NCBI GenBank assembly: GCA_049522565.1
Contig: JBEKNT010000001.1
Coordinates: forward strand, 677-64,676
Length of the DNA: 64,000 nucleotides
Reading direction: 5' to 3'
Source: Acetobacteraceae bacterium
GTDB lineage: Bacteria > Pseudomonadota > Alphaproteobacteria > Acetobacterales > Acetobacteraceae
Part shown: positions 1-64,000 of the stretch, in pieces
Numbering within the stretch: the stretch's first letter is position 1
Layout of the letters: every line of letters begins with the position of its first letter
Notes under the pieces: model-generated
Told to the model about the DNA's origin: nothing
What the model saw: only the letters and a program-made list of their open reading frames with translations
Database searches by the model: none
Program-made: the position numbers and the translations under genes

Positions 1-2242
1 TGGCGATATGCGTGCCGCGCAGAAAGCAGATGATCGGCGCGGTGACCGGCAGGCCGACATCCTGCAACATGGCGAGATCGACCGAGGAGATGTCGCGCAC
101 CTGACCCTCGCCGATGCCGATGCCGCTCATCAGGTCCTGGGCCAGCGGATCGGTGCTGAGGTTTGCAACATGGGCGAAGTTCTCGCCGTTGTTGAGCAGG
201 GTCAGCGGGACCGGCGTGGGAGAGTTGGTGCCCAGGAAGGCGCCGTAGGCCGCCTCGGCATTGGGGCCGACGAAATTTGCTGCCGTGATCGTGTTGCCGT
301 TGACGACGGTGTCCTGAATGTACGCGTCGAACAAGGTCGCGTCGGGTCCGAGCCCGCCATCCTGCGTGGTGAGGCCGCCGAACCCCAGTCCGTGTGCCAA
401 CTCATGGCGGAATACGCTGAGCAAATCGAATTCGTTGCTGGGTACGGGATCGTCGGGGGCCAGCGGATCGGGATCCACGAAAAGCCCGCCGGCGCTGTCC
501 AGCTCGCCGGTGGAGAGCGGCAAATTCACCACGACGTCAGCCGTCGACCCGGCGACATAGTTGCCGGTGGTCAGAGCATAGATGCTTGATGGGATGACGA
601 TCGTCTCGCCGTTGATCGTCTCGCCGGAGTCGATCGAGCTGGCGAAACCGCCGCTCGCCAGCTCCGAACCGTGCGCGCCGCTGGTGATGTTGAGCTGGAT
701 GCGCAACGGCGCATGGCCGGTGACATATTGCGCCCAGTCGAGTGCGGCGGCACTGAGGTCGTTGACGATGGCGTCTTCCTGCCCGGTCGTCAGGCCGGCG
801 GTGTCGCTCAGCGATATGGTGAACGGCATGTCGTCGCGCGGCGGCGCGCCGGCGATGTTGGTGATGACTGCGGTGGCGCCGACTGTGCCGGCGGTGAATG
901 TCGCACCGGTGTAGTCACCGGACAGCGCCAGCGTGTCGACCGTGGCGCCGTGGGCGATCACTGCCAGCGTGTCGCCGTTCACCACCGTGGCGGCATCGGC
1001 GCTCAGGCCGTTCAACACCAGCGTGTCGTCCGGACCGAAGCCGACCAGAGTGCCACTATAGAGCAATGGCGTTTCGAGCACGACCTTGGCGTTGTCGCCG
1101 GAGAACACGATGGTCTCCGAGGTTGGCGCATTCAGCTCCAGCGTGCCGCCGCTTTGCACCACCAGCGTGCCACTGCCGGTGAGTGCGTTGATGTCGAGCA
1201 GCCCGGCGGTGTCGAAGACGAGGCCGTTATTGGCGACGGTTGACGGATCGGCGCCGGCCAGGCTCAGCGAACTGCCGGGGCCTATTGTCAGCGACCCGGT
1301 GCCGCCGATCGCACCTGGAATGTACAGCGCGCCACCATTGGCAATGATACCCCCGTCGTCGGACACGCTGCCGGAGACGACGCCGAATCCTTCGAACAGG
1401 CCAGTATTGCCGATCGTCAGGCCGCCGGTGGCGAGCGAGCCGCCTTGCAGGTTGAGCAAGCCGTCGTCGGTCAGGGCATTGGTCGTTTGGTAGCCGCGGC
1501 CGCTCAGGAGCTGGAGGGAACCGGTGTTGCTGATGGTTTCGAGCTGCGTCTCCAGCGGCTGGAAGCCGCCATTGTACACCTGGATTTCCGTCGCGGCGCC
1601 GTCGAGCACGATGTTCGCCGCATCGGTGACGATATCGGTGCCGGGGCCGCTGCCCGGGTTGATGTCGAACCCGATCTCGTTGTCGGTGCCTGCGGTCGGT
1701 CCCTGCACGATATAGCTGCCGCCGGTGAGGGTCGTGCCGGACAGGTTGCTGAAGCTCGGCCCTTCGACCCACAAGCCGCCGCTGTTCGCCAGCAGTGTGC
1801 CGTTGTTGGTGAATGCGCTCAGCACGAACAGACCGGTCGTGCTGCCGGCGTTTGCGATCAGCGTGCCGTTGTTGGTGAAGTTGAAGAAGGGACCGGGGAG
1901 ATATGCAGCGCCCAGCCCGCCGGCACCGTCGACCACGCCGGAATTGTCGACCAGCAGCGCGCCTTGCAGGAAGGCGCTCGTCGCATCGCTTCCGGCGAGC
2001 TGCAACGTGCCGGCGATTTCGAGCGTCGGTGTTGCGGCCTGGTCTCCGCCAATGAAGTCATTGCCGATGGTGAATTGATTGACGATCTCGCTTTCGCCGG
2101 CCGCGATGGTGACCGTGTAGCCGGCACCAGGCGCACCGATCACTGCCGCCGCATCGTTCGCGTCGGGGATCCCCGTTGGGGTCCAGTTGGCCGACGTTGC
2201 CCAGTCCCCGCCGGTTCCGGTCGTCCATGTATAGGTCGTCAC
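1..2242 (-). CDS. Large secreted repeat protein, 3' end cut by the window edge: Gly/Thr/Asn-rich repeats, HExxH zincin-like motif, start of a Hint (Hedgehog/intein) domain
   Basis: Absent from the ORF track because it has no stop inside the window. My translation of the reverse strand starts at GTG 2242, with purine-rich GGGGGAAG 4 nt upstream. An in-frame TAG lies at 2305-2303 and no other start codon lies between. It gives MTTYTWTTGTGGDWATSANWTPTGIPDANDAAAVIG...FTNNGTLIANAG...FTNNGTLLANSGG. No ORF in this frame is listed in the track, consistent with a frame open to nt 1. VFRHELAHGLGFGG is encoded around 392-406. The last residues in the window are ...DVGLPVTAPIICFLRGTHIA, which look like the Cys-initiated start of a Hint domain. 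Confidence 0.7.
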   Translation of the reverse strand, partial: MTTYTWTTGTGGDWATSANWTPTGIPDANDAAAVIGAPGAGYTVTIAAGESEIVNQFTIGNDFIGGDQAATPTLEIAGTLQLAGSDATSAFLQGALLVDNSGVVDGAGGLGAAYLPGPFFNFTNNGTLIANAGSTTGLFVLSAFTNNGTLLANSGGLWVEGPSFSNLSGTTLTGGSYIVQGPTAGTDNEIGFDINPGSGPGTDIVTDAANIVLDGAATEIQVYNGGFQPLETQLETISNTGSLQLLSGRGYQTTNALTDDGLLNLQGGSLATGGLTIGNTGLFEGFGVVSGSVSDDGGIIANGGALYIPGAIGGTGSLTIGPGSSLSLAGADPSTVANNGLVFDTAGLLDINALTGSGTLVVQSGGTLELNAPTSETIVFSGDNAKVVLETPLLYSGTLVGFGPDDTLVLNGLSADAATVVNGDTLAVIAHGATVDTLALSGDYTGATFTAGTVGATAVITNIAGAPPRDDMPFTISLSDTAGLTTGQEDAIVNDLSAAALDWAQYVTGHAPLRIQLNITSGAHGSELASGGFASSIDSGETINGETIVIPSSIYALTTGNYVAGSTADVVVNLPLSTGELDSAGGLFVDPDPLAPDDPVPSNEFDLLSVFRHELAHGLGFGGLTTQDGGLGPDATLFDAYIQDTVVNGNTITAANFVGPNAEAAYGAFLGTNSPTPVPLTLLNNGENFAHVANLSTDPLAQDLMSGIGIGEGQVRDISSVDLAMLQDVGLPVTAPIICFLRGTHIA

Positions 2243-2336
2243 CGCGCTTCCCCCGCACGTCGCGTAAGGACAACTTTTTCCGGCTCTCGGATCGGGAGCA
2301 AGCTATTTTTTCGGCATTGGCAATACTGCCTGCCGG

Positions 2337-4199
<1,863 letters not shown>

Positions 4200-4426
4200 G
4201 GCGGGGAGGGTGATCGGGCGAGTTGGGGGTGGGGGTCAAGTGTGCGACGGGTCTGCTGGGCGGGCATTGGTGTTTCCGCCCCCGCGCCACAGCCGTCATG
4301 CGGTGGAGCGGTCGCTGCCGGCGCGCGGACGCTCGGGGTGCCCTCAAAGCTGACAGTCACATCGCCCGCCGGCGCCCTGCGGCGGCTCCATGGGAATGTC
4401 TTGCGTGCAACGGCAATCGCAGCGAT

Positions 4427-5170
4427 TCAACCCGCTTGCCTGCTGCCTCCGACCGCGGCCCTTCCCCGTCGCGGCTTCGCCAGCGGGGGTTCGCCACCAT
4501 CGAGCAACTTTAGCAATTGGTCCACCATCGGTTTGGTAGCCTTGCTCAGATTTTCCGGCCTGCGATAGAGCAACCAGGTGATGATCATGTGGGTGATGCT
4601 CCCCATCAGGATCGTGGCGGTACGGTAGGGATCGAGTGCCGCGTCCCATTCTCGCCGCCGGCTGCCGGCACGGATCATCGCCACGACAATCCTGCCAAAG
4701 TCATCGACGGCCCGCCGGACTCGCGCCTCTTCGATCAGGACACTCGGCCAGATTTCGAGGTACAGTAAGCGCGCCCAGTCCGGATTGCGCCGCGCATAAT
4801 CGGTCGCCATGGACAGGTACAGGTGCAAGCGTTCCCGCATGGTACTCAGCGCCGGAGCCTGCGCGAGAAACTCGGCATAGAACTGCGCCAGGCGACGGAT
4901 CGGGATCTCGTACGCCAGGTCCTCCTTGCTCGGGTAGTAGTCGTAGATCGACGACACGGAGATGCCGGCCTCCGCGGCGATGTCCGCCATCTTTGCCTTG
5001 GCGATTCCGTCTCGCGCGAAGATTCTCGTGGCCGCCTCGAGCAGATCCTGTTGCCGGCGCCGGCTCCGGTCCTGCTTGGGGTCGCGCGAGCCGGCAAGAT
5101 AGCCGTTGGCCGCTTGCTCAAGGATCTCGAGCCATTGCTCCTTCGCCGGTGTCTTTGTCCCATCCGGCAT
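4427..5170 (-). CDS. TetR/AcrR family transcriptional regulator
   Basis: 247-aa ORF. N-terminal HTH LLEAATRIFARDGIAKAKMADIAAEAGISVSSIYDYYPSKEDL. Divergently oriented from the ligase operon. Confidence 0.9.
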   Translation of the reverse strand: MPDGTKTPAKEQWLEILEQAANGYLAGSRDPKQDRSRRRQQDLLEAATRIFARDGIAKAKMADIAAEAGISVSSIYDYYPSKEDLAYEIPIRRLAQFYAEFLAQAPALSTMRERLHLYLSMATDYARRNPDWARLLYLEIWPSVLIEEARVRRAVDDFGRIVVAMIRAGSRRREWDAALDPYRTATILMGSITHMIITWLLYRRPENLSKATKPMVDQLLKLLDGGEPPLAKPRRGRAAVGGSRQAG

Positions 5171-5347
5171 CGTCTGCCCTGGTTCCTCGCAAAAAGTCCG
5201 GCGCCGATTCGGCCGGACACAAGCCTATTTTCCCTGGATAGATCGGGATGGTGCCGCCCGGCAAACAACGCCGGTTCCCGCGATATCAGCGCCACGTCTG
5301 TCGAAGGCTCGCCGGCTTGACAGCCTGACATAATCGACCGTAAAAGG

Positions 5348-5362
5348 CGAATAATATTCGGA
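5348..5362. promoter_or_regulatory. Candidate operator: AT-rich palindrome CGAATAATATTCG(GA) in the TetR/ligase divergent intergenic region
   Basis: Perfect 6+1+6 inverted repeat CGAATA-A-TATTCG at 5348-5360. The 15-nt string CGAATAATATTCGGA is identical to 16097-16111. It is strongly AT-rich in a GC-rich background. Confidence 0.5.
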
Positions 5363-5476
5363 AACAACCCTTCGCCTGGACGGGTCGCCGCCGGCCGGCA
5401 GCGACCGGCGTACTCGTCGTGTCGCGGACTGGACCGACCGCATGCAGACACCGTTGCCTGGGACGACCTGGGAGCC

Positions 5477-7063
5477 ATGAAAGCGCCCTACAGCCGGACA
5501 CTGGCCGATCTCGTTTTCGAGCAAGCCGAGCGCCACGAGGCGCGGCCTGCTGTGATCTGCGGCGATCGCGTTGTCTCCTACGCGAAACTCGCGCAGCGTG
5601 CAGCCGGGGTTGCCGCCGCACTGCGCGATCGCGGCATCGCTCGTGGCGAGCGTGTCGGGCTCCTGGTGAACAACCGACTGGAGTGGCTTGAAGCATTCTT
5701 CGGGACGGTGATTGCCGGGGGGGTGGTGGTCGCATTCAGCACCTGGTCCACGCGTGACGAGCTTGACTGGCTGCTGCGGGACTCCGCCGTCCGCATGCTG
5801 ATCACGCTCGATCGGTTTGGCGACAACGACTTCGCCGCCGCGTTGCGTGGATTGCTGCCGGAGATCGCGGCGGAGACGGGGCTGCGAGACGTGGTGGTGC
5901 TGGGCGAAGCGGCTGCCGGATTTCCGCGGTTCGAGGCGTTGCAGTCGGCTTCGCCCGCACCACGTCTGCCGCCGGGCGAGGGACCCAGTGCCGCGGACGA
6001 TGCCATCGTTATCTACACATCGGGCTCCAGCAGCCGGCCGAAATCCGTGCCGCTGTCGCATCTCGGGATCATCGAGAACGGCTTCAATATCGGTGAACGC
6101 CAGGGCTACCGGCCGAGCGATCGCGTTTTGCTCGCGCCACCGTTGTTCTGGTCGTATGGCAGTGCCAACGCGATGTCGGCGACGCTGACCCACGGCGCCG
6201 CGCTTGTTCTGCAACGCCGGTTCGAGCCCGGAGAAGCGATCGACCTGATCGAGCGGCATCGCTGCACCGCACTCTATACCCTGCCGGCGATCACCAGCGC
6301 GATCATCTCGCATCGGGATTTCCGGCGGGAGCGGACAGGCAGCTTGCGCACCGGCCTGACCATCGGCGCGCCGCAGGACATCCTTACCGCGGCGCAGGTG
6401 CTTGGCGCCTCGGAGATCTGCAACGTCTATGGCCAGACCGAAAGCTACGGCAATTGCTGCGTCACGCCGCATGACTGGCCGTTGGAACGTCGCGCCGCGT
6501 GTCAGGGACCGCCGCTGCCTGGCGTCGAAATCCGCATCGTCGATGCCGTTAGCGGCGCCGAGCAGCCACGCGGCGAGGAAGGGCTGATCGAGGTGCGTGG
6601 CTACGTCATGCGCGGCTATATCGGCAGCAGCGCGGCGCAGACGGCAACGGCGCTCAGCGCGGACGGGTTCTTCCGCACCGGCGACATGGGGCGCCTGCTG
6701 CCCGATGGCGCGATCTCGTTCAGCGGCCGCGTCAGCGAAATGATCAAGAAGAGCGGCATCAACATCTCGCCGGCGGAGGTGGAGGATGTGTTGATGCGGC
6801 ATGCGATGGTTGCGCTTGCCGGCGTGGTCGGCGTACCCGATTCCACACAGGGCGAATTGCTCGCTGCCTTCGTCGTGCCGAAGCCCGGGATCACCCTGCG
6901 TCCGGATGAGCTCGCGGCCCATTGCCGTGCATTGGCCTCACGCTACAAAGTGCCCGACTTCATCGAAGTATGCGAGTCGCTGCCGGTGACCGTGACCGGC
7001 AAGCTGATGCGCCGGGAGTTGAAGCAGATCGCCGCATCCTTGAGCCGGGACGTCGCACCGTGA
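5477..7063 (+). CDS. Acyl-CoA synthetase / AMP-dependent ligase (class I adenylate-forming enzyme)
   Basis: 528-aa ORF with IYTSGSSSRPKSV, YGQTESYG, FRTGDMG, KKSGINISPAEVE and C-terminal GKLMRREL. Confidence 0.9.
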   Translation: MKAPYSRTLADLVFEQAERHEARPAVICGDRVVSYAKLAQRAAGVAAALRDRGIARGERVGLLVNNRLEWLEAFFGTVIAGGVVVAFSTWSTRDELDWLLRDSAVRMLITLDRFGDNDFAAALRGLLPEIAAETGLRDVVVLGEAAAGFPRFEALQSASPAPRLPPGEGPSAADDAIVIYTSGSSSRPKSVPLSHLGIIENGFNIGERQGYRPSDRVLLAPPLFWSYGSANAMSATLTHGAALVLQRRFEPGEAIDLIERHRCTALYTLPAITSAIISHRDFRRERTGSLRTGLTIGAPQDILTAAQVLGASEICNVYGQTESYGNCCVTPHDWPLERRAACQGPPLPGVEIRIVDAVSGAEQPRGEEGLIEVRGYVMRGYIGSSAAQTATALSADGFFRTGDMGRLLPDGAISFSGRVSEMIKKSGINISPAEVEDVLMRHAMVALAGVVGVPDSTQGELLAAFVVPKPGITLRPDELAAHCRALASRYKVPDFIEVCESLPVTVTGKLMRRELKQIAASLSRDVAP

Positions 7064-7935
7064 CGCGCGAGGCATGGCACCGCTGGGGTGACGAGGACGA
7101 GCGCGGTGCGTTGAACCACATCGATGGGTCGCAGGTACGGGACGCCGCGGCGCTGGTGCGGTCCGGGCAAGTTCTCTCGCTGGCACAGCCCCTATCCCCA
7201 CAAACCCCGGTGCCGCAGCACCGGGCCGGCGTGCAGCACTTCATGGGACGCGACGGCGGCGATTATGCCGCAGGCGCGCGCCGGCCCGGCGGTTTCCAGT
7301 TCGCCGAGGATACGGTCGTCCTGCCGCTGCATATCGGCACGCATATCGATGCGCTGTGCCACGCATGGTACGACGACGCGCTGTACAACGGTTTTCCGGG
7401 CAGTGGCACGCGCAGCACCAGCGGGGCGACGCGTTGCGGCATCGACAAGATGGGGCCGATCGTCGGCCGCGGCGTATTGCTCGATATCGCGGGATTGCAT
7501 GGTGGCCCGTTGCCGGATGGCGCCGCGATCGGTCGGGCGGAGCTTCAGCGTGCGGCAACCAACGCGGGCGTCGACCCCGGCAAGGGCGATATCGTGCTGA
7601 TCCGCACCGGTTGGGCGGAAAGCCAGGGCCGCGCGGAAGCCGTCTCGTTCAATGGCGAACCCGGACTCGACATCGAGGCTGCGCTGTGGCTTGCCGAACG
7701 CGAAATCGCCGTGTTGGGTGCCGACAATTTCGCTATCGAGGTCATTCCATTCGTCCGGGGCACGGTCTTTCCGGTGCATCAGCGGCTGATCCGCGATTTT
7801 GGCATTGCGCTGCTGGAAGGCCTCGTGCTCCAGCAACTCGCAGCAACCGGGCGTCATGAGTTCCTGTTCGCGGCCAGTCCACTGCCCGTGCTGGGCGGTA
7901 CCGGCAGCCCGATCAGCCCGATCGCTGTGCTGTAG
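7060..7935 (+). CDS. Cyclase family protein (kynurenine-formamidase-like fold)
   Basis: HIGTHIDALCH motif, GVLLDIAG, IVLIRTGW. I moved the start from track 6922 to GTG 7060, which overlaps the ligase stop 7061-7063 as GTGA, because 6922-7059 overlaps the ligase gene. Confidence 0.8.
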   Translation: MTREAWHRWGDEDERGALNHIDGSQVRDAAALVRSGQVLSLAQPLSPQTPVPQHRAGVQHFMGRDGGDYAAGARRPGGFQFAEDTVVLPLHIGTHIDALCHAWYDDALYNGFPGSGTRSTSGATRCGIDKMGPIVGRGVLLDIAGLHGGPLPDGAAIGRAELQRAATNAGVDPGKGDIVLIRTGWAESQGRAEAVSFNGEPGLDIEAALWLAEREIAVLGADNFAIEVIPFVRGTVFPVHQRLIRDFGIALLEGLVLQQLAATGRHEFLFAASPLPVLGGTGSPISPIAVL

Positions 7936-7939
7936 CGCG

Positions 7940-8986
7940 ATGCGTGCCATGGTGCTTCGCGAGCCTGGTCCCGGTCCCAGCGCACTCGGTTGCGAAACCG
8001 TGCCGGACCCGGCTCCTGGCCCACGCCAGGTCGTCATTCAGGTAGCATTCTGCGGCATCTGCTCGCACGACGTCGCGGTTTGCGCCGGTATCCTGCGTGC
8101 CGGCATCGTACTGCCTTGCATCCCCGGGCACGAGATTGCCGGAACCATCGTCGCCGTCGGCGGTGCGGTGAGCGAGTTTGCCGTCGGCGACCGCGTCGCC
8201 ACCACGCAGCGCGAGCATGTCTGCGGCCAGTGCCGGTTTTGCCGCGGCGGCCGCGAACCGCTGTGCGCCGAACAGGTCTTCCTCGGCGATACGCGGCTGA
8301 ACGGCGGATACGCCGAGTTCGTTGCGGTCGACACGGACAATGTGGTGCGGCTGCCTGACGACGTGCCACTGGATGCGGCCGCGATCGCGGCCTGTGCGAT
8401 CGGCACCATGCTGCACGCGGTGCGTGCCGTCGGCCGCATCGCGCCCGGCGATACCGTGCTGGTGACGGGTGCCGGCGGCGGGCTCGGCATGCACGGCGTG
8501 CAGTTGGCCAAGCGTGCCGGCGGCTGGGTGATCGCGCAGACAACTTCGCCGGACAAAGCTGCCACACTGCGCGAACTGGGTGCCGACGCGGTGGTGCTCG
8601 CCGCGCGTGGGGGCGATTTCTCCGCCGAGGTGAAGGCACTGACCGACGGCGAAGGCGTTGACTGCATGCTCGACACCGTCGGCACGCCAGTGTTCACGCC
8701 GGCACGACGCGCCCTGGCGCGGGGCGGACGCTGGGTGCTGATCGGCCAACTGACCGGCGATTTCGTGCGCTTCAATCCGGCGCAGCTTTTTCTTAAAGGC
8801 ATTTCGATGCTCAGCGCCACCAGCACCACGCGCGAGGAGCTGCGGCTCAGCCTGCGCCTGCTGCGTCCGGGCGGCATCCGCGCCATGCTTGGCCCGCGCT
8901 TCGGGTTGGCGCAGGCGGTTGAAGCCCTGGCGCTGGTGCGGTCCGGTGCGGCGGCCGGACGCGTGCTGATCGCACCGGGAGCCTGA
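7940..8986 (+). CDS. Zinc-binding alcohol dehydrogenase family (MDR) oxidoreductase
   Basis: I place the start at internal ATG 7940, 4 nt after the cyclase stop TAG 7933-7935. MRAMVLREPG..., GHEIAGTIVAVG, Cys cluster CGQCRFCRGGREPLC, Rossmann VLVTGAGGGLGMHGVQLAK. Confidence 0.85.
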   Translation: MRAMVLREPGPGPSALGCETVPDPAPGPRQVVIQVAFCGICSHDVAVCAGILRAGIVLPCIPGHEIAGTIVAVGGAVSEFAVGDRVATTQREHVCGQCRFCRGGREPLCAEQVFLGDTRLNGGYAEFVAVDTDNVVRLPDDVPLDAAAIAACAIGTMLHAVRAVGRIAPGDTVLVTGAGGGLGMHGVQLAKRAGGWVIAQTTSPDKAATLRELGADAVVLAARGGDFSAEVKALTDGEGVDCMLDTVGTPVFTPARRALARGGRWVLIGQLTGDFVRFNPAQLFLKGISMLSATSTTREELRLSLRLLRPGGIRAMLGPRFGLAQAVEALALVRSGAAAGRVLIAPGA

Positions 8987-9027
8987 TGCATGGCACGGCC
9001 ACTCTTCACCGAAGCAGGAGCAATGCG

Positions 9028-10167
9028 ATGGGATTGCGAGTCCAGCCCGGAGTGATCGGCTGCGCGATCAGGCCAGTGATCGCAGCACGCAACCGGTCGC
9101 TGGAGGAGATCATCTACGATACGGCGCAGCTTGCGTTGGCTGATGCCGGCATCGGGATCGACGACATCGACGGCATCGTGGTCGCTTCCAATGACCAGTT
9201 CGACGGCCGTTCGATCTCCGTCATGATGGCGTCGGGCCCCGTCGGTGGCGTCGATCGCGACATCATGTCCACGCCGTCGGCGTCCGAACACGCGTTCATC
9301 CTGGGCGCGTTGCGCGTCGGCTCCGGCCAGTTCCGCACGCAACTGATCGTGTCCTGGAGTCCGACCGAGGTCTCGTCGATGTCGGAGGCACAGCGGCTTG
9401 GCGCCGATCCGTATTTCCATCGCGCCTTGCCGCTTGACGAATTGTCGGCGCACGCATTGCAGGCCTCGGCACTGGAGAATGCGCAGCCGGCGGCGCGTGC
9501 CGCGGCCGAGGCGATTGCCGAGAAGAACCGCGCGCATGGCCGCGTCGCCTGGCCCGATCCGCCCTTGCATCCGGCGCCCGGTCCGATGCGCTGGCCGATC
9601 ACGCCGACGATGACGAGCGCGCCGGTTACCGGCAGCGTCGCTCTGGTGCTGGCGGCGCCCGACTTCATCGCCGAACGCGGCCTGCGCGATGTCGCCTGGC
9701 TGCGCGGCATGGGCTGGGCGACGGAACCGAGTTTCCTCGGGGATCGCGATCTGAGCGTCGCGCCGGCACTCGCTGCCGCCGCGCGACAGGCCTATGCCGC
9801 GGCCGGCATCACCGATCCAACCACGGCTTTCGACGTCGCGGAAATGACGGACGCAACGCCCTATTCGGAGCTGCTGGCGTATGAGGCGTTATCGCTGTGC
9901 CCGCCCCAGGATTGGGCGGCACGCACGGCTGACGGCAGCTTCAGCCGTGGCGGTCGCTTGCCGGTGAACCTCTCGGGCGGCGTGCTGACCTGGAATCCGG
10001 TGTTCTGCACTGGCCTGATCCGCATCGCGGAGATCGCCAACCAGGTGCGCGGCCGGGCCGGGCCGCATCAGGTGCCGAACGCGCGCTGCGGCCTGGCGCA
10101 CGCCGGCAGCGGGTTCGCGATGCAATACCAGGCGGCAGTCGTGCTCGCGCAGGAGGCTCGCCCATGA
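9028..10167 (+). CDS. Thiolase-like protein (SCP-x / DUF35-partner type), apparently lacking canonical catalytic residues
   Basis: Thiolase-like N- and C-terminal halves (DDIDGIVVASND..., NLSGGVLTWNPVFCTGLIRIAEIANQVRG). ATG 9028 is preceded by AGGAG with 7-nt spacing. The track start 8986 (TGATG overlap with the ADH stop) is an alternative. Confidence 0.75.
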   Translation: MGLRVQPGVIGCAIRPVIAARNRSLEEIIYDTAQLALADAGIGIDDIDGIVVASNDQFDGRSISVMMASGPVGGVDRDIMSTPSASEHAFILGALRVGSGQFRTQLIVSWSPTEVSSMSEAQRLGADPYFHRALPLDELSAHALQASALENAQPAARAAAEAIAEKNRAHGRVAWPDPPLHPAPGPMRWPITPTMTSAPVTGSVALVLAAPDFIAERGLRDVAWLRGMGWATEPSFLGDRDLSVAPALAAAARQAYAAAGITDPTTAFDVAEMTDATPYSELLAYEALSLCPPQDWAARTADGSFSRGGRLPVNLSGGVLTWNPVFCTGLIRIAEIANQVRGRAGPHQVPNARCGLAHAGSGFAMQYQAAVVLAQEARP

Positions 10168-11345
10168 GCACCGATCGTGTCGGCATCATCGGGATTGGCC
10201 AGTCGGAGTTTCGGTCCCGCCGCGATGATGCCAGTTATCCGGAGCTGGTGCGGGAAGGCGTCCTGCGGGCGATGCTCGACGCCGGGCTCGATTTCGATGC
10301 GATCGAGGCCGTCGTGTATTCGCTCTCGCCCGATGCGATGGTGGGCATCGGCAATGCCGAACGGCTGGGCGTGGATGCCGTGGGCGGGCGCAACAAGCCG
10401 TTTCTGCGCATCAACAATGGCGGGGCGACCGGCATTTCCGCGGTCGCCGCGGCGTATTACCACGTGGCATCCGGCATGTTCGACGTCGTGCTGACCGCGG
10501 GCGCCGACAAGATCGGCGAGTGCGGCGATTCGCAGACCGTGCTGAACAAGATCTGGGATCCCAGCTACGAACGTCCGCTGCCGCTCGGCACCATCAACAT
10601 GCTGGCGATGTCGGCGGTGCGCTACATGCAGCGCTACGGCATGACTGAGCAAGACATGGCGCGCGTCACGGTCAAGAACCGCCGCCAGGCGGCGCTGAAT
10701 CCCAAGGCACATCTGCGCAAGATCGTGACGATCGACGATGTGATGGCGTCGCGCACCATCTCCTGGCCGATCAAACTGCTGGATTGCTGTCCGCAATCGT
10801 CCGGCGGCGCGGCGATGGTGCTGGCGTCCGAGCGTTTCATCCGCGATAACCGCCTGGATGCGGTGTGGATCACCGGCGTCGGCCATTCGGCGGAGACCTA
10901 TTGGATGGGCGATCGCATGGGGAACAACCCGACGGCAGAGCATGCCAACGCCTATGCCCTCGGCCGTTCGTTCGAGAAATCCTACCGAATGGCCGGCATC
11001 ACCGACCCGGCGCGGCAGGTGCACGTGGCCGAGTTGTACGCGCCGTTCAGCAATACCGAATTCCACGCCATCGATGCTGCGCAACTGGTGGCTCGGCCAG
11101 GCGAATCGATTGCGCGGCTGCGCGACGGCGAGTTTGAGCTCGGCGGACGCATCCCGGTGAATCCGTCCGGCGGCACGCTCTGCACCAATGCGATCGCGGT
11201 CACCGCCATGGCGCGGGTTGCCGAGGTGGCCCTGCAAGTCTGGGGGCGCGCGGGCGACCATCAGGTGACGGGTGCCCGGCTGGGCATCGCCAGCGGCAAC
11301 GGCGGCGACCACCAGATCTTCGGTACCATGGTGATCGAGGCGTAG
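10164..11345 (+). CDS. Thiolase-like protein (SCP-x type), Cys-less variant (NNGGATG)
   Basis: 393-aa ORF overlapping the upstream stop by 4 nt. MSTDRVGIIGIGQSEF..., FLRINNGGATGISAVAAAYYHVASGMFDVVLTAGADK, LLDCCPQSSGGAAMVLASERF, VNPSGGTLCTNAIAVTAMARVAEVALQVWGRAG. Confidence 0.88.
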   Translation: MSTDRVGIIGIGQSEFRSRRDDASYPELVREGVLRAMLDAGLDFDAIEAVVYSLSPDAMVGIGNAERLGVDAVGGRNKPFLRINNGGATGISAVAAAYYHVASGMFDVVLTAGADKIGECGDSQTVLNKIWDPSYERPLPLGTINMLAMSAVRYMQRYGMTEQDMARVTVKNRRQAALNPKAHLRKIVTIDDVMASRTISWPIKLLDCCPQSSGGAAMVLASERFIRDNRLDAVWITGVGHSAETYWMGDRMGNNPTAEHANAYALGRSFEKSYRMAGITDPARQVHVAELYAPFSNTEFHAIDAAQLVARPGESIARLRDGEFELGGRIPVNPSGGTLCTNAIAVTAMARVAEVALQVWGRAGDHQVTGARLGIASGNGGDHQIFGTMVIEA

Positions 11346-11359
11346 CCGAAGAGTTTTCA

Positions 11360-11833
11360 ATGAACGGGGTGCAGATCATGGAACTGCTGGGACGTCAGGA
11401 AGTCTGGAATATCACCTACGATCACGCGATCGGCGAAACCGCGAGCTGGTTCTATACGCGCATCCGCGACGAGGCGGCGATCTATGGGCGGCGCTGCGCC
11501 AAGACCGGCCGTGTGCTGGTGCCGCCGCGGTCGTTCTCGGATGAGACGCTGTTGCCGACCACCGAATGGGTGAAGGTCGGCCCCGGCGGGCGCATCGAGG
11601 CGTTCACCATGGTGTATGAGCGCTTCAACAACCTGCCGGAGCCGCCGTACGCGTTCGGCTATGTCCTGCTGGACGGTGCCGACACTGCGTTGGGCGGCTT
11701 CTTCAAGGGCATCGACCTGACCGATCCGCACGCGGCGGCAGAAAAACTGCAAATCGGGACGCGGGTGACGACGACGTTTGCCGCCGAACGCAAAGGCGAA
11801 ATGCTCGATTTCTGGTTCGAGATCGCCGGGTAG
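11360..11833 (+). CDS. Zn-ribbon/OB-fold protein (DUF35 family), partner of thiolase-like proteins
   Basis: 157-aa ORF, 14 nt after the thiolase-like gene. ...FYTRIRDEAAIYGRRCAKTGRVLVPPRSF...WVKVGPGGRIEAFTMVY... is typical of DUF35 OB-fold proteins. Confidence 0.8.
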   Translation: MNGVQIMELLGRQEVWNITYDHAIGETASWFYTRIRDEAAIYGRRCAKTGRVLVPPRSFSDETLLPTTEWVKVGPGGRIEAFTMVYERFNNLPEPPYAFGYVLLDGADTALGGFFKGIDLTDPHAAAEKLQIGTRVTTTFAAERKGEMLDFWFEIAG

Positions 11834-11835
11834 AA

Positions 11836-13056
11836 TTACGCCGGCACGAGCGGGCAGCCGAGCAATGCCGGTGGCGGAAAGGCCTCCGGGCTCGGAATGG
11901 TGGCGAGCCGATCGAACAGGTCCCACTTCTGCTTGCTCTGGGACGGCGTCTTTACCTGCCACAAATACATTGTGTGCGGCACGCAGCCGTTTGCCTGGAT
12001 CCGCACGTTCTTGTTGTAGAAGTCGTTCAGCGGCGTTGCGTGCATCTTTGCCGCCACGGCGTCGGCGTCCAGGGTATTCGCCGCCTTCACCGCCTTCAGC
12101 CAGTGCAGCACGCCGGCATAGCAGCCGGCGTTATATTCGTTTGGCGGCGCCTGCATCTTCGCCGCATAGCGCTCGGTCCAGGCTCGGGTTTCCGGCGACA
12201 GGTCCCAATAGAATGAGTTGGTCAGCACCAGGCCCTGGCAGACGTCCTGGCCCAGCGACAGCACGTCCCCGACGATCATCAGCAGGGTGGCCAGGCGTTG
12301 ACTGCTCTTGGCGATGCCGAACTCCGCAGCCTGCTTGATGCAGTTCTGTAGATCGGTGCCGGCGTTGGCCAGTCCGATGACCTTCGCACCCGATGCCTTC
12401 GCCTGCACCAGATAGCTGGAGAAGTCCGCGGTGCCGAGCGGCGCGCGTGTGCTGCCCAGCACCTTGCCGCCGGCGGCCTTCACGAACTCCTCGGTATTGG
12501 CTTGCAGCGAAGCGCCGAACTCATAGTCGGCGGTGATGAAGAACCAGGTGTCGCCGCCGGCCCTGGACAAGGCGCCGCCGACGCCTTTGGCCAGCGCGTA
12601 GGTATCCGCGGCGAACTGGAAGCCATACGGCGAGCATTGCTTGCCGATGAAGACCGTTGCGGTCGGCGTGCTCATCAGGAAGATGCGCTTCTTGTCCCGG
12701 GCAACCTGCTGGATGGCGAGCCCGGCCGAGGTGGCCGCGCCATCGGCCAGCACATCCACCCCCTTGTCGTCGATCCATTCACGCGCCAGGGCGCCCGCGA
12801 CATCCGCCTTGTTCTGATCGTCGCCCTGCATCACCTCGATCGGCCGGCCGAGCACTGAGCCGCCGAAATCTGCCACCGCCATCTCGGCGGTCACCCGGCT
12901 ACCGGGGCCACCGACATTTCGATAGGGTCCCCCGACGTCGCTGAGCAATCCGATCTTTACCGAGACGGATGAACTCTGAGCGCGCAGCAAGCCGGGACGT
13001 GCAAGCGGCGCGGCGGCGAGCGCGCCGAGTGCGGCGCGGCGTGTGATCCTGGTCAT
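11836..13056 (-). CDS. ABC-transporter periplasmic substrate-binding protein (LivK/branched-chain amino-acid-binding type), orphan in this cluster
   Basis: 406-aa ORF. Signal MTRITRRAALGALAAAPLARPGLLRAQS, periplasmic binding protein type I features (KIGLLSDVGGPY..., ADYEFG). No permease or ATPase gene lies adjacent. Confidence 0.88.
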   Translation of the reverse strand: MTRITRRAALGALAAAPLARPGLLRAQSSSVSVKIGLLSDVGGPYRNVGGPGSRVTAEMAVADFGGSVLGRPIEVMQGDDQNKADVAGALAREWIDDKGVDVLADGAATSAGLAIQQVARDKKRIFLMSTPTATVFIGKQCSPYGFQFAADTYALAKGVGGALSRAGGDTWFFITADYEFGASLQANTEEFVKAAGGKVLGSTRAPLGTADFSSYLVQAKASGAKVIGLANAGTDLQNCIKQAAEFGIAKSSQRLATLLMIVGDVLSLGQDVCQGLVLTNSFYWDLSPETRAWTERYAAKMQAPPNEYNAGCYAGVLHWLKAVKAANTLDADAVAAKMHATPLNDFYNKNVRIQANGCVPHTMYLWQVKTPSQSKQKWDLFDRLATIPSPEAFPPPALLGCPLVPA

Positions 13057-13079
13057 GTCTCCCCCTTGATGCGATCCGG

Positions 13080-14114
13080 TCAGACCGTGATGCGGTAGAA
13101 TCGCGCCGCCGTGTCATGGAACAACGCGCGGCGCTCGTCGGCAGAGGCACCGGCGGCCAGGCGTTTGAACGCATTCCACAGCACCGGATAGCTGCACATC
13201 GCCTTGTCCACCGGGAAGTTGCTCTCGAACATGCAGCGGTCGGCGCCGAACGCCTCGATGCAGGCGTGCATCCAAGGCTGCCAGGCCGACGCGAGTTCCC
13301 CGGACGATGGCGGCAGCACCTGGTGGTGAAAATCGAACCCGTTGACTGCCATGGCGAGACCGCCGAGCTTGACGTGGACATTCGGGCATGTGGCGAGCCA
13401 TCGCATGCTGTCATGCCACGCGGCAAAGACTTCGTGGCGCGTGCCGCGATACGGGCCGACGCCGAGCGGACCGCCGACATGATTGATGACGATCGGTGTT
13501 GCAGGATAGGCGCGCGCCAGGTCCAGCAGTTCGCCAAGCTGTGTGTGATACAGCCACGCATCGAAACTCAGGCCGTATTTCCCAAGGCGGGCGAACCCGG
13601 CCCGAAACGCCGGATCGCCCATCAAGCCCAGCGGCGGCGGCGTCGAAATGCTGGCCAGGAAGTCGGGGTGGCGCGCGGTCACCTGGCGGATGCCGCGAAA
13701 GCGACCGCCGGCCGCAGCGACATGCGCCTCGAGCACCGCGTCGACCTGCGCGCCGGCACGGAAATCGACATGCCCGACGATAGCGGCGCAGACCCGCGTG
13801 CGAGTCGCGCGTCGTTCGGCCTCCGCGGCGACCGACGCGACGAACTCCGTCTCGCCAACCGGACGCATCTCCTCCGGTCCGTCGGGGCGATAGGCCCAGA
13901 AGCATTGCAGGAACACCGTCGCGACGATGTTGTGGCCGGCGTTCAGATCGGTCAGCAGCTCGTCCAGGTAGTACTTGCTGCCCGGGCGGTCCCACAGGTG
14001 ATGGTGCGGATCGACGATCGGCAGGTCGGGATGCAGAATGTCCTCGTGCAACTTCGCAAGCCACGCCGGATTTGGATTCGGATGCTCCACGACGGATGGC
14101 TGCATTGGCGGCAT
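13080..14114 (-). CDS. Amidohydrolase-2 family metal-dependent hydrolase/decarboxylase
   Basis: PIVDPHHHLWDRPG motif. I place the start at ATG 14114 (GAGGAG 9 nt upstream), 13 nt after the TauD stop at 14128-14130. The track start 14189 would overlap TauD. Confidence 0.82.
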   Translation of the reverse strand: MPPMQPSVVEHPNPNPAWLAKLHEDILHPDLPIVDPHHHLWDRPGSKYYLDELLTDLNAGHNIVATVFLQCFWAYRPDGPEEMRPVGETEFVASVAAEAERRATRTRVCAAIVGHVDFRAGAQVDAVLEAHVAAAGGRFRGIRQVTARHPDFLASISTPPPLGLMGDPAFRAGFARLGKYGLSFDAWLYHTQLGELLDLARAYPATPIVINHVGGPLGVGPYRGTRHEVFAAWHDSMRWLATCPNVHVKLGGLAMAVNGFDFHHQVLPPSSGELASAWQPWMHACIEAFGADRCMFESNFPVDKAMCSYPVLWNAFKRLAAGASADERRALFHDTAARFYRITV

Positions 14115-14127
14115 GACCTGTGGCTCC

Positions 14128-15024
14128 TCAGGCGGCCAGAACGGGCTGCGTTCCGACGATGGTGGTGCGGTGCATGACCCGCCGCTCACGCGGGTCGTGC
14201 GGTGTTACCTGGTGCATCGTGCAGCGGTTGTCCCACATCACGACATCGTCCGGTTGCCAGTGATGGCGATAGACGAAGCGGGGCTGCGCGGCGAAGGCGG
14301 TCAGCGCGTCGATGAGACTCTTGCCGTCTTGCGCGCTCATGCCCTCGATCTCGTCGTTGTAGATCGGGCTGATGTACAGCGACTCCCGGCCGGTCACCGG
14401 ATGCCGGCGCACCATCGGCTGCCAGACCGGCGGCATGGCGGCCTTTTCTTCCTCGGTCAGCGGCTTCAGCGAGGCCAGCGTGTGCAGATGGCCGAAATTG
14501 TGCCGCGCCTTGCGTCCCTGCACCTGGCGCTTGAGCGAGTCCGGCAGGGCCTCGTAAACGGCGTACATATTGGTGAACTGCGTTTCGCCGCCGGTGCGGC
14601 TGACTTCCACGCCGTGCAGCAGCGCACCGGTGCACGGGATGGCGCGGTAGCTGCTGTCGGTGTGCCAGAACTGCGCCAGCGCGACCTGCTGCACCGTCGG
14701 GTGCTCCGGCGGCATCAGATTGCCGTCGTCGTCCACGTTGGAGACGCGGAATATCTCCGGCACGCGGCTGGAGCGGATGATCTTCTGATGAAACAGCTCC
14801 GGCTCGCCGAAGCTTCGCGTGAACGCCACATGCTCCGCGTCGGTGATGTGCTGCGCGGGGAACACCAGCACCAGATGCTGCATCCAGGCGTCATGCACGG
14901 CCTTGAAGCTGTCCGGACCCAGCGGCGCACGCATGTCGACGCCGCGCACCTCCGCGCCAAGCGCGGGATGCAGCGGGCGAACCGTCAGCCGGTCCGCAAC
15001 GGTTTTTCCCCCCGAGGATGCCAT
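14128..15024 (-). CDS. TauD/TfdA family Fe(II)/2-oxoglutarate-dependent dioxygenase
   Basis: 298-aa ORF. LTVRPLHPALGAEVRGVDM, FWHTDSSY (HxD), RRVMHRTTI. Confidence 0.9.
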   Translation of the reverse strand: MASSGGKTVADRLTVRPLHPALGAEVRGVDMRAPLGPDSFKAVHDAWMQHLVLVFPAQHITDAEHVAFTRSFGEPELFHQKIIRSSRVPEIFRVSNVDDDGNLMPPEHPTVQQVALAQFWHTDSSYRAIPCTGALLHGVEVSRTGGETQFTNMYAVYEALPDSLKRQVQGRKARHNFGHLHTLASLKPLTEEEKAAMPPVWQPMVRRHPVTGRESLYISPIYNDEIEGMSAQDGKSLIDALTAFAAQPRFVYRHHWQPDDVVMWDNRCTMHQVTPHDPRERRVMHRTTIVGTQPVLAA

Positions 15025-15058
15025 GGCCGGTCCCTTCTTGCGGATAGAAGCTGCGGTG

Positions 15059-16015
15059 CTAGCCGGGGTGTTCGGCGAACTCGAACCCCATTGCCCGCGT
15101 GTGATAGTAGATGCCGCCGTCCTGCACGATCAGGAAAAGCGCCTGCGCATTGCCGCCATTGTGGTGCGAGTGCACGGACACCGGCGGGGTGATCGTCGTG
15201 GCCCAGGGCGCCCAGTCCTTGCGTTTGCCGTCGATCACCGAAAAGCAGCGATCGCCCTCGATGATCAGCGACACCGCGACCGAATTATGCCGGTGCGGTC
15301 GTTGCACGACCCCGCCCGGCAGAGAGTTCATCGCCACCGTCAGGGTCGGCAGGATATTGCGCGTCGCCTCCTGGCGTTCCGCGGAAAAGATCAATGCCGA
15401 TCCGGCGATTTCCTCGTTGCGGCCGACCTCATAGAGTTGCGCGATCTGCCGCGCGATCTCCGCCGCCCGATAGTGCACGAGTTCGGTCGGCGCGCGTCCT
15501 TGCGCCGGCGCGCGCAGATTTTCGAACGCAAGCTGCGGCTCGTTGGTGACCAGCCACAGCACGGCGTCCCCATCGCCGGCCACATAGGTCGCCGGCTCCC
15601 CGCCGGGCAGGATGAACAGATCGCCCGCACCCCATGCGATGTCCTCGCCGGCGCACTGTGTCGTGCCGCGGCCCTGGATCACATAGGCCATCACCCCGCT
15701 GGCGACAAAATCGGTCGTCAGGCTTTCGCCGGCACGGATCCTGGCATAGCGCGCCAGCACCAGCGGCGTCGTCGCCGGGAACCCGCACGCCAACTCCGCC
15801 GAAATGTCGCAGGAGATGAGTCCGGTCGGCGTCGCCGGGTCGAGCGCCCTGGCCGGCTCCGCGGCGAAGATCCGATCCGGCACCGGCGGCAACTGTATGT
15901 TGAATGCGTTGCCGGTGTTGAAGAACCTGCCGCGCGCCTCTGCCCGGCTGGTTGGCGCCGAGGGACGTTGCGCGGGCATTTCCGCAATGCTGCGTGGCCG
16001 CAGGTCATCGGGCAT
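15059..16015 (-). CDS. Bicupin protein (gentisate-dioxygenase-like cupin fold; substrate unknown)
   Basis: Two cupin-like halves (GVMAYVIQGRGTT...GDLFILPGG; QRPHRHNSVAVSLIIEGD...VSVHSHHN). I place the start at ATG 16015, preceded by GGGAGGGAG 6 nt upstream. The track start 16138 runs through the palindrome. Confidence 0.72.
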   Translation of the reverse strand: MPDDLRPRSIAEMPAQRPSAPTSRAEARGRFFNTGNAFNIQLPPVPDRIFAAEPARALDPATPTGLISCDISAELACGFPATTPLVLARYARIRAGESLTTDFVASGVMAYVIQGRGTTQCAGEDIAWGAGDLFILPGGEPATYVAGDGDAVLWLVTNEPQLAFENLRAPAQGRAPTELVHYRAAEIARQIAQLYEVGRNEEIAGSALIFSAERQEATRNILPTLTVAMNSLPGGVVQRPHRHNSVAVSLIIEGDRCFSVIDGKRKDWAPWATTITPPVSVHSHHNGGNAQALFLIVQDGGIYYHTRAMGFEFAEHPG

Positions 16016-16095
16016 TGGGCACTCCCTCCCGGGTGCCTGGTCCCCGGCACCCGCCCGGGGAGGATCGGCGCCCAGGGGATCGCTGTCAAGACAAT

Positions 16096-16111
16096 CCGAA
16101 TAATATTCGGA
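16096..16111. promoter_or_regulatory. Candidate operator: palindrome CCGAATAATATTCGG upstream of the bicupin-TauD-amidohydrolase-SBP operon
   Basis: 7+1+7 perfect inverted repeat at 16096-16110. It shares the 15-nt core CGAATAATATTCGGA with 5348-5362 and lies between the SDR stop (16151) and the bicupin start (16015). Confidence 0.5.
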
Positions 16112-16150
16112 TAATCGGTAGCCCGGTGCCTGCCGCATCCCGGCCCGGGC

Positions 16151-17056
16151 TCAGACCGGATCCCAGGGAAACGCCTGCTCGGAGGTATCGAGCGGCATGA
16201 AGGCCGCCCGCAACGCCGGCGCCGCGTGTTCGGCGATCGTCTCCGGCGTCCAGCCCTCGGCACGGTGCACGATGCGGATCGGACGCGGCGAACTGAACAG
16301 GTAGATCTCGTTCATGCGCGTGCCGAACACCTGGCCGGTGACGTCTTTCGCGGCATCCGAGGCAAGAAACACGGCCAGCGGCGCATTCTTGTCCGGCGTC
16401 ATGCGCTGTAGCTTCTCCACCGCCGCCTGTTGCTCCGGCGTGGCGGCCGGAATGGAACTGGTCATGCGGCTCCATGCCCAGGGCGACAGACAGTTCGAGC
16501 GGACGTTGTAGCGCTGCATGTCGAGCGCGATCGATTTCGACAGCGCCGTGATGCCGAGCTTGGCTGCCGCGTAATTCGCCTGGCCCACATTGCCGATCAG
16601 CCCGGACGTGCTGGTGATGTGGACGAAAGCCCCGCTCTCCTGCTTGCGGAAATGCTCGGCTGCGGCGCGGCTGACGAAGAAGCTGCCGTTCAGGTGCACG
16701 GCAATCACGGCCAGCCAGTCATCCGCGCTCATCCGATGGAAGATGCCGTCGCGCAGGATCCCCGCATTGTTCACCACCGCGTCGATACGCCCGAAATGAT
16801 CGAGCGCCGCCTGGATGATCCGTTGCGCGGACCCCCATTCGGCAACGGACTCCGTGCTGATTTCCGCGGCACCACCGCCCTGCCGGATGATGTCCCTGGT
16901 CTGCTGCGCCGGCGTCACCGAACCGCCGCCACCGGTCAGGGAGGCGCCGATATCGGCGACGATCACCTTGGCCCCGGCCGCCGCCATCATGATCGCAATC
17001 TCCCGGCCGATGCCACCGCCGGCGCCGGTGACCACGACAACCTTGCCTTCCATCAT
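16151..17056 (-). CDS. SDR family NAD(P)-dependent oxidoreductase
   Basis: MMEGKVVVVTGAGGGIGREIA (TGxxxGxG), NNAGI, YAAAKLGITALSKS (YxxxK). I place the start at ATG 17056 or 17053. The track start 17143 adds 29 non-conserved-looking residues. Confidence 0.85.
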   Translation of the reverse strand: MMEGKVVVVTGAGGGIGREIAIMMAAAGAKVIVADIGASLTGGGGSVTPAQQTRDIIRQGGGAAEISTESVAEWGSAQRIIQAALDHFGRIDAVVNNAGILRDGIFHRMSADDWLAVIAVHLNGSFFVSRAAAEHFRKQESGAFVHITSTSGLIGNVGQANYAAAKLGITALSKSIALDMQRYNVRSNCLSPWAWSRMTSSIPAATPEQQAAVEKLQRMTPDKNAPLAVFLASDAAKDVTGQVFGTRMNEIYLFSSPRPIRIVHRAEGWTPETIAEHAAPALRAAFMPLDTSEQAFPWDPV

Positions 17057-17193
17057 GCCTGCCACGCGCACATCTCCCCACATCCAGGTCGCGGGGTCAG
17101 ATTGACAGGCGATACCGGCTCTCGCAACGTCAGTCCTGAACAAAATTCGGGTTTTGCGCCTGGACCGACCAAGGGAGGGACGGGATTCCGACC

Positions 17194-18816
17194 ATGTTGG
17201 GACTCAACCTCGACTATCCGCTGCTGCTGTCCACGGTGATCGAGCATGCCGCCACGACGTTCGCCGCGACGCCGATCGTGTCGTGCAGCCGTGGCGAAAC
17301 AGTGCGCAGCGATTATCGCACCGCCGCCGCGCGTGCCCGGCGGCTTGCGTCGTCGTTGCAACGTGTCGGGCTGGAGACCGGCGGGTTCGTCGGTTCGCTG
17401 GCCTGGAACACGCACCGGCATTTTGAACTATTCTATGGTGTCAGCGGGATCGGCGGCGTTTTGCATACCGCCAATCCTCGTCTGCCGCTGGAGCAAATCC
17501 TCTATACGATCAACTTTACCGGCTACCGCACGCTGTTCATCGACGCCGATACGGTCGCGCTGGCAGAGCAATTGGCGCCGCGCCTGGAAGCGGTGGACCG
17601 GTTCATCGTGATGGCCGCGCGGCCGGACATGCCGGCGACCGACCTGCCGAACGTGCAGTGCTACGAGGACCTGATCGACGCTGGTGACGAGACGTTCGTG
17701 TGGCCCGCGCTGGACGAACGTGCCGCCTGCGCGCTTTGCTTTACCTCCGGCACGACAGGCCAGCCGAAGGGCGCACTCTACTCCCATCGCGGGACCGTGC
17801 TCTCGGCAATGTCTACCGGCGGTGGCAACGGATGGGCGCTGTCGGCCAACGACTGCATCCTTGCCATTCCCGGCTTCTTCCACTGCAACGGCTGGGCGGT
17901 GCCGTTCCTCGGGCCGATGTACGGCGCGAAGCTCGTCATGCCCGGCCGCCGCGCCGATAGCGCCTGGCTCCACAGCCTGATCGTGCAGGAGGATGTCACG
18001 GTCGCTGCCGCCGTGCCGACGATCTGGTTGGGCATGCTGGATTATTGTCGGGCGACCGGCCAGGCACTTGGCCGGCTCAATCGCATATTCTCCGGTGGTA
18101 CTGCTCCTCCGGCGAGCATGATCGAGACGTATCTGCGTGATTACCGCGTTCGCACGTCGCATGGCTGGGGCATGACCGAGACGACGCATGGTGCGACCAT
18201 CTCCTGCGCACCGCATGACCAGCCCGTTGATGCCGCGGTGGCAGCGATGCGGACCCAGGGCAAGCCGCTGTACGGCAACGAGATCCGCATTGTTGACGAG
18301 ACCGGAAAACCGCTGCCGCGCGATGGCGCGACGCCAGGACATCTGCAATGCCGGGGGCATTGGATCGCCGGCGCCTATTTTCGCCGGCCCGATCTGACGC
18401 TGCGGACCGCGGATGGCTGGATGCCGACCGGCGATGTCGCGGTGATCGATCCCGACAACACACTGCATATCGTCGATCGCGCCAAGGATGTCATCAAGTC
18501 AGGCGGCGAATGGATCAGCTCCCAGGCCCTGGAGGAAGCTGCGATGCGGCATCCGGCGGTGCAAGAGGCTGCGGTGATCGCCATCTCGCATCCACGCTGG
18601 CAGGAGCGGCCGTTGCTGATCGTAGTGATGCAGCCGGACGCCGAAGGCTCTGCCGGGGAATTGCGCGCGCACTTGCTTGGATGCGTGCCGAAATGGTGGC
18701 TGCCGGAGTCGATTGCGTTCGTAGAGGACTTGCCGCACGGCCCGACCGGGAAGTTGCAGAAGGAGGAACTCCGTCGTCGGGTTGCCGATGGAACGATTGC
18801 CCCGGTGCCATTCTGA
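17194..18816 (+). CDS. Fatty-acid/acyl-CoA ligase (AMP-binding family)
   Basis: 540-aa ORF. CFTSGTTGQPKGALYSHRG, WGMTET, WMPTGDVAVID, IKSGGEWISSQALE, PTGKLQKEELRRR. Confidence 0.9.
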   Translation: MLGLNLDYPLLLSTVIEHAATTFAATPIVSCSRGETVRSDYRTAAARARRLASSLQRVGLETGGFVGSLAWNTHRHFELFYGVSGIGGVLHTANPRLPLEQILYTINFTGYRTLFIDADTVALAEQLAPRLEAVDRFIVMAARPDMPATDLPNVQCYEDLIDAGDETFVWPALDERAACALCFTSGTTGQPKGALYSHRGTVLSAMSTGGGNGWALSANDCILAIPGFFHCNGWAVPFLGPMYGAKLVMPGRRADSAWLHSLIVQEDVTVAAAVPTIWLGMLDYCRATGQALGRLNRIFSGGTAPPASMIETYLRDYRVRTSHGWGMTETTHGATISCAPHDQPVDAAVAAMRTQGKPLYGNEIRIVDETGKPLPRDGATPGHLQCRGHWIAGAYFRRPDLTLRTADGWMPTGDVAVIDPDNTLHIVDRAKDVIKSGGEWISSQALEEAAMRHPAVQEAAVIAISHPRWQERPLLIVVMQPDAEGSAGELRAHLLGCVPKWWLPESIAFVEDLPHGPTGKLQKEELRRRVADGTIAPVPF

Positions 18817-18907
18817 TGCGGAACCGGACCGAAAATCCCGGGCCGTTACACTAGTGTTGTGATCCTGACGTTTCGATCCCGGGGGACTGGCCACGAGCGC
18901 CGCAGCC

Positions 18908-19020
18908 CGTCATGCCGACCACCGGGTCAAGCGCCCGGCGGCAGGCTCCGGTCGGCATCCACGACTTTCCCCCGCGCGGGCGGCACAGCCGTGAATGGCG
19001 GGCCTTCGCCCGCCATGACG
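18908..19020. repeat. Intergenic palindromic repeat, family A (CGTCATGCC...GGGTCAAGCGCC...GGCAGGCTCCGGTCGGCATCCACGACTTTCC + ...ATGGCGGGCCTTCGCCCGCCATGACG)
   Basis: Left module is near-identical to the reverse complement of 63368-63428 and 28676-28740. Right module is near-identical to 23770-23797. Confidence 0.75.
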
Positions 19021-19228
19021 ATCGTGGCGGTCGGTGGGATCGATCCGTCAGCATCAGAACACCAGGTGCGTCCCGGCGAACCCATGGCGTCCTGCCTCGT
19101 CCAAGCCCGGAAGGGCCTGGGCACTTCCGACAGTTCCTTTCCGAATCCGCGTGCGGTAGGATCGTTTACCGCACGACGCGTCAAAGCGGGGCGGCGTGTG
19201 CGCGCCACCTCCTGTTGCCATCGGGCGA

Positions 19229-20365
19229 ATGGAGCGGGATGTGGGCAAACTGGTATCCGCCGCGATGATCGTGAAGAATGAAGAGCGCTTCCTCGCCGGC
19301 TGCCTGGACAGCCTCGCCGGCCTGATTGACGAGATCGTCGTCGTCGATACCGGATCCACCGATCGCAGCCGCGAGATCGCCGCCGCGCATGGCGCGCGCG
19401 TCCACCACCACGCATGGCGCGAGGATTTCTCGGCGGCGCGCAATGAGGCGCTGGACCAAGCCGTCGGCGACTGGATTCTTTATATCGATGCCGACGAACG
19501 GGTGCGTCCCTATGACCGCGCCCGGCTGGAACAGGACCTCGCCGATCCCGCCCTGTGCGCCATCACGGTACGCTTCCATCCGCGCACCGGCTACACCGCC
19601 TATCCCGAGTACCGGCTGTTCCGGCGCGATCCGCGCATCCGTTTCCGTGGCGCGATCCACGAGACAATGCTGCCCGATATCCACCGGATGGTTGCGACCG
19701 GGGAAGGACGCTGCGGATCGAGCAGGCTGACCATCGATCATCTCGGCTACGATGGCGATCAGTCGCACAAGCTGCCGCGGAACCTGGCATTGCTGGAGAA
19801 GGAGGTGCGCGTCAATCCCGAGCGGATGTATCTCTGGTGGCACCTTGGCACCGTCTATCGCGATCTCGGCCGGATCGAGGAGGCCGAAACCGCCTGGCAA
19901 ACCGGCGTCGCGATCGCCCGGCGCGCGCAACCGTGCCCGCCCGAAGCGTCGCTGTGTTTCGTCGAACTCATCCGGCGGCGTCTCGACGTCGGGCAGGACG
20001 CGCTGCCCCTGCTGCACGAGGCGATCGCCTTGCAGCCGGAAGACCCGTTCCTGCACTGGCTCATGACGCAGGCGCTGATGGCGGTCGGGCGGTATGAGGA
20101 TGCCGTGGCGGTTTTCGAACGCCTCGCCGCCATCGATCCGGAGACATTGGTGACGTATTTCGCCTACGACCGACGGGTTCTCGGTGCAGGCGCGCTGGCG
20201 GAAGCCGGCCAGTGCGCCTTCCGCATGGGCCGTTGGCGGGAGAGCGAGGCGTTCTTCCGCCGCGCCGAGTGGCGCTGCCCGGACAACCTCGAATTCCGCG
20301 TCAAACGTCAACTCGCCGCCGCGCGCGCCGCCGCCGCCGCCGCGTCGGAGGGCGCGCCGGCTTGA
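19229..20365 (+). CDS. Family 2 glycosyltransferase with C-terminal TPR-like repeats
   Basis: SAAMIVKNEERFLAGCLDSLAGLIDEIVVVDTGSTDRS...ILYIDADERV (GT2 DxD). The C-terminal half has TPR-like helices (LGTVYRDLGRIEEAETAWQTG...). Start is uncertain: ATG 19229, GTG 19241 with GGAG 6 nt upstream, or track 19196. Confidence 0.8.
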   Translation: MERDVGKLVSAAMIVKNEERFLAGCLDSLAGLIDEIVVVDTGSTDRSREIAAAHGARVHHHAWREDFSAARNEALDQAVGDWILYIDADERVRPYDRARLEQDLADPALCAITVRFHPRTGYTAYPEYRLFRRDPRIRFRGAIHETMLPDIHRMVATGEGRCGSSRLTIDHLGYDGDQSHKLPRNLALLEKEVRVNPERMYLWWHLGTVYRDLGRIEEAETAWQTGVAIARRAQPCPPEASLCFVELIRRRLDVGQDALPLLHEAIALQPEDPFLHWLMTQALMAVGRYEDAVAVFERLAAIDPETLVTYFAYDRRVLGAGALAEAGQCAFRMGRWRESEAFFRRAEWRCPDNLEFRVKRQLAAARAAAAAASEGAPA

Positions 20366-20392
20366 GCATGGTGAGCATGGCGGCTGCGCGGG

Positions 20393-21904
20393 GTGGACGT
20401 GTCTGACTGGCAGCAGCTCAAAGTCGGGTTTGCGCAGGCGGCCGACGCCGACGCGCCATTCCCGGTGGACCGCTTCGCCGGCCGGGGCGTCGTCATCTGC
20501 GCCGGTGGCGCACGCATGTTCACCTGTGCCTGGATCACCATCGCGCTGCTGCGCCGGCACCTCGGCTGCACCCTGCCCATCGAGGTCTGGCATATGGGAC
20601 CGCAGGAGATGGGTCCGCCGATGCGCGGCTTTCTCGAGGAGCTGGGGGCGGCGGTGGTGGACGCCCACGAAGTGGCCAAGCGCCATCCGGTCGAGCGCCT
20701 CGGCGGCTGGGAGCTGAAGGCCTATGCCGTGCTGCATTCGCGTTTCGCCGAGGTGCTGCTGCTCGATGCCGACAATCTTCCGGTGCGCGATCCTGCCTTC
20801 CTGTTCGAGCGGCCGGAGTATCAGGAATCCGGCGCGCTGTTCTGGCCGGACATCGTTCGTCTGGCCCGATCGAACGAGGTCTGGAGCGTCGGCGACATCG
20901 CGTACCGCGACATGCCGTCGTTCGAATCCGGCCAGATGGTGCTGGACAAGGCGCGCTGCTGGCGCGCGCTGTGCCTGACTCACTGGATCAACCAGCATTC
21001 CGACCAGTTCTACCGCTTCCTGCACGGCGACAAGGATACCTTCCTGCTGGCCTGGCTGCGGCTGCGACAACCGTTTCACCTGATACGGCATCCACCGAAG
21101 ACGCTGTACGGCACGCTGTGCCAGCGCGACACCGACGGCGCCGTGCTGTTCCAGCACCGCAATTGGGCCAAATGGATTCTGCATGGCGACAATCCGCGCA
21201 TCGCCGGGTTCCGCCTGGAAGACGAGTGCCGCGCCCTGCTGGAAGAGCTGAAGCTGGCGTGGGACGGCCGCGTGTTCAATCCGCCGCCCCGCTCCGACGC
21301 AGCCAGGTCTATCGAAAACCTGCTCGCGCGGACGCGGGATTTCACGCTCACCCGGGTGTCCTCGGACGAGCGGCGGGTCGCCTTGCTGCCGGATCACCGC
21401 GTCGGTGGGGGCGTCAGTTTCGAGCGCTATTGGTATGTCGCCGACGGCCATCCCGACCCAGAGCTGAGGATCGAAGGCGAGGGCGTGCCGGTCCACACCC
21501 TGCGTCAGGATGGCGACGGGGTGTGGCGCGGCCGGATGCTGCAACCGCCCGGCATGCCGGTAGAGCTTGCGCCGTTTGCGTCGCCGGTAACCCACCCCGT
21601 ATCCGATGCGATGTCGGAGGTGTTGTTGGCACTTCTCGACGGTGTGCTCGACATCGGCGCGGCAATGCCGACCGACCGCGAGGTCGCTCGCGATGTGCTC
21701 GGCGCACTGCGTCTTTTCTCGGCCATCGACCCCGTCGTGGCCGAGCGTCTGGCGCAGGACGACGAGGCCTGGGTGACCACGCCGGCGCGGGCGCGCCTGA
21801 TCCGGTCGGTGCGCGCGGCCCTCGCCGCGAGCGGCGATATAGCGCCGGGACGCAATTGGCTGGGCCGGGGCTTCGCGCTCACCACCGGCTATGAGCGCCT
21901 GTGA
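20393..21904 (+). CDS. GT71-like glycosyltransferase (Mnn1/Mnn2/Mnn5 alpha-mannosyltransferase-type, Mannosyl_trans3-like)
   Basis: 503-aa ORF with GTG start. GVVICAGGARMFTCAWITIALLRRHLGCTLPIEVW, FAEVLLLDADNLPVRDPAFLFE, SGALFWPD, FESGQMVLDK and HGDKDTFLLAW closely match my recollection of the fungal Mnn2/Mnn5 family signature. Confidence 0.75.
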   Translation: MDVSDWQQLKVGFAQAADADAPFPVDRFAGRGVVICAGGARMFTCAWITIALLRRHLGCTLPIEVWHMGPQEMGPPMRGFLEELGAAVVDAHEVAKRHPVERLGGWELKAYAVLHSRFAEVLLLDADNLPVRDPAFLFERPEYQESGALFWPDIVRLARSNEVWSVGDIAYRDMPSFESGQMVLDKARCWRALCLTHWINQHSDQFYRFLHGDKDTFLLAWLRLRQPFHLIRHPPKTLYGTLCQRDTDGAVLFQHRNWAKWILHGDNPRIAGFRLEDECRALLEELKLAWDGRVFNPPPRSDAARSIENLLARTRDFTLTRVSSDERRVALLPDHRVGGGVSFERYWYVADGHPDPELRIEGEGVPVHTLRQDGDGVWRGRMLQPPGMPVELAPFASPVTHPVSDAMSEVLLALLDGVLDIGAAMPTDREVARDVLGALRLFSAIDPVVAERLAQDDEAWVTTPARARLIRSVRAALAASGDIAPGRNWLGRGFALTTGYERL

Positions 21905-23643
21905 TGCCGGAACCACAAGCCGGCGTGCCGGAAACGGTGTTGATTCTCACGCCAGTGAAGAACGCGGCCCGCTTTGCGGACAGCTATTTTGCCGCCCTGG
22001 CCAGGCTCACCTACCCGGCGGAGCAAATCTCGCTGGGCCTGCTGGAGAGCGACAGCGAGGACGACAGCTTCGCCTGCTTCGCGGCCCGGCTTGCCGGTCT
22101 ATCGCCGCCCTATGCCAGCGCCAGGATCTGGCGCAAGGATTTCGGCTACCGCATTCCTCCTGCTCTGCCCCGCTGGGCCCACGCGATCCAACTGCCACGC
22201 CGCAAGGTGCTGGCGAAGGCCCGCAACCATCTGCTGTTCCGCGCGCTCGACGACCACGATTGGGTGCTTTGGCTCGACGCCGACGTCATCGACTATCCGC
22301 CGGACCTGATCCAGCGGCTGCTCGCCACCGGGCGCGACATCGTTCATCCGCACTGCGTGCAGCAGCCGGGCGGCCCGACCTTCGATCGCAACGGATGGCG
22401 GGAGCATGGGCGCGTCCTGCTGGAGGATCTGCGGGACGGCCCCGACCTGGTGCGACTCGATTCGGTCGGCGGCACGGTGCTTCTGGTACGCGCCGACCTG
22501 CATCGCGACGGCCTGATCTTTCCCAGCTTTCCTTATGGCGCGGCAAACCGGGCCGTGCGCTACCCCCACCCGCTTGGGGTCAATGGCGAGTTGGAGACCG
22601 AGGGCCTGGGGATCATGGCGCTCGACATGGGGCATCAGTGCTGGGGCATGCCGAAGCTGGAAGTGCTGCACGCGCCCGACCCGCCGTCGGCCGCTGACCA
22701 GCCGGCAACGGCGCCGACCGCCAGCGCGCCGCCGGAGTCCGCTGACAACCGCTGGCGCCGCCAGATCCGCCTGCTGTCCTGCATGTTCGAGATCGAGACC
22801 GATTCGCCGGCGGTGCGGGATGCGCTCGACTTCTACGCGGTAACGGCGGAACAGCAGGTGCCGATCGACTATCGCGAGGATCTCACCCTGACCTGGACCG
22901 GCGATGCTTTCCGGCTCGCGAGCGGCGGGGCCGCGGAGGATTTCGAGATCGACCTCAACACCATTCTCGAGTCGCTGCATCAGCGTATCCAGGACCGCGC
23001 GGTATCGGCACTTGGCGACCATGGCTTCATCGCTGCTGCGTGCGGATGGCACGGCGCTGAGCATTTCCTGCTGCTCGGTGCCGCGGGTGCCGGCAAAACG
23101 AGCCTCGCCACGCGGCTGATGCTGGATGGCTTCGACCTCTCCGGCGACGCATGGGTGTTATTGCGCGACGGTCAGGCCACCGCGTGGCCGCGGCAGTTCC
23201 AGATTACCGAGGAATCCGTTGCCCTGCTGCCGCACCTGGCGAAGATCGAGCAACTTCGTGCCATCGCAGCGCAACCGCGTGCCGGCTACCGGGTGCGGCT
23301 CGATCCGCAGCATTTGGGGAGGCCGTGGCGGATTCGCCCCGCCCCGGTCTGCGCGATCTTCGACCTCGAACCCAATTTCGGCGCTCGCAGCACCATCCGG
23401 CCCTGCGGCAAGGTCGACATGGTGCGCCGCGTCATGGCGCGGTCGCTGGCGCCGGCCGTGCAGCACGACACCTGGCTCGCCGGTCTCTGTGCCGTCGTGG
23501 AGCGGGCGGCCACCTATGTCGTTGAACTCGGCGATCTCGATAGCGCCGCGGCGGCGATCGCGGACCGGCTGTCCCGCGCTGGCGCTTCCCAGGTCACGGC
23601 CGGGCTCGAATCGGCCACCTGTGCAGAAGCGGTGCCGCGATAG
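21901..23643 (+). CDS. Fusion protein: N-terminal GT62-like (Anp1/Mnn9/Van1-type) glycosyltransferase, C-terminal HprK-like P-loop domain
   Basis: 580-aa ORF overlapping the upstream stop (GTGATG). N-terminal half: TVLILTPVKNAARF...LTYPAEQISLGLLESDSED, LAKARNHLLFRAL..WVLWLDADVIDYPPDLIQRL, GGTVLLVRADLHRDGLIFPSFPYG, ETEGLGIMALDMG. C-terminal half (about nt 22768 onward): AACGWHGAEHFLLLGAAGAGKTSLATRLMLDGFDLSGDAWVLL, like HPr-kinase-related P-loop proteins. Confidence 0.72.
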   Translation: MMPEPQAGVPETVLILTPVKNAARFADSYFAALARLTYPAEQISLGLLESDSEDDSFACFAARLAGLSPPYASARIWRKDFGYRIPPALPRWAHAIQLPRRKVLAKARNHLLFRALDDHDWVLWLDADVIDYPPDLIQRLLATGRDIVHPHCVQQPGGPTFDRNGWREHGRVLLEDLRDGPDLVRLDSVGGTVLLVRADLHRDGLIFPSFPYGAANRAVRYPHPLGVNGELETEGLGIMALDMGHQCWGMPKLEVLHAPDPPSAADQPATAPTASAPPESADNRWRRQIRLLSCMFEIETDSPAVRDALDFYAVTAEQQVPIDYREDLTLTWTGDAFRLASGGAAEDFEIDLNTILESLHQRIQDRAVSALGDHGFIAAACGWHGAEHFLLLGAAGAGKTSLATRLMLDGFDLSGDAWVLLRDGQATAWPRQFQITEESVALLPHLAKIEQLRAIAAQPRAGYRVRLDPQHLGRPWRIRPAPVCAIFDLEPNFGARSTIRPCGKVDMVRRVMARSLAPAVQHDTWLAGLCAVVERAATYVVELGDLDSAAAAIADRLSRAGASQVTAGLESATCAEAVPR

Positions 23644-23646
23644 ATG

Positions 23647-23876
23647 GCCGGGTCAAGCCCCGTAGGCGTCAGGATTAAGCCCAAGGTGAGAGGACCGTAT
23701 TGCCCACATCGTCATGGCGGGCGAAGGTCCGCCATCCACGACTGTGCCGCTCGCACGGAGGAAAGGCGGGGATGGCGGGCCTTCGCCCGCCATGACGATG
23801 AACGGATGGCCCGCGGCTCGGAGAGGATTCTTCCGTCGTCCGGCCTCAACCTGACGCCTATGGGGCTTGGCCGGCC
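23647..23876. repeat. Composite nested palindromic repeat (family A-related) filling the GT62/GT4 intergenic space
   Basis: Outer arms are GGCCGGGTCAAGCCCCGTAGGCGTCAGG (23647-23674) and CCTGACGCCTATGGGGCTTGGCCGGCC (23850-23876). Inner palindrome is CGTCATGGCGGGCGAAGGTCCGCCATCC...GGATGGCGGGCCTTCGCCCGCCATGACG (23710-23797). Confidence 0.75.
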
Positions 23877-25196
23877 ATGACGACCGGGGCCGGGTCGGGG
23901 GACGGTGCTCCCGATCGCGGCCGGGGAAGCACGCCGATACCCCGGCCGAGCCTGGTTTATGTCACGCCGCTGATGCCGCGGACCACCGGCAACGGCCTGG
24001 CGATGCGCGCGGCGGCGATCCTGGAGGCCCTGGCACAGTGCTTCGAAGTCCACCTGTTCGTGGTGCCGGTCGCCGGCGAGGCCGGGCCGCCATGCGATTT
24101 CGTCCGCCGTTATGCGGCGCGTAGCGTCGTGCTGGATCTGGCGCAGACGCTAGATCCGCTGTTCGCGCTGATTACCAGCATCCGCGATCCGGTGGAACGC
24201 GCGCAGGCCGCGTTGGCCTATCCGAAGCCGTTCCTGAGCCGCGCCTGCACCAGCGAGAGCGGGCGTCACCTCGTCGCGTGGAGCCGCGACATCCGGCCGC
24301 GGGCGGTTCACGTCATGCGGCTGTACCTCGCGCCCGTCATCGATCCCTTCCTGCGCATGCGGCAGCCGGACCGCCCGTTCCGCGTGCTCGATCTCGACGA
24401 TGACGAGGTCGTCTCGCATGAACGTCTCGCCGCGTTGTACGACGCCGCGGGTGATGCGAGCACGGCGCGGGCCATGCGTGCGGAGGCGCGGAAGTATCGC
24501 AGCTTCGCCGCCCGCTACCTGCCCGTGTTCGACCGGGTGGGCGTGTGCTCTGCGCTGGACGCGCGCCGTCTGGCCGATTGCTTCCCTGGCGCGCGGTTTG
24601 CTGTCCTGCCCAACAGCATCGGCGCGCGCCCCCGTGCGCCGCGGCCGATGGCCCGTCAGGCACTGCGGCTGTTGTTCGTCGGGACGCTCGGGTATTTTCC
24701 GAATACCGATGCGGCACTGTTCCTCTGCGGCGAGGTGCTCCAAGTCTTGCGCCGGCTGACCGATCGCGTGATTGTGATAGACGTGGCCGGGGCGGGCGAT
24801 ACCAGCGCCTTGCGAGACCTTGCCCGAAACCCGGAGGTGACGCTGCACGGATACCTGGAGGACCTGGCGCCGCTTTACACCGCAGCCGACATGGCGGTGG
24901 TCCCGCTGCGCTCCGGCGGCGGCACGCGGATCAAAATCCTTGAAGCCTTTGCGTATGGTGTGCCGGTGGTGGCCACCCGCCTCGCGGCCGAGGGCATCGC
25001 GGTGACGGATGGCGACCATCTGCTGCTCGCCGACGATGCCGAAAGCTTCGCGCGCGCTTGCCTCGCGACTGCACAACGGCCTGATCTTGCCGCCGCGCGC
25101 GCCGAACGCGCCGCGCGCCTGGTCACGACGCAGCACAGCCCCAAGCGGTTGCAGGACGCCGTTGCGGCGCTTTACGCCGGCGCGGATTTCACCTGA
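23877..25196 (+). CDS. Family 4 (GT-B) glycosyltransferase
   Basis: 439-aa ORF. LLFVGTLGYFPNTDA..., LHGYLEDLAPLYTAADMAVVPLRSGGGTRIKILEAFAYGVPVVATRLAAEGI (EX7E-type C-terminal region). The ATG abuts the right arm of the repeat, so the exact start is uncertain. Confidence 0.82.
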   Translation: MTTGAGSGDGAPDRGRGSTPIPRPSLVYVTPLMPRTTGNGLAMRAAAILEALAQCFEVHLFVVPVAGEAGPPCDFVRRYAARSVVLDLAQTLDPLFALITSIRDPVERAQAALAYPKPFLSRACTSESGRHLVAWSRDIRPRAVHVMRLYLAPVIDPFLRMRQPDRPFRVLDLDDDEVVSHERLAALYDAAGDASTARAMRAEARKYRSFAARYLPVFDRVGVCSALDARRLADCFPGARFAVLPNSIGARPRAPRPMARQALRLLFVGTLGYFPNTDAALFLCGEVLQVLRRLTDRVIVIDVAGAGDTSALRDLARNPEVTLHGYLEDLAPLYTAADMAVVPLRSGGGTRIKILEAFAYGVPVVATRLAAEGIAVTDGDHLLLADDAESFARACLATAQRPDLAAARAERAARLVTTQHSPKRLQDAVAALYAGADFT

Positions 25197-25207
25197 GAGT
25201 GCCGGGC

Positions 25208-25477
25208 ATGACCGAAACGACAACCGATCGGCCCGACAAGACGGTGGGCCTCGAAATCAATCCGGTGACCGACGGCTATATCATCTACCAAGCCGACCGT
25301 GACCGCGTGCACTACCTCAACCAGACCGCGGCGATCGTGTTCGAGTTGTGCAATGGTCACAATGCAATAGACGATCTGGCGCGAATGGTGCAGCAGGCCT
25401 GGCAGTTGACGTCGCCGCCGACCGAGGACGTGATGGAGTGCCTCGATGCGCTGCGGCAGGAGGGACTGATCCGCTGA
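25208..25477 (+). CDS. PqqD-family protein (RiPP-recognition-element-like peptide chaperone)
   Basis: About 90 aa. INPVTDGYIIYQADRDRVHYLNQTAAIVFELCNGHNAIDDLARMVQQAW...DVMECLDALRQEGLI matches the PqqD-family pattern. Alternative GTG start at 25199, 3 nt after the GT4 stop. Confidence 0.78.
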   Translation: MTETTTDRPDKTVGLEINPVTDGYIIYQADRDRVHYLNQTAAIVFELCNGHNAIDDLARMVQQAWQLTSPPTEDVMECLDALRQEGLIR

Positions 25478-25569
25478 GCGGCCCGCAGCGCTGTGCCGGT
25501 ATGCACTATTGAATTCCTTGCGTGAGGTTTGGCCGCCCCCTACCATTGCGGTAACGGAGGGGAGCCACG

Positions 25570-26448
25570 ATGGACCAGGACGAGGTTCCGGAAGTCCTGC
25601 TGGCTTGCGTGGATCAGAGCAGGCGCACTTTCGTTCGCAAGTTGATCATCGGTAGCGGGTTCGTCAGCCCGATGGTGTCGTCGTTTGCCATGGGGGGGCT
25701 GGCCCTCGCGCAAACTGTTCCGCTCGGGTCGAACCTCACCAGCCCCGCACCATCGCCGTCTCCCTCCGGTCCGATCGGGTCGAACCTTACCGGCCCGTCT
25801 CCCGCTCCTGGGCGCTCTCCGACCGGCAGCCCGGCGCCAGCGCCGTCTCCCTCCGGTCCGATCGGGTCGAACCTCACCGGGCCGTCTCCCGCTCCTGGGC
25901 GCTCTCCGACCGGCAGCCCGGCACCATCGCCGTCTCCCTCCGGCCCGATCGGGTCGAATCTTGGCGGCCCGATCGGGTCGAATCTTGGCGGTCCGATCGG
26001 GTCGAATATCCGCGGCCCGATCGGGTCGAACCTTGGCGGTCCGATCGGGTCGAACCTCGGCGGTCCGATCGGGTCGAACCTCGGCGGTCCGATTGGGTCG
26101 CACATCCGCGGCCCGATCGGGTCGAACCTCGGCGGTCCGATCGGGTCGAACCTCGGCGGCCCGATCGGGTCCCACATCCGCGGTCCGATCGGGTCGAACC
26201 TCGGAGGTCCGGCGCCATCGCCGTCTCCCGGCGGCCCGATCGTCAGCCCGGCACCAGCGCCGTCGCCCTCTGGTTCGACGCCTTCGGGATCGCCCGCCCC
26301 CGGACCGGCCAGCGCGGTGCCTGAGCCGGCCAGCGCACTGCTGCTCGGCAGCGCTGTCGCCCTGACCGGTGGTGGCCTGCTGGCGCGTCGCGTGCGCGAG
26401 CGTGTGCGCCAACTGTTGGAGAAATGGGCCGAGGGGGAGGACCGATAG
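25570..26448 (+). CDS. Tat-signal, PEP-CTERM-anchored repeat protein (Ser/Pro-rich blocks + 11 tandem GPIGS(N/H)(L/I)(G/R) octads)
   Basis: ATG preceded by GGAGGGGAG. Twin-arginine motif SRRTFVRKL (25618-) followed by a hydrophobic stretch ending ALA-Q. Two 29-aa units SPAP(S/A)PSPSGPIGSNLTGPSPAPGRSPTG. 11 consecutive octads. C-terminus AVPEPASALLLGSAVALTGGGLLARRVRERVR (PEP at 26320-26328) is a PEP-CTERM-type sorting signal, with an unusually long 11-aa tail after the basic cluster. Confidence 0.8.
   Translation: MDQDEVPEVLLACVDQSRRTFVRKLIIGSGFVSPMVSSFAMGGLALAQTVPLGSNLTSPAPSPSPSGPIGSNLTGPSPAPGRSPTGSPAPAPSPSGPIGSNLTGPSPAPGRSPTGSPAPSPSPSGPIGSNLGGPIGSNLGGPIGSNIRGPIGSNLGGPIGSNLGGPIGSNLGGPIGSHIRGPIGSNLGGPIGSNLGGPIGSHIRGPIGSNLGGPAPSPSPGGPIVSPAPAPSPSGSTPSGSPAPGPASAVPEPASALLLGSAVALTGGGLLARRVRERVRQLLEKWAEGEDR
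25741..25914 (+). repeat. 2 x 87-bp in-frame tandem repeat (a third partial copy runs to 25941)
   Basis: Near-identical DNA units encoding SPAP(S/A)PSPSGPIGSNLTGPSPAPGRSPTG. Confidence 0.85.
25942..26205 (+). repeat. 11 x 24-bp in-frame tandem repeat (GGCGGTCCGATCGGGTCGAACCTC consensus)
   Basis: Contiguous units with only synonymous or near-synonymous variation. Units 3, 7 and 10 encode the NIR/HIR variants. Confidence 0.9.
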
Positions 26449-27755
26449 CCCGTCGATCGATCAGGATCGTGCTGGCAGCGGCCGGGATAGCCGCCCTCGC
26501 GGCCGGCAGTATCGCGTTGCGGCCGTGGTTTGCGACTCCGCGCTCGGTCGGCGAAATCCGGCGACTGGTCGCAGCGCACGACAGCGACGCGGCACTTCGC
26601 GTCGCAGCCGATCTTCTGGCGCGCGACCCCGCCGATCCGCGGCTGCTTGAGATCCTGGACACGCTGTTTGCCGGGCTGTGCGACGCGGCGACCGGCGAGC
26701 CGGCGGCGCCCCGTTCCGGCGCCGCGGTACGGCGCATCACCATCACCCTGCGGAATGCCCTGCGCAACGGTCCGGAAAGTCCTGTCGCCGACGAGGTTTT
26801 CGGGAAGTTCGCCGTTGCCGGCGGTTATAACGAACTGGCTGCCGCCGCCCTGCGGCGCGCCGAGACCCTGGGCGTGCCCGCGGATCGCGTGGACGCGCCG
26901 CTGGCCCTGGCACTGCTGCGGGCTGGCCGGTATCAGGATGTGCTTCAGATGACCCAGCCCGAGGCAGCGTCTTCGCCCCGGCATCGCGCCGTGTTGCTGA
27001 CGTTGCAGGCACGTGCCTATCTCGGGCTTGCGCAGGATGCCGAGGCCCGCAACGGCTTCGCGGCGGCGCTCGCGTCCGATCCCGGTGACACCGATGCGCT
27101 CTCCCGCCTCGGCATGCTGGCGCTGTGGCACGACCGCGACGCATCCGCGGCCGCCGCCCTGCTGGCACGTGCCCGGGCGGCGGCGCCTGACGGGTTGCCG
27201 ACGCTGCGCCTGGCCGGCGAATACGACTATGCCACCGGCGACTATCGCGGCAGCGCGGCGGCCTATGGCGCTCTGGTGCGGCGCGGCACCCCCGAGACGT
27301 TCGACCCGATTCCTCCCAGCCTGGGAGCAGCCCGCGCTTTGACGTACGCGGGCGATCTGGCAGCGGCGCAGGCGGCGCTGGATGCCTCGCCGTTGCCCGC
27401 CGGCGATCCCGCATTGCGTTACTATCGCGCCTTGCTGGCCTATCGCGCCGGGGATTTCGAGCGCGCCGCCGACCTGGCGCAATCCCTTGCTGCCGCCTGG
27501 CCCAATTACCCGCCGCTGGAGTTGCTGCTTGGCGGCGCCTTGCTGGCCAGCGATCTTCCCGCGATGGCCGCGGCACGCCTGGCGCATTATGTTGCCGAGG
27601 TTCCGGGCGACGGCGCGGCACGCGACCTGCTGCAAAAGGCGCAGCGCGGCATGACCGATCCGATGGCCGCTATCGTGTCGCCGCAGGAATTGCTGGTGGC
27701 CCTCGGATTTCCGCTGTCCACTGGGGCAGGCTCTGCCGGGAAGGATGGTTTCTGA
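26424..27755 (+). CDS. TPR-repeat protein with N-terminal membrane anchor
   Basis: 443-aa ORF. RSIRIVLAAAGIAALAAGSIAL looks like a TM segment, followed by Ala/Leu/Arg-rich TPR-like helices (ARAYLGLAQDAEARNGFAAALASDPGDTDALSRLGMLAL...). The ATG overlaps the end of the upstream gene by 25 nt. Confidence 0.7.
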   Translation: MGRGGGPIARRSIRIVLAAAGIAALAAGSIALRPWFATPRSVGEIRRLVAAHDSDAALRVAADLLARDPADPRLLEILDTLFAGLCDAATGEPAAPRSGAAVRRITITLRNALRNGPESPVADEVFGKFAVAGGYNELAAAALRRAETLGVPADRVDAPLALALLRAGRYQDVLQMTQPEAASSPRHRAVLLTLQARAYLGLAQDAEARNGFAAALASDPGDTDALSRLGMLALWHDRDASAAAALLARARAAAPDGLPTLRLAGEYDYATGDYRGSAAAYGALVRRGTPETFDPIPPSLGAARALTYAGDLAAAQAALDASPLPAGDPALRYYRALLAYRAGDFERAADLAQSLAAAWPNYPPLELLLGGALLASDLPAMAAARLAHYVAEVPGDGAARDLLQKAQRGMTDPMAAIVSPQELLVALGFPLSTGAGSAGKDGF

Positions 27756-28544
27756 ATGCAGGAAGCGACTTTGCCGCCGCCGGCGCAGCAGCGGCTGGCA
27801 GCCCTGATGGACCGCGCCGTGGACACGCTGGAGGCATTGCTGGATGACCCTGGCCTGCCGGCAGAGCGGCGGGCCGACCTGGCGCTGCGCATGCTGGACC
27901 TCGTGCTGGCAGGCGAGACGGATGCGCCGCCGGCCACGCCCGTCAGCGGGCTGCTGCCGGCCCGGTGCTTCGCCATCCCGGATTTCCTGTCGCCCGACCT
28001 ACACGCGGCGGCGGTGGCGACGGCGCTCCAGTTGCGCGACCGCTTCGTTGCATCCTCGGTGACCAGCGCCGAGCCCGGCTACCGGCGCTCGCGCGTGCTG
28101 TACGAGGACTCCCTTCCGACGCTTTACCCCGCGATGCGGCAGGAGATCATGGCCGTGTTGCCGGCGGTATGCACGGCCCTGGTGCTGCCGGTCTTTGCCC
28201 CGAGTCATCTGGAACTGCATATGACGGTGCATGGCGACGGAGACTTCTTCAAGGTGCACACCGATACAGCGGCACCGGAGATCGCGCGGCGCACGATCAG
28301 CTTCGCCTATTACTTCATAGTACGGCAGCCGTGCGGTTTCAGCGGCGGGACTTTGCGCCTGTACGAAACGATCGACGCGGAGCCGCCGCGGCACGAGCCG
28401 GCGCGGTTCCAGGACGTGACGCCGGCGGACAACATGATCGTGTTCTTCGAAAGCCGCTTGCTGCATGAGGTGCTGCCGCTGCACGTTCCGTCAGGCACCT
28501 TCGAGGACGGCCGCTTCACCCTGAACGGCTGGCTGCAACGCTGA
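27756..28544 (+). CDS. 2OG-Fe(II) oxygenase, prolyl-4-hydroxylase-like
   Basis: 262-aa ORF starting directly after the TPR stop (TGAATG). FFKVHTDTA (HxD), ISFAYYF, FSGGTLRLYE, IVFFESRLLHEVLPL (distal His), GRFTLNGWL (Arg). Confidence 0.78.
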   Translation: MQEATLPPPAQQRLAALMDRAVDTLEALLDDPGLPAERRADLALRMLDLVLAGETDAPPATPVSGLLPARCFAIPDFLSPDLHAAAVATALQLRDRFVASSVTSAEPGYRRSRVLYEDSLPTLYPAMRQEIMAVLPAVCTALVLPVFAPSHLELHMTVHGDGDFFKVHTDTAAPEIARRTISFAYYFIVRQPCGFSGGTLRLYETIDAEPPRHEPARFQDVTPADNMIVFFESRLLHEVLPLHVPSGTFEDGRFTLNGWLQR

Positions 28545-28675
28545 AGCGTGCGCGGGGCGTGCATCAGCCGCCGCCGCGCACCGAAGTCGGTAAAGGCCTG
28601 CCGCGAAAACTCTCCGCTGACGCCTGCCCGTGACGCCGGTACAAGCGGCGTCCGCGACTTTGCTGCACCCACATA

Positions 28676-28740
28676 GGAAAGGCGTGGATGCCGACCGGAC
28701 CCTGCCCCCCCGGCGCTTTGACCCGGGCGTCGGCATGACG
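28676..28740. repeat. Intergenic repeat, family A (single module)
   Basis: GGAAAGGCGTGGATGCCGACCGGACCCTGCCCCCCCGGCGCTTTGACCCGGGCGTCGGCATGACG is near-identical to 63368-63428 and to the reverse complement of 18908-18970. Confidence 0.75.
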
Positions 28741-29009
28741 GGTTGGCACGGCCGTCGGACGCTGCTGCGGGATGCGTTGCCGTGCTCGGTAGCCCAGGCG
28801 TGTTGCGGCGGCTGCGCCGGGCCGGCGCGTCACGGCGGATTCACGGAATGCTGCCGGGAAGCCTGACGATTGCGCGGAACGCGACGTGATGGTGCACGCA
28901 CCTGGAAGCGCCGGCCGATCGAGGTACGCAAAAACCCCCGCCCGGAGTGGATGAGTCGCGTCCCCCTCTGGGAGCGACACGCCGAACCATAAACGGGGGA
29001 ACCAAGCAC

Positions 29010-29759
29010 ATGAGCCTCGCCGCTGACGCCAAGGGCTTGCCACTGTTCTACCGCCAGGTCCGCATGCTCAACACGCTGCGCGACCAGGACCTGCGCCTGA
29101 TGCCGCCGTCCGATTATGGATTCGCGGCCGGCAGCAATTCCATTCCGCTGGTGGCCGAGGAGTTCTTCGCCGCCCAGGCGCACTATCCCATCGTTTTCGC
29201 CGGCACCGAACACCCATCGCCGGTCGCGATCGTCGGACTGCGCGACAACGAGAACCTGTTCGTCGATGCCGACGGTACCTGGCGCGCCGACAGCTATCTG
29301 CCGCTGTATGTCCGCCGGCATCCCTTCATCTTCATCAAGGGCAATGACGGCACGTTGCACCTTGGTATTGACGCCGCCTCGCCGCGGCTGTCCGCGGATC
29401 GCGGGGAGCGGCTGTTCGATGCCAACCAGCCGACCGCGCTGACCAACGGCCTGCTCAAATTCTGCTCCGCGTTCAGCCGCCAGCACGACATCGCGGCGGC
29501 GCTCGGCGCGGCGTTGCATGCCCATGCGCTGCTGACGGAGTACCGTTTCGACGTCACCGCGGCCGGCCAGGCGCATCGGGTCGGCGGCTGCCGTGTGGTG
29601 GCGGAGGACCGGCTCGCCGCCCTGCCGGATGACGTCTTCCTCGAATGGCGCCGTGCCGGCTGGCTGCCGATGATCACCGCGCATCTGCTCTCGCTGCGGC
29701 AATGGGAAGCGCTCGGCCGGCTGGCCATGGAGCGCCCCGTTGCTTCGCTCGCCGCCTGA
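29010..29759 (+). CDS. SapC family protein (function unknown)
   Basis: I place the start at ATG 29010 (GGGGGA 9 nt upstream). IPLVAEEFFAAQAHYPIVFAG...PVAIVGLRDNENLFVDADGTWRADSYLPLYVRRHPFIF matches my recollection of the SapC-family N-terminal signature. Confidence 0.72.
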   Translation: MSLAADAKGLPLFYRQVRMLNTLRDQDLRLMPPSDYGFAAGSNSIPLVAEEFFAAQAHYPIVFAGTEHPSPVAIVGLRDNENLFVDADGTWRADSYLPLYVRRHPFIFIKGNDGTLHLGIDAASPRLSADRGERLFDANQPTALTNGLLKFCSAFSRQHDIAAALGAALHAHALLTEYRFDVTAAGQAHRVGGCRVVAEDRLAALPDDVFLEWRRAGWLPMITAHLLSLRQWEALGRLAMERPVASLAA

Positions 29760-29820
29760 GCCGCCGCCCGTGTAAGCCCGCTCCTACCCGCCGACTGAGC
29801 CAAAAAAAGGCAACAAAACC

Positions 29821-32800
29821 ATGGCGTTCCCTTTCCTGATGGCGGCACTGCGCGCGCATGGCGAGCGCCGGCAGCGGCGGTTGGCCGCGAATCGTCGGCA
29901 GGCCGAGGGCCGGCTGGTATTCGAGGCCCTGGAACCGCGAGTATTGCTCAGTGCCGACGCGCTGACCGTCGCCCTGAGCGGCGACGCGGCGCATCCCATG
30001 GCGCACGACGTGGTGGTCGAGGCCGTGTCGCAGGCATTGCCCAATATCGAGAGCGCCACGGTGCAAATGGTCCAGGTGGTGGACCTTGCGGCCAACGACC
30101 AGGTGCTCGCCAGCGCGCCGCTCGGCAGCGTCAGCGGGATCAAGATCACCTCCGGCACCGGCGACACCAGCCTGACCGTCGCTACCGCGTCCTTCGGCAC
30201 AGCCAATGTGCCGGCCATCACCTTCGCCGGCGGCAACGGCAACAACACGCTGGCCGTCACCGGCAGCAAGACCACCGACTGGAACATCACCGGCAACGAT
30301 GCGGGCACCGTCACCGGCAGTGCCGCGATCACCTTCACCGGTGTCGCCAACCTGAGCGGCGGCGCGGAGAACACCAACGTCTTTACGGTCACCCAGGACG
30401 GCGCCCTGACCGGCACGCTGAGCGGCACGCCGGACGGCAGCGCCGGCGGCAACGATTCGCTGGTTTTCAAGAGCGACACCGTCACCAATGCGGCTTTCAC
30501 CGCGGCAGGCCCGCATTCCGGCACGATCGACATGGACGGCTCGGTGTTCACCTATGCCGGGCTGACGCCGATCATTTTTTCCGGCAACGCCAGCAACATC
30601 ACCATCACCGGCACCGCCAACACCGACGACCTCACCCTCGCCGACACCAACGTTGCCGGCCAGCTCGAGGTCGCCAGCCTGAACAATTCGCTGGAGAGCG
30701 TCACCTTCGCCCGCCCCAGCGTCTCGCTGACGGTCGATTTCGGGACGGGCAGTAACGACAGCCTGCAGATCGGCACCGTGCAGCTTGCGGGTGCCAGCCT
30801 GACCGTCGCCGGCGGCAACGGCACCGACAGCATCTCGGTGGATGCCAATGCCTATGTCAGCACGCGGGACACCACCGGGAACGCACTGACCGCCCCCTCG
30901 GTCGGCAATTCCGGCGACCTGAGCCTGAGTGCCGAGACCATCACGGTCAACACCGGCGCCAAGCTCTACGCCAACGCCAATAGCGGGTTCACCTCGGGCG
31001 ACGTCACATTGGACGCCGGCTCCCAGGGCGGCGCCGGCCAGACCGCCGCCGCATCGATCGCCGTGCATGGCGCGCAGATCGTCGGCGGCGATGTCGATCT
31101 CGACTCCGCAGCCGGCGCGACCGCCACGATCACCCAGCAGACCCTGGCAACCCTTTCCCTCGATGCGACGGCGCAGACCGCGATCGACGGTGCCAGCGGC
31201 ATCCTCGCCACGGTCGGCGACGTGCAGATCGACGCCAATGTTGACGTCACCGGCCAGGTGACCGCGAACGCCGCGCCGCTCGGTTCGCTCAACGCCGATG
31301 CCGCGCTCGCGTTGTCGGACGTCACCGCCGATGGCGCCGCGACGGTGAGCGGCACCACCGTGCTCGGCGCAGCGGGCGCCGTGGATGTTCACAGCGGCAA
31401 CACCACCAGCGTCACGACGCTGGCGGACGGCAGCACGGGCGGCGCCACGGCCGTCGGCGGCGCGATCGCCCTCGCCGACGTCTCGACCGGCAGCACGGCG
31501 CAACTCGGCACCGGCGTGAAGGTCGCCGCGACCACGGTCGCGGTCGAGGCCGATTCCGCCGACGTGGTTGGCACCACCGCGAATGCCACTGCCGGGGGCG
31601 CAACCGCCAACGGTGCCGCCGCACAGGCCGCCCTGGCCGGCGCGACAACACCCGACGGCAGCGTGACCGTCGCCGCCGCACTCGCCGCCACCACGCTCAA
31701 GGACACCAACACCGCCACCTCGGACGCCACCACGGTCACGACCACCGGGGGCTTCGACGTAATCGCCGACACCAGCCGGCTGGTGGACACCGGCGCGATA
31801 GCAATCGGCGTCCAGGGCGGTCCCGGCGTCGGCGCCGCCGTCGCATTGAACGCGATCTCGGTCAGCAGCAGCGCGACGCTGGGCGACACATCGACCATCT
31901 ACGGCAACGCCGACGTGGATGTCGGCACGCTGCGCACCGGCGACATCTTCGGCGCCGTCGCGCTGTCGGGCGCCGGCAGCACCGATGTGGGCGTTGCCGG
32001 CGCGCTGGCGGTCAACGCCGTCTCCGACGACGCTTTTGCCGGCATCGCCGCCGCGGCGCAGGTCAGCCTGCCGACCGGCAGCCTGACGGTCGGCGTCGGC
32101 CAGGACGGCGACGCCATCACCGACGCCCTCGCGTTCCTCAACGGCGCGTCGCCGGATCCCGGCGTCGGCGCGTCGGTGGCGATCGCGCCGGTGCATTTCA
32201 GCGCCGAGGCCGGCGTCCAGGCCGGCGCGCAGCTTTCCGTCGGTACCGCGTCATCCGCGACCGAGAGCGACGCCAGCTTCTCGGTGGACGCCCAACGGAC
32301 GATCACCACCGTCGCCGACGGCGGCGTTGCGGACGGCACCGCCACCGCCGCCGCGCTGGCGCTGACCGTGGCCCAGGATGGCGCCTCCGCCGAACTCGAT
32401 GCCGGTGCGGTCGTGACCGTCCAAGGCAACCTCACCCTGACCGCGACCCAGACCAGCGACGTGCACACCTCCGGGTCCGCTGAGGCTGGCGCGACGGCCA
32501 CGGTGGCCGCCTTCGGCATCGTGCTCGACAACACCGATGCGACGACCGCCGCCACGGTGGTCGCGCAGGATGCGGTTTCGCTGACCGCCACGGGGCAGAC
32601 TGCCAGCACCACGCTGGCGACCGCGGGCCCGGTCGGCGCGCAGGACGGCGGACCCAACGCCGCGGCGCTGATCGCGGCGGAACTTGGCTTCATCGGCAAT
32701 CCGCCCGGCGTCACGCTGCCCACACCCGCCACCGCGGATGGCGCCTTCGGCGTCGCCGCCGCGATGGCGCTCGGCGTCGCGATCGGCCGCGTCTCCGCCA

Positions 32801-35800
32801 CCGTGCTGCCGGAGACCGCGTCGAAGGAGGCGATCTCCGCGCAGCAGATCTCGCTCGAGGCGGCCGGTGAGGTCACCGCGACAACGCGTGCGGACGCCTC
32901 ACCGATCGACCTGACCTCCGGCCGAGTCGATGTCGGCGCCGCGCTGGCGCTGCAAACCGGCCAGGCGATCATCGTCGCCGAGGTGGACAGCCCAATTTCC
33001 GCACCGGACATCGCCCTGTTGGCAGAAGCCGCGCCGGGCACCGGCATCACGCCAAACACCGTGGCGGGGCTGTTCACCGTGCAGGCCATCGCCGGGGCCG
33101 GCGAATCCGATGTCGGCGTGGCCGGCGCCATGGCAATCGCCGGCGACGGCATCACCGTCCAGGCATTGCTCGACAGCGCGGCGACATCGACCTCGAGCGG
33201 CGTGGTCGTCCTGGCCGCGGTCGGCGACAGTACGTCCAACGTGGACGCCACCGCTCTGTCGGCGGCCGACGGCGTTGGCGCCGGCGCGTCCTTCTCGCTC
33301 AACGTGTCCGACGCCACCGTCACCGCCGAGATCGAGGACGGCGGCTCCGTCACCGGCACCCCCGGCCTGTTGCTGGGCGCCAATGGCGGGCAGAACGCGA
33401 CCACCACCGCGGAGGGCGGGACGGACGCCGGCACCGCGACCGGCGCGGCCTTCGCTCTTGCGGTGGTCACCGACGAGATCACGGCGGGACTGACGACCAG
33501 GGCAACGGCGGCCGCCGGCACCGCCATCCTGCGGGCAACTGGCGACACCACCGCGACAACCACGACGACCGGCGCCGCCGACGGCCAGTATGCGGCGATC
33601 GGCGCCAGCCTGGCGCTCGGCATCCTGGTGGACGACGTGTCGGCCGACGTGGCCGGCAGGCTGATTGCGACCGGCCCGGTCACCATGACCGCCACCGGCA
33701 CGAACACCCAGACGACAACGGCCGATGCCGGATCGCTCGGCGCCGAGGACGGCAGCCTCAGCGCCGGTGCATTGCTCGCCAACCAGCTTGCCCTGCTCAA
33801 CGACCCGAACGGCATCATCGTGCCCGCGCTGACGACCGGTGCCGGCACCGTGGGCGTCGCGGCGGCGCTCTCCTTCGGCGTCGATGACGCCACGGTTGAG
33901 ACCGACATCTCCGGCAGGGTGTTGACCGAAGGCGATCTGACGATGACCGCCACCGGCGGTACCACCGCGAAGAGCGAAGCGAGCGGCGCGACGGTAGATC
34001 CGAGCCTGGATGGCACCGGCGTTGCCGCCGCGGTGGCCGTGATGGTCGCAACCCCCAAGGTGAGCGCGCGCATCGACGGCGACGCGCTCGCCGCCGATGC
34101 GACGCTGACCGCCAACATGGCGACACCTACCGGGCACGACATCGAGTCCAACGCGGAATCCGGCGCGGGCGATCCCAACACAGGCGTCGCCGGTTCCTTC
34201 GCGTTGACCGTTGCAGCACCTGTCACCGAGGCGGTGATCGGCGGCAGCGGCATCCTCGAAACCCTCCCGGGCGGCAATGTGACGCTGTCCGCCACGGGTG
34301 CCTCGCAGATCGCCGCGGACGCCCGGGCGGAGATCCTTGGGCCGGGCAGGTCCGGCCTGGGAGCCAGCGTCGCGCTCGACATCGCGCTCGACGACACCCA
34401 CGCGATGCTGGACCAGGGCGCCCAGGTGCTGGACGCCAACAACCTCACGCTGACCGCCAAGGGCACTTACGGTTCCGCTGCCCACGCCGAGGCGGGCGAC
34501 CAATCGGGCGGCGCTGCCGGCGCGATTGCGATCAACGTCGCCCCACAGGACACCGAGGCGGAGGCCAATCCGGGGCCCTCGCTGACCCTCACCGGCACCT
34601 TGATGCTGCAAGCGGAGCAGAACCAGGGCAGCATCGCCGATGCGAACGGCGGCTCCAGCGACCGCGGCGGCGGGTTCGGCGCCGCGCTCGCGGTCAACGC
34701 ACCGGTCGCCAGCACCACCGCCCTGCTGGATCGCGGCGCCAATGTTGCCAATGCCATCAACGTTATCGCCGATTCGACCGCCAGCGCCGAGGCGGAGGCC
34801 ACCGCCGGCATTAAAGGCGGCTCCGACGACGGCACCGCGGATGGACTGAGCGCGCAATGGCTCGGCGTGGCCGGAACCGACGGCTCCACGACACCGCCCA
34901 CCATCCCCAGCATCTCGGCGGCGCTGGCCAACGGCGCACAGCAGCTTGGACTGACGCTGCCGGAAGTGGATGCCGCCGCCGCGCTGTCGGTGGACGCCGC
35001 GTTCGGCACGACCAGCGCCAGCATCGCCGGCGGCGACCCGATCATCGCCGGCGGCAACGTCCTGGTGCTGGCGACTGGCGGCAGCACGGCGGACAGCCAG
35101 GCCGATGCCAGCGCCATCACTACCGCCGATGCCGGCGCGGTCGGCTTCGGCTTTGCGGTGGATTTCGACGACCAGGCGCTCGACGCCTCGATCGGCGCAG
35201 GCACCCCGGTCAGCGCGCAGTCGATCACGGTCCAGGCGACGGTGCCGCGCGAGCAAGCGCAGCAGGCCTCGGCGGAGGCGATGTCGGGGGCCGGCGCGTC
35301 CGACGGGATTGCCGGCGCCCTCGCGCTCAGCCTGGTGGATAACAGCACCGAGGCGCAGATTCTGAGTACCGCGCCGATCACCGCCCCGGGTTTCATTGTC
35401 GTCGAGGCGACCGGGGACACCTCCTCGGCGGCGACCGCGGGCGAGGATGTCAACGGCACAGTCGCCGGGACGGGCATCTCGCTCGCCGGGAACCTCATGG
35501 TCGATCACACCGCCGCGAACGTTATCGCGGGGGCCGACCTCAACAGCCTGGGCCAGATCCGCATCGAGGCCGACGGCACGCAGTCGCTGCAAAGCGAGTC
35601 CGCCGGCACGGCAACGGCCGGACTGGGTGCGGTGCCGGCCAGCCTGACGGCGGACGTATTGCTCGCGACGACCGCCGCATCGGTGGGCGACGGCGCCAAG
35701 ATCGATACGGGCATCACCGGCGGTACGGCAACACAGAATTTACTGGTGCTGGCGGATGACTCCACAAGTCTGAACGCGACCGCCGGCAGCCTCGGCGCCG

Positions 35801-38800
35801 GTGCGCTGGCAGGGGCCGGCGCGGCCGCGCAGTTCTCCGATCTGCTGAAGCAGACCACCGCCGATATGGACGGCACCGTGCAGGTCGCGGGCAGCGTGGA
35901 GGTGGAGGCACAGTCGAAGGAGGCCGGCTTCACGGCGGCCGATGCCGGCGCGATGGCCGCGGGCGTGTCGGTCGCCGGCGGCGCCGGCGTGCAGATGGGC
36001 GACCTGCTGACCCATGCCGCGATCGACGGCGACGCGCACGTGCGCGCGGTGGGCGACGTGGTGGTGACCGCGCTCGACACCACGCAGATGGATGTCTTTG
36101 CCGGTGCGGTGAATGCCGCGGTTGCCGCATCCGCCGGCGCCGGCATCGGCGCGATCGGCCTGATGAAGACGACCGAGGCGCTGATCGAAAACAACGCGGT
36201 GGTCGATGCCGAGGGCGAAGGCGCCGGCACCCAGGTCGCGAACGGCTTCACCATCAGCTTCGTACCCGGGAGTTCGATCCCTGGCGAGGTCGCCAAGCCG
36301 TTCCTGCCAAGCGCGCTGACCGACATTTTCGGCATCCTGCTGAACAACCCGCTGCACAACCTGATCTCGCCGGTCGGCTCGATCCCGAGCGACGACTTCT
36401 CGTCTCAGGACCGAGTCGCGACACCGACCTTCACGACCGTCCACGGTGTTGCGGTGACCGCGCTATCGCACGACGACCTGGCGCTCCAGGCCACCGGGCT
36501 TGGCGCCTCCGATGTCGCAGGGCTGGAGCTGTCGGCGTCCGGCGTGGTCGATAACGCGACCACGCGTGCGGAAATCGGCGCTGGCGCGCTGGTCGACCAG
36601 AGCGGCCTGCCCAGCAGCACCTCGCAGTCCGTGCTGGTCTTTGCCGATGGCGACACCCAGGCGATGGTGATCGCCGGAACGGATTCGATCAGCGGCTTGC
36701 TGGCTGTTGGTCCCGCCGCTGCACTGCTGGCGATCGACCCCGATACGATTGCGTTCATCGGCGCTGGCGCAAAGGTGTCGGCGATCGACGACCTCACGGT
36801 CCAGGCCGTCGGTACCGACGATCTGCTGACCGACGCGACGGACGTCGTCGCCAGCGACCTCAGCGTCGCCGGATCGGTGGACGCGCTGGTGCTCGGCGGT
36901 GAGACCTATGCCTACGTGGACGCCAACGCGACGGTGATCGCGGGCGGCTCGGTCAGCATTGTGGCGAACGAAACCAGCCAGAGCGAAAACGTCGCGGGCG
37001 CGCTGTCCGACGGCACCAGCGGTCCGGTCGCCGTCGGCGCCTCGGCCGGGATCAGCCTGGTCGCCACCGACACCGAAGCCTGGATCGCCTCCGACGCGCA
37101 TGTCACGGCGCTCGGCCTAGAGACCGACCAGGTTCCCGGGATTGAAACCGACCCGACCTCGGCGACGGATTTCACGGTGATCGAGGGCGTGTCGGTGCTG
37201 GCCACCACCAACGACCTGGTGATGGACCTGGTGGCGAACGGCAGCGCGGGCGGCTTCGCGGCGTTCATCGGCAGCGGCGCCGGCGTCGTCATCGGCAACA
37301 CCACCGCCGCCTATATCGGCACCGGCGCCGTGGTGCATGCCGGCGCGTTCGGCCTCAACGGGTTGCCGCTGGCCAACGCCACGCCGGCGACCGTCTCGGT
37401 CGGCGCGGTGGACAACACGCACAGCTTCGACGGCATCGCCAGCGTGGTCGATGGCGACCTGGCGATATCCGGCGCGGCCGATGCCGGCGTTATGCGCGAC
37501 GCCACCAGCGCGACCATCGATGCCGGCGCGACGATCAAGGCCAGCGGCGACGTCGATGTCGCGGCGTGGTCCACCGAGGTGGTGGACAGCTTCGTCGGCG
37601 GCCTGGGCCTGACCAGCGGCGGGATCGAGCTGAATGTCTCGGCCTCCGTCTACTCCATCGGTGCCGTCGCCGGCAGCGATCTGCTTGATCCGCTGTCCGT
37701 GGTCGGCGGCCCGGGCAGCCTGGAAAGCTACCTCGACGGGCTGCTGCAAGGCATGGTGGCGCAGGCCGGCCAGGGCATCGTCGGCATATTGAATCAATAC
37801 GCCGCCGGGGTCGGCGGGCAGCAGGCGGCGGCGACCCAGCTTGCCGCGCTGACGCCGAACGACCCGGTAACCGGCGCGCTGACCGCCAGCAATCTCGGCA
37901 AGATCGGCACGCTGGCAAATATCGACGACGCCAAGGTGACCGCCTATGGCAATGTCGGGGTGACCGCGGTCGATGCGGTGACGCCGGACCTCGATACCAG
38001 CTTCACCTTCTCCTATTCGTTCGGCAGCAACGACCAGAACCTGAACCTGTCGCTGGATGGCGGGCTGCTCGCCGGCCGGGCCAACGCGACCGCGTCGATC
38101 ACCGGCGGCAGCGACGTGACCGCCACGGACAACGTCGCCGTGCAGTCGCAGGCCAGCACCACGCAGACCGTCAACTCGACCTACGCGTTCAACAGCAGCA
38201 GCGACAATTCCTCGGCCCTGGTGGACGATTCGCGGCTGACCGCCGGCGGCGACGTCACGGTCAATGCGCAGATGAACGGCTACAACAAGTATTCCGGCAT
38301 CCTGCCCGGCATCAACGGACTGAAGATCCGTACCTCCTACAACAATGAACAGAACACCACGATCGCCTCGGTGACCGGCCATTCGGTCATCGATGCCGAC
38401 GGGACCGTCACGGTCAACGCCTTCTCCACCTCCGAAGACCACACCATCGCCGACGGCGCCACCTTGCTCGACCAGGGTTTCGAAGGGTCGTTTACGCTCG
38501 GTGTGGCGCTGGCCTGGAACCAGATCGGCGACACCACCTCCGCCACCATCACCGACAGCAACGCGTTGGCGGCGAGCGTCGCCGTAACGGCGACCGCCGA
38601 CACCGAGGATTTCACCGTCGCCCTGGGGATCGGGGACGGCGACAACAACTCGGTGTCGCTGGGCGGGTCCGGCGCGGAAAACCTCATGAACGACATCGTT
38701 TCGGCGAGCATCGAGGGCGCAACCGTCCTCGCACCGGGCGGCGTCTCGGTGCTTTCGACCGACGACGAGAGCCTGACCGCGATCACCGGCGCAGCGGTCG

Positions 38801-41800
38801 CGCGAACCAATTACGGGATCAGCGCCGCGGTGTCGCTCAACACGAGCGAAGACGTCGTGTCAGCCGAGATCGGCGACAGCACGGTCACCACGGACAGCGG
38901 CGGCATCCAGGTCGTCGCGGTGGGCACCGGGAACATGAGCTCGCTGGCGGCCGGCGTCGCGCAGGGGAAGAACCTCGCCGGCGGCGTGGGTGCGCCCGTG
39001 GACACGCTCGGCATGCTCATCCTGGCGGACGTGACCAAAGGCAGCGTGTTGACCACCGGTGCGGGCGTTACCGTGACCGCGACCGGCAACGGCACGATCA
39101 TGACGCTGGCGGGTGGGGTCGCGATCGCCCTGAACCAGGTCGGCGTCGGCGCAGCGGTGTCGATCAACAACGCCTCGGACTCGGTCACCGCACAGATCGT
39201 CGGCAGCCAGGTCACCGCCGGCGGGGCGGTGGATGTCGAAGCGCTGTCGGATCCGACGATCGAAGCGCTTGCGTTCGGCTTCGCCTACGCCCCGACCATC
39301 GCGGTCGGCGGGTCGGTTGCGTACAGCTACATCGATGACACGACGACCGCCGAGGTGGACAACAGCGGCAAGACCGGCAGCAAGATCTACGCCGGGGACG
39401 GCGCCATCACGGTGATGGCGACCGATGCGCCGTATATCGAGGTGCTGACCGGCGCCATCGCCGCGAGCAGTGGCGAGGTGGCGGTCGCGGCCTCGGTTTC
39501 GATCAACAATGTGAACGATACGGTGACCGTCGGCGTCAATGACGCCACGCTGACCGCGCCGGTCGGGCCCATCATCGTCCAGGGTGTGGCCAGCCCGAAC
39601 ATCCTGTCCATCGCGGTCGGCGGCAGCGGCGACGAGACCTTCGCCGGTGTCGGCGCGGTGGCGGACGACAATGTCGGCAGCACGATGACGGTGACGGTGG
39701 GCACGGCGACGGCCGTGCTGACGGCGCCGGTGGTGACGGTTGACGGTGCGGACAACTCCAACATCGGATCGGCGGCGTATGGCGTCGCCGGCTCCGGTAC
39801 GGTGTCGATCGCCGGCGCGGTCGCGACCAACACCATCACCGGCGGCATGGTGGTGTCGCTCGACAGCGACGGCGTGATCGACGCGCAGGTGGCCGACGTG
39901 GAAGCGACCAATGCCGCCACCATCGAGGTGATGACGGGCGCCGCCGACGGTGCCGGCACCGCGTCGGGCGGCGCCGCGACCTCGGTCAACGCCATCACCG
40001 ACGACGCCACCAGCCAGGTGGTGGGCGGCAAGATCAACGCCGCGGATACCAGCGTGACCGCCAGCCAGACCGGCACGATCGAGGCGCTGGCGACGATCGG
40101 CAGCGGCGCGGGCACGGCGGACCTCGTCGCGTCGGTTACCACCAACAACATCTACGATGCGGCGACCGCCACCATCAGCAGTGGTGCGGTGATCAATACC
40201 GGCAGCGGCGGGTCTTTGACGCTGTCGTCCACCAATGGCGGCGACATCGAAAGCCTGTCCGGTGCGATCAACGGTGCCGGCGCGGCGGCGATCAACGGCG
40301 CGGTGGCGAACAACAACATCAGCCTGCTGACCAGCACCCCTGGCGGCGCGAACACCACGCTGGAGAATTCCACCGTCACTGGCGGCAGCGCGAATGTCGA
40401 TGCGACCGACAGTGCGACGATCCTGAGCGTCGCCATCTCCGGCGGCGGCGCCAGCACGGCGGCGGTCGGCGGGTCCGTCACCAAGGCGAACGGCAACATC
40501 ACCGCCACGGTCGCGGTCACCAACAACAAGGAGACTCTGACCGGTGCGTTGGACATTGCCGCCAGCGACAGCGGCGACATTACCACCGCGGCGGGCAACG
40601 CCGAGGGCGCCGGCACCTTTGCGGGCGGTGCGGCGATCGCCATCAACACGCTGAACAACAACGTCACCGCCACGCTCACCGGCGGCAACGCCAATGTCGG
40701 TTCGCTGTCGGTGACGGCGACCGCCAATGGCAGCCTGGGCGCGGTCGGCGCGATCGGCGGCGGCGCCGGGACCGTGGCGCTCGACGTGTCCGACACCGAG
40801 AACACCATCACCGGCAGCCTGGCTGCCGCGATCACCGGCGGAGCGGTGGTGACGGCGAATGGCGCCGTGACGGTGGGCGCGACCGATCAGAGCCAGATCG
40901 AATCGCTGTCCGGCGCGGCGGACGGTGCCGGCACGGTCGGCGGCGGCGCCGCCCGCGCGCATAACCGCATCGGCGCGGTCGCCAGCGATCCCATTGCCAG
41001 CGATCCGGGCGACGCCGACCCGGATGAACCGAGCGACGCCACGCCATCGCAGGCTGCCACCACGGCGACGATCGACGACGGATCATTTGTCGAGGGCGAG
41101 AGCGTTGCCGTGACGGCGGCGTTCACCGGCAGCATCGAGACTGCGGCGATTGCCGGCTCCGGCGCCGGGACGGCGGCGATCGCCGGTGCGCTGACCGACA
41201 ACCTGATCGGCGACCAGGTCACCAGCTCGATCTCGGGCGCCAACACCACCGTCTTCGCCGCCGGTGTCGGCCAAGGCCAGATCACGGTCAGCGCGACCGA
41301 TGGCGCGACCATCAAATCGCTCGCCGGCAGCGCGACCGGCGCCGGCGTTGTGGCGGTCGGCGTATCGGCCGCCGTCAACAAGCTGCGCAATGCGGCGGAT
41401 GCGTCGATCGACGCCGCCAATGTCTGGAGCCTGAGCGGCAGCGTCGCGGTGATCGCCAGCGAAAACGGCCTGATCGAATCCATCTCGGTGGCCGGCAGCG
41501 GCGGCGGCGACGTCGCGCTCGACGCCGCGGTCTCGTTGAACGACATCGCCGACGACATCGGCGCGACGGTGGACGACAGCGCGCTGGTGCGTGCGGCGCA
41601 GGACATCACGCTGCACGCCAGTGACGGCGGGACGATCGAATCCAGCGCCGATGGGCTCGCCATCAGCGGCGGGTTCTCCGGCGCCGGCGCGGTCGCGACC
41701 AACGAAATCGGCGACCAGATCACCGCCGGCGTCACCGATGCGACGCTGCGTGCGATCGACGATTCCGTCTTTATCCTCACCGACGACTCAGCCGGGATCG

Positions 41801-44800
41801 AGAATTTCTCGTTCGCCGCCGGCGCCGGCAGCATCGGGCTGACCGCGACGGTCTCGGTGAACGAGATCGACAACGTGCTGATGGCGGAGATCGACGCCAG
41901 CACGGTGACCGCCGGCAACGACGTCGCCCTCGATTCGACCGATAACAGCAGCATCGGCTCGATCGCGAGCCAGTTCTCCTTTGGCGTGCTGGTCGGCGCG
42001 GGCGGTGCCGCCGCCTACAACCAGATCGAGAACAGTGTCGGCGCGACGATCGACGACGGCTCGGTGGTCACCGCTTCGAGTGGCGACGTGCTGGTGGAGG
42101 CACAGGAACAGGCGACCATCCAGACGCTGGCGGCGGGCGCCGCCGGCGGTACCGTCGGCATCGGCGGTTCCGTTTCGGTCAGCATCATTGCCAACACGGT
42201 GGACGCCACGATCGCGAATGCGACCGTCACCGCCGCCGGCAATGTGGGGATCATCGCCGACGACCAGGATACCATCGACGCCTATGGCGGCGAATTGGCC
42301 GGCGGCTTTGTCGGCGCCGCCGGGTCGGTCGCCGTGGTGACGCTGGAGAGCCAGATCACCGCGTCCGTCGAGAACGCCACCGTCGCGGCCCGGGGCATCA
42401 CGCCGGCGCTGATCATGCCCGACATCGACCAGACCACGGGCGCGGCGGTGAACGGCAGCGCCGGTGGCGTCGTTGTCGCGGCGCGCGATCTGGAGAACGC
42501 CAAGGTCATTGCCGTGACCGGGGCGGGCGGTCTGGGTGCCATCGCCGGGACGGTCAGCGACGTGCACACCGCCACGGTGACGGATGCGCATATCACCGGC
42601 TCGCAGATCAACAGCGCGAGCAAGCCGGGCAGCGGCGTGACCGTACACGCCTCGCAGGCGACGATCGTCACCACGACACTGGGGGCGATTGCCGGCGGCT
42701 TCGTCGCGGTGGGTGGCGCGGTTCAGGTCACCACCATCGACAACCGCACCCAGGCCTATATCGCCGACCAGGTTACCGGCCGCGAGACTCCCGGCACCGC
42801 CACCGCGGTCTATGCCAACACGATCAACGTCTCGACCGCCACCTACGAAAATGTCAGCCCGACCACGGTCGGCGTCACGGTCGGGGCCGTCGCGATCAGC
42901 GGCTCGGTTGCCTACACCAATATCGCCAGCAGCAGCGACGCCTTCGTGCGCGACGCGCTGTTGCAGGCGAAGAACGGCGCCGCCAGCATTACGGTCGCGG
43001 CCGAAGACAACGCGTCGATCGGCACTTTCGCCGGCGACGTCTCGGCGGGCTTCGTCGGCGCCGGCGCGGCGGTCGCGGTCAGCGAGATTGGCGACACGAC
43101 GCTCGCCACGCTCGAGGGCGCACGGCTCGACGCCAACGGGGCGATCACGGTCAGCGCCAGTTCGACCGGCAACATCACCGATGTCGCGGCCGGTGCCGCG
43201 GGCGGGGCGGTCGGCATCGCCGGCGCGGTGCTGGTGGACAGCATCAGCACGGAAACCGAGGCAGCCACGGAGTCTTACGGCGGCGCGGCGACCCTGATCA
43301 ACCAGGACCCGGGCTTTGCCGGCACTCCGGGCCGCGATGGCGGCAGCTTGCAATCCGTCACCATCGAGGCGACCGGCAACGAGACGCTCGACGGGACGGC
43401 GGGCGCGGCGGCGATTGGCCTCGGTGCGGCCGGGGCCGGCATCCAGGTCGGCTCTATCGCCGACCTTGTGGCCGCCAATGTCGAGGGCGGTACCGTGATC
43501 ACCGCGGCCGGGAACGTCTCGGTCACCGCCAAGGACCAGCGCAATGCGAGCAGTGACGCGATTGCGGTTGCCGGCGGGCTGCTGGCGCTGAGCGGGGCAT
43601 TCTCGATCATCACCATCGGCGGCGCGTTCGATCCGAGCTCGGTTGCGCAGGTCAATGCCGGCGACACCGGCAGCGGCCCGACCAATGACCAGCAGCTCGT
43701 GTCGAACGCGAACAGCAGCATCGACGAGGAGCCGGCCGCCAGCGGGATCAGCACGAACCAGCAGACCACGGCCGAGGGGCCGTCGGCCACGGTCGCGCAG
43801 AACGCGGTGGGCAAGCTCAACCAGCCGGCGCCGACGGTGGGCGACAACTTGTTCGCCACGCCGACCAACGTGTCGGGCACCTTCGCGACGGTGGATTCGA
43901 CCGGCAGCGGCGGCGCGCCCCGCATCACCGCGGGCGGCAACATCGCGATCTCGGCCAGCGACGGCTTCTCCCTGAACGTCAGCGACGGATCGGGCGGCGG
44001 CGGCTTGGTCAGCCTGGGCCTGAGCGTCGGGCTGGCGACGGTCACCGACACCACCACGGCATCGGCGACCGGCGGCGCAGTACTGGCGGCGGGCGGCGAT
44101 ATCACGGTGGATGCCAACGATGCCTCGTCGTCGCTCAGCGGCGTGGGCGTGACGACCGGCAGCGTCGGCGCGATCGCGGTCGGCGGTGCCGTCGGGGATG
44201 CCACGCTGAACCTGGATGTAACGGCGGAGCTGGGGCCGGACGTGACGGTGACACGCGCCGCCGGCGTGGACATCAACACCACCCAGACCGCGAACCTGGC
44301 GGCGAACGGCTTCGACATCGCCGGCGGCCTCGCCGCGCTCGGCGATGTCACCACCAGCACCACGATCGGCGGCACGGTGGTAGCGGAAGTCGGCCAGGGC
44401 AGCGATCTGGGCAGCGCGGCGACACCGATCGGCACGCTGACCATCGCCGCCAGCGGCAGCGATATCGGCACGGCCAGCACCACGGCGGGATCGGGCGGTG
44501 TGGTCGCGGGCGAGAGCAACAGCGCGGATGCCACGGTCAACCCGGATTTCTCTGCGGTGCTGGACAGTGACACCACGAGCGATGTCGCCGGTTCGGTCGC
44601 CATCGTCGTGCAGACCAGTGGCGTGGCGACCACCTCGGCCGAGGGCGTCACCATCGGCGCCGGGGCGATCGGTTTGTCCGATGCGGAGGCGACGCTGGCG
44701 ATCGGCGACTCGGCGAGGATCGGCGACGACGCGATGCTGACCGCCGGCGGCAACGTGACCATCAGCGCGGAGCATACGACGACGGCAGACCCGTTGGGGC

Positions 44801-47800
44801 AGCCGAACGGGAGCGGCGTGACCGCGACCGCGGATTCCTCCGGTGGCGGGGCGATCTCGGGGAACGGTGCGACGGCGGGAGCCTACGACAACAGCACGGT
44901 GGCCGCGCGGGTCGGCGAGGGCTCGACCGTGGATGCCGGCGGCACGCTGGCCATTCTGGCCACCGTATCGAACAGCGCGCAGGCGAATACCAACACGCTG
45001 TCGATTGGGGTGGTCGCGATCGGCGGACAGACCGCGACGGCGAATACCGAGGGTCAGGCGACGGCGGCGCTGGGCAACGGCACCACCGTGCGCGCCTTCG
45101 GACTGGAGGTGGAAGGCGCGGCCAACGACGCCTCGGATGCGACCAGCATCGCGGCGGCGGGCGGCATCTTCGGTACTACGGTCGGTGCCGAGGCCGATAC
45201 CGACGCCTCGCCCAAGGTGACGGCGAGCATCGGCTCCAACGCCAATGTCGCTGTGCTGAGCACGGTCGATGTCCTGGCGATCGCCGAGCCGTTCACCAAT
45301 GGCCTGGCGCAGGGCTCCACCGTTTCGGGCTTCTATGCAGGCGGCTCAAGCAACGCCAACAGCTCCGGCACGCCGGACGTGGAGGCCGAGATCGAGCAAG
45401 ACAGCGTCGTCAAGGCCGGCGGGGGCGTGCAGATCCTGGCGGAGGTGCCGACGATCGGCGAGATTTCCAACGGCACGTTCGACGCGTCCAACGGGACGGT
45501 CGTCAGCCTGGCCAACAACGAGTTCTACCTCGTCTCGCCGACGCTGCTGCAAACCGGCGACCAGGTGGTTTACGAGACCGATGGCGGGAAGCCGATCGGC
45601 GGCCTGACCGACGGCCGCACCTACAGCGTGATCAACGACGGCAACGGCATCAGCCTGGGGCAGACCTTCACCGGCGCGCAGGTGAATGCGGCGACCGGCA
45701 CCATCCAGTTCGCCGCGCCGGACGGGTTCATGACCGGCGACAAGGTGGTTTACAGCGCGAACGGCGGCACGCCGATCGGCGGCCTGGTCAGCGGCGAGAC
45801 CTACTATGTGCGGGTCATCAACCCCACCACCATCAAGCTGGCGACCAGCCTGGCGGAGGCGGAACAGGTCGGTGAAAGCTTCAACCCCACGCTGATCACC
45901 GGCGGCAACCTGATCACCCTGGCCAATAACGGCTTCACCAATGGCGAGGCGGTGACCTATCGCAGCACCGGCGCTGGGGTCGCCGGGCTGGTCAACGGCG
46001 ACACCTATTTCGTGCAGCGGGTGAACGCGAACCAGTTCCGGCTGTCGGCGCTGCCCAATGGTCCGGCGCTGTCGATCAGCCCGGGCTTCTTCACCGGTGG
46101 CCAGACGCTGGGCGCCGAGGGTGTGGCGATCGACGGCGCCGGCATCACCTCGCCGCAGAGCCTGACCTTCGACCTCACCTCGCTCGGCACCGGCGTCCAG
46201 CGACTGGCGGGCGTCGGCGGTGCGGCGGCGCTGCTGCCGTTCACGCCGAACGATACCTATGATGCCACCGCCAATGCATCGGGCGGCGCACTGGTCGGCA
46301 ATGTCGGCAGCCAGACGGATACCACGATCAACGGCACGACCACGGCGGTGATCGGCTCGAACACCACGGTGCAGAGCGGCGGCGAACTCACGATCAGCGT
46401 CACGGCGCAACGCCCCAGCACTGCGGTGGCGTCCGGGATTGGCGCCGGGCTTGTGGGCCTAGGCTCCGGCAGCGTGACGACCAACGACACCGAGAACACC
46501 AGCATCACGGTGGGGGACGGCTCCAGCCTCGTTGCCGGCCAGGATGTGATGATCGACGTCGATGGCGGTGTGGACGCCAACGCCTCCTCGCAATCGAATG
46601 GCGGGGGCGCGGTCAAAGTCGCCACCTCGAACACGACGGTCACTGTCGATCCGACGACCGGTATCTTCGTCGGTCAGGGTGCGCGCATCACTGCGGCGTT
46701 CCAGGTGACGCTGGGCGCACAAGGCGAAGTCGGCGGCCTGGACCAGGCAAGTTCCGGCGGTTTCGGTTTCTTCGCCTCCGACTCCGATTCCTACACCACG
46801 GTGACGATCGGTGCGCCAGTCAATGACGGGACCGATCCGGCGGTGCTGAGCGTCCAGATCGGGGACGGCGCCAACCTGTCCGGCGGCAACATCCTGCTGA
46901 TTGCCAGCTACGACGGGCTGAACCCGCAAGTCGACACGTACGCCGACGCCACCGGCGGCACGGTGTACCCGACCGCCATATCCAGCCTGAACATGGCAAC
47001 CAACGCGCTGGTCGATGTCGGCGCCGGCGCCATCCTGAGCGCGGCCAACCAGGTAACCTTGCTGACGAACTATGGCGCCGGCGGAACGTATACCCTGAGC
47101 GCGGTAACCGACCGGACGGCCGTGGTCGGCCACCAGGATGCCGGCGTGGGCGACTTCCAGCAGCTTGCCTCCAACATCGACGTCGAGGATGGCGCCGTCA
47201 TCACGGCGCATAATCTCCAGGCCTCTGCCACGATCGGCGCGTCGGAACCGAACATCGAGGCGCTGGAGGGCGGCTACAACGGTGACGAGCAGCCAGATAA
47301 CATCCAGCAGAGCGCTACGGAAATCCGCAACATCGTGTTCGATGGCGAGGCGGTGCTGACGGCCGGGCCGAGTCCCGTGCTGGTGGTGAACGAGTTCGGC
47401 CAGATCGCCTACGAGTACGGGGTCACGGCGTCGGTCTCGGGCGGCAATATCGTGGTCAACCCGATCACCGACACCAGCCCTGGCGTCGCCACCTTCAGCT
47501 CCGATGAGGGCTCGCAGTGGATGGCCAGCGGGAACGGCGTCGAGGGCATGCAGGAAGGCTCCGTCATCAGCGGCACGGAGGGCAGCATCACCTTCGTGGA
47601 TACCTTCCCGTCGGTGACGCTGGACAACGGCTCGGCGCTGAACATGGTGGTGAACGGCATCGATCCGGTGCTGCGCACGCCGGGTGCCGCGGTCAACGTC
47701 CAGCTCGACGATACCTCGCTGTTCAGTTTCACCCTGGCCAACGTGTTCCGGCCGACCACGATCACCGTCGCCAATACCGCGCCCACGGGCATCGGCAATC

Positions 47801-49029
47801 TGACGCTGACCGGCGATATCGAGGATCCGATCGGTGCGATCAGCCTGAGCGCCGCCGGCGGCAACATCGTGGCGTCGGGCAACGCGGAGCTGGTGCGGGG
47901 CGCGTCGGTTACCCTGGATGCCGGCGGCAACATCGGCACAGCGGCGCAACGGCTGACCGTGGATGTGGTGGACAGTCCGCAGGCCGGGATCACGCTGAAC
48001 GCCAGTGCCGGCGGCGACCTGAACCTCGCGGTGCAAGCGCGGCTGCGCGATCCGTCGGCCTTCATCTTCACGCCGACGCTGGGCGACCTTGTCGCGGGCG
48101 GCAGCATCAACCTCGATCTGTTGCAGCCGGTGCGCGACAACACGGTTGTGGGGCCGGAATACAAGGTCACGGTCTACGACCAGTCGCCGACCTACGGACT
48201 TTTGACGACCACGCACAACGAGAACGCCTGGCCGAACGACGTTGGCGGGCCGCAGCCGCTGCCGCCCGGCGTCTTCGCCACCGGGAGCACGCCGTACGCC
48301 GCGACCTACTCGATCGGCCTGCTGGAAGCGGGTGGCAGCATCAGCGTGATCGACCCGGGCTCGACCCCCATCGGGCTGGCCGCGAAGGTCGAGTTGTTCA
48401 CCGCGGGCGGCAGCATCAGCGCGACGATGAGCGGCGACATCACGCTGACCGAGACCACCGGCAACCTGCGCGTCGGCAAGATCGACTCGACGGGCGGCAG
48501 TGTGACGCTGACCGCGCTGGCCGGCAGCATCGTCGGCCCGGCACCCGGGGGCGCCGGGCAGCCGGCAAGTGTGATCGGCGACAATATCGCACTGACGGCG
48601 GCACAGGGCAGCATCGGCAGCCTGAACGACGCGCTGAATATCCAGTTGCTCGGGGGCAAGCTGGACGCGCTCGCGCGGAACGGCATCAACATCTACGACG
48701 TCTCGGGCGCCTTGCCGATCGACTCAGTCGCGGCCGGCGGCGCGGTACTGATTGGGACTGCGGGGGGGAACATCCTGGTGGCGCCCGGCGCCGCCGGCCC
48801 GGAGGTGGTGGGCCAGACGGTCGCGCTGACCGCCAAGGGTGGCATCGGCATCACGGGGAACCCGCTGGTCGTGCAGTCCGCCGCCCCGAACGGGGTCACG
48901 AGCAACGCAACCGGCCGCACCTACATCGACGAGGTCGAGGGCGTGGTGCTGCACGAGGCCGGGTTGACCTGGACGCTGGGTGACGGCGGCACCAGCGCCG
49001 GCAGAGTGAATTGGGCGAGCCTGCTTTGA
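29821..49029 (+). CDS. Giant (6402 aa) extracellular repeat protein with N-terminal LEPR-XLL-type motif; LktA-like filamentous-adhesin-type Ala/Gly/Thr/Val repeats
   Basis: Single uninterrupted 19,209-nt ORF. N-terminus is MAFPFLMAALRAHGERRQRRLAANRRQAEGRLVFEALEPRVLLSAD, with LEPRVLLSAD at 29929-29958. Recurring units of about 45-50 aa, e.g. AAGAAGGTVGIGGSVSVSIIANTVDATIANATVTAAGNVGIIADDQDTIDAYGG. Codon usage and GC3 are consistent with neighbouring genes. Confidence 0.93.
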   Translation: MAFPFLMAALRAHGERRQRRLAANRRQAEGRLVFEALEPRVLLSADALTVALSGDAAHPMAHDVVVEAVSQALPNIESATVQMVQVVDLAANDQVLASAPLGSVSGIKITSGTGDTSLTVATASFGTANVPAITFAGGNGNNTLAVTGSKTTDWNITGNDAGTVTGSAAITFTGVANLSGGAENTNVFTVTQDGALTGTLSGTPDGSAGGNDSLVFKSDTVTNAAFTAAGPHSGTIDMDGSVFTYAGLTPIIFSGNASNITITGTANTDDLTLADTNVAGQLEVASLNNSLESVTFARPSVSLTVDFGTGSNDSLQIGTVQLAGASLTVAGGNGTDSISVDANAYVSTRDTTGNALTAPSVGNSGDLSLSAETITVNTGAKLYANANSGFTSGDVTLDAGSQGGAGQTAAASIAVHGAQIVGGDVDLDSAAGATATITQQTLATLSLDATAQTAIDGASGILATVGDVQIDANVDVTGQVTANAAPLGSLNADAALALSDVTADGAATVSGTTVLGAAGAVDVHSGNTTSVTTLADGSTGGATAVGGAIALADVSTGSTAQLGTGVKVAATTVAVEADSADVVGTTANATAGGATANGAAAQAALAGATTPDGSVTVAAALAATTLKDTNTATSDATTVTTTGGFDVIADTSRLVDTGAIAIGVQGGPGVGAAVALNAISVSSSATLGDTSTIYGNADVDVGTLRTGDIFGAVALSGAGSTDVGVAGALAVNAVSDDAFAGIAAAAQVSLPTGSLTVGVGQDGDAITDALAFLNGASPDPGVGASVAIAPVHFSAEAGVQAGAQLSVGTASSATESDASFSVDAQRTITTVADGGVADGTATAAALALTVAQDGASAELDAGAVVTVQGNLTLTATQTSDVHTSGSAEAGATATVAAFGIVLDNTDATTAATVVAQDAVSLTATGQTASTTLATAGPVGAQDGGPNAAALIAAELGFIGNPPGVTLPTPATADGAFGVAAAMALGVAIGRVSATVLPETASKEAISAQQISLEAAGEVTATTRADASPIDLTSGRVDVGAALALQTGQAIIVAEVDSPISAPDIALLAEAAPGTGITPNTVAGLFTVQAIAGAGESDVGVAGAMAIAGDGITVQALLDSAATSTSSGVVVLAAVGDSTSNVDATALSAADGVGAGASFSLNVSDATVTAEIEDGGSVTGTPGLLLGANGGQNATTTAEGGTDAGTATGAAFALAVVTDEITAGLTTRATAAAGTAILRATGDTTATTTTTGAADGQYAAIGASLALGILVDDVSADVAGRLIATGPVTMTATGTNTQTTTADAGSLGAEDGSLSAGALLANQLALLNDPNGIIVPALTTGAGTVGVAAALSFGVDDATVETDISGRVLTEGDLTMTATGGTTAKSEASGATVDPSLDGTGVAAAVAVMVATPKVSARIDGDALAADATLTANMATPTGHDIESNAESGAGDPNTGVAGSFALTVAAPVTEAVIGGSGILETLPGGNVTLSATGASQIAADARAEILGPGRSGLGASVALDIALDDTHAMLDQGAQVLDANNLTLTAKGTYGSAAHAEAGDQSGGAAGAIAINVAPQDTEAEANPGPSLTLTGTLMLQAEQNQGSIADANGGSSDRGGGFGAALAVNAPVASTTALLDRGANVANAINVIADSTASAEAEATAGIKGGSDDGTADGLSAQWLGVAGTDGSTTPPTIPSISAALANGAQQLGLTLPEVDAAAALSVDAAFGTTSASIAGGDPIIAGGNVLVLATGGSTADSQADASAITTADAGAVGFGFAVDFDDQALDASIGAGTPVSAQSITVQATVPREQAQQASAEAMSGAGASDGIAGALALSLVDNSTEAQILSTAPITAPGFIVVEATGDTSSAATAGEDVNGTVAGTGISLAGNLMVDHTAANVIAGADLNSLGQIRIEADGTQSLQSESAGTATAGLGAVPASLTADVLLATTAASVGDGAKIDTGITGGTATQNLLVLADDSTSLNATAGSLGAGALAGAGAAAQFSDLLKQTTADMDGTVQVAGSVEVEAQSKEAGFTAADAGAMAAGVSVAGGAGVQMGDLLTHAAIDGDAHVRAVGDVVVTALDTTQMDVFAGAVNAAVAASAGAGIGAIGLMKTTEALIENNAVVDAEGEGAGTQVANGFTISFVPGSSIPGEVAKPFLPSALTDIFGILLNNPLHNLISPVGSIPSDDFSSQDRVATPTFTTVHGVAVTALSHDDLALQATGLGASDVAGLELSASGVVDNATTRAEIGAGALVDQSGLPSSTSQSVLVFADGDTQAMVIAGTDSISGLLAVGPAAALLAIDPDTIAFIGAGAKVSAIDDLTVQAVGTDDLLTDATDVVASDLSVAGSVDALVLGGETYAYVDANATVIAGGSVSIVANETSQSENVAGALSDGTSGPVAVGASAGISLVATDTEAWIASDAHVTALGLETDQVPGIETDPTSATDFTVIEGVSVLATTNDLVMDLVANGSAGGFAAFIGSGAGVVIGNTTAAYIGTGAVVHAGAFGLNGLPLANATPATVSVGAVDNTHSFDGIASVVDGDLAISGAADAGVMRDATSATIDAGATIKASGDVDVAAWSTEVVDSFVGGLGLTSGGIELNVSASVYSIGAVAGSDLLDPLSVVGGPGSLESYLDGLLQGMVAQAGQGIVGILNQYAAGVGGQQAAATQLAALTPNDPVTGALTASNLGKIGTLANIDDAKVTAYGNVGVTAVDAVTPDLDTSFTFSYSFGSNDQNLNLSLDGGLLAGRANATASITGGSDVTATDNVAVQSQASTTQTVNSTYAFNSSSDNSSALVDDSRLTAGGDVTVNAQMNGYNKYSGILPGINGLKIRTSYNNEQNTTIASVTGHSVIDADGTVTVNAFSTSEDHTIADGATLLDQGFEGSFTLGVALAWNQIGDTTSATITDSNALAASVAVTATADTEDFTVALGIGDGDNNSVSLGGSGAENLMNDIVSASIEGATVLAPGGVSVLSTDDESLTAITGAAVARTNYGISAAVSLNTSEDVVSAEIGDSTVTTDSGGIQVVAVGTGNMSSLAAGVAQGKNLAGGVGAPVDTLGMLILADVTKGSVLTTGAGVTVTATGNGTIMTLAGGVAIALNQVGVGAAVSINNASDSVTAQIVGSQVTAGGAVDVEALSDPTIEALAFGFAYAPTIAVGGSVAYSYIDDTTTAEVDNSGKTGSKIYAGDGAITVMATDAPYIEVLTGAIAASSGEVAVAASVSINNVNDTVTVGVNDATLTAPVGPIIVQGVASPNILSIAVGGSGDETFAGVGAVADDNVGSTMTVTVGTATAVLTAPVVTVDGADNSNIGSAAYGVAGSGTVSIAGAVATNTITGGMVVSLDSDGVIDAQVADVEATNAATIEVMTGAADGAGTASGGAATSVNAITDDATSQVVGGKINAADTSVTASQTGTIEALATIGSGAGTADLVASVTTNNIYDAATATISSGAVINTGSGGSLTLSSTNGGDIESLSGAINGAGAAAINGAVANNNISLLTSTPGGANTTLENSTVTGGSANVDATDSATILSVAISGGGASTAAVGGSVTKANGNITATVAVTNNKETLTGALDIAASDSGDITTAAGNAEGAGTFAGGAAIAINTLNNNVTATLTGGNANVGSLSVTATANGSLGAVGAIGGGAGTVALDVSDTENTITGSLAAAITGGAVVTANGAVTVGATDQSQIESLSGAADGAGTVGGGAARAHNRIGAVASDPIASDPGDADPDEPSDATPSQAATTATIDDGSFVEGESVAVTAAFTGSIETAAIAGSGAGTAAIAGALTDNLIGDQVTSSISGANTTVFAAGVGQGQITVSATDGATIKSLAGSATGAGVVAVGVSAAVNKLRNAADASIDAANVWSLSGSVAVIASENGLIESISVAGSGGGDVALDAAVSLNDIADDIGATVDDSALVRAAQDITLHASDGGTIESSADGLAISGGFSGAGAVATNEIGDQITAGVTDATLRAIDDSVFILTDDSAGIENFSFAAGAGSIGLTATVSVNEIDNVLMAEIDASTVTAGNDVALDSTDNSSIGSIASQFSFGVLVGAGGAAAYNQIENSVGATIDDGSVVTASSGDVLVEAQEQATIQTLAAGAAGGTVGIGGSVSVSIIANTVDATIANATVTAAGNVGIIADDQDTIDAYGGELAGGFVGAAGSVAVVTLESQITASVENATVAARGITPALIMPDIDQTTGAAVNGSAGGVVVAARDLENAKVIAVTGAGGLGAIAGTVSDVHTATVTDAHITGSQINSASKPGSGVTVHASQATIVTTTLGAIAGGFVAVGGAVQVTTIDNRTQAYIADQVTGRETPGTATAVYANTINVSTATYENVSPTTVGVTVGAVAISGSVAYTNIASSSDAFVRDALLQAKNGAASITVAAEDNASIGTFAGDVSAGFVGAGAAVAVSEIGDTTLATLEGARLDANGAITVSASSTGNITDVAAGAAGGAVGIAGAVLVDSISTETEAATESYGGAATLINQDPGFAGTPGRDGGSLQSVTIEATGNETLDGTAGAAAIGLGAAGAGIQVGSIADLVAANVEGGTVITAAGNVSVTAKDQRNASSDAIAVAGGLLALSGAFSIITIGGAFDPSSVAQVNAGDTGSGPTNDQQLVSNANSSIDEEPAASGISTNQQTTAEGPSATVAQNAVGKLNQPAPTVGDNLFATPTNVSGTFATVDSTGSGGAPRITAGGNIAISASDGFSLNVSDGSGGGGLVSLGLSVGLATVTDTTTASATGGAVLAAGGDITVDANDASSSLSGVGVTTGSVGAIAVGGAVGDATLNLDVTAELGPDVTVTRAAGVDINTTQTANLAANGFDIAGGLAALGDVTTSTTIGGTVVAEVGQGSDLGSAATPIGTLTIAASGSDIGTASTTAGSGGVVAGESNSADATVNPDFSAVLDSDTTSDVAGSVAIVVQTSGVATTSAEGVTIGAGAIGLSDAEATLAIGDSARIGDDAMLTAGGNVTISAEHTTTADPLGQPNGSGVTATADSSGGGAISGNGATAGAYDNSTVAARVGEGSTVDAGGTLAILATVSNSAQANTNTLSIGVVAIGGQTATANTEGQATAALGNGTTVRAFGLEVEGAANDASDATSIAAAGGIFGTTVGAEADTDASPKVTASIGSNANVAVLSTVDVLAIAEPFTNGLAQGSTVSGFYAGGSSNANSSGTPDVEAEIEQDSVVKAGGGVQILAEVPTIGEISNGTFDASNGTVVSLANNEFYLVSPTLLQTGDQVVYETDGGKPIGGLTDGRTYSVINDGNGISLGQTFTGAQVNAATGTIQFAAPDGFMTGDKVVYSANGGTPIGGLVSGETYYVRVINPTTIKLATSLAEAEQVGESFNPTLITGGNLITLANNGFTNGEAVTYRSTGAGVAGLVNGDTYFVQRVNANQFRLSALPNGPALSISPGFFTGGQTLGAEGVAIDGAGITSPQSLTFDLTSLGTGVQRLAGVGGAAALLPFTPNDTYDATANASGGALVGNVGSQTDTTINGTTTAVIGSNTTVQSGGELTISVTAQRPSTAVASGIGAGLVGLGSGSVTTNDTENTSITVGDGSSLVAGQDVMIDVDGGVDANASSQSNGGGAVKVATSNTTVTVDPTTGIFVGQGARITAAFQVTLGAQGEVGGLDQASSGGFGFFASDSDSYTTVTIGAPVNDGTDPAVLSVQIGDGANLSGGNILLIASYDGLNPQVDTYADATGGTVYPTAISSLNMATNALVDVGAGAILSAANQVTLLTNYGAGGTYTLSAVTDRTAVVGHQDAGVGDFQQLASNIDVEDGAVITAHNLQASATIGASEPNIEALEGGYNGDEQPDNIQQSATEIRNIVFDGEAVLTAGPSPVLVVNEFGQIAYEYGVTASVSGGNIVVNPITDTSPGVATFSSDEGSQWMASGNGVEGMQEGSVISGTEGSITFVDTFPSVTLDNGSALNMVVNGIDPVLRTPGAAVNVQLDDTSLFSFTLANVFRPTTITVANTAPTGIGNLTLTGDIEDPIGAISLSAAGGNIVASGNAELVRGASVTLDAGGNIGTAAQRLTVDVVDSPQAGITLNASAGGDLNLAVQARLRDPSAFIFTPTLGDLVAGGSINLDLLQPVRDNTVVGPEYKVTVYDQSPTYGLLTTTHNENAWPNDVGGPQPLPPGVFATGSTPYAATYSIGLLEAGGSISVIDPGSTPIGLAAKVELFTAGGSISATMSGDITLTETTGNLRVGKIDSTGGSVTLTALAGSIVGPAPGGAGQPASVIGDNIALTAAQGSIGSLNDALNIQLLGGKLDALARNGINIYDVSGALPIDSVAAGGAVLIGTAGGNILVAPGAAGPEVVGQTVALTAKGGIGITGNPLVVQSAAPNGVTSNATGRTYIDEVEGVVLHEAGLTWTLGDGGTSAGRVNWASLL

Positions 49030-49043
49030 GCCCGCGCGAGAAT

Positions 49044-49098
49044 CCTCCCCCTCGGCTTGACCCGCGTCGCGGCGCAAGCCCGCAAAGCGAGGGGGAGA
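49044..49098. repeat. Intergenic palindromic repeat, family C (CTCCCCCTCG...CTTGACCCGCGTCGCGGCGCAAGCCC...CGAGGGGGAG)
   Basis: About 80% identical by eye to 51016-51078. Terminal inverted arms CTCCCCCTCG / CGAGGGGGAG. Confidence 0.7.
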
Positions 49099-49133
49099 AT
49101 GCTTCAGCCCGCACACAAGCGGGCGATGTCACC

Positions 49134-51002
49134 ATGCTGGAACCGGCGCTGTGGCGTCAGCTTGCGGACGCGGCCGAGCCGGCGGCGCGGGCCGCGTCCT
49201 GGGCGGCACTGGTAACCAGGCTGATCCCGGGAGCGTATCAGGCGACGGTGGTCCTGGCCGGACCCGAGGGCTTTGCCCCCATCGCGCTCTGGCCGGCGGG
49301 CCAGCCGCCGGGGAACCTGCTGATGGCGGCGGTCGAGGCGGCGCTGGAACAGCGTGCGGGTGCCGTGCGCCTGGGACGCGCCGCCGGCGCAGGGCGGGAC
49401 GCGGCGGCCGGGGAGGGTGCGGCGCGCAACGGCGGAGACCGGGAGGGCGCAGTCGCCCTGCCCCTGCTCGCCGGCACCGCGTTGCTGGGTGCCGCGGCGG
49501 TAGCCCTCACCGGCACCGATGACGCCCGGATCCGTGCCGCCATGCGGCACCTGCAATGGGGCGCCGGCTGGCTGCGCGGCAGCGCCGGCGCGACGGACAA
49601 CGATGCGAGCCCGGGTCCGGAGTCGCACCAGGTCCTCGGCCCGCACCAGATCCTGGAATTGCTCGCCGCGGTGGTCGAGGAGACCAGCTTCCGTGCCGCG
49701 GCCCAGCGCGTGGTGACCGAGACCGCGATCCGCTTCGGTTGCGACCGGGTCAGCCTTGGGCTGTTGCGCGGCACCACGATGAAGGTCGATGCCATCTCGC
49801 ACAGCGCTGTGGTGGAAGCCCGCAGCGGCACCACGCGCTTGCTGGCGGACGCCATGGCCGAGGCGGTGGACCAGCGGGCACTGCTGCGCTTTCCGCCCAC
49901 CACCGAGGACGCGCTCGAGCCGTTGGCGCGGCACGCCCAGGAGCAGCTCGCCGCCCCGAGCGGCGCGGCCATTCTGACCATCCCGCTGTTGCAGCAGGAC
50001 CGGGCGATCGGCGCGCTGCTGTTGGAACGGCCGGGCGCGCATCCTCTGGCGGCGGTGGACATCGCGCGGCTGGATGCGCTGGCCGCCTTGGTCGGGCCGG
50101 TGCTGGCGGAGAAGTGGCGCGACGACCGCTGGGTGGCGACCAAGGTCGGCGAGAGCCTGGCGCGCCAGACCCGGCTGCTGTTGGGTCCGACCCACGTCGC
50201 ACGCAAGCTCACGATGCTTGCGATGGTGCTGTTCGCCGTGCTCGCCGGCACCTGGCACGGCGAATACCACATCATCGCCGAGGCCCGCCTGGAGGGCACC
50301 GTCCGCCGCAGCATCGTGTCCGGCCTCGATGGCTTCCTGCGGGAGGCGCCGGTGCGCGCCGGCGACCGGGTGCATGCCGGCGACCTGCTGGCAGCGCTCG
50401 ACGACCGGGACCTGACGCTGGAACGGTTGCGCTGGACGACCGAGCGTCAGCAACGGCAGTTCGAACTGGAACGCGCCATCGGCGACCGCCGGCGCGCCGA
50501 GACCAACATCCTCCAGGCGCAGCTCGCCCAAGCGAACGCCCAGGTCGAGCTGGCGGATGCCCAGCTCGCCCGTACCCGGTTCGTGGCCCCGTTCGATGCG
50601 CTGGTGGTGGCCGGCGACCACAGCCAGTCGATCGGCGGCGCGGTCCGCCGGGGCGACGTGTTGTTCGAACTGGCCCCGCTGGAGGACTGGCGTGTCCTGC
50701 TGGAGGTCGAGGAGTCGCAGGTCGCGGATGTGCGGCCGGGCCAGCACGGCAGGCTGGTGATCGCCGCGATGCCGTATCAGGGCCTGGACTTCACCGTCAC
50801 CCGCGTCACGCCGGTCGCCGAGGTCAACGACGGCCGTTCCGTGTTCCGGGTGGAGGCGGCGCTGGCCGAGGCATCGCCCCGGCTGCGGCCGGGCATGCAG
50901 GGCGTTGGGCGGATCGAGGCCGGGCAGCGGCTGGTGTCCTGGATCTGGACCCGCCGCATCGCGGAACAGGTGCGGCTGCTGTTCTGGCAGGTGTTCCCGT
51001 GA
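49134..51002 (+). CDS. Tandem GAF-like domains + TM segment + HlyD-type membrane-fusion (periplasmic adaptor) protein
   Basis: I place the start at ATG 49134; track start 49011 overlaps the giant gene and the repeat. GAF-like region: VVTETAIRFGCDRVSLGLLRG...ILTIPLLQQDRAIGALLLERPG...LDALAALVGPVLAEK. TM segment: LTMLAMVLFAVLAGTW. HlyD-like region: VRAGDRVHAGDLLAALDD, coiled coil, RFVAPFDALVV, GRSVFRVEAAL. Confidence 0.8.
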   Translation: MLEPALWRQLADAAEPAARAASWAALVTRLIPGAYQATVVLAGPEGFAPIALWPAGQPPGNLLMAAVEAALEQRAGAVRLGRAAGAGRDAAAGEGAARNGGDREGAVALPLLAGTALLGAAAVALTGTDDARIRAAMRHLQWGAGWLRGSAGATDNDASPGPESHQVLGPHQILELLAAVVEETSFRAAAQRVVTETAIRFGCDRVSLGLLRGTTMKVDAISHSAVVEARSGTTRLLADAMAEAVDQRALLRFPPTTEDALEPLARHAQEQLAAPSGAAILTIPLLQQDRAIGALLLERPGAHPLAAVDIARLDALAALVGPVLAEKWRDDRWVATKVGESLARQTRLLLGPTHVARKLTMLAMVLFAVLAGTWHGEYHIIAEARLEGTVRRSIVSGLDGFLREAPVRAGDRVHAGDLLAALDDRDLTLERLRWTTERQQRQFELERAIGDRRRAETNILQAQLAQANAQVELADAQLARTRFVAPFDALVVAGDHSQSIGGAVRRGDVLFELAPLEDWRVLLEVEESQVADVRPGQHGRLVIAAMPYQGLDFTVTRVTPVAEVNDGRSVFRVEAALAEASPRLRPGMQGVGRIEAGQRLVSWIWTRRIAEQVRLLFWQVFP

Positions 51003-51015
51003 CGGTAGGGAAGAT

Positions 51016-51078
51016 TTCTCCCCCTCCCCCCAACCTTGATCCGCTTCGCGGCTCAAGCCCACAAGGGGAGGGGGAGAA
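51016..51078. repeat. Intergenic palindromic repeat, family C
   Basis: Perfect 14-nt terminal inverted arms TTCTCCCCCTCCCC (51016-51029) and GGGGAGGGGGAGAA (51065-51078). Core CTTGATCCGCTTCGCGGCTCAAGCCC. Confidence 0.75.
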
Positions 51079-51114
51079 GACTTGCCTTTCTGCCCCGATG
51101 CCGGGCTCCCTCTG

Positions 51115-53346
51115 ATGTCAGCATCGTTGTTCAGCCCCGACTGGTATCGCGTTGCCGATCTTCGCCCACGGCTGCGGCCGCGCGCGGCGCTGCACCGGCG
51201 CGAAATGCGCGGCCGGCTATGGCATCTCGCGCAGGATCACCAGAGCGGCCGGTTCTACCGGCTGTCGCCCGCGGCGTATCTGATGGTCTGCCTGCTGGAC
51301 GGCCGGCGGACGCTGCGGGAGGCGTGGGAGATGGTCGGCCGCCGGCATGGCGCCGCCCAGCCGAGCCAGGAGGAAACCATCCTGTTGCTGGCCCAGCTCC
51401 ACCGCGCCGACCTCCTGCTGGGTGAGCTGCCGCCCGATATCGCCGAGATCGCGCGGCGCGGCGAGCGGATGCAGCGCCACGCCTTGCTGATGCGGCTGCG
51501 CAACCCGCTCGCCTTGCGGCTGCCGCTGTTCAACCCGGACCGCTTCCTGGACCACACCATGAAGCTGGTGCGCCCGATCTTCTCGCTCCCGGGCTTGCTG
51601 CTCTGGCTGGCGCTGGTCGGCACCGGCATCGTGCTGGCTGTGGTGCACCGCGCGGAGCTCACCGCGGATGTGCTGGACCGTGCCCTGACGCTGCACGGCA
51701 TCACCCTGGTGCTGCTGGCCTATCCGCTGGTGAAGGCGGCGCACGAATTCGGCCATGCCTATGCCTGCAAGCGCTGGGGTGGCGCGGTGCACGAGATGGG
51801 CGTGATGTTGCTGGTGCTGTTTCCGGTGCCGTACGTCGATGCCAGCTCGGCCACGGCGTTCCCCCGCATCTGGCAACGCGCCCTGGTCGGCGCCGCCGGC
51901 ATCATGGTGGAGCTGGCACTGGCCGCGGTCGCGATGATGGTGTGGGTCGAGGCCAGCACAGGCGCGGTGCGCGCCACGGCCTTCAACGTCATGCTGATCG
52001 GCGGTGTCTCCACCCTGTTGTTCAACGGCAATCCGCTGCTGCGGTTCGACGGCTACTACGTGCTGTGCGATTTGATCGGCCTGCCGAACCTGGCGCAACG
52101 CGGCAGCCGCTACATGCTCTACCTGGTGCAGCGCTACGGCTTCGGTCAGGCGACGCTGCACAGTCCGGCCGAGACCGCGGGCGAGAAACGCTGGCTGGTC
52201 GGCTACACGCTGGCCTCCGTCTCCTACCGCATCGTGCTGACCCTGGGCATCGCCTTGCTGCTGGCCTCCCGGTTCCTGCTGGTGGGTGCATTGCTCGGCT
52301 GCTGGAGCGTGGGCTCGCTGGTGGTCTGGCCGGTGTTGAAGGGCGTGCTGCATGTCGCGCGTGCGCCCCGGCTGGCGGGGCGGCGGCCGCGAGCGCTGCT
52401 GGTCGCGGGGTTGCTGGCCGGGGTGCCGGCGCTGCTACTGTTCGGCCTGCCGGTCCCGTACGGCACGCTCGCGCAGGGCGTGGTGCAGGTGCCGGAAGGC
52501 GCGATGCTGCGGGCCCCCACCGAAGGCGTGGTGCGGCGGGTTCTCGCGACTCCCGGAAGCCGGCTGCACCAGGGCGATCCCATTCTGGAGCTGGAGGAAC
52601 CGGCCCTGCCTGCTGCGTTGGCGGTGGTGGAAGCGCAGCGCGATGAGCTGCGGCTGCGGCTGGACGCCGTGCTGCTGACCGACCGGGTCTCGGCCGAACT
52701 GCTGCGCGAGCAGGTGCGGCGCGCCGAGGCGACGGTCGCGCTCGGCCGCGCAAGGCTGGCGGAGCTGATCGTCCGCGCCCCACGCGATGGCGTGCTGGTG
52801 CTGCCGGAGGCGAGCGATCTGCCGGGCCGCTTGCTGCATCGCGGCGACGTGCTGGGCGACGTGCTGGAAGCCGGCGACGTCAGCATCCGCGTCGTGGTGC
52901 CGCAGGACCGGATCGACCTGGTGCGTGGCCGCACCAAGGGGGTGGAGGTGCGGCCGGCCTATGCGGTGTTCCGGCCGATGGCAGCGACGATTTCGCGCGA
53001 ATTGCCGGGTGCGGTACGGGAGATGCCCAGCGCGGTGCTCGGGCTTGCCGCCGGCGGCGAGATCGCCACCGACCCCACCGATGCATCCGGTCGCCGCGCG
53101 TTCGAGCAAACCTTCCTGGTCGATGTGGTGCCGGTCGGGGCGGCGGCGAGCATGGCGCTGGCCGGTGTGACGGACCATGCCGCATCGCCCGGCGGCATGG
53201 ACAGCACAACGCCCCCTGGCGTGGCGGATAGTGGCGTCTGGATCGGCGGGCGTGCCTATGTCCGCTTCGACCATGGGGAGGAACCGTTGGGATGGCGCCT
53301 GCTGCGCGGGCTGCGCCAATTGTTCCTGCATCGCCTCGATGTTTGA
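51115..53346 (+). CDS. Fusion protein: PqqD-like N-terminal region + polytopic M50 (site-2 protease) metalloprotease + C-terminal HlyD-type adaptor domain
   Basis: I place the start at ATG 51115 (MSASLFSPDWYRVADLRPRLR); the track uses TTG 51082. HEFGH at 51742-51756 and FNGNPLLRFDGYY are S2P/M50 signatures, with multiple hydrophobic TM stretches. N-terminal FYRLSPAAYLMVCLLDGRRTLREAW...LLLAQLHRADLL is PqqD-like. C-terminal LRAPTEGVVRRVLATPGSRLHQGDPILELE, a coiled coil and IVRAPRDGVLVL are HlyD-like. Confidence 0.8.
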   Translation: MSASLFSPDWYRVADLRPRLRPRAALHRREMRGRLWHLAQDHQSGRFYRLSPAAYLMVCLLDGRRTLREAWEMVGRRHGAAQPSQEETILLLAQLHRADLLLGELPPDIAEIARRGERMQRHALLMRLRNPLALRLPLFNPDRFLDHTMKLVRPIFSLPGLLLWLALVGTGIVLAVVHRAELTADVLDRALTLHGITLVLLAYPLVKAAHEFGHAYACKRWGGAVHEMGVMLLVLFPVPYVDASSATAFPRIWQRALVGAAGIMVELALAAVAMMVWVEASTGAVRATAFNVMLIGGVSTLLFNGNPLLRFDGYYVLCDLIGLPNLAQRGSRYMLYLVQRYGFGQATLHSPAETAGEKRWLVGYTLASVSYRIVLTLGIALLLASRFLLVGALLGCWSVGSLVVWPVLKGVLHVARAPRLAGRRPRALLVAGLLAGVPALLLFGLPVPYGTLAQGVVQVPEGAMLRAPTEGVVRRVLATPGSRLHQGDPILELEEPALPAALAVVEAQRDELRLRLDAVLLTDRVSAELLREQVRRAEATVALGRARLAELIVRAPRDGVLVLPEASDLPGRLLHRGDVLGDVLEAGDVSIRVVVPQDRIDLVRGRTKGVEVRPAYAVFRPMAATISRELPGAVREMPSAVLGLAAGGEIATDPTDASGRRAFEQTFLVDVVPVGAAASMALAGVTDHAASPGGMDSTTPPGVADSGVWIGGRAYVRFDHGEEPLGWRLLRGLRQLFLHRLDV

Positions 53347-55378
53347 CGCGGCCCCGCCATCCCGGGCGCTGCCCGCGCTCTGGCGCTACCCGGAGCGTGC
53401 CGACGCCGAACGCGCACCGCTCGACCGGTGGCTGCACCAACACGTGGGTGGCGCGATGCTGCGTTGTACCGGTGGATTGCGGCGGCGGCGCCTGGCCGGC
53501 TTCGCGCGCGCGGTGACCGTGACCGGGGCGGCGTCGGCCGCACTGGATGACGCGGCGCTGGCCGCGGCGGCGCGGGAGGCCGGCATCGCGCTGCGCCGCC
53601 GCGCCACGGATCGTGCCGCCCTGGTCTGGCTGTTCGCCCTGGTGCGGGAGGCCGCTTCCCGCAGCCTCGGCTTCCGGCCGTACGAGACCCAGGTGATGGG
53701 CGCCGCGGCGCTGTGGCGCGGCGCGGTGGCGGAGATGGCGACCGGCGAGGGCAAGACCGCCGCGGCCGGGCTGTGCGCGGCGGCGGCGGCGCTGGCCGGC
53801 CGTGCGGTCCACGTCATCACGGTGAACGATTACCTGGCCGGGCGTGATGCCGCGACCATGGCACCGCTGTTCCAGCGCCTGGGCCTGTCGGTGGCCGCGG
53901 TGACGGGGGGGATGTCGGCGGACGCCCGCCGCGCGGCCTATGCCGCCGCCATCTGCTACGGCACCAGCAAGGAGATCGTCTTCGACCATCTGCGCGACCG
54001 GCTGGCGCTGGGGCCGGAGCGTGGCGCGCTGCGGCTGCGGCTGGCCGGCTTTGCCGGGGCGCCGCCGAAGCTGCTGCTGCGCGGCCTGGACTTCGCGATC
54101 GTGGACGAGGCGGACAGCGTGCTGGTCGATGCGGCTCGCACGCCGCTGATCCTGTCCGGCGAACAGGAGTCGCAGGTCGATGAGGAGACCGCTGCCTTGG
54201 CGTTGGCGCTGGCCGACCGGCTGGAGGCCGGCCGCGACTGGCAGCGCCTGCCGGGTATGCTCAGCGCCCACCTGACCGAGGCGGGCGAGATCCGGCTGGC
54301 CGCGCTGGTCGAGGCCGAACCGGGATACGCCGGGTCCGGGCTCCGGGCATCCGGCCCTTGGGCATCCGGTCCTTGGGCGATACCGCGGCTGCGCGAGGAG
54401 CTGGTGCGCCACGCGCTGGCCGCCCGGCACCTGTTTCGCGCCGGCGAGCACTATCTGGTCCGCGACGCCCGCACCGTGATCATCGATGAATTCAGCGGCC
54501 GCCTGATGCCCGACCGGCAATGGGCGGACGGGCTGCACCAGATGATCGAGGCGAAGGAAGGTTGCGCGCTGACCCGTCGGCGGGTCACGCTGGCGCGGCT
54601 GACCTATCAGCGCTTCTTTCCGCGCTATCGGCACCTGTCCGGCATGACGGGAACCGCTGCCGAAGTCGCCGGCGAGCTTTGGGCGGTCTACGGGTTACCG
54701 GTTGCCCGGATTCCGACCCATCGGCCATCGCGCCGCGTGCGGGTGCCGGACCGCCTGCTGGCGGACGCCACCGCCAAGTGGGCTTCCGTCGCTGCCCATG
54801 CCGCCGCGTTGCGGGCAGCCGGCCGTCCCGTCCTGATCGGCACCCGCACGGTGGCGGCGGCGCAGCGGGCGAGCCTCGCGCTGACGGCGGCGGGACTGCC
54901 CCATGCGGTACTGAGCGCCGCGCAGGACGCTGCCGAGGCGGCCACCATCGCCGAGGCCGGCACGGTCGGCCGGATTACGGTTGCCACCAACATGGCCGGG
55001 CGCGGCACCGACATCAGGCTCGCACCCGAGGTCGCCGCTGCCGGCGGGTTGGCGGTCTTGCTCACCGAACGCCACGAGGCTGGGCGCATCGACCGCCAGC
55101 TTGCCGGCCGCGCGGCCCGCCAGGGCGACCCCGGGAGCGTGGCCGCGATCCTGGCGCTGGATGACCCGCTGCTGGAGGCGGCAGGGCTGCTGCCGCGCCT
55201 GCTGGCGCGCTGCGGCGGGTGGTTGCGCGGCTTCCGGGTGGGGGCGCGATTGGCTGGCTGGGCGTTACGCCGGGCGCAGAAGAGCCAGGAACGCGCCCAT
55301 GCGGCAGCCCGCCAGGCATTGCTGCGGCAGGACCGGATGCGCGCCGAGCGGTTAGGTTTCGCGGGAGTAGGGGAATGA
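53339..55378 (+). CDS. SecA-like ATPase paralogue (NBD1-PPXD-NBD2 motor), truncated soon after NBD2
   Basis: I place the start at ATG 53339, which overlaps the upstream stop (ATGTTTGA). RPYETQVMGAAAL..AEMATGEGKTAAAGL, VHVITVNDYLAGRDA, ICYGTSKEIVFDHLRD, FAIVDEADSVLVDAARTPLILSG, HYLVRDARTVIIDEFSGRLMPDRQWADGLHQMIEAKEG, LSGMTGTA, TNMAGRGTDIRL and TERHEAGRIDRQLAGRAARQGDPG align motif-by-motif with canonical SecA. Confidence 0.85.
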   Translation: MFDAAPPSRALPALWRYPERADAERAPLDRWLHQHVGGAMLRCTGGLRRRRLAGFARAVTVTGAASAALDDAALAAAAREAGIALRRRATDRAALVWLFALVREAASRSLGFRPYETQVMGAAALWRGAVAEMATGEGKTAAAGLCAAAAALAGRAVHVITVNDYLAGRDAATMAPLFQRLGLSVAAVTGGMSADARRAAYAAAICYGTSKEIVFDHLRDRLALGPERGALRLRLAGFAGAPPKLLLRGLDFAIVDEADSVLVDAARTPLILSGEQESQVDEETAALALALADRLEAGRDWQRLPGMLSAHLTEAGEIRLAALVEAEPGYAGSGLRASGPWASGPWAIPRLREELVRHALAARHLFRAGEHYLVRDARTVIIDEFSGRLMPDRQWADGLHQMIEAKEGCALTRRRVTLARLTYQRFFPRYRHLSGMTGTAAEVAGELWAVYGLPVARIPTHRPSRRVRVPDRLLADATAKWASVAAHAAALRAAGRPVLIGTRTVAAAQRASLALTAAGLPHAVLSAAQDAAEAATIAEAGTVGRITVATNMAGRGTDIRLAPEVAAAGGLAVLLTERHEAGRIDRQLAGRAARQGDPGSVAAILALDDPLLEAAGLLPRLLARCGGWLRGFRVGARLAGWALRRAQKSQERAHAAARQALLRQDRMRAERLGFAGVGE

Positions 55379-56265
55379 GACGTCTGTTGTTGCCGGGCTC
55401 GCGGATCGCCGGCGTCGCTCGTGCCCGTCTGGTGCCACGCTGCGCCCGCCTTGTGGGCGCCATCCTCGTGTGCACCATGCTGGGGTCCGGCATCCGGGTC
55501 CCGGCTGCCCTGGCGGAGGGGAGTGACTTCGACTGCGTGATGGATCCGTCGCTTCGGGTGAATGTCGGCAGCGCGATCCCCGGCCTGCTGGAAGCGGTAC
55601 TGGTCCAGCGCGGCGACCGGGTGCATGCCGGCCAGGTCGTCGCCCGGCTGGTTTCGGACGTCGAGGCAGCGCAGGTCGCGCTCGACCGGCTGCGCGCTGC
55701 CAGCACGGCGGAGATCGAGGCGCGCGAGGCGCAGTTGACCCTGTCGCGCCGCCAGTTGGAGCGAACTCAGGAGCTGTACCAGCATCAGGTGGCGACCGCG
55801 GAGCGGCTGGACGAACTGCGTGCCCAAACCGAGATCAACGACCGCGAATTGCGGCTGGCACGCCAGGCGCAGGAAGTGACCCGGCTGGAGTTGCAGCGCT
55901 CCGAAGCCACATTGCGGCAGCGGGAAATTCGCAGCCCGATCGATGGGCTGGTGACCGAACGGCTGATGACCGGCGGCGAATATGTTCACCAGGAAGCGGT
56001 GATCCTGCGGCTGGCGCGGTTGGACCCGCTGTATGTGGAGACCTTCCTGCCGGTGCGACTCTACCCGCTGCTGCATATCGGCCTGGACGCGGTGATCGAG
56101 CCGGCGGCACCGATCGGCGGCAGGATCCCGGCCCGGGTTGCCGAGGTGGACCAGGTGTTCGACGCCGCCAGCGGCAGTTTCGGCGTCCGGCTGGAATTGT
56201 CGAACGCGGACGGGCGGCTGCCGGCGGGCCATCGCTGCAAGGTCAGCTTTCAGTTGGACGAATAG
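55375..56265 (+). CDS. HlyD/RND-type periplasmic adaptor (membrane-fusion) protein
   Basis: I place the start at ATG 55375, which overlaps the SecA-like stop (ATGA). N-terminal signal/anchor LVGAILVCTMLGSGIRVPAALA. VQRGDRVHAGQVVARL, coiled coil, IRSPIDGLVTE, GSFGVRLELSN. Confidence 0.82.
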   Translation: MRRLLLPGSRIAGVARARLVPRCARLVGAILVCTMLGSGIRVPAALAEGSDFDCVMDPSLRVNVGSAIPGLLEAVLVQRGDRVHAGQVVARLVSDVEAAQVALDRLRAASTAEIEAREAQLTLSRRQLERTQELYQHQVATAERLDELRAQTEINDRELRLARQAQEVTRLELQRSEATLRQREIRSPIDGLVTERLMTGGEYVHQEAVILRLARLDPLYVETFLPVRLYPLLHIGLDAVIEPAAPIGGRIPARVAEVDQVFDAASGSFGVRLELSNADGRLPAGHRCKVSFQLDE

Positions 56266-56697
56266 CCGGCCCGGGTTGGATTGCGGCTCGGTTCCAGGGT
56301 GAAGGTGGCCGGCAACGAAGTTCGGATCGCCGCTTTTGCCTGCGCGCTGCCAGGGGCGGTCCGGGGACGATTTTACGGTTGATGAACCCCGGATTCATGC
56401 GTCGATCACGCGCGGGCCTTCCCGAGAAACCTGCGGGCCGGCCAGTATCCTTGTCTGAACCGGCGGCCAAACAGCTTTTCCTACCGGCGCGGCACCGCGG
56501 GGACGTGGCAGCGATCACGCCGACGCCCGGCACGATGGAGACGGTGTTGCGGTCGTGGGGCGAGGTGACCGGGTTGCGGCGGAGCAAGGGCGCCGGTGGC
56601 CATGGCCTCGGCCAGGACGAAGCGGGGCTTCCTGCGCTGGAAGCACCGTTTGTAACAAACTGTTTCCGTCCGGCCGGTTGGCATGCCATCATCAGCC

Positions 56698-56949
56698 ATG
56701 TCTGATGTCCGACCGACCGAACCATTCTTCCTGGTTGTCGCCGACCACAGTCTTGGCGTCTTCTCCGTCGAAGGCCCGATGATGGACGACCTGCCTTGGC
56801 AGTCCGCCGCGCGCCGGGCTCGTGAAGGCGGGCGGCAGGTGGTGTGCGGGCCCAGTGGCCCGGATCGGAACGCGCTCGCCGCCGAATGCCGGCGGGAGTA
56901 CAACCTGGCCGGGGTCCCGCCGGGGAGCATCCTGAGACCAGGCCGTTGA
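56698..56949 (+). CDS. Small conserved-looking hypothetical protein
   Basis: MSDVRPTEPFFLVVADHSLGVFSVEGPMMDDLPWQSAARRAREGGRQVVCGPSGPDRNALAAECRREYNLAGVPPGSIL has balanced composition, unlike the neighbouring Arg-rich frames. Alternative ATG at 56683. I recognise no family. Confidence 0.45.
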   Translation: MSDVRPTEPFFLVVADHSLGVFSVEGPMMDDLPWQSAARRAREGGRQVVCGPSGPDRNALAAECRREYNLAGVPPGSILRPGR

Positions 56950-57297
56950 CCGGTGCGGCGAGCCGGCCGGAACGGCGGTGGACGTAGACCGGCGGGTCGT
57001 TCGGCTGGCTGCGGCCGACGATGTCTGGACCCACGGCGGACACCCTGTGGGGCGGTTCCGGGGCGACAGAGTTATGGCCCCGACGGCCGCTCTTTCGGCG
57101 AACTGATGGACGACAACCGGACTGCGTTGCGCAGCAAGCCGGCTGGCGGTCCTTGATCCGCCGCGCGGCAGCATTTCAGGTGCATCGCGGGTCCGGTGCG
57201 GGATATGAACCGCGGTTTGATGAGACAGTCTGAGATTTTCCTCGTAATCCCACGGACCCCCATGCCCCCCCCTGCCCCACCTCCCGGGACCCCAGCG

Positions 57298-58206
57298 ATG
57301 ACCGCACCCGCGCTACCGGCGCACCTGAAGGCCCTCGAGTCGGAGAGCATCCACATCCTGCGCGAAGTCGCCGCCCAGGCGGCCCACCCGGTATTGCTCT
57401 ACTCGATCGGCAAGGACTCCTCCGTCCTGCTGCATCTCGCCCGCAAGGCGTTCTTCCCCGCCCGCCCGCCCTTCCCGCTGCTGCACATCGACACGACCTG
57501 GAAGTTCCGCGCCATGATCCGCCACCGCGACAGCACGGTGCGCCGCTACGGCCTGGAACTGATCGTGCACACCAACCCCGACGGCCTGCGGCAGAACATC
57601 AACCCGTTCGACCACGGCAGCAGCTACACCCAGATCATGAAGACCGACGCCCTGAAGCAGGCGCTGACCGACGGCCGCTACGACTTCGCCATCGGCGGCG
57701 CGCGGCGCGACGAGGAACGCTCGCGCGCCAAGGAACGCGTCTTCTCGGTGCGCGGCCCCGGCCATACCTGGGAGCCGAAGCGCCAGCGCCCCGAACTCTG
57801 GCACCTCTACAACGGCAACCTCGCGCCCGGCGAGACGCTGCGCGTCTTCCCGTTGTCCAACTGGACCGAGCTCGACGTGTGGACCTACATCCTGGCCGAA
57901 CGGATCGACGTCGTGCCGCTGTATTTCGCCGCCCTCCGCCCCACCGTGATCCGCGACGGCGCGCTGATCGTGGTCGACGACGAGCGCATGCGCTTCGAGC
58001 CCGGCGAACAACCCGCCGACCGCCTGGTCCGCTTCCGCTCGCTCGGCTGCTACCCGCTCTCCGCCGCGGTCGAATCCGCCGCCGCCACGCTGGAGGAGAT
58101 CGTGCAGGAGATGCGCACCACGCGGGTCTCCGAACGCGCCGGACGGCTGATCGACCAGGACCAGGACGCCTCGATGGAAGCCAAGAAGCGCGAGGGATAC
58201 TTCTGA
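57298..58206 (+). CDS. cysD: Sulfate adenylyltransferase subunit 2
   Basis: I place the start at ATG 57298, giving 302 aa. [34 protein letters not shown] (PAPS-reductase-like PP-loop), TTWKF, C-terminal KKREGYF. Confidence 0.92.
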
Positions 58207-60047
58207 TGCCCGACTCCCTGTTGCGCGTGCTGGCCTGCGGCAGCGTGGACGACGGCAAGTCCACCCTGATCGGCCGCCTGCTGTTCGAGTGCGGCACCAT
58301 CCCCGACGACGTGATGGCGGTGCTGGAGCGCGACTCCCGCCGCTTCGGCACCACCGGGGGCAACATCGACTACGCGCTGCTGGTCGACGGCCTGGCCGCC
58401 GAGCGCGACCAGGGCATCACCATCGACGTCGCCTACCGCTATTTCGAGACGCCGCGCCGGCGCTTCATCCTGGCCGACGCGCCCGGCCACCAGCAATACA
58501 CCCGCAACATGGTGACCGGCGCGTCCAACGCCGACCTGGCGATCGTGCTGATCGACGCCCGCAAGGGGGTGCTGGACCAGACCCGCCGGCACGCCGCCAT
58601 CGCGTCGATGCTCGGCATCCGCGACGTGGTGCTGGCGGTCAACAAGATGGACCTGGTGGGCTTCGAGCAGGCGGTGTTCGAGCGCATCGTCGCCGACTTT
58701 CACGCCGTGCTCGGCCATCTGCACGCGCTGGCGGTGACCGCGATCCCGGTCTGCGCGCGCGACGGCGACAACGTCACGCGGTCGAGCACCCGCATGCCAT
58801 GGTACCAGGGCGCGACGTTGCTGGCCGCGCTGGAGAGCGCCGAGCCGGGGCATGACGGCGACGGGCGAGCCTTCCGCCTGCCGGTGCAGTTGGTCAGCCG
58901 GCCGGACCAGACGTTCCGCGGCTATGCCGGCACCATCGCGGCCGGCACGCTGCGCCCCGGCGATACCGTGGTGAACGCCGCCTCGCGCGTCGAGGCCCGC
59001 GTCGCGCGCATCGTCACCATGGACGGCGAGCTGGATGTGGCGCGGCACGGCGATCCGGTGACGCTGGTGCTGGACCGCGAGATCGACGCCTCGCGCGGCG
59101 ACGTGCTGGCCGCCGCGCCGCTGCCGGCGCTGGCCGAGCGGATCGACGCGCGGGTGGTGTGGATGGACGACACCTCGCTGTTCCGCGGCCGGGCGTACCA
59201 GGTGATGCTGGGGACGCAGAGCGTGGTGGGCACGGTGACCGACATCACGTCGCGGCTCGACATCGAGACGCTGGAGGAGACCCCGGCGCGCGAGCTGCAC
59301 ATGAACGAGATCGGCCGGGTGGCGCTGTCGCTGTCGCACGCGGTGGCGTGCGAGCCATACGCCAACAGCCGCGAGCTGGGCGGGTTCATCCTGGTGGACC
59401 GGCTGACGCGGAACACCGTGGGTGCGGGGATGGTGACCGCGCTGCAAGGGGCGCGGGAGAACGTGTATTGGCACCAGCTCGACGTGGACAAGGCGGCGCG
59501 GGCGCTGCTGAACGGGCAGAAGCCGTCGGTGCTGTGGTTCACCGGGCTGTCGGGGGCGGGCAAGTCGACCATCGCCAACCTGGTGGAGAAGCGGCTGCAC
59601 GCGGTGGGCCGCCACACCATGATCCTGGACGGCGACAATGTGCGGCACGGGCTGAACCGCGATCTGGGGTTCACCGAGGCGGACCGGGTGGAGAACATCC
59701 GCCGGGTGGCGGAGGTGGCGAAGCTGTTCGTCGATGCCGGGCTGATCGTGCTGGTGTCGTTTATTTCCCCCTACCGGGCGGAGCGGATGCTGGCGCGCGA
59801 GGCGGTGGAGGACGGGGAGTTCCTGGAGATCTTCGTCGATACGCCGGTGGATGAGTGCCGGCGGCGGGATCCGAAGGGGCTGTACCGGCGGGCGGATGCC
59901 GGGCAGTTGCGGAATTTCACCGGGGTGGATGCGCCGTACGAGGCGCCGCTGGATCCGGAGATCCGGCTGCGCACGCTGGAACTCTCGCCCGAGGCGCTGG
60001 CCGAACAGGTGGTGCAGGAGCTGCAGCGAAGGGGGATCGTGGGGTAG
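58206..60047 (+). CDS. cysNC: Bifunctional sulfate adenylyltransferase subunit 1 / adenylylsulfate (APS) kinase
   Basis: The ATG overlaps the cysD stop (TGATG). GTPase motifs GSVDDGKSTLIGRL, DAPGHQQY, NKMD. C-terminal APS-kinase P-loop WFTGLSGAGKSTIANLV, FISPYRAER. Confidence 0.92.
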   Translation: MPDSLLRVLACGSVDDGKSTLIGRLLFECGTIPDDVMAVLERDSRRFGTTGGNIDYALLVDGLAAERDQGITIDVAYRYFETPRRRFILADAPGHQQYTRNMVTGASNADLAIVLIDARKGVLDQTRRHAAIASMLGIRDVVLAVNKMDLVGFEQAVFERIVADFHAVLGHLHALAVTAIPVCARDGDNVTRSSTRMPWYQGATLLAALESAEPGHDGDGRAFRLPVQLVSRPDQTFRGYAGTIAAGTLRPGDTVVNAASRVEARVARIVTMDGELDVARHGDPVTLVLDREIDASRGDVLAAAPLPALAERIDARVVWMDDTSLFRGRAYQVMLGTQSVVGTVTDITSRLDIETLEETPARELHMNEIGRVALSLSHAVACEPYANSRELGGFILVDRLTRNTVGAGMVTALQGARENVYWHQLDVDKAARALLNGQKPSVLWFTGLSGAGKSTIANLVEKRLHAVGRHTMILDGDNVRHGLNRDLGFTEADRVENIRRVAEVAKLFVDAGLIVLVSFISPYRAERMLAREAVEDGEFLEIFVDTPVDECRRRDPKGLYRRADAGQLRNFTGVDAPYEAPLDPEIRLRTLELSPEALAEQVVQELQRRGIVG

Positions 60048-60056
60048 CGGGCGGCT

Positions 60057-60157
60057 GTCATTGCGAGGCGCGCAGCGCCGAAGCAATCTTCCGCCTGACG
60101 CGCAGTGGCGGCTCGCCAGGCAGGGGATTGCTTCGGCGCTGCGCGCCTCGCAATGAC
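60057..60157. repeat. Intergenic palindromic repeat, family B (GTCATTGCGAGGCGCGCAGCGCCGAAGCAATC arms)
   Basis: Perfect 32-nt inverted arms at 60057-60088 and 60126-60157, separated by 37 nt. A partial third arm CGCAATGAC lies near 60172-60181. It starts 10 nt after the cysNC stop, so it may also terminate transcription. Confidence 0.8.
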
Positions 60158-60352
60158 GGGTAGGGCGGGAATCGCAATGACACGGTAACGGGTGGCTGCA
60201 CGCGTTGCACCCTCACGTTCTTATACCGAATCGCCACCTCCGTCTCATGTCCGGTTTGCGCCGATCGTGGGTTGACGCCCCCGCCACCCGGTGGGCAGCT
60301 TGCCCCGCGTTTTGCATCCACTCGGGTGCCGCCTCCTGGGAGGGAAAACCAA

Positions 60353-61369
60353 ATGCCGTCGACTGTCTCGCGCCGTACATTGCTGTCCGGCGTCGGTGGT
60401 GGCCTCGCCGCCGCCGCGATCCTGCGCCGCCCGGCCCACGCCGCCGAATTCTCCTACAAGTTCGCCAGCGTGCTGCCGCCCGATCACCCGATGATGCTTC
60501 GCTGCACCGAGGCAATCGCGAAGATCAAAGAGCAGAGCGGCGGGCGGTTCGAAATCACGCTTTACCCGAACAGCGCACTGGGCGCCGATACGTCGATGCT
60601 CGCGCAATGCGTGTCCGGCGCGGTCGAGATGTACGCGCTGCAAGGCGACCTTCTGGCGCCGCGCGTGCCGGCCGCCGGCATCATCGGCGTCGGCTTTGCC
60701 TTCCCCAGCTATAAGGAGGTCTGGCCCGCGATCGACGGCGAACTGGGCGACTTCGTGCGCGCACAGGCGGAAAAATCCAACATGATCTGCCTGAAGCGCG
60801 CCTGGGATCACGGTTTCCGCGAGATCACCTCGCGCAACAAGCCGATCAACTCGCCCGCCGACCTGAAAGGCTTCAAGATCCGCCTGCCGGTCGCACCGAT
60901 ACCGATCTCGCTGTTCAAACACCTCGGCGCGGCGCCGACCGCGATCAATTTCAGCGAGGTGTACAGCGCGCTGCAAACCGGCGTGGTGGACGGCCAGGAA
61001 AACCCGCTGGTCATCATCGATGCGGCGAAACTGTACGAGGTGGAAAAATACTGTGCGCTGACCAACCACCAGTGGGCGTGCTACCATGTCGCCTTCAACA
61101 TGGATGCCTGGAAGCGCCTGCCGCCGGACCTGCGTGACATGGCCGAGACCGTGTTCGATGCCGCGGCGCTCCAGGAGCGGCAGGATTGGGTCACCTCGGC
61201 GCAAACCTTGCAGGCGACGCTGAAGAGCAAGGGGATGATTTTCACCCAGCCCGACATGGCGCCGTTCCGGGCTGAACTCAGCAAGACCGGCTTCTATCCC
61301 GAAATGAAGGCGAAGATGGGCGATCAGGCCTGGGCGCTGCTGGAAAAATACGTCGGCACGCTGGCGTGA
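60353..61369 (+). CDS. TRAP transporter substrate-binding protein (DctP family)
   Basis: I place the start at ATG 60353 (GGGAGGGA upstream). Twin-arginine-type signal SRRTLLSGVGGGLAAAAILRRPAHA. DctP-like body (YKFASVLPPDHP..., LYPNSALG, FKIRLP). Confidence 0.9.
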   Translation: MPSTVSRRTLLSGVGGGLAAAAILRRPAHAAEFSYKFASVLPPDHPMMLRCTEAIAKIKEQSGGRFEITLYPNSALGADTSMLAQCVSGAVEMYALQGDLLAPRVPAAGIIGVGFAFPSYKEVWPAIDGELGDFVRAQAEKSNMICLKRAWDHGFREITSRNKPINSPADLKGFKIRLPVAPIPISLFKHLGAAPTAINFSEVYSALQTGVVDGQENPLVIIDAAKLYEVEKYCALTNHQWACYHVAFNMDAWKRLPPDLRDMAETVFDAAALQERQDWVTSAQTLQATLKSKGMIFTQPDMAPFRAELSKTGFYPEMKAKMGDQAWALLEKYVGTLA

Positions 61370-63252
61370 GCCTGCCGCCCGATCGTCCCGGCGCAGTCCT
61401 GCTGACGCGTCCTCCGTCCGCAGGGCTGCGCCGCGTCGCCTTTCTGCTCGACCGCGTCATCGGCACAGCGGCCGAGGGGATCGGCGCCGCCCTGGTGCTC
61501 GCCGAGGTGGCCATCCTGTTCTGCGGCGTCGTCGCCCGCTACGTGTTCGATGCGCCACTGATCTGGTCTGACGAACTCGCGACCTTCCTGTTCCTGTGGT
61601 TGTGCATGCTGGGCGCGGTCGTCGCGCTGCGCCGCGGCGGGCATATGCGATTGACCACGCTGGTCGCCTGGGTGCCGCCCGCGGTGGCCGCCTGGTTCGA
61701 GTCCATCGGCGCGCTGGTCGTCGTCGCGTTCGTGCTGGAGATCCTGCTGCCCGCCACGCAGTACGTGGATCAGCAGGCCTATACCGAGCTCACCACGCTG
61801 AATATTTCCGACGCCTGGCGGGCCGCGGCGATCCTGGTCGGCGGCATCATGGCGGCGGTCATTGCGGTGCTGCGCCTGCTGGAGACCGCCGGCCCACGCG
61901 CGCTGTTGGCAGGGGTGCTGACCGTCGGCGCGGTTGCGCTGGTCTTGTGGCTGGCCGAGCCGGCGCTCGTCGCAATGGGACGCGGCAGCCTGGTGCTGTT
62001 CTTCATCGTCATCGTCGGCACCTGCGTGGCGATCGGCGTGCCCATCGCCTTCGCGTTCGGCATCTCCACCGTGTCGTATCTGGCGCTGACCTCCACCATG
62101 CCGATCAGCGTGGTGGTGAACCGCATGGACGACGGCATGTCGAACCTGCTGCTGCTGTCGGTGCCGATGTTCGTGTTCCTCGGCTTGCTCATGGAGATGA
62201 CCGGCATCGCGCGGGTGATGGTGAATTTCCTCGCCTCGCTGCTTGGCCATGTACGCGGCGGGCTGTCCTACGTGCTGCTGGGGGCGATGTATCTCGTCTC
62301 CGGCATTTCCGGCTCCAAGGCCGCCGACATGGCTGCCGTCGCGCCGGTGTTGTTCCCCGAAATGCGCCGCCGGGGCACGCATCCCGGCGAGCTCGCCTGT
62401 CTGCTGGCATCCTCCTCGGCGATGTCGGAGACGATCCCGCCCAGCCTGGTGCTGATCACCATCGGCTCGGTGACCAATGTCTCGATCGCGGCGCTGTTCA
62501 CCGGCGGCTTGTTGCCCGCCGCGGTCGCAGCGCTGGCGCTGGTGGCGGTGGCATGGTGGCGTTCGCGCAATGAGGACACCGGCGGGGCCAGGCGACCGCC
62601 CGCACGGTTCATCCTGCGCAGCTTCGTCATCGCCGTCCCCGGCCTGACGCTGCCCTTCGTCATCCGCTTCGCCGTGATGAACGGCGTGGCAACCGCGACC
62701 GAGGTGTCCACGGTCGGCGTGATCTACACGGCGTTGCTCGGCGTCTTCGTCTATCGCCAATTCGACCTGCGCCGCATCTACCCGATCCTGGTCGAGACCC
62801 TGTCGCTGACCGGCGCGGTGATGCTGATCATCGGCACGGCGACCGCGATGGCCTGGGCGCTGACGCAATCCGGCTTCTCGCAATGGCTGGTGCAGGTGAT
62901 GGCCACGGTGCCGGGCGGCAAGGGCGGCTTCCTGGCGATCAGCATGGTGGTGTTCATCGTGCTCGGCAGCGCCCTGGAGGGCATTCCCGCCATCGTGCTG
63001 TTCGGCCCGCTGCTGTTCCCGGTGGCGCGCGCGCTGGGGGTGAACGAGGTCCATTACGCGATCGTGGTGATCCTGGCGATGGGCATCGGCCTGTTCGCGC
63101 CGCCGTTCGGCGTGGGCTTCTTCAGCGCTTGCGCGATCGGCCGGGTGTCCCCGGACGATGCGGTGTGGCGCATCTGGCCCTATCTGGCCGCACTGGTGGT
63201 CGCGCTGGCGGTGGTGGCCGCGGTGCCCTGGCTGTCGGTGGGCTTCCTGTAA
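61366..63252 (+). CDS. TRAP transporter fused small/large permease (DctQ-DctM)
   Basis: 628-aa polytopic ORF. The GTG overlaps the SBP stop (GTGA). N-terminal DctQ-like part (WSDELATFLFLWLCMLGAVVALRRGGHMRL) is followed by a DctM-like part (MDDGMSNLLLLSVPMFVFLG...). Confidence 0.9.
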   Translation: MSLPPDRPGAVLLTRPPSAGLRRVAFLLDRVIGTAAEGIGAALVLAEVAILFCGVVARYVFDAPLIWSDELATFLFLWLCMLGAVVALRRGGHMRLTTLVAWVPPAVAAWFESIGALVVVAFVLEILLPATQYVDQQAYTELTTLNISDAWRAAAILVGGIMAAVIAVLRLLETAGPRALLAGVLTVGAVALVLWLAEPALVAMGRGSLVLFFIVIVGTCVAIGVPIAFAFGISTVSYLALTSTMPISVVVNRMDDGMSNLLLLSVPMFVFLGLLMEMTGIARVMVNFLASLLGHVRGGLSYVLLGAMYLVSGISGSKAADMAAVAPVLFPEMRRRGTHPGELACLLASSSAMSETIPPSLVLITIGSVTNVSIAALFTGGLLPAAVAALALVAVAWWRSRNEDTGGARRPPARFILRSFVIAVPGLTLPFVIRFAVMNGVATATEVSTVGVIYTALLGVFVYRQFDLRRIYPILVETLSLTGAVMLIIGTATAMAWALTQSGFSQWLVQVMATVPGGKGGFLAISMVVFIVLGSALEGIPAIVLFGPLLFPVARALGVNEVHYAIVVILAMGIGLFAPPFGVGFFSACAIGRVSPDDAVWRIWPYLAALVVALAVVAAVPWLSVGFL

Positions 63253-63314
63253 AATCAACCCCTCCCGCGCGTAATACCAGCCGGCGTAAAGGTTGACTCA
63301 CCGGCCGCGTTCCG

Positions 63315-63428
63315 CGTCATGGCAGGCTCCGGTCGGCATCCACGACTTTCCTTGTTGCGAGCAACAAGGAAAGTCGTGGATGGCGACCGGAGCCTGCCCC
63401 CGGCGCTTGACCCGGGGGCGGCATGACG
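63315..63428. repeat. Intergenic repeat, family A, folded as a 38-bp-stem hairpin (63321-63358 / 63361-63398) plus extension
   Basis: GGCAGGCTCCGGTCGGCATCCACGACTTTCCTTGTTGC ga GCAACAAGGAAAGTCGTGGATGGCGACCGGAGCCTGCC with one mismatch, flanked by CGTCATG...CATGACG. It lies 63 nt after the TRAP permease stop and could act as a terminator. Confidence 0.8.
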
Positions 63429-63487
63429 ATGTCAGCGCTGTCCGTGGGTCAATCTTTTCGCCGGTTGGTATAAGTGCGGGAGAGGTT

Positions 63488-63664
63488 TCACCATCCGCCC
63501 AACCACAACCCGATCCCGTGCACCACGCCGACCGGGAAGAACGCCGCATCCGCGATCAGTAACGGACGCGGCCCGTTGCTGGCGCAAAACACCAACGAGG
63601 TGAGCCACGCCGCGTACGCACCCAGCGTCGGAACCGCGAAGAACAGTGCGGTTTGCCAATCCAT
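63488..63664 (-). CDS. Possible small membrane protein
   Basis: From internal ATG 63664: MDWQTALFFAVPTLGAYAAWLTSLVFCASNGPRPLLIADAAFFPVGVVHGIGLWLGGW, with two hydrophobic stretches. I recognise no family. Weak call. Confidence 0.3.
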   Translation of the reverse strand: MDWQTALFFAVPTLGAYAAWLTSLVFCASNGPRPLLIADAAFFPVGVVHGIGLWLGGW

Positions 63665-63765
63665 CGGTCCATCCCTGCGAACCCGTGACGCTTTCCCCAT
63701 CGCCGTCCCCCGCGCTCCCCCAACCCAGTTATCCTGCCTCCACGAATTCATAGCATGCGGCGCGC

Positions 63766-64000
63766 CTAGCCGGGCCAGGATTCCTGGTCCTGCGCATGCA
63801 ACGTGAACCCCGCCGGCCGACCTTCGACGCGCGCCGCTTCGGCCGGCGGTCGCGATGCATCCCAGGCGTTGGCGTCGAACCGGTAGCCGTTCACCTTGTC
63901 GGCCGCCCGCGACACCACGAAGAGCAGCGGCGGGACCATCTCCTCCGGCTCGACCAGGCGGGAGACGGTACCCGCACGGCTGCGGTCGCGCATCTCCTGC
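63766..64000 (-). CDS. C-terminal part of an SDR-like oxidoreductase (5' end beyond the window)
   Basis: ...SRLVEPEEMVPPLLFVVSRAADKVNGYRFDANAW... resembles the C-terminal segment of short-chain dehydrogenases. The frame stays open to nt 64000. Confidence 0.45.
   Translation of the reverse strand, partial: QEMRDRSRAGTVSRLVEPEEMVPPLLFVVSRAADKVNGYRFDANAWDASRPPAEAARVEGRPAGFTLHAQDQESWPG

Follow-up and report, generated by a model that had tools for sequence, protein, structure and literature searches.

A conserved and undescribed eight-gene operon that may join leader-guided cytoplasmic protein glycosylation to a probable prolyl hydroxylase

Among described systems, the Listeria glycosyltransferase GmaR glycosylates a polypeptide in the cytoplasm (PMC9638930), HprK-like kinases of lasso pathways modify RRE-bound precursor peptides, with hexoses added to phospho-Ser in one case (PMC9266682), and PEP-CTERM proteins are associated with exopolysaccharide loci (PMC1569441). 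The locus described here lies in a 64-kb window (the whole stretch of DNA that was analysed) and is a conserved, undescribed operon of eight genes, A to H, for which no description was found in the literature searched. With a probability of roughly 0.55, we read the whole as cytoplasmic protein glycosylation that a leader guides, coupled with a probable prolyl hydroxylase; very likely, the operon is dedicated to modifying the product of gene F, which we call the cargo.

An ORF check of the window recovered all eight + strand reading frames at the same coordinates as in the original prediction. The families that it assigned, the junctions at which genes abut or overlap, and the Ser/Pro blocks are likewise real, and the Anp1, Mannosyl_trans3, GT2, GT4, 2OG-FeII_Oxy, PqqD and PEP-CTERM models were all matched. 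As read from the sequence, the TGA stop of gene B overlaps the GTG/ATG start of gene C (CTGTGATGCC at 21899), genes D and E meet at TGAGAGTG (25194–25201), the ATG of gene G at 26424 lies 25 nt within the cargo gene, and genes G and H abut at TGAATG (27753). Two long antisense ORFs, 19181–21916(−) and 25614–27635(−), were rejected as high-GC artefacts, and the eight-gene unit includes neither SapC nor the giant downstream gene. The identical eight genes in identical order are present in the window (the same locus as L001), in L007 and in L094, three neighbourhoods with unrelated flanks. Since the set is intact in three genomic neighbourhoods, it forms a unit and the arrangement is not due to chance, so that the predicted operon-like unit is borne out, with synteny kept in L007 and L094.

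Gene A (19229–20365, +) encodes a GT2 (GT-A) glycosyltransferase fused to TPRs (Pfam Glycos_transf_2, 1.8e-23, and TPR_2/TPR_19), with IDADE as its DxD motif, and is 61–82% conserved in L007, L094, L101 and L103. Its best relatives of solved structure are protein or peptide glycosyltransferases, namely GmaR (1.5e-27), SunS (3.6e-18) and 7msk (5.6e-15), and it scores 68.7 bits against the NCBIfam SunS family, below the cutoff of 350; we regard it as a candidate initiating polypeptide glycosyltransferase. Gene B (20393–21904, +) encodes a soluble GT71 homologue of the Mnn2/Mnn5-type mannosyltransferases (Pfam Mannosyl_trans3, 4.5e-33, 115 bits against a cutoff of 22; PF11051 corresponds to GT71, PMC5225481) with the motif LDADN, and is 61–64% identical in L092, L098 and L101. 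In other bacteria, Mannosyl_trans3 of this type is often fused to Anp1. Gene C (21901–23643, +) combines a GT62 domain of the Mnn9/Anp1 type (about 21928–22710; Pfam Anp1, 3.5e-49, 168 bits against 28.8; yeast Mnn9 3ZF8, 3.7e-21) with an HprK/PEPCK-like P-loop domain (about 22744–23586), and in L098 and L101 each of the two domains has a gene of its own. The C-terminal domain is matched weakly by TIGR04352 (HprK_rel_A, 2.5e-6, below cutoff), its model (pLDDT 82) matches ATP-PEPCK (3.9e-6) and HprK/P (1e-3) in Foldseek, and the Walker-A Gly-Lys is invariant in nine homologues. Gene D (23877–25196, +) encodes a GT4 (GT-B) glycosyltransferase (Pfam Glyco_trans_1_4, 8.6e-25) that is 55–79% identical in L007, L098 and L101. 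In translation, all four glycosyltransferases retain DxD or E-x7-E-type motifs. Neither a signal peptide nor a membrane segment is predicted in any of the operon's enzymes, these four included, so that they are cytoplasmic, as proposed at the outset.

The NCBIfam models nearest to genes D and G are those of the PEP-CTERM/XrtA-system glycosyltransferase stp1 (TIGR03087; 3.8e-29, 102 bits, cutoff 316) and PrsT (TIGR02917; 5.4e-30, 104 bits, cutoff 312). Given the association of PEP-CTERM proteins with exopolysaccharide loci, these matches could point to a locus of that kind, in which a free polysaccharide would be the product of the glycosyltransferases, with the PEP-CTERM protein, TPR protein and oxygenase serving as accessories of the matrix. 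Both scores are far below the curated cutoffs, however, as are all of the HprK-like, PrsT-like, stp1-like and SunS-like matches, and the three complete contexts hold no priming phosphoglycosyltransferase, flippase, polymerase, Wza/Wzc or ABC exporter. No glycosyltransferase has a membrane segment, gene A is of the polypeptide-glycosyltransferase type, and the set goes together with a protein leader and with a PqqD gene, all of which makes a polysaccharide locus highly improbable.

That PqqD gene, gene E (25199–25477, +, with ATG 25208 as the probable start), encodes a peptide-binding protein of the RiPP-recognition-element type (Pfam PqqD, 34.4 bits against a cutoff of 23.4). It lies directly 5′ of a leader-bearing protein in the window and in L094, L095, L096, L097, L098 and L101; the same is true of L007, with a truncated gene call. 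In L101, PqqD is fused to an FkbM methyltransferase. The leader-bearing protein of the window is the cargo (gene F, 25570–26448, +), whose gene carries the strongest SD of the operon (GGAGGGGAG). Its leader (aa 1–47, 25570–25710, +) includes SRRTFVRK at 25618–25641, and all leaders keep (S/T/x)-R-R-x-F-(L/V)-(R/K)-K-L together with an upstream acidic D-x-P-E-x-(L/V)-L. The leader family comprises 55 true clusters among 1.84e9 representatives, with a mean identity of 72% over the leader columns in the cargo subset, and this same twin-arginine leader, conserved over 50 aa, is found at the head of pentapeptide-repeat proteins and of a 98-aa peptide as well. In most members an Asn lies about 13 residues past SF(S/A)M, and for 29 of 52 this Asn belongs to N-x-S/T, where shuffles give 14.4 ± 2.9, which suggests a conserved acceptor-like motif after the leader; the cargo of L013 is without Asn and has a divergent leader.

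The remainder of the cargo consists, in translation, of 14 G-S-(N/H)-(L/I) units with Ser/Pro blocks (SPAPSPSPSGP, SPAPAPSPSGP and GPSPAPG among them), encoded by DNA that contains 87-bp (×2.5) and 24-bp (×11.3) repeats, followed on the same + strand by a Pro/Ser block (26203–26319), PEP (26320–26328), a TM helix (aa 254–272) and a basic cluster with a conserved tail (26386–26445). The PEP-CTERM match is borderline (TIGR02595, 19.6 bits against 16, with the Pfam model not reached), and a conserved tail of 15 aa beyond the basic cluster is not typical. Nine homologous cargos have leader, Pro-rich block, PEP-CTERM and tail in common, but not their repeats; all seven variants analysed contain 17–31% Pro, each with a (S/A/G/T)-P block before PEP. 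The description of the cargo as a Tat/PEP-CTERM protein holds for the conserved S/T-R-R-x-F-(V/L)-(R/K) leader and the PEP-CTERM-like end; a Tat signal is suggested by motif resemblance, no TAT-signal HMM gave a match, and no exosortase is encoded in the window.

A PqqD/RRE gene directly 5′ of the substrate gene, a SunS-like glycosyltransferase, an HprK-like kinase as in lasso clusters and the many leader-family members of just 54–110 aa would also fit a RiPP natural-product cluster, with the cargo as a precursor that loses its leader and is released as a glycosylated or phosphorylated peptide with the function of a bacteriocin or signal, comparable to glycocins or tailored lasso peptides. We consider this improbable: leader peptidases, cyclases and peptidase-ABC exporters are missing from all of at least eight loci, the leader bears a near-perfect twin-arginine export motif and an A-x-A site, substrates can be as long as 330 aa and include folded pentapeptide-repeat domains, and the C-terminus of cargo variants is a membrane anchor or PEP-CTERM signal.

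Wherever the contig extends that far, gene G (26424–27755, +; Pfam TPR_19) comes after the cargo and before the oxygenase. Its TPR protein has one N-terminal hydrophobic membrane or signal segment (aa 12–34) and an N-terminus, M-(G/D)-(R/G), conserved in L094, L097, L095, L096, L008 and L013, and is probably periplasmic and PrsT-like. Gene H (27756–28544, +) encodes a 2OG/Fe(II) oxygenase of the PHD-type prolyl-hydroxylase family (Pfam 2OG-FeII_Oxy_3, 3.6e-13, 50.7 bits against 27) with an intact HxD...H and Arg, residues H168, D170, H237 and R253 being invariant in 14 homologues. In profile searches against PDB sequences it matched DdPhyA (6T8M, PMC7864055; 1.5e-9), PPHD (4IW3, 1.6e-3) and PHD2 (about 0.02), and the best Foldseek matches of its model (pLDDT 80) are PPHD and PHD2 (TM 0.5–0.7). 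By profile and fold it groups with protein prolyl hydroxylases, not with small-molecule ones, and is a probable PHD/PhyA/PPHD-type protein prolyl hydroxylase, not one of the plant or collagen P4H type. The subfamily also stands alone elsewhere, in Rhodopila (L014) and about 75 cyanobacteria without common context, which leaves room for a substrate other than the cargo. The enzyme might act on another protein, such as the TPR protein or a translation factor in the manner of PPHD, an EF-Tu hydroxylase and the closest fold, with an O2-sensing or regulatory role, and merely share the operon; its N-terminal helical hairpin is kept in P0023, a homologue placed by tblastn in a Lyngbya MAG. Such a role is unlikely, given that gene H and the TPR gene abut or overlap each other, right after the cargo, in every proteobacterial locus of at least 42% identity except L014, and that the Pro-rich block is the only feature common to all cargo variants besides leader and anchor. 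For hydroxylation of the cargo prolines by gene H, we put the odds at slightly less than even.

The comparative data divide the locus into two evolutionarily separable sub-modules, I (genes A–E and the leader of F) and II (F–G–H). Sub-module I (GT2-TPR, GT71, GT62 with HprK-like domain, GT4 and PqqD) always adjoins a leader-bearing protein: in L101, A, B, C-N, C-C, D and E (42–71% identity) precede a leader-bearing pentapeptide-repeat protein, in L098/L099, B, C-N, C-C, an FkbM methyltransferase, D and E precede the 98-aa leader plus PEP-CTERM peptide, and in L103 a leader plus GNMT-repeat peptide adjoins gene A. At the pentapeptide-repeat and 98-aa peptide loci, the glycosyltransferase set occurs without oxygenase or TPR gene and beside substrates that have no Pro-rich tract. 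Sub-module II is found also without these glycosyltransferases nearby; as predicted, its three genes are linked, travelling together in at least seven lineages, at 40–77% identity in L007, L094, L008/L012 and L013, with the TPR–oxygenase pair kept at 42%, and no glycosyltransferase or PqqD gene lies within 10 kb of the L008/L012 trio. In a single case, L013, the divergently transcribed neighbour of the trio is a GT2-GT60 gene (PF11397, 2.7e-68), GT60 being the Skp1 hydroxyproline GlcNAc-transferase family.

Since the glycosyltransferase set occurs without the oxygenase and the trio without the glycosyltransferases, the former appear to follow the leader and the Asn-x-Ser/Thr-type motif after it, not the Pro-rich blocks. 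Taken literally, the original prediction amounts to a hydroxyproline-rich-glycoprotein pathway, in which the oxygenase makes hydroxyproline in Ser-Pro and Ala-Pro blocks and the four glycosyltransferases build glycans on it, as in extensins, AGPs or Skp1. Its unit, its cytoplasmic enzymes and its prolyl-hydroxylase-type oxygenase stand, and it is consistent with the Pro-rich cargo, with the L013 neighbour and with DdPhyA, the best solved relative of gene H, which makes the Skp1 hydroxyproline that is then glycosylated. The tie between glycosyltransferases and hydroxyproline falls away: besides the separate distribution of the two sub-modules and a 98-aa substrate with a mature part of about 10 residues, GT60 is missing from the window, the plant hydroxyproline-specific families GT95, GT31 and GT77 are absent from the module's Pfam assignments, gene A is closest to Ser/Thr/Cys-modifying enzymes, and the oxygenase is not of the P4H type. 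We therefore consider that pathway doubtful and hydroxyproline an unlikely attachment site; the sugars probably go to the Asn/Ser/Thr motif.

In the leader-guided system that we infer from these assignments, the eight genes would mature one repetitive surface protein, secreted and membrane-anchored, with sugars most likely added in the cytoplasm ahead of export. Guidance by the leader and PqqD is reasonably likely: sub-module I would be RiPP-like, with gene E binding the conserved acidic N-terminal part of the leader and gene A placing the first sugar on the (S/G/T)-N-(L/I/Q/M)-(T/S/G) motif after it, which the window cargo would present 14 times as G-S-(N/H)-(L/I). The soluble GT71, GT62 and GT4 enzymes (B, C and D) would extend the glycan, probably a mannose-rich one by homology with yeast Mnn2/Mnn9, although the identity of the sugar is guessed from fungal enzymes about 20–30% identical, and the P-loop domain of C may phosphorylate peptide or glycan. 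The oxygenase would hydroxylate prolines of the Ser/Ala/Gly-Pro block that precedes the PEP-CTERM in every cargo variant. The modified cargo could then leave by Tat, a pathway taking bulky pre-assembled substrates, and remain anchored by its C-terminal helix with the conserved tail in the cytoplasm. In the periplasm, the membrane-anchored TPR protein, perhaps together with an exosortase whose gene lies elsewhere, would handle it.

Part of the operon recurs with quite different target proteins that carry the same N-terminal leader. When compared with known systems, gene H differs by profile and fold from the collagen and plant P4H enzymes, and gene A shares its combination of glycosyltransferase and TPR with GmaR, the flagellin GlcNAc-transferase of Listeria.

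The original prediction described eight forward-strand open reading frames between 19229 and 28544. All of them are present where it placed them, and searches with the Pfam and NCBIfam HMMs, which it had proposed as a check, confirmed the family of each product. Gene A (19229–20365) encodes a GT2 glycosyltransferase with TPRs, gene B (20393–21904) a GT71 enzyme (Mannosyl_trans3), gene C (21901–23643) a GT62 enzyme (Anp1) with a weak C-terminal HprK_rel_A match, gene D (23877–25196) a GT4 enzyme and gene E (25199/25208–25477) a PqqD protein. These are followed by gene F (25570–26448), a PEP-CTERM protein that reaches the NCBIfam cutoff and is referred to here as the cargo, gene G (26424–27755), a TPR protein, and gene H (27756–28544), a 2OG-FeII_Oxy_3 oxygenase. 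The gene junctions proposed earlier can be read in the sequence: the stop codon of B and the start of C overlap, 2 nt separate D from E, the start of G lies 25 nt within F, and H follows G without a gap, as TGAATG. The Ser/Pro blocks ascribed to the cargo are likewise found in it, and the strongest Shine-Dalgarno sequence in the operon is that of F. Promoter and terminator scans were uninformative in the high-GC DNA (GC content of the window about 68%), and Rfam and tRNA scans of the window gave no match. Two antisense open reading frames, 19181–21916 (−, 911 aa) and 25614–27635 (−, 673 aa), were set aside as stop-poor high-GC artefacts because the domain hits lie exclusively on the forward strand.

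Several metagenomes contain the locus in identical or nearly identical form (loci L001–L006), and two further loci, L007 and L094, contain all eight genes in the same order, the oxygenase of L007 being 77% identical to H and gene C of L094 being 81% identical to its counterpart. The module is preceded by an acyl-CoA ligase gene and followed by SapC in the window, and lies between genes for a lactonase upstream and ABM and LpxA downstream in L094. In L007 a DUF772 transposase gene (1–931) lies upstream and an integrase gene with an IS91-type transposase gene (12258–14368) downstream, which suggests that horizontal movement of the module is possible. Since gene order is kept amid unrelated flanks, the block 19229–28544 is taken to be one unit of inheritance. 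The L007 copy also carries frameshifts in the GT71 gene and in the cargo repeats, which are possibly long-read errors. Among the matches listed, the nearest relatives of the locus, which comes from an uncultured proteobacterium, in the genome collection are a proteobacterial MAG and Acetobacteraceae MAGs.

SapC (28947–29759, +) and the giant LEPR-XLL gene that follows it were considered as members of the module and rejected, as both are absent beside it in L007 and L094. They open a separate system downstream (28947–56265, +). The giant gene (29821–49029, +) encodes a protein of 6402 aa that is rich in Ala, Gly and Thr. This protein starts with a LEPR-XLL region (NF012209, 32 bits), and neither its first nor its last 1000 residues contain a Pfam domain. 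The gene is followed on the same strand by a GAF-HlyD fusion (49011–51002), a daptide-type HExxH intramembrane protease fused to HlyD (51082–53346), a truncated SecA-like ATPase (53177–55378) and a further HlyD (55219–56265); the HlyD, protease and SecA-like genes look like an apparatus dedicated to exporting the giant protein. The SecA-like reading frame overlaps the preceding one by about 170 nt (53177–53346), and its true start probably lies further downstream. A fused CysN/CysC gene (sulfate adenylyltransferase and APS kinase; 57879–60047, +) and, after it, genes for a DctP/DctQM TRAP transporter (60272–63252, +) also lie in the window, and no link between them and the module was found.

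Comparison with other loci divides the module into two parts. The trio F-G-H occurs in a proteobacterial MAG (L008/L012; oxygenase 67–69% and TPR protein 54% identical) with no glycosyltransferases or PqqD within 10 kb, and in an Acetobacteraceae MAG (L013; 52% and 40%) with no glycosyltransferases of the A–E type or PqqD within 10 kb. A scan of metagenomes for DNA patterns of the cargo tail yielded only three short contigs, each with the order PqqD, cargo, TPR protein. Genes A–E, on the other hand, follow the N-terminal 50 residues of the cargo, the enzymes being found in all three non-cargo contexts of this leader that were examined. The first of these, L101, has A (61% identical), B (64%), GT62 (71%), an HprK-like domain encoded by a gene of its own (42%), D (60%) and PqqD fused to FkbM (60%), directly followed by a gene for a pentapeptide-repeat protein bearing the leader. 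L098/L099 contain B, GT62, an HprK-like gene (49%), an FkbM methyltransferase gene, D and PqqD, followed by the gene for a 98-aa peptide made up of leader and PEP-CTERM, with no TPR or oxygenase gene; in L103 a peptide with the leader and GNMT repeats is encoded next to A (70%). These contexts indicate that the window unites a leader-linked glycosylation set (sub-module I, A–E plus the leader of F) with a cargo-linked pair of hydroxylase and TPR protein (sub-module II, the trio).

Nine homologues of the cargo share four elements, namely the leader, a Pro-rich block, the PEP-CTERM region and a conserved tail. The leader combines an acidic D-x-P-E-x-L-L motif, (S/T)-R-R-x-F-(V/L)-R-K, a mildly hydrophobic stretch running to SF(A/T)MGG and an A-x-A-like site; in the L013 leader the twin arginines are kept and the rest is divergent. 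In the window cargo the Tat-like segment reads SRRTFVRK followed by LIIGSGFVSPMVSSFAMGGLALA|QT, a resemblance of motif only. TAT-signal HMMs gave no match at E ≤ 10, the sole trace being a faint formate_TAT match (0.21) for protein P0253. At the other end of the protein, a (S/A/G/T)-Pro block immediately precedes the PEP motif. The window cargo scores 19.6 bits against a cutoff of 16 with the PEP-CTERM model TIGR02595, which is borderline; PF07589 is not reported for it and reaches 20.9–21.3 against 20.7 in the L008 and L013 cargos. The conserved tail of the homologues has the consensus R-V-R-x-R-V-R-x-x-L-E-(K/R)-W, and a stretch of 15 conserved residues beyond the basic cluster is atypical for PEP-CTERM proteins; no exosortase is encoded in the 64-kb window.

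The internal repeats of the cargo are wholly different between lineages (GPIGSNLG, SPVTSNTGNPGTSNT, PTTFAPTF or none). In the window they derive from tandem arrays of 87 bp × 2.5 and 24 bp × 11.3, encoding 14 G-S-(N/H)-(L/I) units; a collagen-like reading of GPIGSNLG was rejected, the period being 8 and not 3. Repeat number varies between the window (25740–26211) and L001 (7926–8693), giving cargos of 292 and 255 aa beside seven other genes that are 100% identical, and reflects either fast repeat turnover or assembly collapse. An exact look-up of the window cargo found no record because repeat number varies between assemblies.

A word-indexed protein search with the leader alignment gave no hits, and exhaustive phmmer was required: with the 55-aa leader it found 57 clusters in 1.84 billion representatives, 55 of them true. 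The 50-aa leader (P0241–P0297) marks a family, about 55 clusters in size, that lies outside every Pfam and NCBIfam model. The cargo homologues keep the RR motif, as do most of the 55 clusters, the members of which are otherwise very different, including pentapeptide-repeat proteins, peptides of 54–110 aa and small PEP-CTERM peptides. Beyond the leader, this wider family conserves a single feature, an Asn some 13 residues after SF(S/A)M, which lies within N-x-S/T in 29 of 52 members (14.4 ± 2.9 in shuffles). The Asn-containing motif is iterated in the window cargo, and in the smallest substrate, P0247, the PEP motif is preceded by only about 10 mature residues (QVSNVIPT). Taken from sequence patterns, this points to an Asn-containing motif as the putative target of sub-module I, which would leave the Pro-rich block as the only plausible common target of the hydroxylase.

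In L013 the divergently transcribed neighbour of the trio (6175–8193, −) encodes a fusion of GT2 with a PF11397 'GlcNAc' domain (2.7e-68), a single case. PF11397 is the GT60 family, that of the Skp1 hydroxyproline GlcNAc-transferase. GT60 enzymes are polypeptide α-GlcNAc-transferases (PMC8724618), and the cloning of the Skp1 Hyp GlcNAc-transferase is cited in the reference list of the same review. The L013 cargo lacks Asn, has no A–E genes nearby and adjoins the gene for this GT2-PF11397 protein, which is consistent with a split of targets between Asn and Pro.

Protein E belongs to the PqqD/RRE family (PF05402; 34.4 bits, gathering score 23.4). In eight loci the gene immediately preceding the leader-bearing one encodes a PqqD protein, and we infer that E may bind the leader. 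The C-terminal half of C was modelled with a pLDDT of 82, and Foldseek searches with this domain matched PEPCK (3.9e-6) and HprK/P (1e-3). The P-loop domain has invariant Walker A residues G117 and K118, and is predicted from the model to adopt a PEPCK/HprK-like P-loop fold with an intact Walker A motif. Its kinship with HprK_rel_A (TIGR04352) is only distant, the scores of 26.8 bits for the window protein and 30.1 bits for that of L098 lying far below the cutoff of 200. TIGR04353 gave no match with E, and 23.2 bits against a cutoff of 35 for L101. Membership of the HPr-rel-A system (TIGR04352 at least 200 bits, TIGR04353 PqqD at least 35 bits) was rejected on these scores.

All four glycosyltransferases retain DxD or E-x7-E-type motifs. 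No enzyme of the module has a signal peptide or membrane segment; the only such features are a C-terminal helix in the cargo and an N-terminal helix in G. Among solved structures, A matches Listeria GmaR (1.5e-27), SunS (3.6e-18) and 7msk (5.6e-15), so that its predicted catalytic domain is closest to cytoplasmic enzymes of polypeptide glycosylation. GmaR is a protein with glycosyltransferase and TPR regions that adds GlcNAc to flagellin (PMC9638930). As a SunS equivalog (TIGR04195) A was rejected, with 68.7 bits against a cutoff of 350, and is a homologue of SunS and GmaR. Protein B is a GT71 member (PF11051; 115 bits, gathering score 22; DxD as LDADN), homologous to yeast Mnn2/Mnn5, for which a sequence search of the PDB found no solved relative; PDB searches with D and E returned nothing useful. 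Protein C is a GT62 member (PF03452; 168 bits against 28.8; GT-A DxD as LDADV), homologous to Mnn9/Anp1, and matches yeast Mnn9 (3ZF8) at 3.7e-21. Protein D scores 102 bits with the stp1 glycosyltransferase model TIGR03087, below the cutoff of 316.

Bacteria have numerous Anp1 homologues, often in fusion with GT71, HEAT, TPR or FkbM domains, and the pairing of GT62 with GT71 recurs in many bacteria, often within a single protein. In the plasmid collection only GT71-GT62 fusions of Azospirillum were found, with neither PqqD nor a leader protein. One of these loci (L104, A. lipoferum 4B plasmid AZO_p6, 7387–9756) encodes a 'glycosyltransferase' of about 790 aa with a C-terminal GT62 match, which is taken to be a putative GT71-GT62 fusion by analogy with other bacterial fusions. 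Another locus, L092 (2701–5885), has GT71 and GT62 with an HprK-like domain and without PqqD or leader protein, and adjoins IS1, GT8 and CsgG.

The predicted iron- and 2OG-binding residues of H (H168, D170, H237 and R253) are invariant in all 14 aligned homologues. A profile of H matched Dictyostelium PhyA best among solved structures (6T8M, 1.5e-9; PMC7864055), followed by Pseudomonas PPHD and human PHD2, and the top Foldseek hits of its model (pLDDT 80) were PPHD, PHD2 and a Trichoplax PHD. The HxD...H triad, the basic 2OG-binding residue and the double-stranded β-helix fit the PHD type (2OG oxygenase structural family VIII). These residues, profile matches and fold together identify H, by homology, as a putative PHD-type protein prolyl hydroxylase, with the cargo as its presumed substrate from operon linkage only. 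The original prediction would have been refuted by kinship with non-protein hydroxylases, and both profile and fold place H with protein hydroxylases and not with those acting on small molecules. Structures of collagen and plant P4Hs (CrP4H, vCPH, collagen P4H) were absent at profile E ≤ 1 and from the Foldseek top 50, and a collagen- or plant-type P4H was rejected on these matches. Protein G scores 104 bits with the PrsT model TIGR02917, below the cutoff of 312. The TPR-oxygenase pair persists at 42% identity; below that the oxygenase occurs singly and without a common context, in Rhodopila (L014) and, among the matches listed, about 75 cyanobacteria. Most matches listed for the oxygenase alignment in the genome collection were cyanobacterial and three were useful proteobacterial loci; the cyanobacterial homologues have no neighbours in common and were discarded as contexts. 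The oxygenase subfamily thus occurs without the cargo in other phyla.

On support that is purely computational, we rate the module as a candidate system of leader-guided cytoplasmic protein glycosylation. PqqD would bind the N-terminal extension of the leader and recruit the enzymes, and may also restrain the Tat signal until modification is complete. Protein A would prime the motif, B, C and D would lengthen the glycan, probably with mannose, and the P-loop domain of C would add phosphate. HprK-like kinases acting on RRE-bound lasso precursors offer a precedent for the last step, and in pseudomycoidin hexoses are added to phosphorylated Ser (PMC9266682). H would hydroxylate prolines in the block before the anchor, and the bulky product would leave via Tat, its C-terminal helix serving as anchor and the conserved tail staying in the cytoplasm. 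Periplasmic handling by the PrsT-like G (below cutoff) would follow, and processing by an exosortase is possible. In the joint reading PqqD reads an extension of the Tat signal peptide, a GmaR/SunS-like glycosyltransferase, GT62/GT71 homologues and an HprK-like kinase build (phospho)mannan-like glycans on a leader-adjacent Asn-x-Ser/Thr-type motif, and Tat exports the product, here with the addition of a PHD-type hydroxylase to give an envelope-anchored Hyp 'mannoprotein'. We give this reading about one chance in four, a figure that includes its class, RRE-guided cytoplasmic protein glycosylation, so far unrecognised in bacteria.

A literature search found no description of the module, no paper joining PEP-CTERM with "prolyl hydroxylase" and none using "HprK-related kinase"; the only paper found with PqqD, "HPr kinase" and glycosyltransferase was a lasso-peptide mining study. 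If true, the reading would provide, as far as is known, the first RiPP-style recognition protein that directs multi-step glycosylation of full-size secreted proteins and the first proposed glycosylation ahead of Tat export. The homologues of yeast GT62/GT71 mannan enzymes that are widespread in bacteria, at present without a function, would acquire one, and a bacterial PHD-type prolyl hydroxylase would gain a structural instead of regulatory substrate. The 50-aa leader and compact enzyme set could then be used in glycoengineering as a portable toolkit of tag and enzymes, and the minimal natural substrates, at 98 aa with some 10 mature residues ahead of the anchor, would make the chemistry directly accessible to mass spectrometry.

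Several known systems resemble parts of the module. Like the glycocin enzymes (SunS with SunA, ThuS) and GmaR, A has a soluble GT2 (GT-A) domain followed by a helical or TPR domain and would glycosylate a polypeptide in the cytoplasm. Glycocins carry one or two sugars on Cys, Ser or Thr and exit through a peptidase-ABC exporter; compared with these and GmaR, the module has in addition three glycosyltransferases, a PqqD protein, a kinase-like domain and a twin-arginine leader. It shares with RiPP clusters a leader-bearing precursor, an RRE protein and tailoring enzymes, with substrates of up to 330 aa, and no leader protease or dedicated exporter, a RiPP criterion, was found in any locus examined. 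The lasso tailoring kinases (PadeK, ThcoK, PsmK) and the HPr-rel-A system also pair an HprK-fold P-loop protein with a peptide-binding protein of the PqqD family, but the module has no lasso cyclase or protease and its substrate is a secreted protein. With PEP-CTERM/exosortase (XrtA) systems it shares a putative C-terminal signal of PEP motif, transmembrane segment and basic cluster, a PrsT-like G and an stp1-like D; it differs in its twin-arginine-like rather than Sec-type leader, its lack of EPS export genes and the extra tail of the cargo. Serine-rich-repeat adhesins are repetitive Ser-rich surface proteins modified by several soluble cytoplasmic glycosyltransferases before modification-tolerant export, and the logic of glycosylating and then exporting is common to the module. 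The adhesin system is Gram-positive, with initiation on Ser/Thr by GtfA/B (GT4), SecA2/SecY2 export and an LPXTG anchor, and has no RRE, kinase or oxygenase.

The likeness to yeast mannan polymerase (Mnn9/Van1/Anp1, GT62) and Mnn2/Mnn5 (GT71) lies in the Mnn9 match of C and the clear PF11051 membership of B. The fungal enzymes are type-II membrane proteins of the Golgi that extend N-glycans, whereas B and C are bacterial and predicted to be soluble, and C is fused to a kinase-like domain. Plant and algal extensins and AGPs offer a Ser-Pro/Ala-Pro-rich repetitive substrate, a 2OG prolyl hydroxylase and multiple glycosyltransferases, assembled in the ER/Golgi lumen and not, as the module would be, in a bacterial cytoplasm. 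The plant families acting on Hyp are GT95 (HPAT), GT31 and GT77, none of which is among the Pfam-assigned glycosyltransferases of the window. The proposal of a bacterial hydroxyproline-rich-glycoprotein pathway thus holds in its Pro-rich cargo and prolyl-hydroxylase-type H, and fails as a pathway of plant type, with no plant P4H, no Hyp-glycosyltransferase families and glycosyltransferases linked to the leader. The Skp1 pathway (PhyA, then Gnt1 of GT60, then soluble glycosyltransferases) likewise directs a PHD-type hydroxylase and serial soluble cytoplasmic glycosyltransferases to one protein; its Dictyostelium PhyA is the best match of H, and a GT60-family domain lies beside the L013 trio. 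That pathway is eukaryotic and nucleocytoplasmic and modifies just one Pro in a folded protein (PMC8724618), whereas the window has GT2, GT71, GT62 and GT4 enzymes, no GT60, GT74 or GT77, and glycosyltransferases linked to the leader and not to the hydroxylase. A member of none of these systems, the module would work like a hybrid of glycocin/GmaR-type glycosylation, RRE-guided RiPP tailoring, the Skp1 PhyA/Gnt1 pair and the export logic of the adhesins.

Follow-up and report, generated by a model that had tools for sequence, protein, structure and literature searches.

The PEP-CTERM/exosortase system (TIGR02595; Haft et al. 2006) is among the described systems closest to the protein studied here (the target), a 292-aa product encoded in the 64-kb stretch of DNA that was analysed (the window). 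The target shares with it a PEP motif, a transmembrane (TM) helix and an Arg-rich cluster with an HMM score over the cutoff, as well as a low-complexity Ser/Pro-rich mature region without Pfam domain and glycosyltransferase (GT) genes nearby. It differs in its twin-arginine-like leader, where PEP-CTERM proteins have an ordinary signal peptide, in a conserved tail of 12-16 aa past the basic cluster, and in that an exosortase was found neither in the window nor in the flanks of relatives. A second likeness is to RiPP systems with an RRE, such as the glycocins (SunA/SunS) and the lasso peptides decorated by HPr kinases. The target has an adjacent PqqD and a leader-like module, its cassette includes a SunS-like GT2-TPR enzyme and an HprK-related domain, and its family contains minipeptides. 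The target itself, however, is a 292-aa anchored protein and not a small peptide, so that a 'small product' after leader removal is unlikely; its leader is shaped like a Tat signal, PqqD and the HprK-like domain stay under the cutoffs that NCBIfam sets for its named families, and the cassette has neither leader protease nor ABC exporter.

The Skp1 hydroxylation/glycosylation pathway (PhyA and GTs of Dictyostelium and Toxoplasma) resembles the operon in its PHD-type prolyl hydroxylase (P4H), cytoplasmic GTs and Pro-rich substrate, and the plant HRGPs (AGP/extensin) share SP/AP dipeptide blocks with the target, which has a prolyl hydroxylase gene adjacent. In contrast to both, the substrate here has no homology to theirs, the GT families are GT2, GT4, Mnn9-like and Mannosyl_trans3-like, and hydroxyproline is putative; plant HRGPs, moreover, acquire their modifications in the ER/Golgi once Sec-type translocation has taken place. 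The label 'AGP/extensin-like' of a preliminary description of this DNA is an analogy; neither plant HRGPs nor the GTs that act on them turned up as homologs. Repeat-rich, adhesin-like substrates with dedicated, co-encoded cytoplasmic GTs that act before export are likewise known from SRR glycoproteins (accessory Sec), HMW1/HMW1C and heptosylated autotransporters, but these rely on SecA2/SecY2 or on Sec plus TPS/autotransporter, and are without PqqD, prolyl hydroxylase and RR motif. In Tat proofreading by TorD, DmsD and NapD, the signal is of the target's kind (RRxF[LV][KR], mild h-region, AxA site) and could be bound until maturation by a small protein of the cytoplasm whose gene neighbours that of the substrate, a part that PqqD might putatively play here. 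The differences are that the chaperone would be of the PqqD/RRE fold, that the target, as cargo, is no cofactor enzyme and that curated Tat HMMs are silent.

With moderate confidence, we posit that the target is the dedicated substrate of its operon: it would receive its modifications in the cytoplasm, leave along a Tat-like route and stay anchored through its PEP-CTERM domain. The anatomy, the association of the genes, the families of the enzymes and their lack of export signals are observed, whereas the binding by PqqD, the acceptor residues, the chemistry, the Tat route and exosortase processing are what we infer.

Anatomy of the target protein

The target is encoded at 25570..26448 on the + strand, with an ATG start and the Shine-Dalgarno-like GGAGGGGAG 5-13 nt 5' of it. 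Its N-terminal module (aa 1-48; 25570..25713) consists of an acidic n-region, the motif SRRTFVRK (nt 25618-25641; S17-RRTFVRKL25 in the translation) and the uncharged h-region L25-A47, LIIGSGFVSPMVSSFAMGGLALA, which contains the invariant F..P.VSSF.M and has a mean Kyte-Doolittle value of 1.62, followed by Q48 (ALA-Q). Past a degenerate octad copy, PLGSNLT (aa 51-57), lie two 29-aa Ser/Pro units (SPAP[S/A]PSPSGPIGSNLTGPSPAPGRSPTG; aa 58-86 and 87-115; 25741..25914), each of which holds one additional GPIGSNLT with an N-L-T sequon, at aa 67 and aa 96. The translation then has 11 contiguous octads GPIGS(N/H)(L/I)(G/R) in register (aa 125-212; 25942..26205), and a C-terminal linker rich in Ser, Pro, Ala and Gly, whose length differs between homologs, spans aa 213-249 (26206..26316). 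The PEP-CTERM-type domain (aa 250-276; 26317..26397) comprises VPEP (aa 250-253), a hydrophobic TM segment (254-272) and the basic cluster RRVRERVR (273-280), after which the protein continues with the tail QLLEKWAEGEDR. The mature part is composed of 23% Pro, 23% Gly and 19% Ser. This anatomy agrees with the preliminary description in every element, including the two octad copies inside the 29-aa units; the tail past the basic cluster is likewise present, but counts 12 residues where 11 had been given.

At the DNA level, Tandem Repeats Finder reported a 24-nt period (11.3 copies at 25941-26211, 87% matches) and an 87-nt period (2.5 copies at 25740-25958, 93% matches). The variable sites among the 11 octad copies fall on six third, three first and no second codon positions, and homologs keep the N- and C-termini in the + frame, so that this is the coding frame; a 673-aa antisense ORF at 25614-27635 was dismissed as a GC-rich artefact. 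The target protein had no Pfam match and no record in an exact database look-up, and Rfam gave no matches. A homolog search with the full-length protein was swamped by low-complexity words and returned three matches only, and a chimeric profile of the N- and C-terminal parts performed better as a query.

The PEP-CTERM anchor claimed earlier is borne out by the HMM, as TIGR02595 scores 19.6 bits (cutoff 16) over aa 250-276, covering profile positions 1-23 of 24. The C-terminal domain is common to the relatives P0001, P0003, L020 and L022, and a further relative (P0005) has AEP instead of PEP. The protein does not end with the basic cluster: 16 residues follow the TIGR02595 match and 12 the last Arg of RRVRERVR. 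This extra tail (...ERVRQLLEKWAEGEDR and stop codon, 26398..26448) is atypical for PEP-CTERM and conserved in orthologs, differing from that of the L020 ortholog in the last residue only. No exosortase (EpsH/Xrt) was detected within the 64-kb window or up to 10 kb around the loci of relatives, and processing of the target by such an enzyme is conjectural.

The operon and its enzymes

The target gene lies in a tight operon at 19196-28544 whose genes are all on the + strand, with intergenic distances of 27, -4, 233, 2, 92, -25 and 0 nt. It holds four GTs, a PqqD, an HprK-like P-loop domain and a PHD-type prolyl hydroxylase, and no signal peptide or N-terminal TM segment was found on the GTs, PqqD or the hydroxylase. 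The first gene (19196..20365, +) encodes a core member of the cassette, a GT2 enzyme with TPR (Pfam Glycos_transf_2, 2e-23). Its best PDB sequence matches are GmaR (1.4e-27) and SunS (2e-18), it matches the NCBIfam SunS family under the cutoff (3.7e-19), and enzymes of the same kind occur directly downstream of module genes at distant loci; it is likely a protein/peptide glycosyltransferase, judging from these matches. A GT of the Mannosyl_trans3 family (20393..21904, +; PF11051, 4.5e-33) follows as a subfamily accessory, which has a weak PDB match to MNT2 only and is kept in L005, L007, L008, L015 and L021. The third gene (21901..23643, +) combines an Anp1/Mnn9-like GT (Pfam Anp1, 3.5e-49; PDB Mnn9, 1.9e-19) with a C-terminal HprK-related P-loop domain (aa ~387-553). 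This domain reaches 26.8-29.6 bits against TIGR04352 (HprK_rel_A; 2.5e-6), far under the cutoff of 200, and its profile matches the HPr kinase 1ko7 at 2.9e-4.

Immediately 5' of pqqD lies the core GT4 gene (23877..25196, +; Pfam Glyco_trans_1_4, 8.6e-25), whose product matches TIGR03087 (stp1) at 3.8e-29, under the cutoff, and PimA in the PDB at 1.6e-5. PqqD itself (25199..25477, +), a 92-aa protein of the family of RRE-type peptide chaperones, scores above the Pfam cutoff (2.9e-8) and under the cutoffs of TIGR03859 (4.3e-8) and TIGR04353 (PqqD_rel_X; 0.022, 15.7 bits, cutoff 35). Both the kinase-like domain and PqqD thus stay below the equivalog cutoffs of the HPr-rel-A system (TIGR04352/TIGR04353). 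Downstream, a 443-aa TPR protein (26424..27755, +; Pfam TPR_19) with an N-terminal TM segment (aa 12-34) overlaps the 3' end of the target gene by 25 nt. It matches TIGR02917 (PrsT) under the cutoff (5.4e-30) and is subfamily-specific, being found 3' of target homologs in L001, L002, L005, L008, L020 and L022.

The last gene (27756..28544, +) encodes a 262-aa 2OG/Fe(II) oxygenase (Pfam 2OG-FeII_Oxy_3, 3.6e-13). A phmmer search of the PDB with the enzyme alone gave chance matches only, and its family profile matched prolyl hydroxylases only (Dictyostelium PhyA 6t8m, 1.4e-11). The AF2 model (pLDDT 87.7) had as top Foldseek matches the P. putida P4H 4j25 (8.7e-13), followed by PHD2 and PhyA, and H168, D170, H237 and R253, the HxD...H iron triad and the 2OG-binding Arg, are invariant in the family. 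By profile and by its DSBH fold, the enzyme is a PHD/P4H-type prolyl hydroxylase, with a predicted substrate specificity; oxygenases of the PF13640 type can also act on non-proline residues or other substrates. SapC and a giant downstream ORF were considered as further members of the system and rejected, being absent from related loci.

The N-terminal module and its genomic context

Going by its sequence pattern, the N-terminal module is the marker of a widespread family without a name, with 640 cluster representatives found at E<=1e-3, of which 50 pass E<=1e-10. The carriers are proteins and minipeptides across many uncultured bacteria; names on record are 'hypothetical protein' or 'pentapeptide repeats' only, and none of the Pfam and NCBIfam models matched the module. 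A literature search retrieved no description of this combination of a twin-arginine leader, PqqD/RRE, GTs, HPr kinase and PEP-CTERM. The consensus has the shape of a signal peptide, with an acidic n-region and RRxF[LVI][KR][KR], followed by 17-23 uncharged residues with an invariant F..P.V[SA]SF.M and an AxA-type site. Among 149 sampled representatives, from which the motif statistics were drawn, the arginine pair is RR in 137 and KR in 12, F stands at +2 in 135 and [KR] at +4 in 137, the h-region is free of charge in 134, and A.A occurs within 20 aa in 108. An Asn is found at +8..+30 after the module in 139 of the 149, and an NxS/T at most 40 aa past it in 107, compared with 40% for composition-shuffled tails. 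The members are consistent with exported proteins in that they bear differing C-terminal sorting tags, such as the IPTL-CTERM-like tag of P0217.

The core cassette beside module genes comprises PqqD, the HprK-like P-loop domain, GT4 and the GmaR/SunS-like GT2-TPR, to which the subfamily of the target adds two mannosyltransferase-like GTs, the membrane TPR protein and the PHD-type prolyl hydroxylase. In the metagenome scan, the 46-sequence module alignment was too diverse and a 12-sequence subset was used; 31 metagenome loci were retrieved by the module pattern alone. At 20 of the 21 loci with at least 600 bp upstream, a PqqD or HprK-like ORF precedes the module gene in the same orientation, and a GT2-TPR or TPR protein is encoded downstream of the module gene at 15 of 18. 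These counts come from home-made HMMs, with a Pfam cross-check in two loci only (L025 and L036), where the curated models verified GT4, PqqD and GT2-TPR. The order GT4 -> PqqD recurs at L015, L020-L025, L029, L032, L034 and L036 and further at L038, L039, L043, L046-L048 and L051, an HprK-like ORF or domain adjoins module genes at many loci, and related module and cassette loci include L005/L007, L010, L013/L014, L015 and L051. Against the cassette model, L002 has the substrate, the TPR protein and the hydroxylase, with GT and PqqD genes not nearby. The scan of genome contigs gave two MAG loci only, of which one is a nanopore assembly with frameshifts, and the context contigs of P0145 were too short to read a neighbourhood.

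The target has a conserved N-terminal leader encoded beside a PqqD/RRE protein and tailoring enzymes, as RRE-dependent precursors do. As module genes nearly always adjoin the chaperone and GTs, decoration of the target probably takes place inside the cell and precedes export. The hydroxylase gene occurs only beside Pro-rich PEP-CTERM members: all such loci of sufficient length have it (the window, L001, L002, L005 and L008), and it is missing within 8 kb at about ten long loci with substrates that are poorer in Pro.

Proposed acceptor array, export route and mechanism

Rather than a solenoid, the octads probably represent repeated copies of an Asn-centred acceptor motif. This reading draws on the AF2 model, which shows coil without secondary structure and pLDDT<50 for aa 30-227 (from an alignment of only four sequences), and on the closest ortholog, L020, whose 22 octads xTSNTxxP (e.g. 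GTSNTGNP/VTSNTSSP) run in perfect register and retain the period of 8 and the S-N...P positions and lack hydrophobic core positions. The Asn is a putative acceptor; against it, the Asn of the target octads precedes L-G and so forms no sequon. The preliminary description had suggested that the array may form a regular rod or solenoid displayed on the surface; if it were a beta-solenoid or rod of this kind, the neighbouring genes would be irrelevant. The perfect register of 11 units and the period kept in L020 speak for such a fold, and the octad unit may be reminiscent of short solenoid repeats. Yet the structure prediction proposed for the array yielded low confidence and no fold from its shallow alignment, and of the marks of a beta-solenoid, a confident regular fold was not predicted and conserved inward hydrophobic positions are not kept in the ortholog. 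The Pro-, Gly- and Ser-dominated composition of the mature part, the ortholog octads devoid of hydrophobic core residues and the irregular octad versions in other homologs argue in the same direction, which leaves the solenoid very little probability.

An ordinary exopolysaccharide locus, in which the PrsT-like TPR protein would work with the GTs on a free polysaccharide and the PEP-CTERM protein would be merely co-located, is hardly more than a slim chance. PEP-CTERM genes have been tied to EPS loci (PMC1569441), a published link that favours this explanation, as do the sub-threshold matches of the GT4 to stp1 and of the TPR protein to PrsT, both families of XrtA/PEP-CTERM systems. However, Wzx/Wzy/Wza, a priming transferase and a polysaccharide exporter were not found in the cluster, EPS synthesis calls for neither a PqqD peptide chaperone nor a prolyl hydroxylase, the GT2-TPR is nearest to protein/peptide GTs, and the association of module, PqqD and GT extends to minipeptides and non-PEP-CTERM proteins at distant loci.

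The export route is the point on which a rival deserves more weight. The target has features of a Tat signal peptide: SRRTFVRK is a motif of the S/T-R-R-x-F-L-K type and stands, as such a motif should, where n- and h-region meet and inside the first ~35 residues, the N-terminus fits the TatP regex RR.[FGAVML][LITMVF], and an uncharged, moderately hydrophobic h-region leads to an AxA-type site (ALA-Q). At a threshold as loose as E<=10, TIGR01409 and PF10518 match neither the whole target protein nor aa 1-54, so that Tat is a motif-level assignment for the target; its relatives reach 12.2-12.4 bits with TIGR01409 (cutoff 16.7) and 18 bits with PF10518 (cutoff 22.7). The motif and the hydrophobic stretch of the earlier Tat claim stand, and the curated models do not back it. 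The module could instead serve as leader of the RiPP type, as a signal or membrane anchor of the Sec type, or as both, with RRxF kept for recognition by PqqD or an enzyme and export, if any, via Sec, or with the leader removed by a protease. We regard this as rather unlikely, though worth keeping in view. The failing Tat HMMs, an n-region unusually acidic for a signal peptide, a conservation of F..P.VSSF.M far beyond what export alone would need, and minipeptide members with radical SAM/SPASM neighbours that resemble RiPP precursors all fit it. It sits less well with the Tat consensus of the family (RR in 92%, with KR in all others, 8%; then F at +2, [LVI] at +3, [KR] at +4), the textbook RRDFLKG of some members, the h-region of fixed length without charge, the frequent A.A and the C-terminal surface-sorting tags. 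Glycosylation in the cytoplasm would, in addition, hinder passage through SecYEG, which argues against Sec for a target modified as we propose. The operon, and the PqqD/GT cassette that recurs with the module at unrelated loci, are strong circumstantial evidence for the earlier suggestion that Tat targeting suits a substrate whose modification precedes export, with the silent Tat HMMs on the other side; an unfolded Pro/Gly/Ser polymer is no classic Tat cargo.

For the dedicated-substrate reading, we propose the following sequence of events. In the cytoplasm, PqqD would bind the N-terminal module as an RRE does a RiPP leader, and possibly double as a 'proofreading' chaperone of the Tat signal. 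The GT2-TPR enzyme, the HprK-like domain and GT4 would modify the Asn-centred S-N-x-T/G, which lies just past the module in most family members and would be multiplied to 11 + 3 copies in the target. In the alphaproteobacterial subfamily, the PHD-type prolyl hydroxylase would hydroxylate Pro in the Ser/Pro blocks, and a mannose-type glycan might be extended by the Mnn9-like and Mannosyl_trans3-like enzymes. The bulky, unfolded, hydrophilic glycoprotein would exit via Tat, with the signal cut after ALA, and the PEP-CTERM-like helix would retain it in the inner membrane, through exosortase processing or as a tail anchor, possibly assisted by the co-translated membrane TPR protein.

More tentatively, and with less confidence than in the dedicated substrate as such, we suggest that the family may be a widespread, hitherto unnamed class of leader-guided glycosylation of proteins and peptides, in which a Tat-type signal would also be a RiPP-style leader read by PqqD, which may hold the substrate in the cytoplasm while the GT2-TPR/GT4/HprK-like cassette, joined in the subfamily of the target by the prolyl hydroxylase and mannosyltransferase-like enzymes, decorates it at an Asn-centred motif for Tat export; the target would then be a bacterial, PEP-CTERM-anchored analogue of HRGPs. 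If true, this would join RiPP-style leader recognition (PqqD/RRE), cytoplasmic glycosylation/hydroxylation and Tat export, usually separate fields, and would give a concrete reason for a Tat-like signal on a PEP-CTERM protein. The signature RRxF[LVI][KR][KR]-x3-G-x2-F-x2-P-x-V-[SA]-S-F-x-M with an Asn motif could serve to find glycopeptides and glycoproteins and reveal hundreds of candidates in uncultured bacteria. The operon would also offer a bacterial system in which to ask whether Tat carries heavily glycosylated, intrinsically disordered cargo, and make the target a candidate substrate of a bacterial PHD-type prolyl hydroxylase, a kind of enzyme for which few substrates are known in bacteria. 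One family member, P0162, consists of the module, VSNVIPT and PEP-CTERM, and its locus has a ManT3-Anp1-GT4-PqqD cassette as in the operon of the target, without P4H.

The repeat protein and its module family

The target gene (25570-26448, + strand, 292 aa; Shine-Dalgarno-like GGAGGGGAG immediately 5') encodes all elements listed in the preliminary description: SRRTFVRKL at aa 17-25, an uncharged stretch of 23 residues ending in ALA-Q48, two Ser/Pro units of 29 aa each (aa 58-86 and 87-115), 11 contiguous octads GPIGS(N/H)(L/I)(G/R) in perfect register (aa 125-212), and a C-terminus in which VPEP and a hydrophobic helix precede RRVRERVR and a tail of 12 residues. Two further octads, reading GPIGSNLT, are located within the 29-mers. 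Pro and Gly each make up 23% of the mature region, and Ser makes up 19%. Tandem Repeats Finder independently identified a 24-nt array (11.3 copies) and an 87-nt array (2.5 copies). Since the octad copies vary at six third, three first and no second codon positions, the array is constrained at the protein level in the + frame. A long antisense ORF over the gene was dismissed as a GC artefact.

According to our analysis, the true find exceeds this ORF and is a conserved, unnamed substrate family with a modification cassette. The target is an elaborate, repeat-amplified, PEP-CTERM-anchored member of this family, which is marked by an N-terminal module of ~48 aa. A full-length query retrieved three relatives with highly conserved termini and a variable repeat core, while a termini-only profile retrieved minipeptides of 57-77 aa, in which the module is followed only by ...ASAQTNQTSP. 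Searched against 1.84 billion representatives, the module profile yielded 640 proteins at E<=1e-3, of which 50 reached E<=1e-10; they are annotated as 'hypothetical' at source, and no Pfam or NCBIfam model matches the module. Their mature parts are diverse: some members are minipeptides, others carry pentapeptide repeats or are ~220 aa long and end in P.FTG, and in P0162 the module is joined to VSNVIPT and a PEP-CTERM-like tail.

The module displays signal-peptide architecture with a Tat-consensus basic motif. Among 149 representatives, 137 carry RR and 12 carry KR as the basic pair, which is followed by F at +2 (135/149), [LVI] at +3, [KR] at +4 (137/149) and [RK] at +5 (132/149). The n-region preceding RR has a mean net charge of -3.5, the 17 residues after the basic motif are uncharged in 134/149 and contain a near-invariant F..P.V[SA]SF.M, and A.A follows within 20 residues in 108/149. 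Asn is found 8-30 residues past the module in 139/149, and N-x-S/T within 40 residues in 107/149, compared with 40% in composition-shuffled tails.

About 12 of the 149 proteins, mostly of ~210-250 aa, end exactly in P-x-F-T-G or in T-T-G / V-T-G (proteins P0145, P0146, P0170, P0172, P0187, P0207 and P0240; loci L029, L039, L040 and L047); these endings may constitute a hitherto undescribed C-terminal motif for processing or sorting. The C-terminus of the 85-aa module protein P0217, VPTLAEWAVPVFGAALGAAALINMKKKKDA, resembles an IPTL-CTERM sorting tag, so that different kinds of C-terminal sorting signal occur with the module. The ORF of an ortholog (L008, 9926-11100) from the nanopore-derived MAG CAVXNH010000082.1 is interrupted by frameshifts within its repeat array, and P0002 (L001, 10001-10864) runs in frame into the start of the following TPR gene. 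Because such arrays are error-prone in assemblies, the family counts are likely underestimates.

Operon, core cassette and enzymes

The target lies within a tight same-strand operon of eight genes (19196-28544, +). It is preceded by a GT2-TPR gene (19196-20365), a Mannosyl_trans3 (ManT3) GT (20393-21904), an Anp1/Mnn9-like GT fused to an HprK-related P-loop domain (21901-23643), a GT4 (23877-25196) and PqqD (25199-25477), and followed by a TPR protein of 443 aa with a single N-terminal TM (26424-27755, overlapping the target by 25 nt) and a 2OG/Fe(II) oxygenase (27756-28544). This order is found again around close relatives; the minipeptide loci share part of it, with PqqD, a SunS-like GT2 carrying a fused HprK-like domain and, as a further neighbour, a radical SAM/SPASM enzyme, and a ManT3-Anp1-HprK-like-GT4-PqqD cassette lies upstream of P0162. 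A metagenome scan by module pattern alone yielded 31 loci, whose neighbours were typed with HMMs derived from the window and from related loci. Of the 21 loci with 600 bp or more of upstream sequence, 20 have a PqqD or HprK-like ORF upstream on the same strand, and of the 18 with 900 bp or more of downstream sequence, 15 have a GT2-TPR or TPR protein downstream. Curated Pfam models confirmed GT4, PqqD and GT2-TPR in two distant loci, and the same cassette is present in locus L051. From this recurrence, the core cassette is therefore GT4 - PqqD - HprK-like - substrate - GT2-TPR. Substrate family, module and cassette are genetically coupled, and the target is very probably a substrate of the adjoining cassette.

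The closest PDB entries to GT2-TPR are Listeria GmaR (1.4e-27), a flagellin O-GlcNAc transferase, and SunS (2e-18), a glycocin S-glycosyltransferase; unlike polysaccharide synthases, both act on protein or peptide. The Anp1-like domain matches yeast Mnn9, and weak PDB matches of GT4 to PimA and of the Mannosyl_trans3 GT to MNT2 hint at mannose chemistry. The P-loop domain bears a distant likeness to HPr kinase: TIGR04352 matches 7 of 8 members, far below cutoff, and the domain profile matches PDB entry 1ko7 at 2.9e-4. The oxygenase family profile matches only prolyl hydroxylases in the PDB (Dictyostelium PhyA first at 1.4e-11, followed by P. putida PPHD, PHD2 and OGFOD1), the HxD...H...R residues are invariant across the family, and the confident AF2 model (pLDDT 87.7) is closest in Foldseek to P. 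putida P4H, PHD2 and PhyA. Oxygenase and TPR protein are confined to Pro-rich, PEP-CTERM members (the window and loci L001, L002, L005 and L008; L020 and L022 are consistent as far as their contigs extend), and neither was found within 8 kb in long loci whose substrates are not Pro-rich. This co-variation is the main argument for the Ser/Pro blocks as oxygenase substrate, and we consider prolyl hydroxylation of the target fairly probable.

The 57-77-aa minipeptides of L010 (2636-2869 and neighbours) and L013/L014, again module plus ...ASAQTNQTSP, look like true RiPP-scale family members; they are encoded next to a radical SAM/SPASM enzyme and a polysaccharide-deacetylase-like protein, together with several GT2/GT4 genes and an N-terminally extended PqqD. 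In L051 (163-kb contig with P0172), a 110-aa ORF without a Pfam match (6501-6833), right after PqqD and upstream of a 327-aa ORF, may be a second substrate gene of the same cassette. The MAG locus L002 holds only substrate, TPR and prolyl hydroxylase, with PqqD and GTs not nearby, and a second 2OG-FeII_Oxy_3 gene (5973-6662) ~3.3 kb upstream of the substrate gene.

Octads, sorting signals and proposed mechanism

The octads had been proposed to form a rod or solenoid, for which their strict period might speak. AF2, from an alignment of four sequences only, gave no structure for aa 30-227. In the closest ortholog (L020; module 78% identical, C-terminus essentially identical), 22 octads in perfect register read GTSNTGNP/VTSNTSSP and share with GPIGSNLG only the period, the S-N pair and Pro, whereas the hydrophobic Ile and Leu are lost, which argues against a solenoid. 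Other module-family repeats are different short Asn-centred units (GSNIP, GNMT, NPNQ, GTGNTDD, ANTTTTT). The octads are therefore best read as tandem copies of the Asn-centred motif of the family, serving as putative acceptor sites on a disordered stalk.

Of the proposed Tat signal, the basic motif stood, agreeing with the Tat consensus and the TatP regular expression, whereas TIGR01409 and PF10518 failed to score the N-terminus even at E<=10, and the two models scored relatives carrying RRDFLKG or RREFLKK below threshold. Judged by sequence, the Tat assignment remains motif-level, and the target is probably exported by Tat. At the other end, the NCBIfam PEP-CTERM model scores 19.6 bits, and because this exceeds the cutoff of 16, the concern that the HMM might fail does not apply. 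The C-terminus is PEP-CTERM-like; 16 residues remain beyond the HMM match, and the tail RVRERVRQLLEKWAEGED is kept in orthologs, a conserved extension that is atypical for the PEP-CTERM family.

We posit that PqqD would bind the module, as RREs bind RiPP leaders, and may keep the export signal hidden for as long as modification lasts, in analogy to TorD, DmsD and NapD. The Asn-centred motif would be modified by GT2-TPR, GT4 and the HprK-like domain, and the Ser/Pro blocks by the prolyl hydroxylase and the mannosyltransferase-like GTs. The finished product would exit through Tat, because a pre-glycosylated chain would suit SecYEG poorly, signal peptidase would cleave after ALA, and the PEP-CTERM-like helix would either anchor the target for exosortase processing or represent a Tat-inserted tail anchor. 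The operon enzymes all lack a signal peptide or N-terminal TM and are, by their sequences, cytoplasmic; together with the coupled cassette, this lends strong circumstantial support to the earlier suggestion of modification before export. Towards the entire chain, from modification to anchoring, we lean only slightly.

The locus resembles several known systems and is a clean member of none: the PEP-CTERM/exosortase system (PMC1569441), glycocin and lasso-type RRE systems, Skp1 hydroxyproline glycosylation and plant HRGPs, serine-rich repeat glycoproteins with accessory Sec, and Tat proofreading chaperones. In a literature search of incomplete coverage, no account emerged of a PqqD/GT cassette paired with a twin-arginine-like leader, so that novelty is unproven.

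Further genes of the window

Between the prolyl hydroxylase and a giant ORF, a SapC-family protein is encoded (28947-29759, +; Pfam 5.3e-61), which is not conserved beside the target family in related loci. The giant ORF (29821-49029, +; 6402 aa, A/G/T/V/S-rich) has no Pfam match, and its N-terminus includes RLVFEALEPRVLLSAD, a LEPR-xLL-type motif found at the N-terminus of giant secreted proteins. The genes after it (49011-56265) encode an HlyD-like adaptor, an HExxH intramembrane metalloprotease with a fused adaptor-like domain, a SecA-DEAD-like protein of 733 aa and another HlyD-like protein, which together with the giant ORF looks like a dedicated export system and is absent from related loci. 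Downstream of these export genes, a PAPS-reductase-domain protein and a bifunctional CysN/CysC (sulfate adenylyltransferase/APS kinase) are encoded at 57196-60047 (+).

Follow-up and report, generated by a model that had tools for sequence, protein, structure and literature searches.

A set of five genes, coding for a short SecA-like ATPase, a fusion protein of an RRE, an M50 metalloprotease and an HlyD domain, two further HlyD-family proteins and a SapC-family protein, is located beside the genes of giant LEPR-XLL proteins in hundreds of species and was previously undescribed. We found it in a DNA stretch of 64,000 nucleotides (the window), where it accompanies a gene for a protein of 6402 amino acids. 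We consider it rather probable that these genes code for an envelope exporter similar to a type I secretion system (T1SS), whose ABC transporter is replaced by a SecA-type motor together with a leader-binding protease. Our literature search retrieved no export route for LEPR-XLL giants, nor any description of the cassette, of a set of SecA-like, HlyD and M50 proteins, or of DUF3467.

The giant protein and its leader

The original prediction had described a single unbroken ORF at 29821-49029 (+ strand), and the translation indeed yielded 6402 amino acids from an ATG start to one terminal stop, with exactly the quoted N-terminus. Because the GC3 value of the ORF is 0.89 and orthologous giants of 6399 and 6391 amino acids occupy the same position relative to the cassette in other genomes (loci L171 and L172), we regard it as coding and not as an accident of GC-rich DNA. 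The two families named in the prediction were both recovered with NCBIfam scores above the cut-offs: the LEPR-8K model (NF012209) matched at aa 32-52 with 32.9 bits (cut-off 17), and the LktA_tand_53 model (NF012206) matched in 13 + 16 stretches with 116 and 251 bits (cut-off 50). With its 6402 residues, the protein has the multi-thousand-residue size typical of the LEPR-XLL class, and relatives sharing its leader reach up to 7804 residues. The giant, which is the proposed cargo of the system, consists to about 79% of A, G, T, V, S, D, N and I, contains no Cys and is acidic (613 D+E vs. 122 K+R).

The search for features of known secretion routes agreed with the predicted lack of RTX, TPS and autotransporter elements. 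A Pfam search of the giant at E ≤ 0.1 contained no HemolysinCabind, Haemagg_act or autotransporter domain, one strict RTX nonapeptide was observed vs. 0.25 expected from shuffling, and no C-terminal β-barrel was found by Pfam in either the last 900 residues or the whole protein. There is also no POTRA or ShlB-type neighbour gene, and a hydrophobic core is not conserved in the leader. The absence of T1SS-type features holds for the window giant but not for the LEPR class as a whole, since some cassette-linked LEPR proteins contain RTX repeats (loci L072, L076, L131, L133, L161 and L164).

The protein starts with a bipartite leader (aa 1-46; 29821-29958, + strand), in which MAFPF and a basic spacer are followed by RLVFEALEPRVLLSAD. 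The LEPRVLLSAD motif, correctly placed at 29929-29958 in the original prediction, comprises aa 37-46. The leader is conserved in relatives from the Alphaproteobacteria, Deltaproteobacteria and Nitrospira with the consensus M[A/S]xPF, basic spacer, hxF[D/E]xLEPRxLL[N/S]AD. A short hydrophobic stretch ahead of the basic one had been described as a further leader feature, reversing the classical Sec n-h-c order. Because this hydrophobic run turned out to be limited to the lineage of the window, with MAFPF alone kept there in the relatives, and the bipartite motif of MAFPF and LEPRxLL is conserved instead, we do not regard the leader as an inverted Sec signal. In the AF2 model, the leader was of low confidence, showed no β-structure and lay outside of the folded domain, whose first residue is aa 48. 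This conserved β-rich N-terminal domain (aa ~47-200; 29959-30420, + strand) was modelled with a pLDDT of 87-97 and could be aligned across 41 relatives, and a fold search of the model against the PDB returned nothing at E ≤ 0.001. The leader is common to otherwise unrelated giants, and the C-termini of the same giants are dissimilar.

The body of the protein (31669-46407, + strand) is composed of tandem units of about 53 residues which are predicted to be all-β; an iterated unit HMM detected 51 of them between aa 617 and 5529. The recurring unit of the original prediction is therefore present, with a modal spacing of 52-55 residues instead of the expected 45-50. An AF2 model of aa 3845-4216, based on a repeat-segment alignment built from non-overlapping segments, consisted of strands only (pLDDT 83). 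A fold search with the repeat model gave no match at E ≤ 0.001, and the best TM-score against solved β-helices was ≤ 0.18; the model suggests an all-β fold, and the fold searches are silent on the β-helix expected in the original prediction. The C-terminal ~870 residues beyond the repeats (46408-49026, + strand) contain no Pfam domain and are conserved in close relatives only, with 68% identity to L004 and 41% to L005. A C-terminal signal shared among cassette-adjacent giants is unlikely, as their C-termini are mutually unrelated.

Genes of the locus

Upstream of the giant, we found a gene for a prolyl-hydroxylase-type 2OG-Fe(II) oxygenase (27756-28544, + strand; Pfam 2OG-FeII_Oxy_3, E 3.6e-13), which, judged from its adjacency, may have an accessory or modifying function in the system, and just ahead of the giant a gene for a SapC-family protein (28947-29759, + strand; Pfam SapC, E 5.3e-61), which likely starts with the ATG at 29010. 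Glycosyltransferase genes are also present upstream in the window. The only ABC gene of the window (2337-4199) is of the ABC-F type and lies about 25 kb from the cluster. No TolC gene was found within the 64-kb window, and SecY2 or Asp genes were absent from both the window and the conserved cassette. Scanning the surroundings of the locus for promoters and terminators gave nothing informative, and PDB sequence searches with SapC, M50-HlyD and profiles of DUF3467 and the RRE yielded nothing useful except for a weak PqqD match (E 0.45).

The first gene downstream of the giant codes for a GAF-HlyD protein (49134-51002, + strand; Pfam GAF, HlyD_3 and HlyD_D23) with a cytoplasmic N-terminal region containing the GAF domain, one TM segment (aa ~396-414 in the numbering of the translation starting at 49011) and a periplasmic HlyD/MFP part; its start was fixed from an alignment of orthologues. 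It is followed by a fusion of a PqqD-like RRE, an M50 intramembrane metalloprotease and an HlyD domain (51115-53346, + strand; Pfam Peptidase_M50 and HlyD_3). The RRE core (51247-51336, + strand) belongs to the PqqD type (PF05402), which is present at the N-terminus of 18 out of 18 M50-HlyD orthologues with a best E value of 8.8e-9, while the window protein itself scored slightly below the gathering score (E 3.7e-4, 21.2 vs. 23.4 bits). The catalytic HExxH motif of M50 proteases is represented by HEFGH (51742-51756, + strand) and the NPxxxxDG motif by NPLLRFDG (52030-52053, + strand), and both are invariant in an alignment of the M50-HlyD proteins of the window, a Methylobacterium and a member of the Syntrophaceae. 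The best NCBIfam match was the daptide protease model daptide_HExxH (NF041824); because its score of 156.9 bits compares to a cut-off of 300, we regard the protein as related to the daptide protease, but not as an equivalog. The combination of an RRE with an intact M50 domain, as read from the sequence, suggests the architecture expected of an enzyme which recognises and removes a leader.

The next gene codes for a SecA-like ATPase of only 679 residues (53339-55378, + strand), which consists of NBD1, PPXD, NBD2 and the start of the scaffold helix (Pfam SecA_DEAD, E 1.2e-89; SecA_PP_bind, E 1.8e-16; P-loop_SecA). It retains the Walker A (53735-53758, + strand) and DEAD motifs (54101-54118, + strand), the arginine-finger motif GRxxRQG and the PPXD, and aligns only to residues 23-589 of the ~841 residues of Bacillus subtilis SecA. 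The helical wing domain, two-helix finger and C-terminal tail, which contact SecY in canonical SecA, are missing. Its homologues are uniformly 620-690 residues long, and it scored under all NCBIfam cut-offs for SecA and SecA2 (best 496 bits vs. cut-off 814). Members of this group carry database names such as "SecA", "DEAD/DEAH box helicase" and even "prepilin peptidase". The last gene codes for a third periplasmic adaptor of the HlyD/RND_mfp type with an N-terminal TM segment or signal anchor (55375-56265, + strand; NCBIfam RND_mfp, 138 bits vs. cut-off 94.9). The cassette genes of the window are translationally coupled, with the start of the SecA-like gene overlapping the stop of the M50-HlyD gene and an ATGA overlap between the SecA-like and third HlyD genes.

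Conservation of the cassette and its linkage to LEPR-XLL genes

The gene order GAF-HlyD, M50-HlyD, SecA-like and HlyD was fixed in the 80 loci fetched among 389 species-level hits, and carriers belong to the Alpha-, Gamma- and Deltaproteobacteria, Nitrospira, Planctomycetota and others. A giant ORF ends directly upstream of the GAF-HlyD gene in L005, L051, L059, L064, L065 and L067 and about 2.5 kb or less upstream of it in L021, while in L010 a shorter ORF, open at the edge of the locus, ends in this position. Genes with a LEPR leader within 10 kb of the cassette were found in L006, L009, L011, L012, L014, L024, L045, L057, L060, L072 and L076, and LEPR genes at this distance occur in at least four different arrangements.

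The reverse search with the N-terminus of the giant yielded nothing longer than short fragments, and many of these came from assemblies prone to frameshifts; they were used for context look-ups. Seven LEPR genes were looked up in this way, and the cassette was present at four of them and SapC directly upstream at five. Among 80 metagenome LEPR loci, a sample of LEPR proteins related to the N-terminal domain of the window giant and counted regardless of phylogeny, 28 carried SapC just upstream, 14 showed core genes of the cassette within the visible sequence, and 45 contained at least one gene of the system, compared to a chance expectation which we estimate at below one locus. Of the 15 LEPR loci whose upstream sequence extended over 8 kb or more, 8 had no system gene there, the downstream side, on which the cassette lies in the window, being out of view. 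The linkage between LEPR genes and the SecA-like/M50-HlyD cassette raised in the original prediction was thus found in both directions, from cassette to giant and from LEPR gene to cassette. SapC, which was absent from the cassette as originally described, is the commonest neighbour of the leader-encoding end and also adjoins the cassette in L005, L010, L044, L064, L071 and L075; it is a fifth recurrent partner of the four-gene cassette. Gene content, domain architecture and conserved linkage are the established parts of the model given below.

ABC-transporter ORFs were essentially absent near cassette and LEPR genes (1 of 89 loci in one set and 3 of 87 in another). Eight related loci have TolC/OEP genes next to the cassette. 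In 58 of 82 loci, the gene directly upstream of the cassette is a small DUF3467 gene and no giant, and therefore the cassette may serve an additional substrate. Loci of this type often contain radical-SAM, methyltransferase and halogenase-like genes, and the DUF3467 proteins are conserved over their full length across phyla (mean column identity 44%). We also considered a hidden DUF3467-like domain in the window or in the C-terminus of the giant, but a profile HMM of 58 DUF3467 proteins, run against all six-frame ORFs, came back empty, and so did tblastn.

A candidate export route

It seems quite possible, and is proposed here tentatively, that LEPR-XLL giants are the substrates of an unrecognised diderm secretion pathway. 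Leader capture by the RRE-M50-HlyD protein and power from the truncated SecA would be combined with three distinct HlyD proteins that connect to an outer-membrane protein, TolC or a different one, and with SapC (plus DUF3467 in many lineages) as chaperone or adaptor; this would constitute a new type of secretion system in at least ~390 species of several phyla. We infer the binding and cleavage of the leader, the inner-membrane conduit, the transport route and its direction, and the extracellular location as follows. Cytoplasmic capture of the bipartite leader (MAFPF ... LVFEALEPRVLLSAD) would be the task of the PqqD-type domain of M50-HlyD, possibly with the help of SapC. The SecA-like motor, which has kept the preprotein clamp, would then spend ATP on moving the Cys-free chain, in unfolded form, into a conduit through the inner membrane, for which the transmembrane bundle of M50-HlyD or SecYEG are candidates, and the leader would be removed near LLSAD by the M50 metalloprotease. 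Finally, the three HlyD-family adaptors would form a periplasmic bridge to an outer-membrane channel of the TolC type, whose gene would lie outside of the window in this genome. Taking the model as a whole, we lean towards the giant being an extracellular or surface-located all-β repeat fibre of the adhesin or matrix type. That no inner-membrane channel protein was recognised within the cassette counts against export by this route. RTX repeats are a hallmark of ABC-dependent T1SS substrates exported C-terminus-first, and their presence in some cassette-linked LEPR proteins counts against it as well. So do the lack of a TolC gene in the window, the DUF3467 gene in place of a giant upstream of most cassettes, and the LEPR loci that show no system gene upstream.

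A conventional ABC-HlyD-TolC T1SS encoded elsewhere might instead export the giant C-terminus-first, leaving to the cassette the processing, retention or release of the N-terminus, which we consider unlikely. By analogy to LapD/LapG and LapA, the leader would then tether the N-terminus to the inner membrane until a cut by M50 releases it, with the GAF domain as regulatory input, and one of the adaptors does bear such a domain. This reading would fit the acidic and Cys-free composition of the giant, which is shared by T1SS substrates, the RTX repeats of the six cassette-linked LEPR proteins listed above, a LEPR-XLL giant of Vibrio with C-terminal RTX and serralysin domains (PMC10868602) and the inclusion of SapC in the sapCDEF T1SS operon of Campylobacter fetus (10.64898/2026.03.19.712371). 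However, the window giant lacks RTX repeats, ABC exporters are essentially absent near cassette or LEPR genes in ~170 loci, and a module for release alone would have no need of a conserved SecA-type translocation ATPase carrying a preprotein clamp, or of three membrane-fusion proteins. The unrelated C-termini of the cassette-adjacent giants point in the same direction, although T1SS signals are poorly conserved anyway.

Quite improbable, in our view, is a small true substrate, either a RiPP-like peptide matured by the radical-SAM, methyltransferase and halogenase-like enzymes or the DUF3467 protein itself, with the giants just co-located, e.g., as scaffold or target. The DUF3467 gene is directly upstream of GAF-HlyD in most loci, the pairing of an RRE with a membrane protease of the HExxH type is characteristic of RiPP systems, the best NCBIfam match is a daptide protease, and RiPP-type tailoring genes are common in cassette loci. 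Yet in the window, L004, L005/L172, L171, L051, L059, L064, L065 and L067, the cassette stands beside a giant and the whole locus is free of DUF3467 domains, and the full-length conservation of DUF3467 is unlike that of RiPP precursors and more like that of a chaperone or adaptor. Moreover, the tailoring operon of Rhizobiales-type loci ends with the LEPR gene, directly after SapC, and therefore the LEPR protein is the likelier target of the tailoring enzymes. The clear SecA homology with intact motor and PPXD, the Gram-positive precedent of dedicated SecA paralogues for giant repeat adhesins with unusual N-terminal leaders, and the glycosyltransferase genes upstream in the window would also agree with an accessory SecA2-type ATPase feeding the housekeeping SecYEG, with the HlyD proteins and the protease acting later in the periplasm. 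We regard such a two-step route as very improbable: the SecA-like protein lacks the parts contacting SecY, a hydrophobic core by which the leader could gate SecY is not conserved, the locus contains neither SecY2 nor Asp genes, and the RRE is N-terminal, ahead of the membrane domain, as expected for leader capture in the cytoplasm.

The direct exporter proposed here shares features with several known systems. T1SS serve giant adhesins and S-layer proteins, such as LapA (LapEBC), SiiE (SiiCDF) and SapA of C. fetus (SapCDEF). As in these ABC transporter-HlyD-TolC systems, the cargo of the window is giant, acidic, Cys-free and repetitive, HlyD-family proteins (three, 49134-56265) are encoded beside it, a SapC-family gene is part of the operon, TolC-family genes are adjacent in the 8 related loci, and RTX repeats occur in some related cargos. 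Unlike in T1SS, a SecA-family ATPase is present instead of a dedicated ABC transporter (given the few ABC ORFs counted above), the three HlyD proteins differ from each other, two being fused to cytoplasmic GAF or RRE-M50 modules, and the shared signal of the cassette giants is N-terminal rather than C-terminal, with no RTX repeats in the window cargo. The accessory Sec system (SecA2/SecY2, Asp1-5, Gtfs) likewise pairs a SecA paralogue with a giant repeat cargo carrying an atypical extended leader and with nearby glycosyltransferase genes, but the window contains no SecY2 or Asp proteins, its SecA paralogue ends after NBD2 and scores under all NCBIfam SecA2 cut-offs, and the system belongs to a Gram-negative envelope with HlyD adaptors, TolC and a leader-binding metalloprotease. 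RiPP and bacteriocin leader peptidase-exporters resemble it in the RRE fused to an HExxH membrane protease and in the coupling of leader removal to MFP export which we propose here. In contrast to RiPP/daptide systems (NF041824), the presumed substrate has 6402 residues, the protease is fused to HlyD, and its partner is SecA-like and not an ABC ATPase. With TPS proteins (FhaB/CdiA) and T5SS autotransporters, the giant has in common a very long β-repeat fibre rich in Ala, Gly, Thr and Val, but it lacks a TPS domain, a Sec signal peptide, a TpsB neighbour and a C-terminal barrel.

Two reports come close to the arrangement found here. SecA_DEAD and PPXD domains without scaffold and wing sit inside giants of Omnitrophota and Actinobacteriota and were suggested to serve their export (West-Roberts et al., 10.1101/2023.11.21.568195). 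Both cases tie a truncated SecA motor to giant proteins, but the domain of those giants is internal and near T2SS-like loci, whereas the window SecA-like ATPase is a separate protein of the ~660-residue class in a fixed operon with M50-HlyD and HlyD genes, and the cargo bears a LEPR-XLL leader. The Chlorochromatium giants Cag_663 and Cag_665 have LEPRxLL N-termini and no known transport signals, together with an upstream sapC, TolC neighbours and a horizontally acquired, co-expressed secA; the authors propose a C-terminus-first sap-like T1SS and do not report the SecA-like/M50-HlyD cassette (10.64898/2026.03.19.712371).

The five-gene set is the first concrete and testable candidate for the way in which LEPR-XLL giants leave the cell, and its proteins are not recognised as what they are by the NCBI models. 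The linkage makes the export question approachable experimentally, with strains of Methylobacterium, Methylorubrum, Mesorhizobium and Aminobacter as culturable carriers. If the model is true, a Sec-family motor, an MFP/TolC tunnel and RiPP-style leader recognition would be joined in a new secretion architecture, which would also explain the recurrent association of truncated SecA modules with giant proteins of other phyla and would offer a portable leader-exporter pair for secreting very large repetitive proteins.

The giant gene and its N-terminal leader

The giant gene (29821-49029, + strand) starts with ATG and comprises 6402 codons with a single, terminal stop, as seen from the ORF listing and the translation. 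Because its GC3 of 0.89 represents a coding signature in a window of about 68% GC, and giants at the same position elsewhere consist of 6399 aa (metagenome contig; SecA-like gene 77% identical to that of the window) and 6391 aa (Stellaceae MAG; SecA-like gene 57% identical), the gene is real and conserved in length, which bears out the one uninterrupted reading frame of the original prediction. The best matches came from Acetobacteraceae MAGs. The AT skew is positive (+0.08 to +0.17) over window positions 30001-48000, owing to the extreme codon and amino-acid bias of the giant, and mostly negative elsewhere in the window. Many long antisense ORFs of up to 995 aa inside the gene are the usual artefacts of GC-rich repeats.

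The encoded protein is rich in A (17.4%), G (14.0%), T (11.6%), V (9.7%), S (8.8%), D (6.8%), I (5.5%) and N (4.9%), contains no cysteine, and has 613 acidic vs. 122 basic residues. NCBIfam models identified LEPR-8K (NF012209) at aa 32-52 with 32.9 bits (cut-off 17) and also LktA_tand_53 (NF012206), the two families named in the original prediction; the giant is a new member of these families already named by NCBI. The predicted lack of RTX, TPS or autotransporter signals was likewise borne out: Pfam yielded nothing at E ≤ 0.1, including no HemolysinCabind, Haemagg_act or autotransporter domain, and only one strict RTX nonapeptide was found vs. 0.25 expected by chance. An iterated HMM placed 51 copies of the repeat unit between aa 617 and 5529 with a modal spacing of 52-55 aa, so the period is 53 aa and not 45-50 aa as estimated by eye. 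A repeat segment (aa 3845-4216, window 41353-42468), modelled with a shallow pseudo-alignment of ten other in-window segments, was predicted to be all-beta with long strands of up to about 35 residues (pLDDT 83). Searching the PDB with this model returned nothing significant (TM-score never above 0.18), and the predicted fold may be other than a classical three-faced beta-helix.

The N-terminus of the giant reads exactly as originally quoted, with LEPRVLLSAD at aa 37-46. Its relatives beside the cassette in Mesorhizobium, Aminobacter, Devosia, Deltaproteobacteria and Nitrospira begin with MAFPF(K/R)SEG, followed by a basic spacer of variable length and RLIFDPLEPRLLLNAD. A profile of the N-terminal region, run against 1.84 billion representative proteins, produced 2868 matches with E ≤ 0.001, of which 297 had E ≤ 1e-30; some of the matches stem from internal repetition of the first domain. 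About 75 of the 138 new best matches, which are up to 7804 aa long, carry hxF[D/E]xLEPRxLL[N/S]AD at residues 20-70, and many begin with M[A/S]xPF. The hydrophobic run LMAAL, on which the proposed reversal of the Sec n-h-c order depended, is not conserved (e.g., the homologous protein P0124 has MAFSPLGSGPRTP); the conserved part is a bipartite motif. Judged from these alignments, the N-terminus is a leader with two conserved parts rather than a Sec signal in disorder. AlphaFold2, supplied with 41 relatives, modelled aa 1-46 with low confidence, showing a helix over the basic stretch and no order around the LEPR motif, and placed a confident beta domain (pLDDT 87-97) from aa 48 on, for which a PDB fold search found no counterpart. 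The conserved leader is thus predicted to sit outside the first folded domain. This N-terminal signal is the sole element common to otherwise unrelated giants adjacent to the cassette, whose C-termini are unrelated. The closest metagenomic relative of the giant's N-terminus (88% identity; locus L090, 3629-8466) shows just about 950 aa of ORF after the match and then GAF-HlyD-like sequence; it is a paralogue of far smaller size or else the result of repeats collapsed during assembly.

Gene neighbourhood and cassette proteins

The genes neighbouring the giant on either side are all encoded on the + strand. Behind metabolism genes (1-19000) lie four glycosyltransferase genes (19196-25196), two of which match Mannosyl_trans3 (PF11051, 4.5e-33) and Anp1 (PF03452, 3.5e-49), families known chiefly from mannan synthesis in fungi and unusual for a bacterium. 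They are followed by genes for a 292-aa PEP-CTERM-like Gly/Pro-repeat protein (25570-26448; TIGR02595, 19.6 bits from a weak tail) and a PrsT-like TPR protein (26424-27755; TIGR02917, E 5.4e-30, under cut-off), and this pair points to a locus of the exopolysaccharide or PEP-CTERM type right beside the giant gene. The 292-aa protein consists mostly of GPIGSNL(G/R) and SPAPxPSPSG repeats. A 2OG-Fe(II) oxygenase gene (27756-28544) and sapC (28947-29759) complete the upstream region, the latter directly before the giant. Downstream follow the cassette genes for a GAF-HlyD (49134-51002), an M50 metalloprotease-HlyD fusion (51115-53346), a SecA-like protein (53339-55378) and a third HlyD (55375-56265); of these, the last three are joined by overlapping stop and start codons. 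CysD-like (PAPS_reduct) and CysN/CysC-like (GTP_EFTU + APS_kinase) sulfate-activation genes (57196-60047) are located directly past the cassette, and a TRAP transporter gene also lies beyond it. A TPR-sulfotransferase gene was observed near a related LEPR gene (L089), and the fibre or a polysaccharide associated with it may be sulfated. Neither TolC nor a T1SS-type ABC transporter is encoded in the window.

The N-terminal approximately 130 aa of M50-HlyD form a PqqD-type peptide-recognition (RRE) domain, as PF05402 was detected in all 18 orthologues scanned (best E 8.8e-9), while the window protein matched with 3.7e-4, slightly below the Pfam gathering score; PqqD was the only match of the RRE profile in the PDB. 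The M50 active-site motifs HEFGH and NPLLRFDG are invariant in the alignment, and the closest curated family is a daptide HExxH intramembrane protease (156.9 bits vs. a cut-off of 300). The SecA-like protein aligns with residues 23-589 of B. subtilis SecA and retains Walker A, DEAD, TNMAGRGTD, GRxxRQGDPG and the preprotein cross-linking domain. It stops within the first scaffold helix and therefore lacks the wing domain, two-helix finger and C-terminal tail. It scores under every NCBIfam SecA and SecA2 cut-off, and its homologues constitute a tight, uncurated family of 620-690 aa with at least 48% identity across phyla. NCBI records label its members variously as 'SecA', 'DEAD/DEAH box helicase' or 'prepilin peptidase' (the last two including the homologues P0027, P0044 and P0060). 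For SapC, a PDB search found no solved relative.

Conservation of the cassette and its linkage to LEPR genes

A genome scan with the M50-HlyD alignment recovered 389 species-level genomes, and in the 80 best loci, which were the ones examined, the order GAF-HlyD, M50-HlyD, SecA-like, HlyD was kept throughout, in Alpha-, Gamma- and Deltaproteobacteria, Nitrospira, Planctomycetota and others. In class A (58 of 82 loci), a small gene for a DUF3467 protein of 95-125 aa with the core ANVVNVQ.TREEV.L.FG.N.TW...RIILSP.AAKRL directly precedes GAF-HlyD (L001, 5603-5890; L002, 5335-5679; and 56 other loci). DUF3467 also occurs as the N-terminal domain of proteins of about 370-700 aa (L002, L043, L053). 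A sequence search gave no solved relative, and it may be a chaperone, adaptor or substrate. Class A loci often include a tailoring set of a methyltransferase, a Trp-halogenase-like flavoprotein, a conserved protein of about 290 aa belonging to no Pfam family and a radical-SAM enzyme; in Rhizobiales-type loci the final genes of this operon are sapC and, after it, a LEPR-leader gene. The set was seen with sapC and a LEPR gene in L001 (21-5306), L006, L009, L011, L083, L085, L087, L093-L100, L148 and others. The window contains none of these genes and has the 2OG-Fe(II) oxygenase gene instead. SapC, halogenase-like protein and 2OG-oxygenase together resemble a gene trio beside TonB-dependent receptors in Xanthomonas and Caulobacter.

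In class B, to which the window belongs, DUF3467 is found nowhere in the locus. A giant ORF, open at the locus edge, stops right before GAF-HlyD in L005, L051, L059, L064, L065 and L067; in L021 a gap of about 2.5 kb separates the two. A shorter open-ended ORF directly precedes GAF-HlyD in L010. L004 contains frameshifted fragments of the same giant before GAF-HlyD, and Nitrospira lenta encodes in its place a complete 792-aa protein with the N-terminus LESLENRVLLSA. LEPR genes also occur directly after the cassette (L057, L060) or divergent from it (L076), and sapC lies inside or beside it in L005, L010, L044, L064, L071 and L075. A TolC-family gene adjoins the cassette in eight loci (L043, L049, L053, L072, L074, L076, L079, L081) and an OmpA-like barrel protein gene in twelve. 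In Rhizobiales-type loci, an OmpA-like/OMP_b-brl gene of about 400 codons was noticed between the tailoring operon and DUF3467 (L006, L008, L009, L011, L012, L014, L017, L024, L045, L083, L087, L088, L100), to which the TolC-family gene is the counterpart in other lineages. ABC-transporter ORFs are essentially absent from the cassette and LEPR loci scanned.

For the reverse test, LEPR N-termini identified independently of the cassette served as the starting point. In seven look-ups of gene context, the cassette appeared four times and sapC, immediately upstream, five times. Another 80 metagenome loci were picked through the LEPR motif and verified by comparison with the N-terminal 260 aa of the giant; the sequence in view comprised no more than 10 kb upstream and the first part of the giant gene, so that downstream cassettes such as that of the window are invisible. 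Core cassette genes were in view in 14 of the 80 loci and at least one system gene in 45; sapC was located just upstream in 28 (27 among the 67 loci whose upstream sequence spans 1.2 kb or more). By chance, we estimate, less than one locus in 80 would be expected, even at one cassette per genome (20 kb of about 4.5 Mb). The linkage suspected in the original prediction therefore holds and is strong, but perhaps not universal, as 8 of the 15 loci in which 8 kb or more are visible upstream contain no system gene there. The arrangements comprise SapC-giant-cassette, cassette-SapC-giant, giant-SapC-cassette and divergent operons, which argues for selection on proximity rather than inheritance of a single ancestral layout.

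A putative export system and its alternatives

The system resembles T1SS in its MFP and TolC as well as SapC. It is similar to accessory Sec systems in that a SecA paralogue is dedicated to a giant adhesin, and to leader-dependent exporters of RiPPs or bacteriocins in combining an RRE with a protease, but it lacks defining features of each of the three. Truncated SecA modules were noted inside Omnitrophota giants (bioRxiv 10.1101/2023.11.21.568195), and LEPRxLL giants beside SapC and TolC were reported in Chlorochromatium, their transport being called unexplained (bioRxiv 10.64898/2026.03.19.712371). Our literature search, limited in reach and thus yielding absence of evidence only, encountered no description of the cassette or its link to LEPR-XLL proteins.

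In the proposed mechanism, the RRE would capture the leader, the SecA-like motor would thread the unfolded, Cys-free chain, the M50 protease would cut off the leader near LLSAD, and the HlyD proteins would couple to TolC. Alternatively, a conventional T1SS encoded elsewhere may export the giant, with the cassette serving as a module for N-terminal processing or release. RTX repeats in cassette-linked LEPR proteins (L072, L076, L067) and in 18 of the 80 metagenome loci are in favour of this, as is a Vibrio LEPR-XLL protein (PMC10868602), whereas the lack of ABC genes and the presence of a conserved motor for translocation in the cassette argue against it. The substrate of the cassette could also be a small DUF3467 or RiPP-like product, which fits the class A loci but not those of class B, and DUF3467 is too highly conserved for a precursor. 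That the SecA-like protein is a SecA2-like feeder of SecYEG is weakened by its lack of the SecY-contacting domains.

The observation behind the original prediction is confirmed and its interpretation partly supported, in that family assignment and linkage hold and leader cleavage is putative. The giant is genetically coupled to an RRE-M50-HlyD protein, a SecA-type ATPase with a polypeptide clamp, two more adaptors and SapC, with no ABC transporter. We consider it very probable that giant, SapC and cassette constitute one functional unit and, judging from the sequences, lean slightly towards this unit operating as an exporter in the proposed way.
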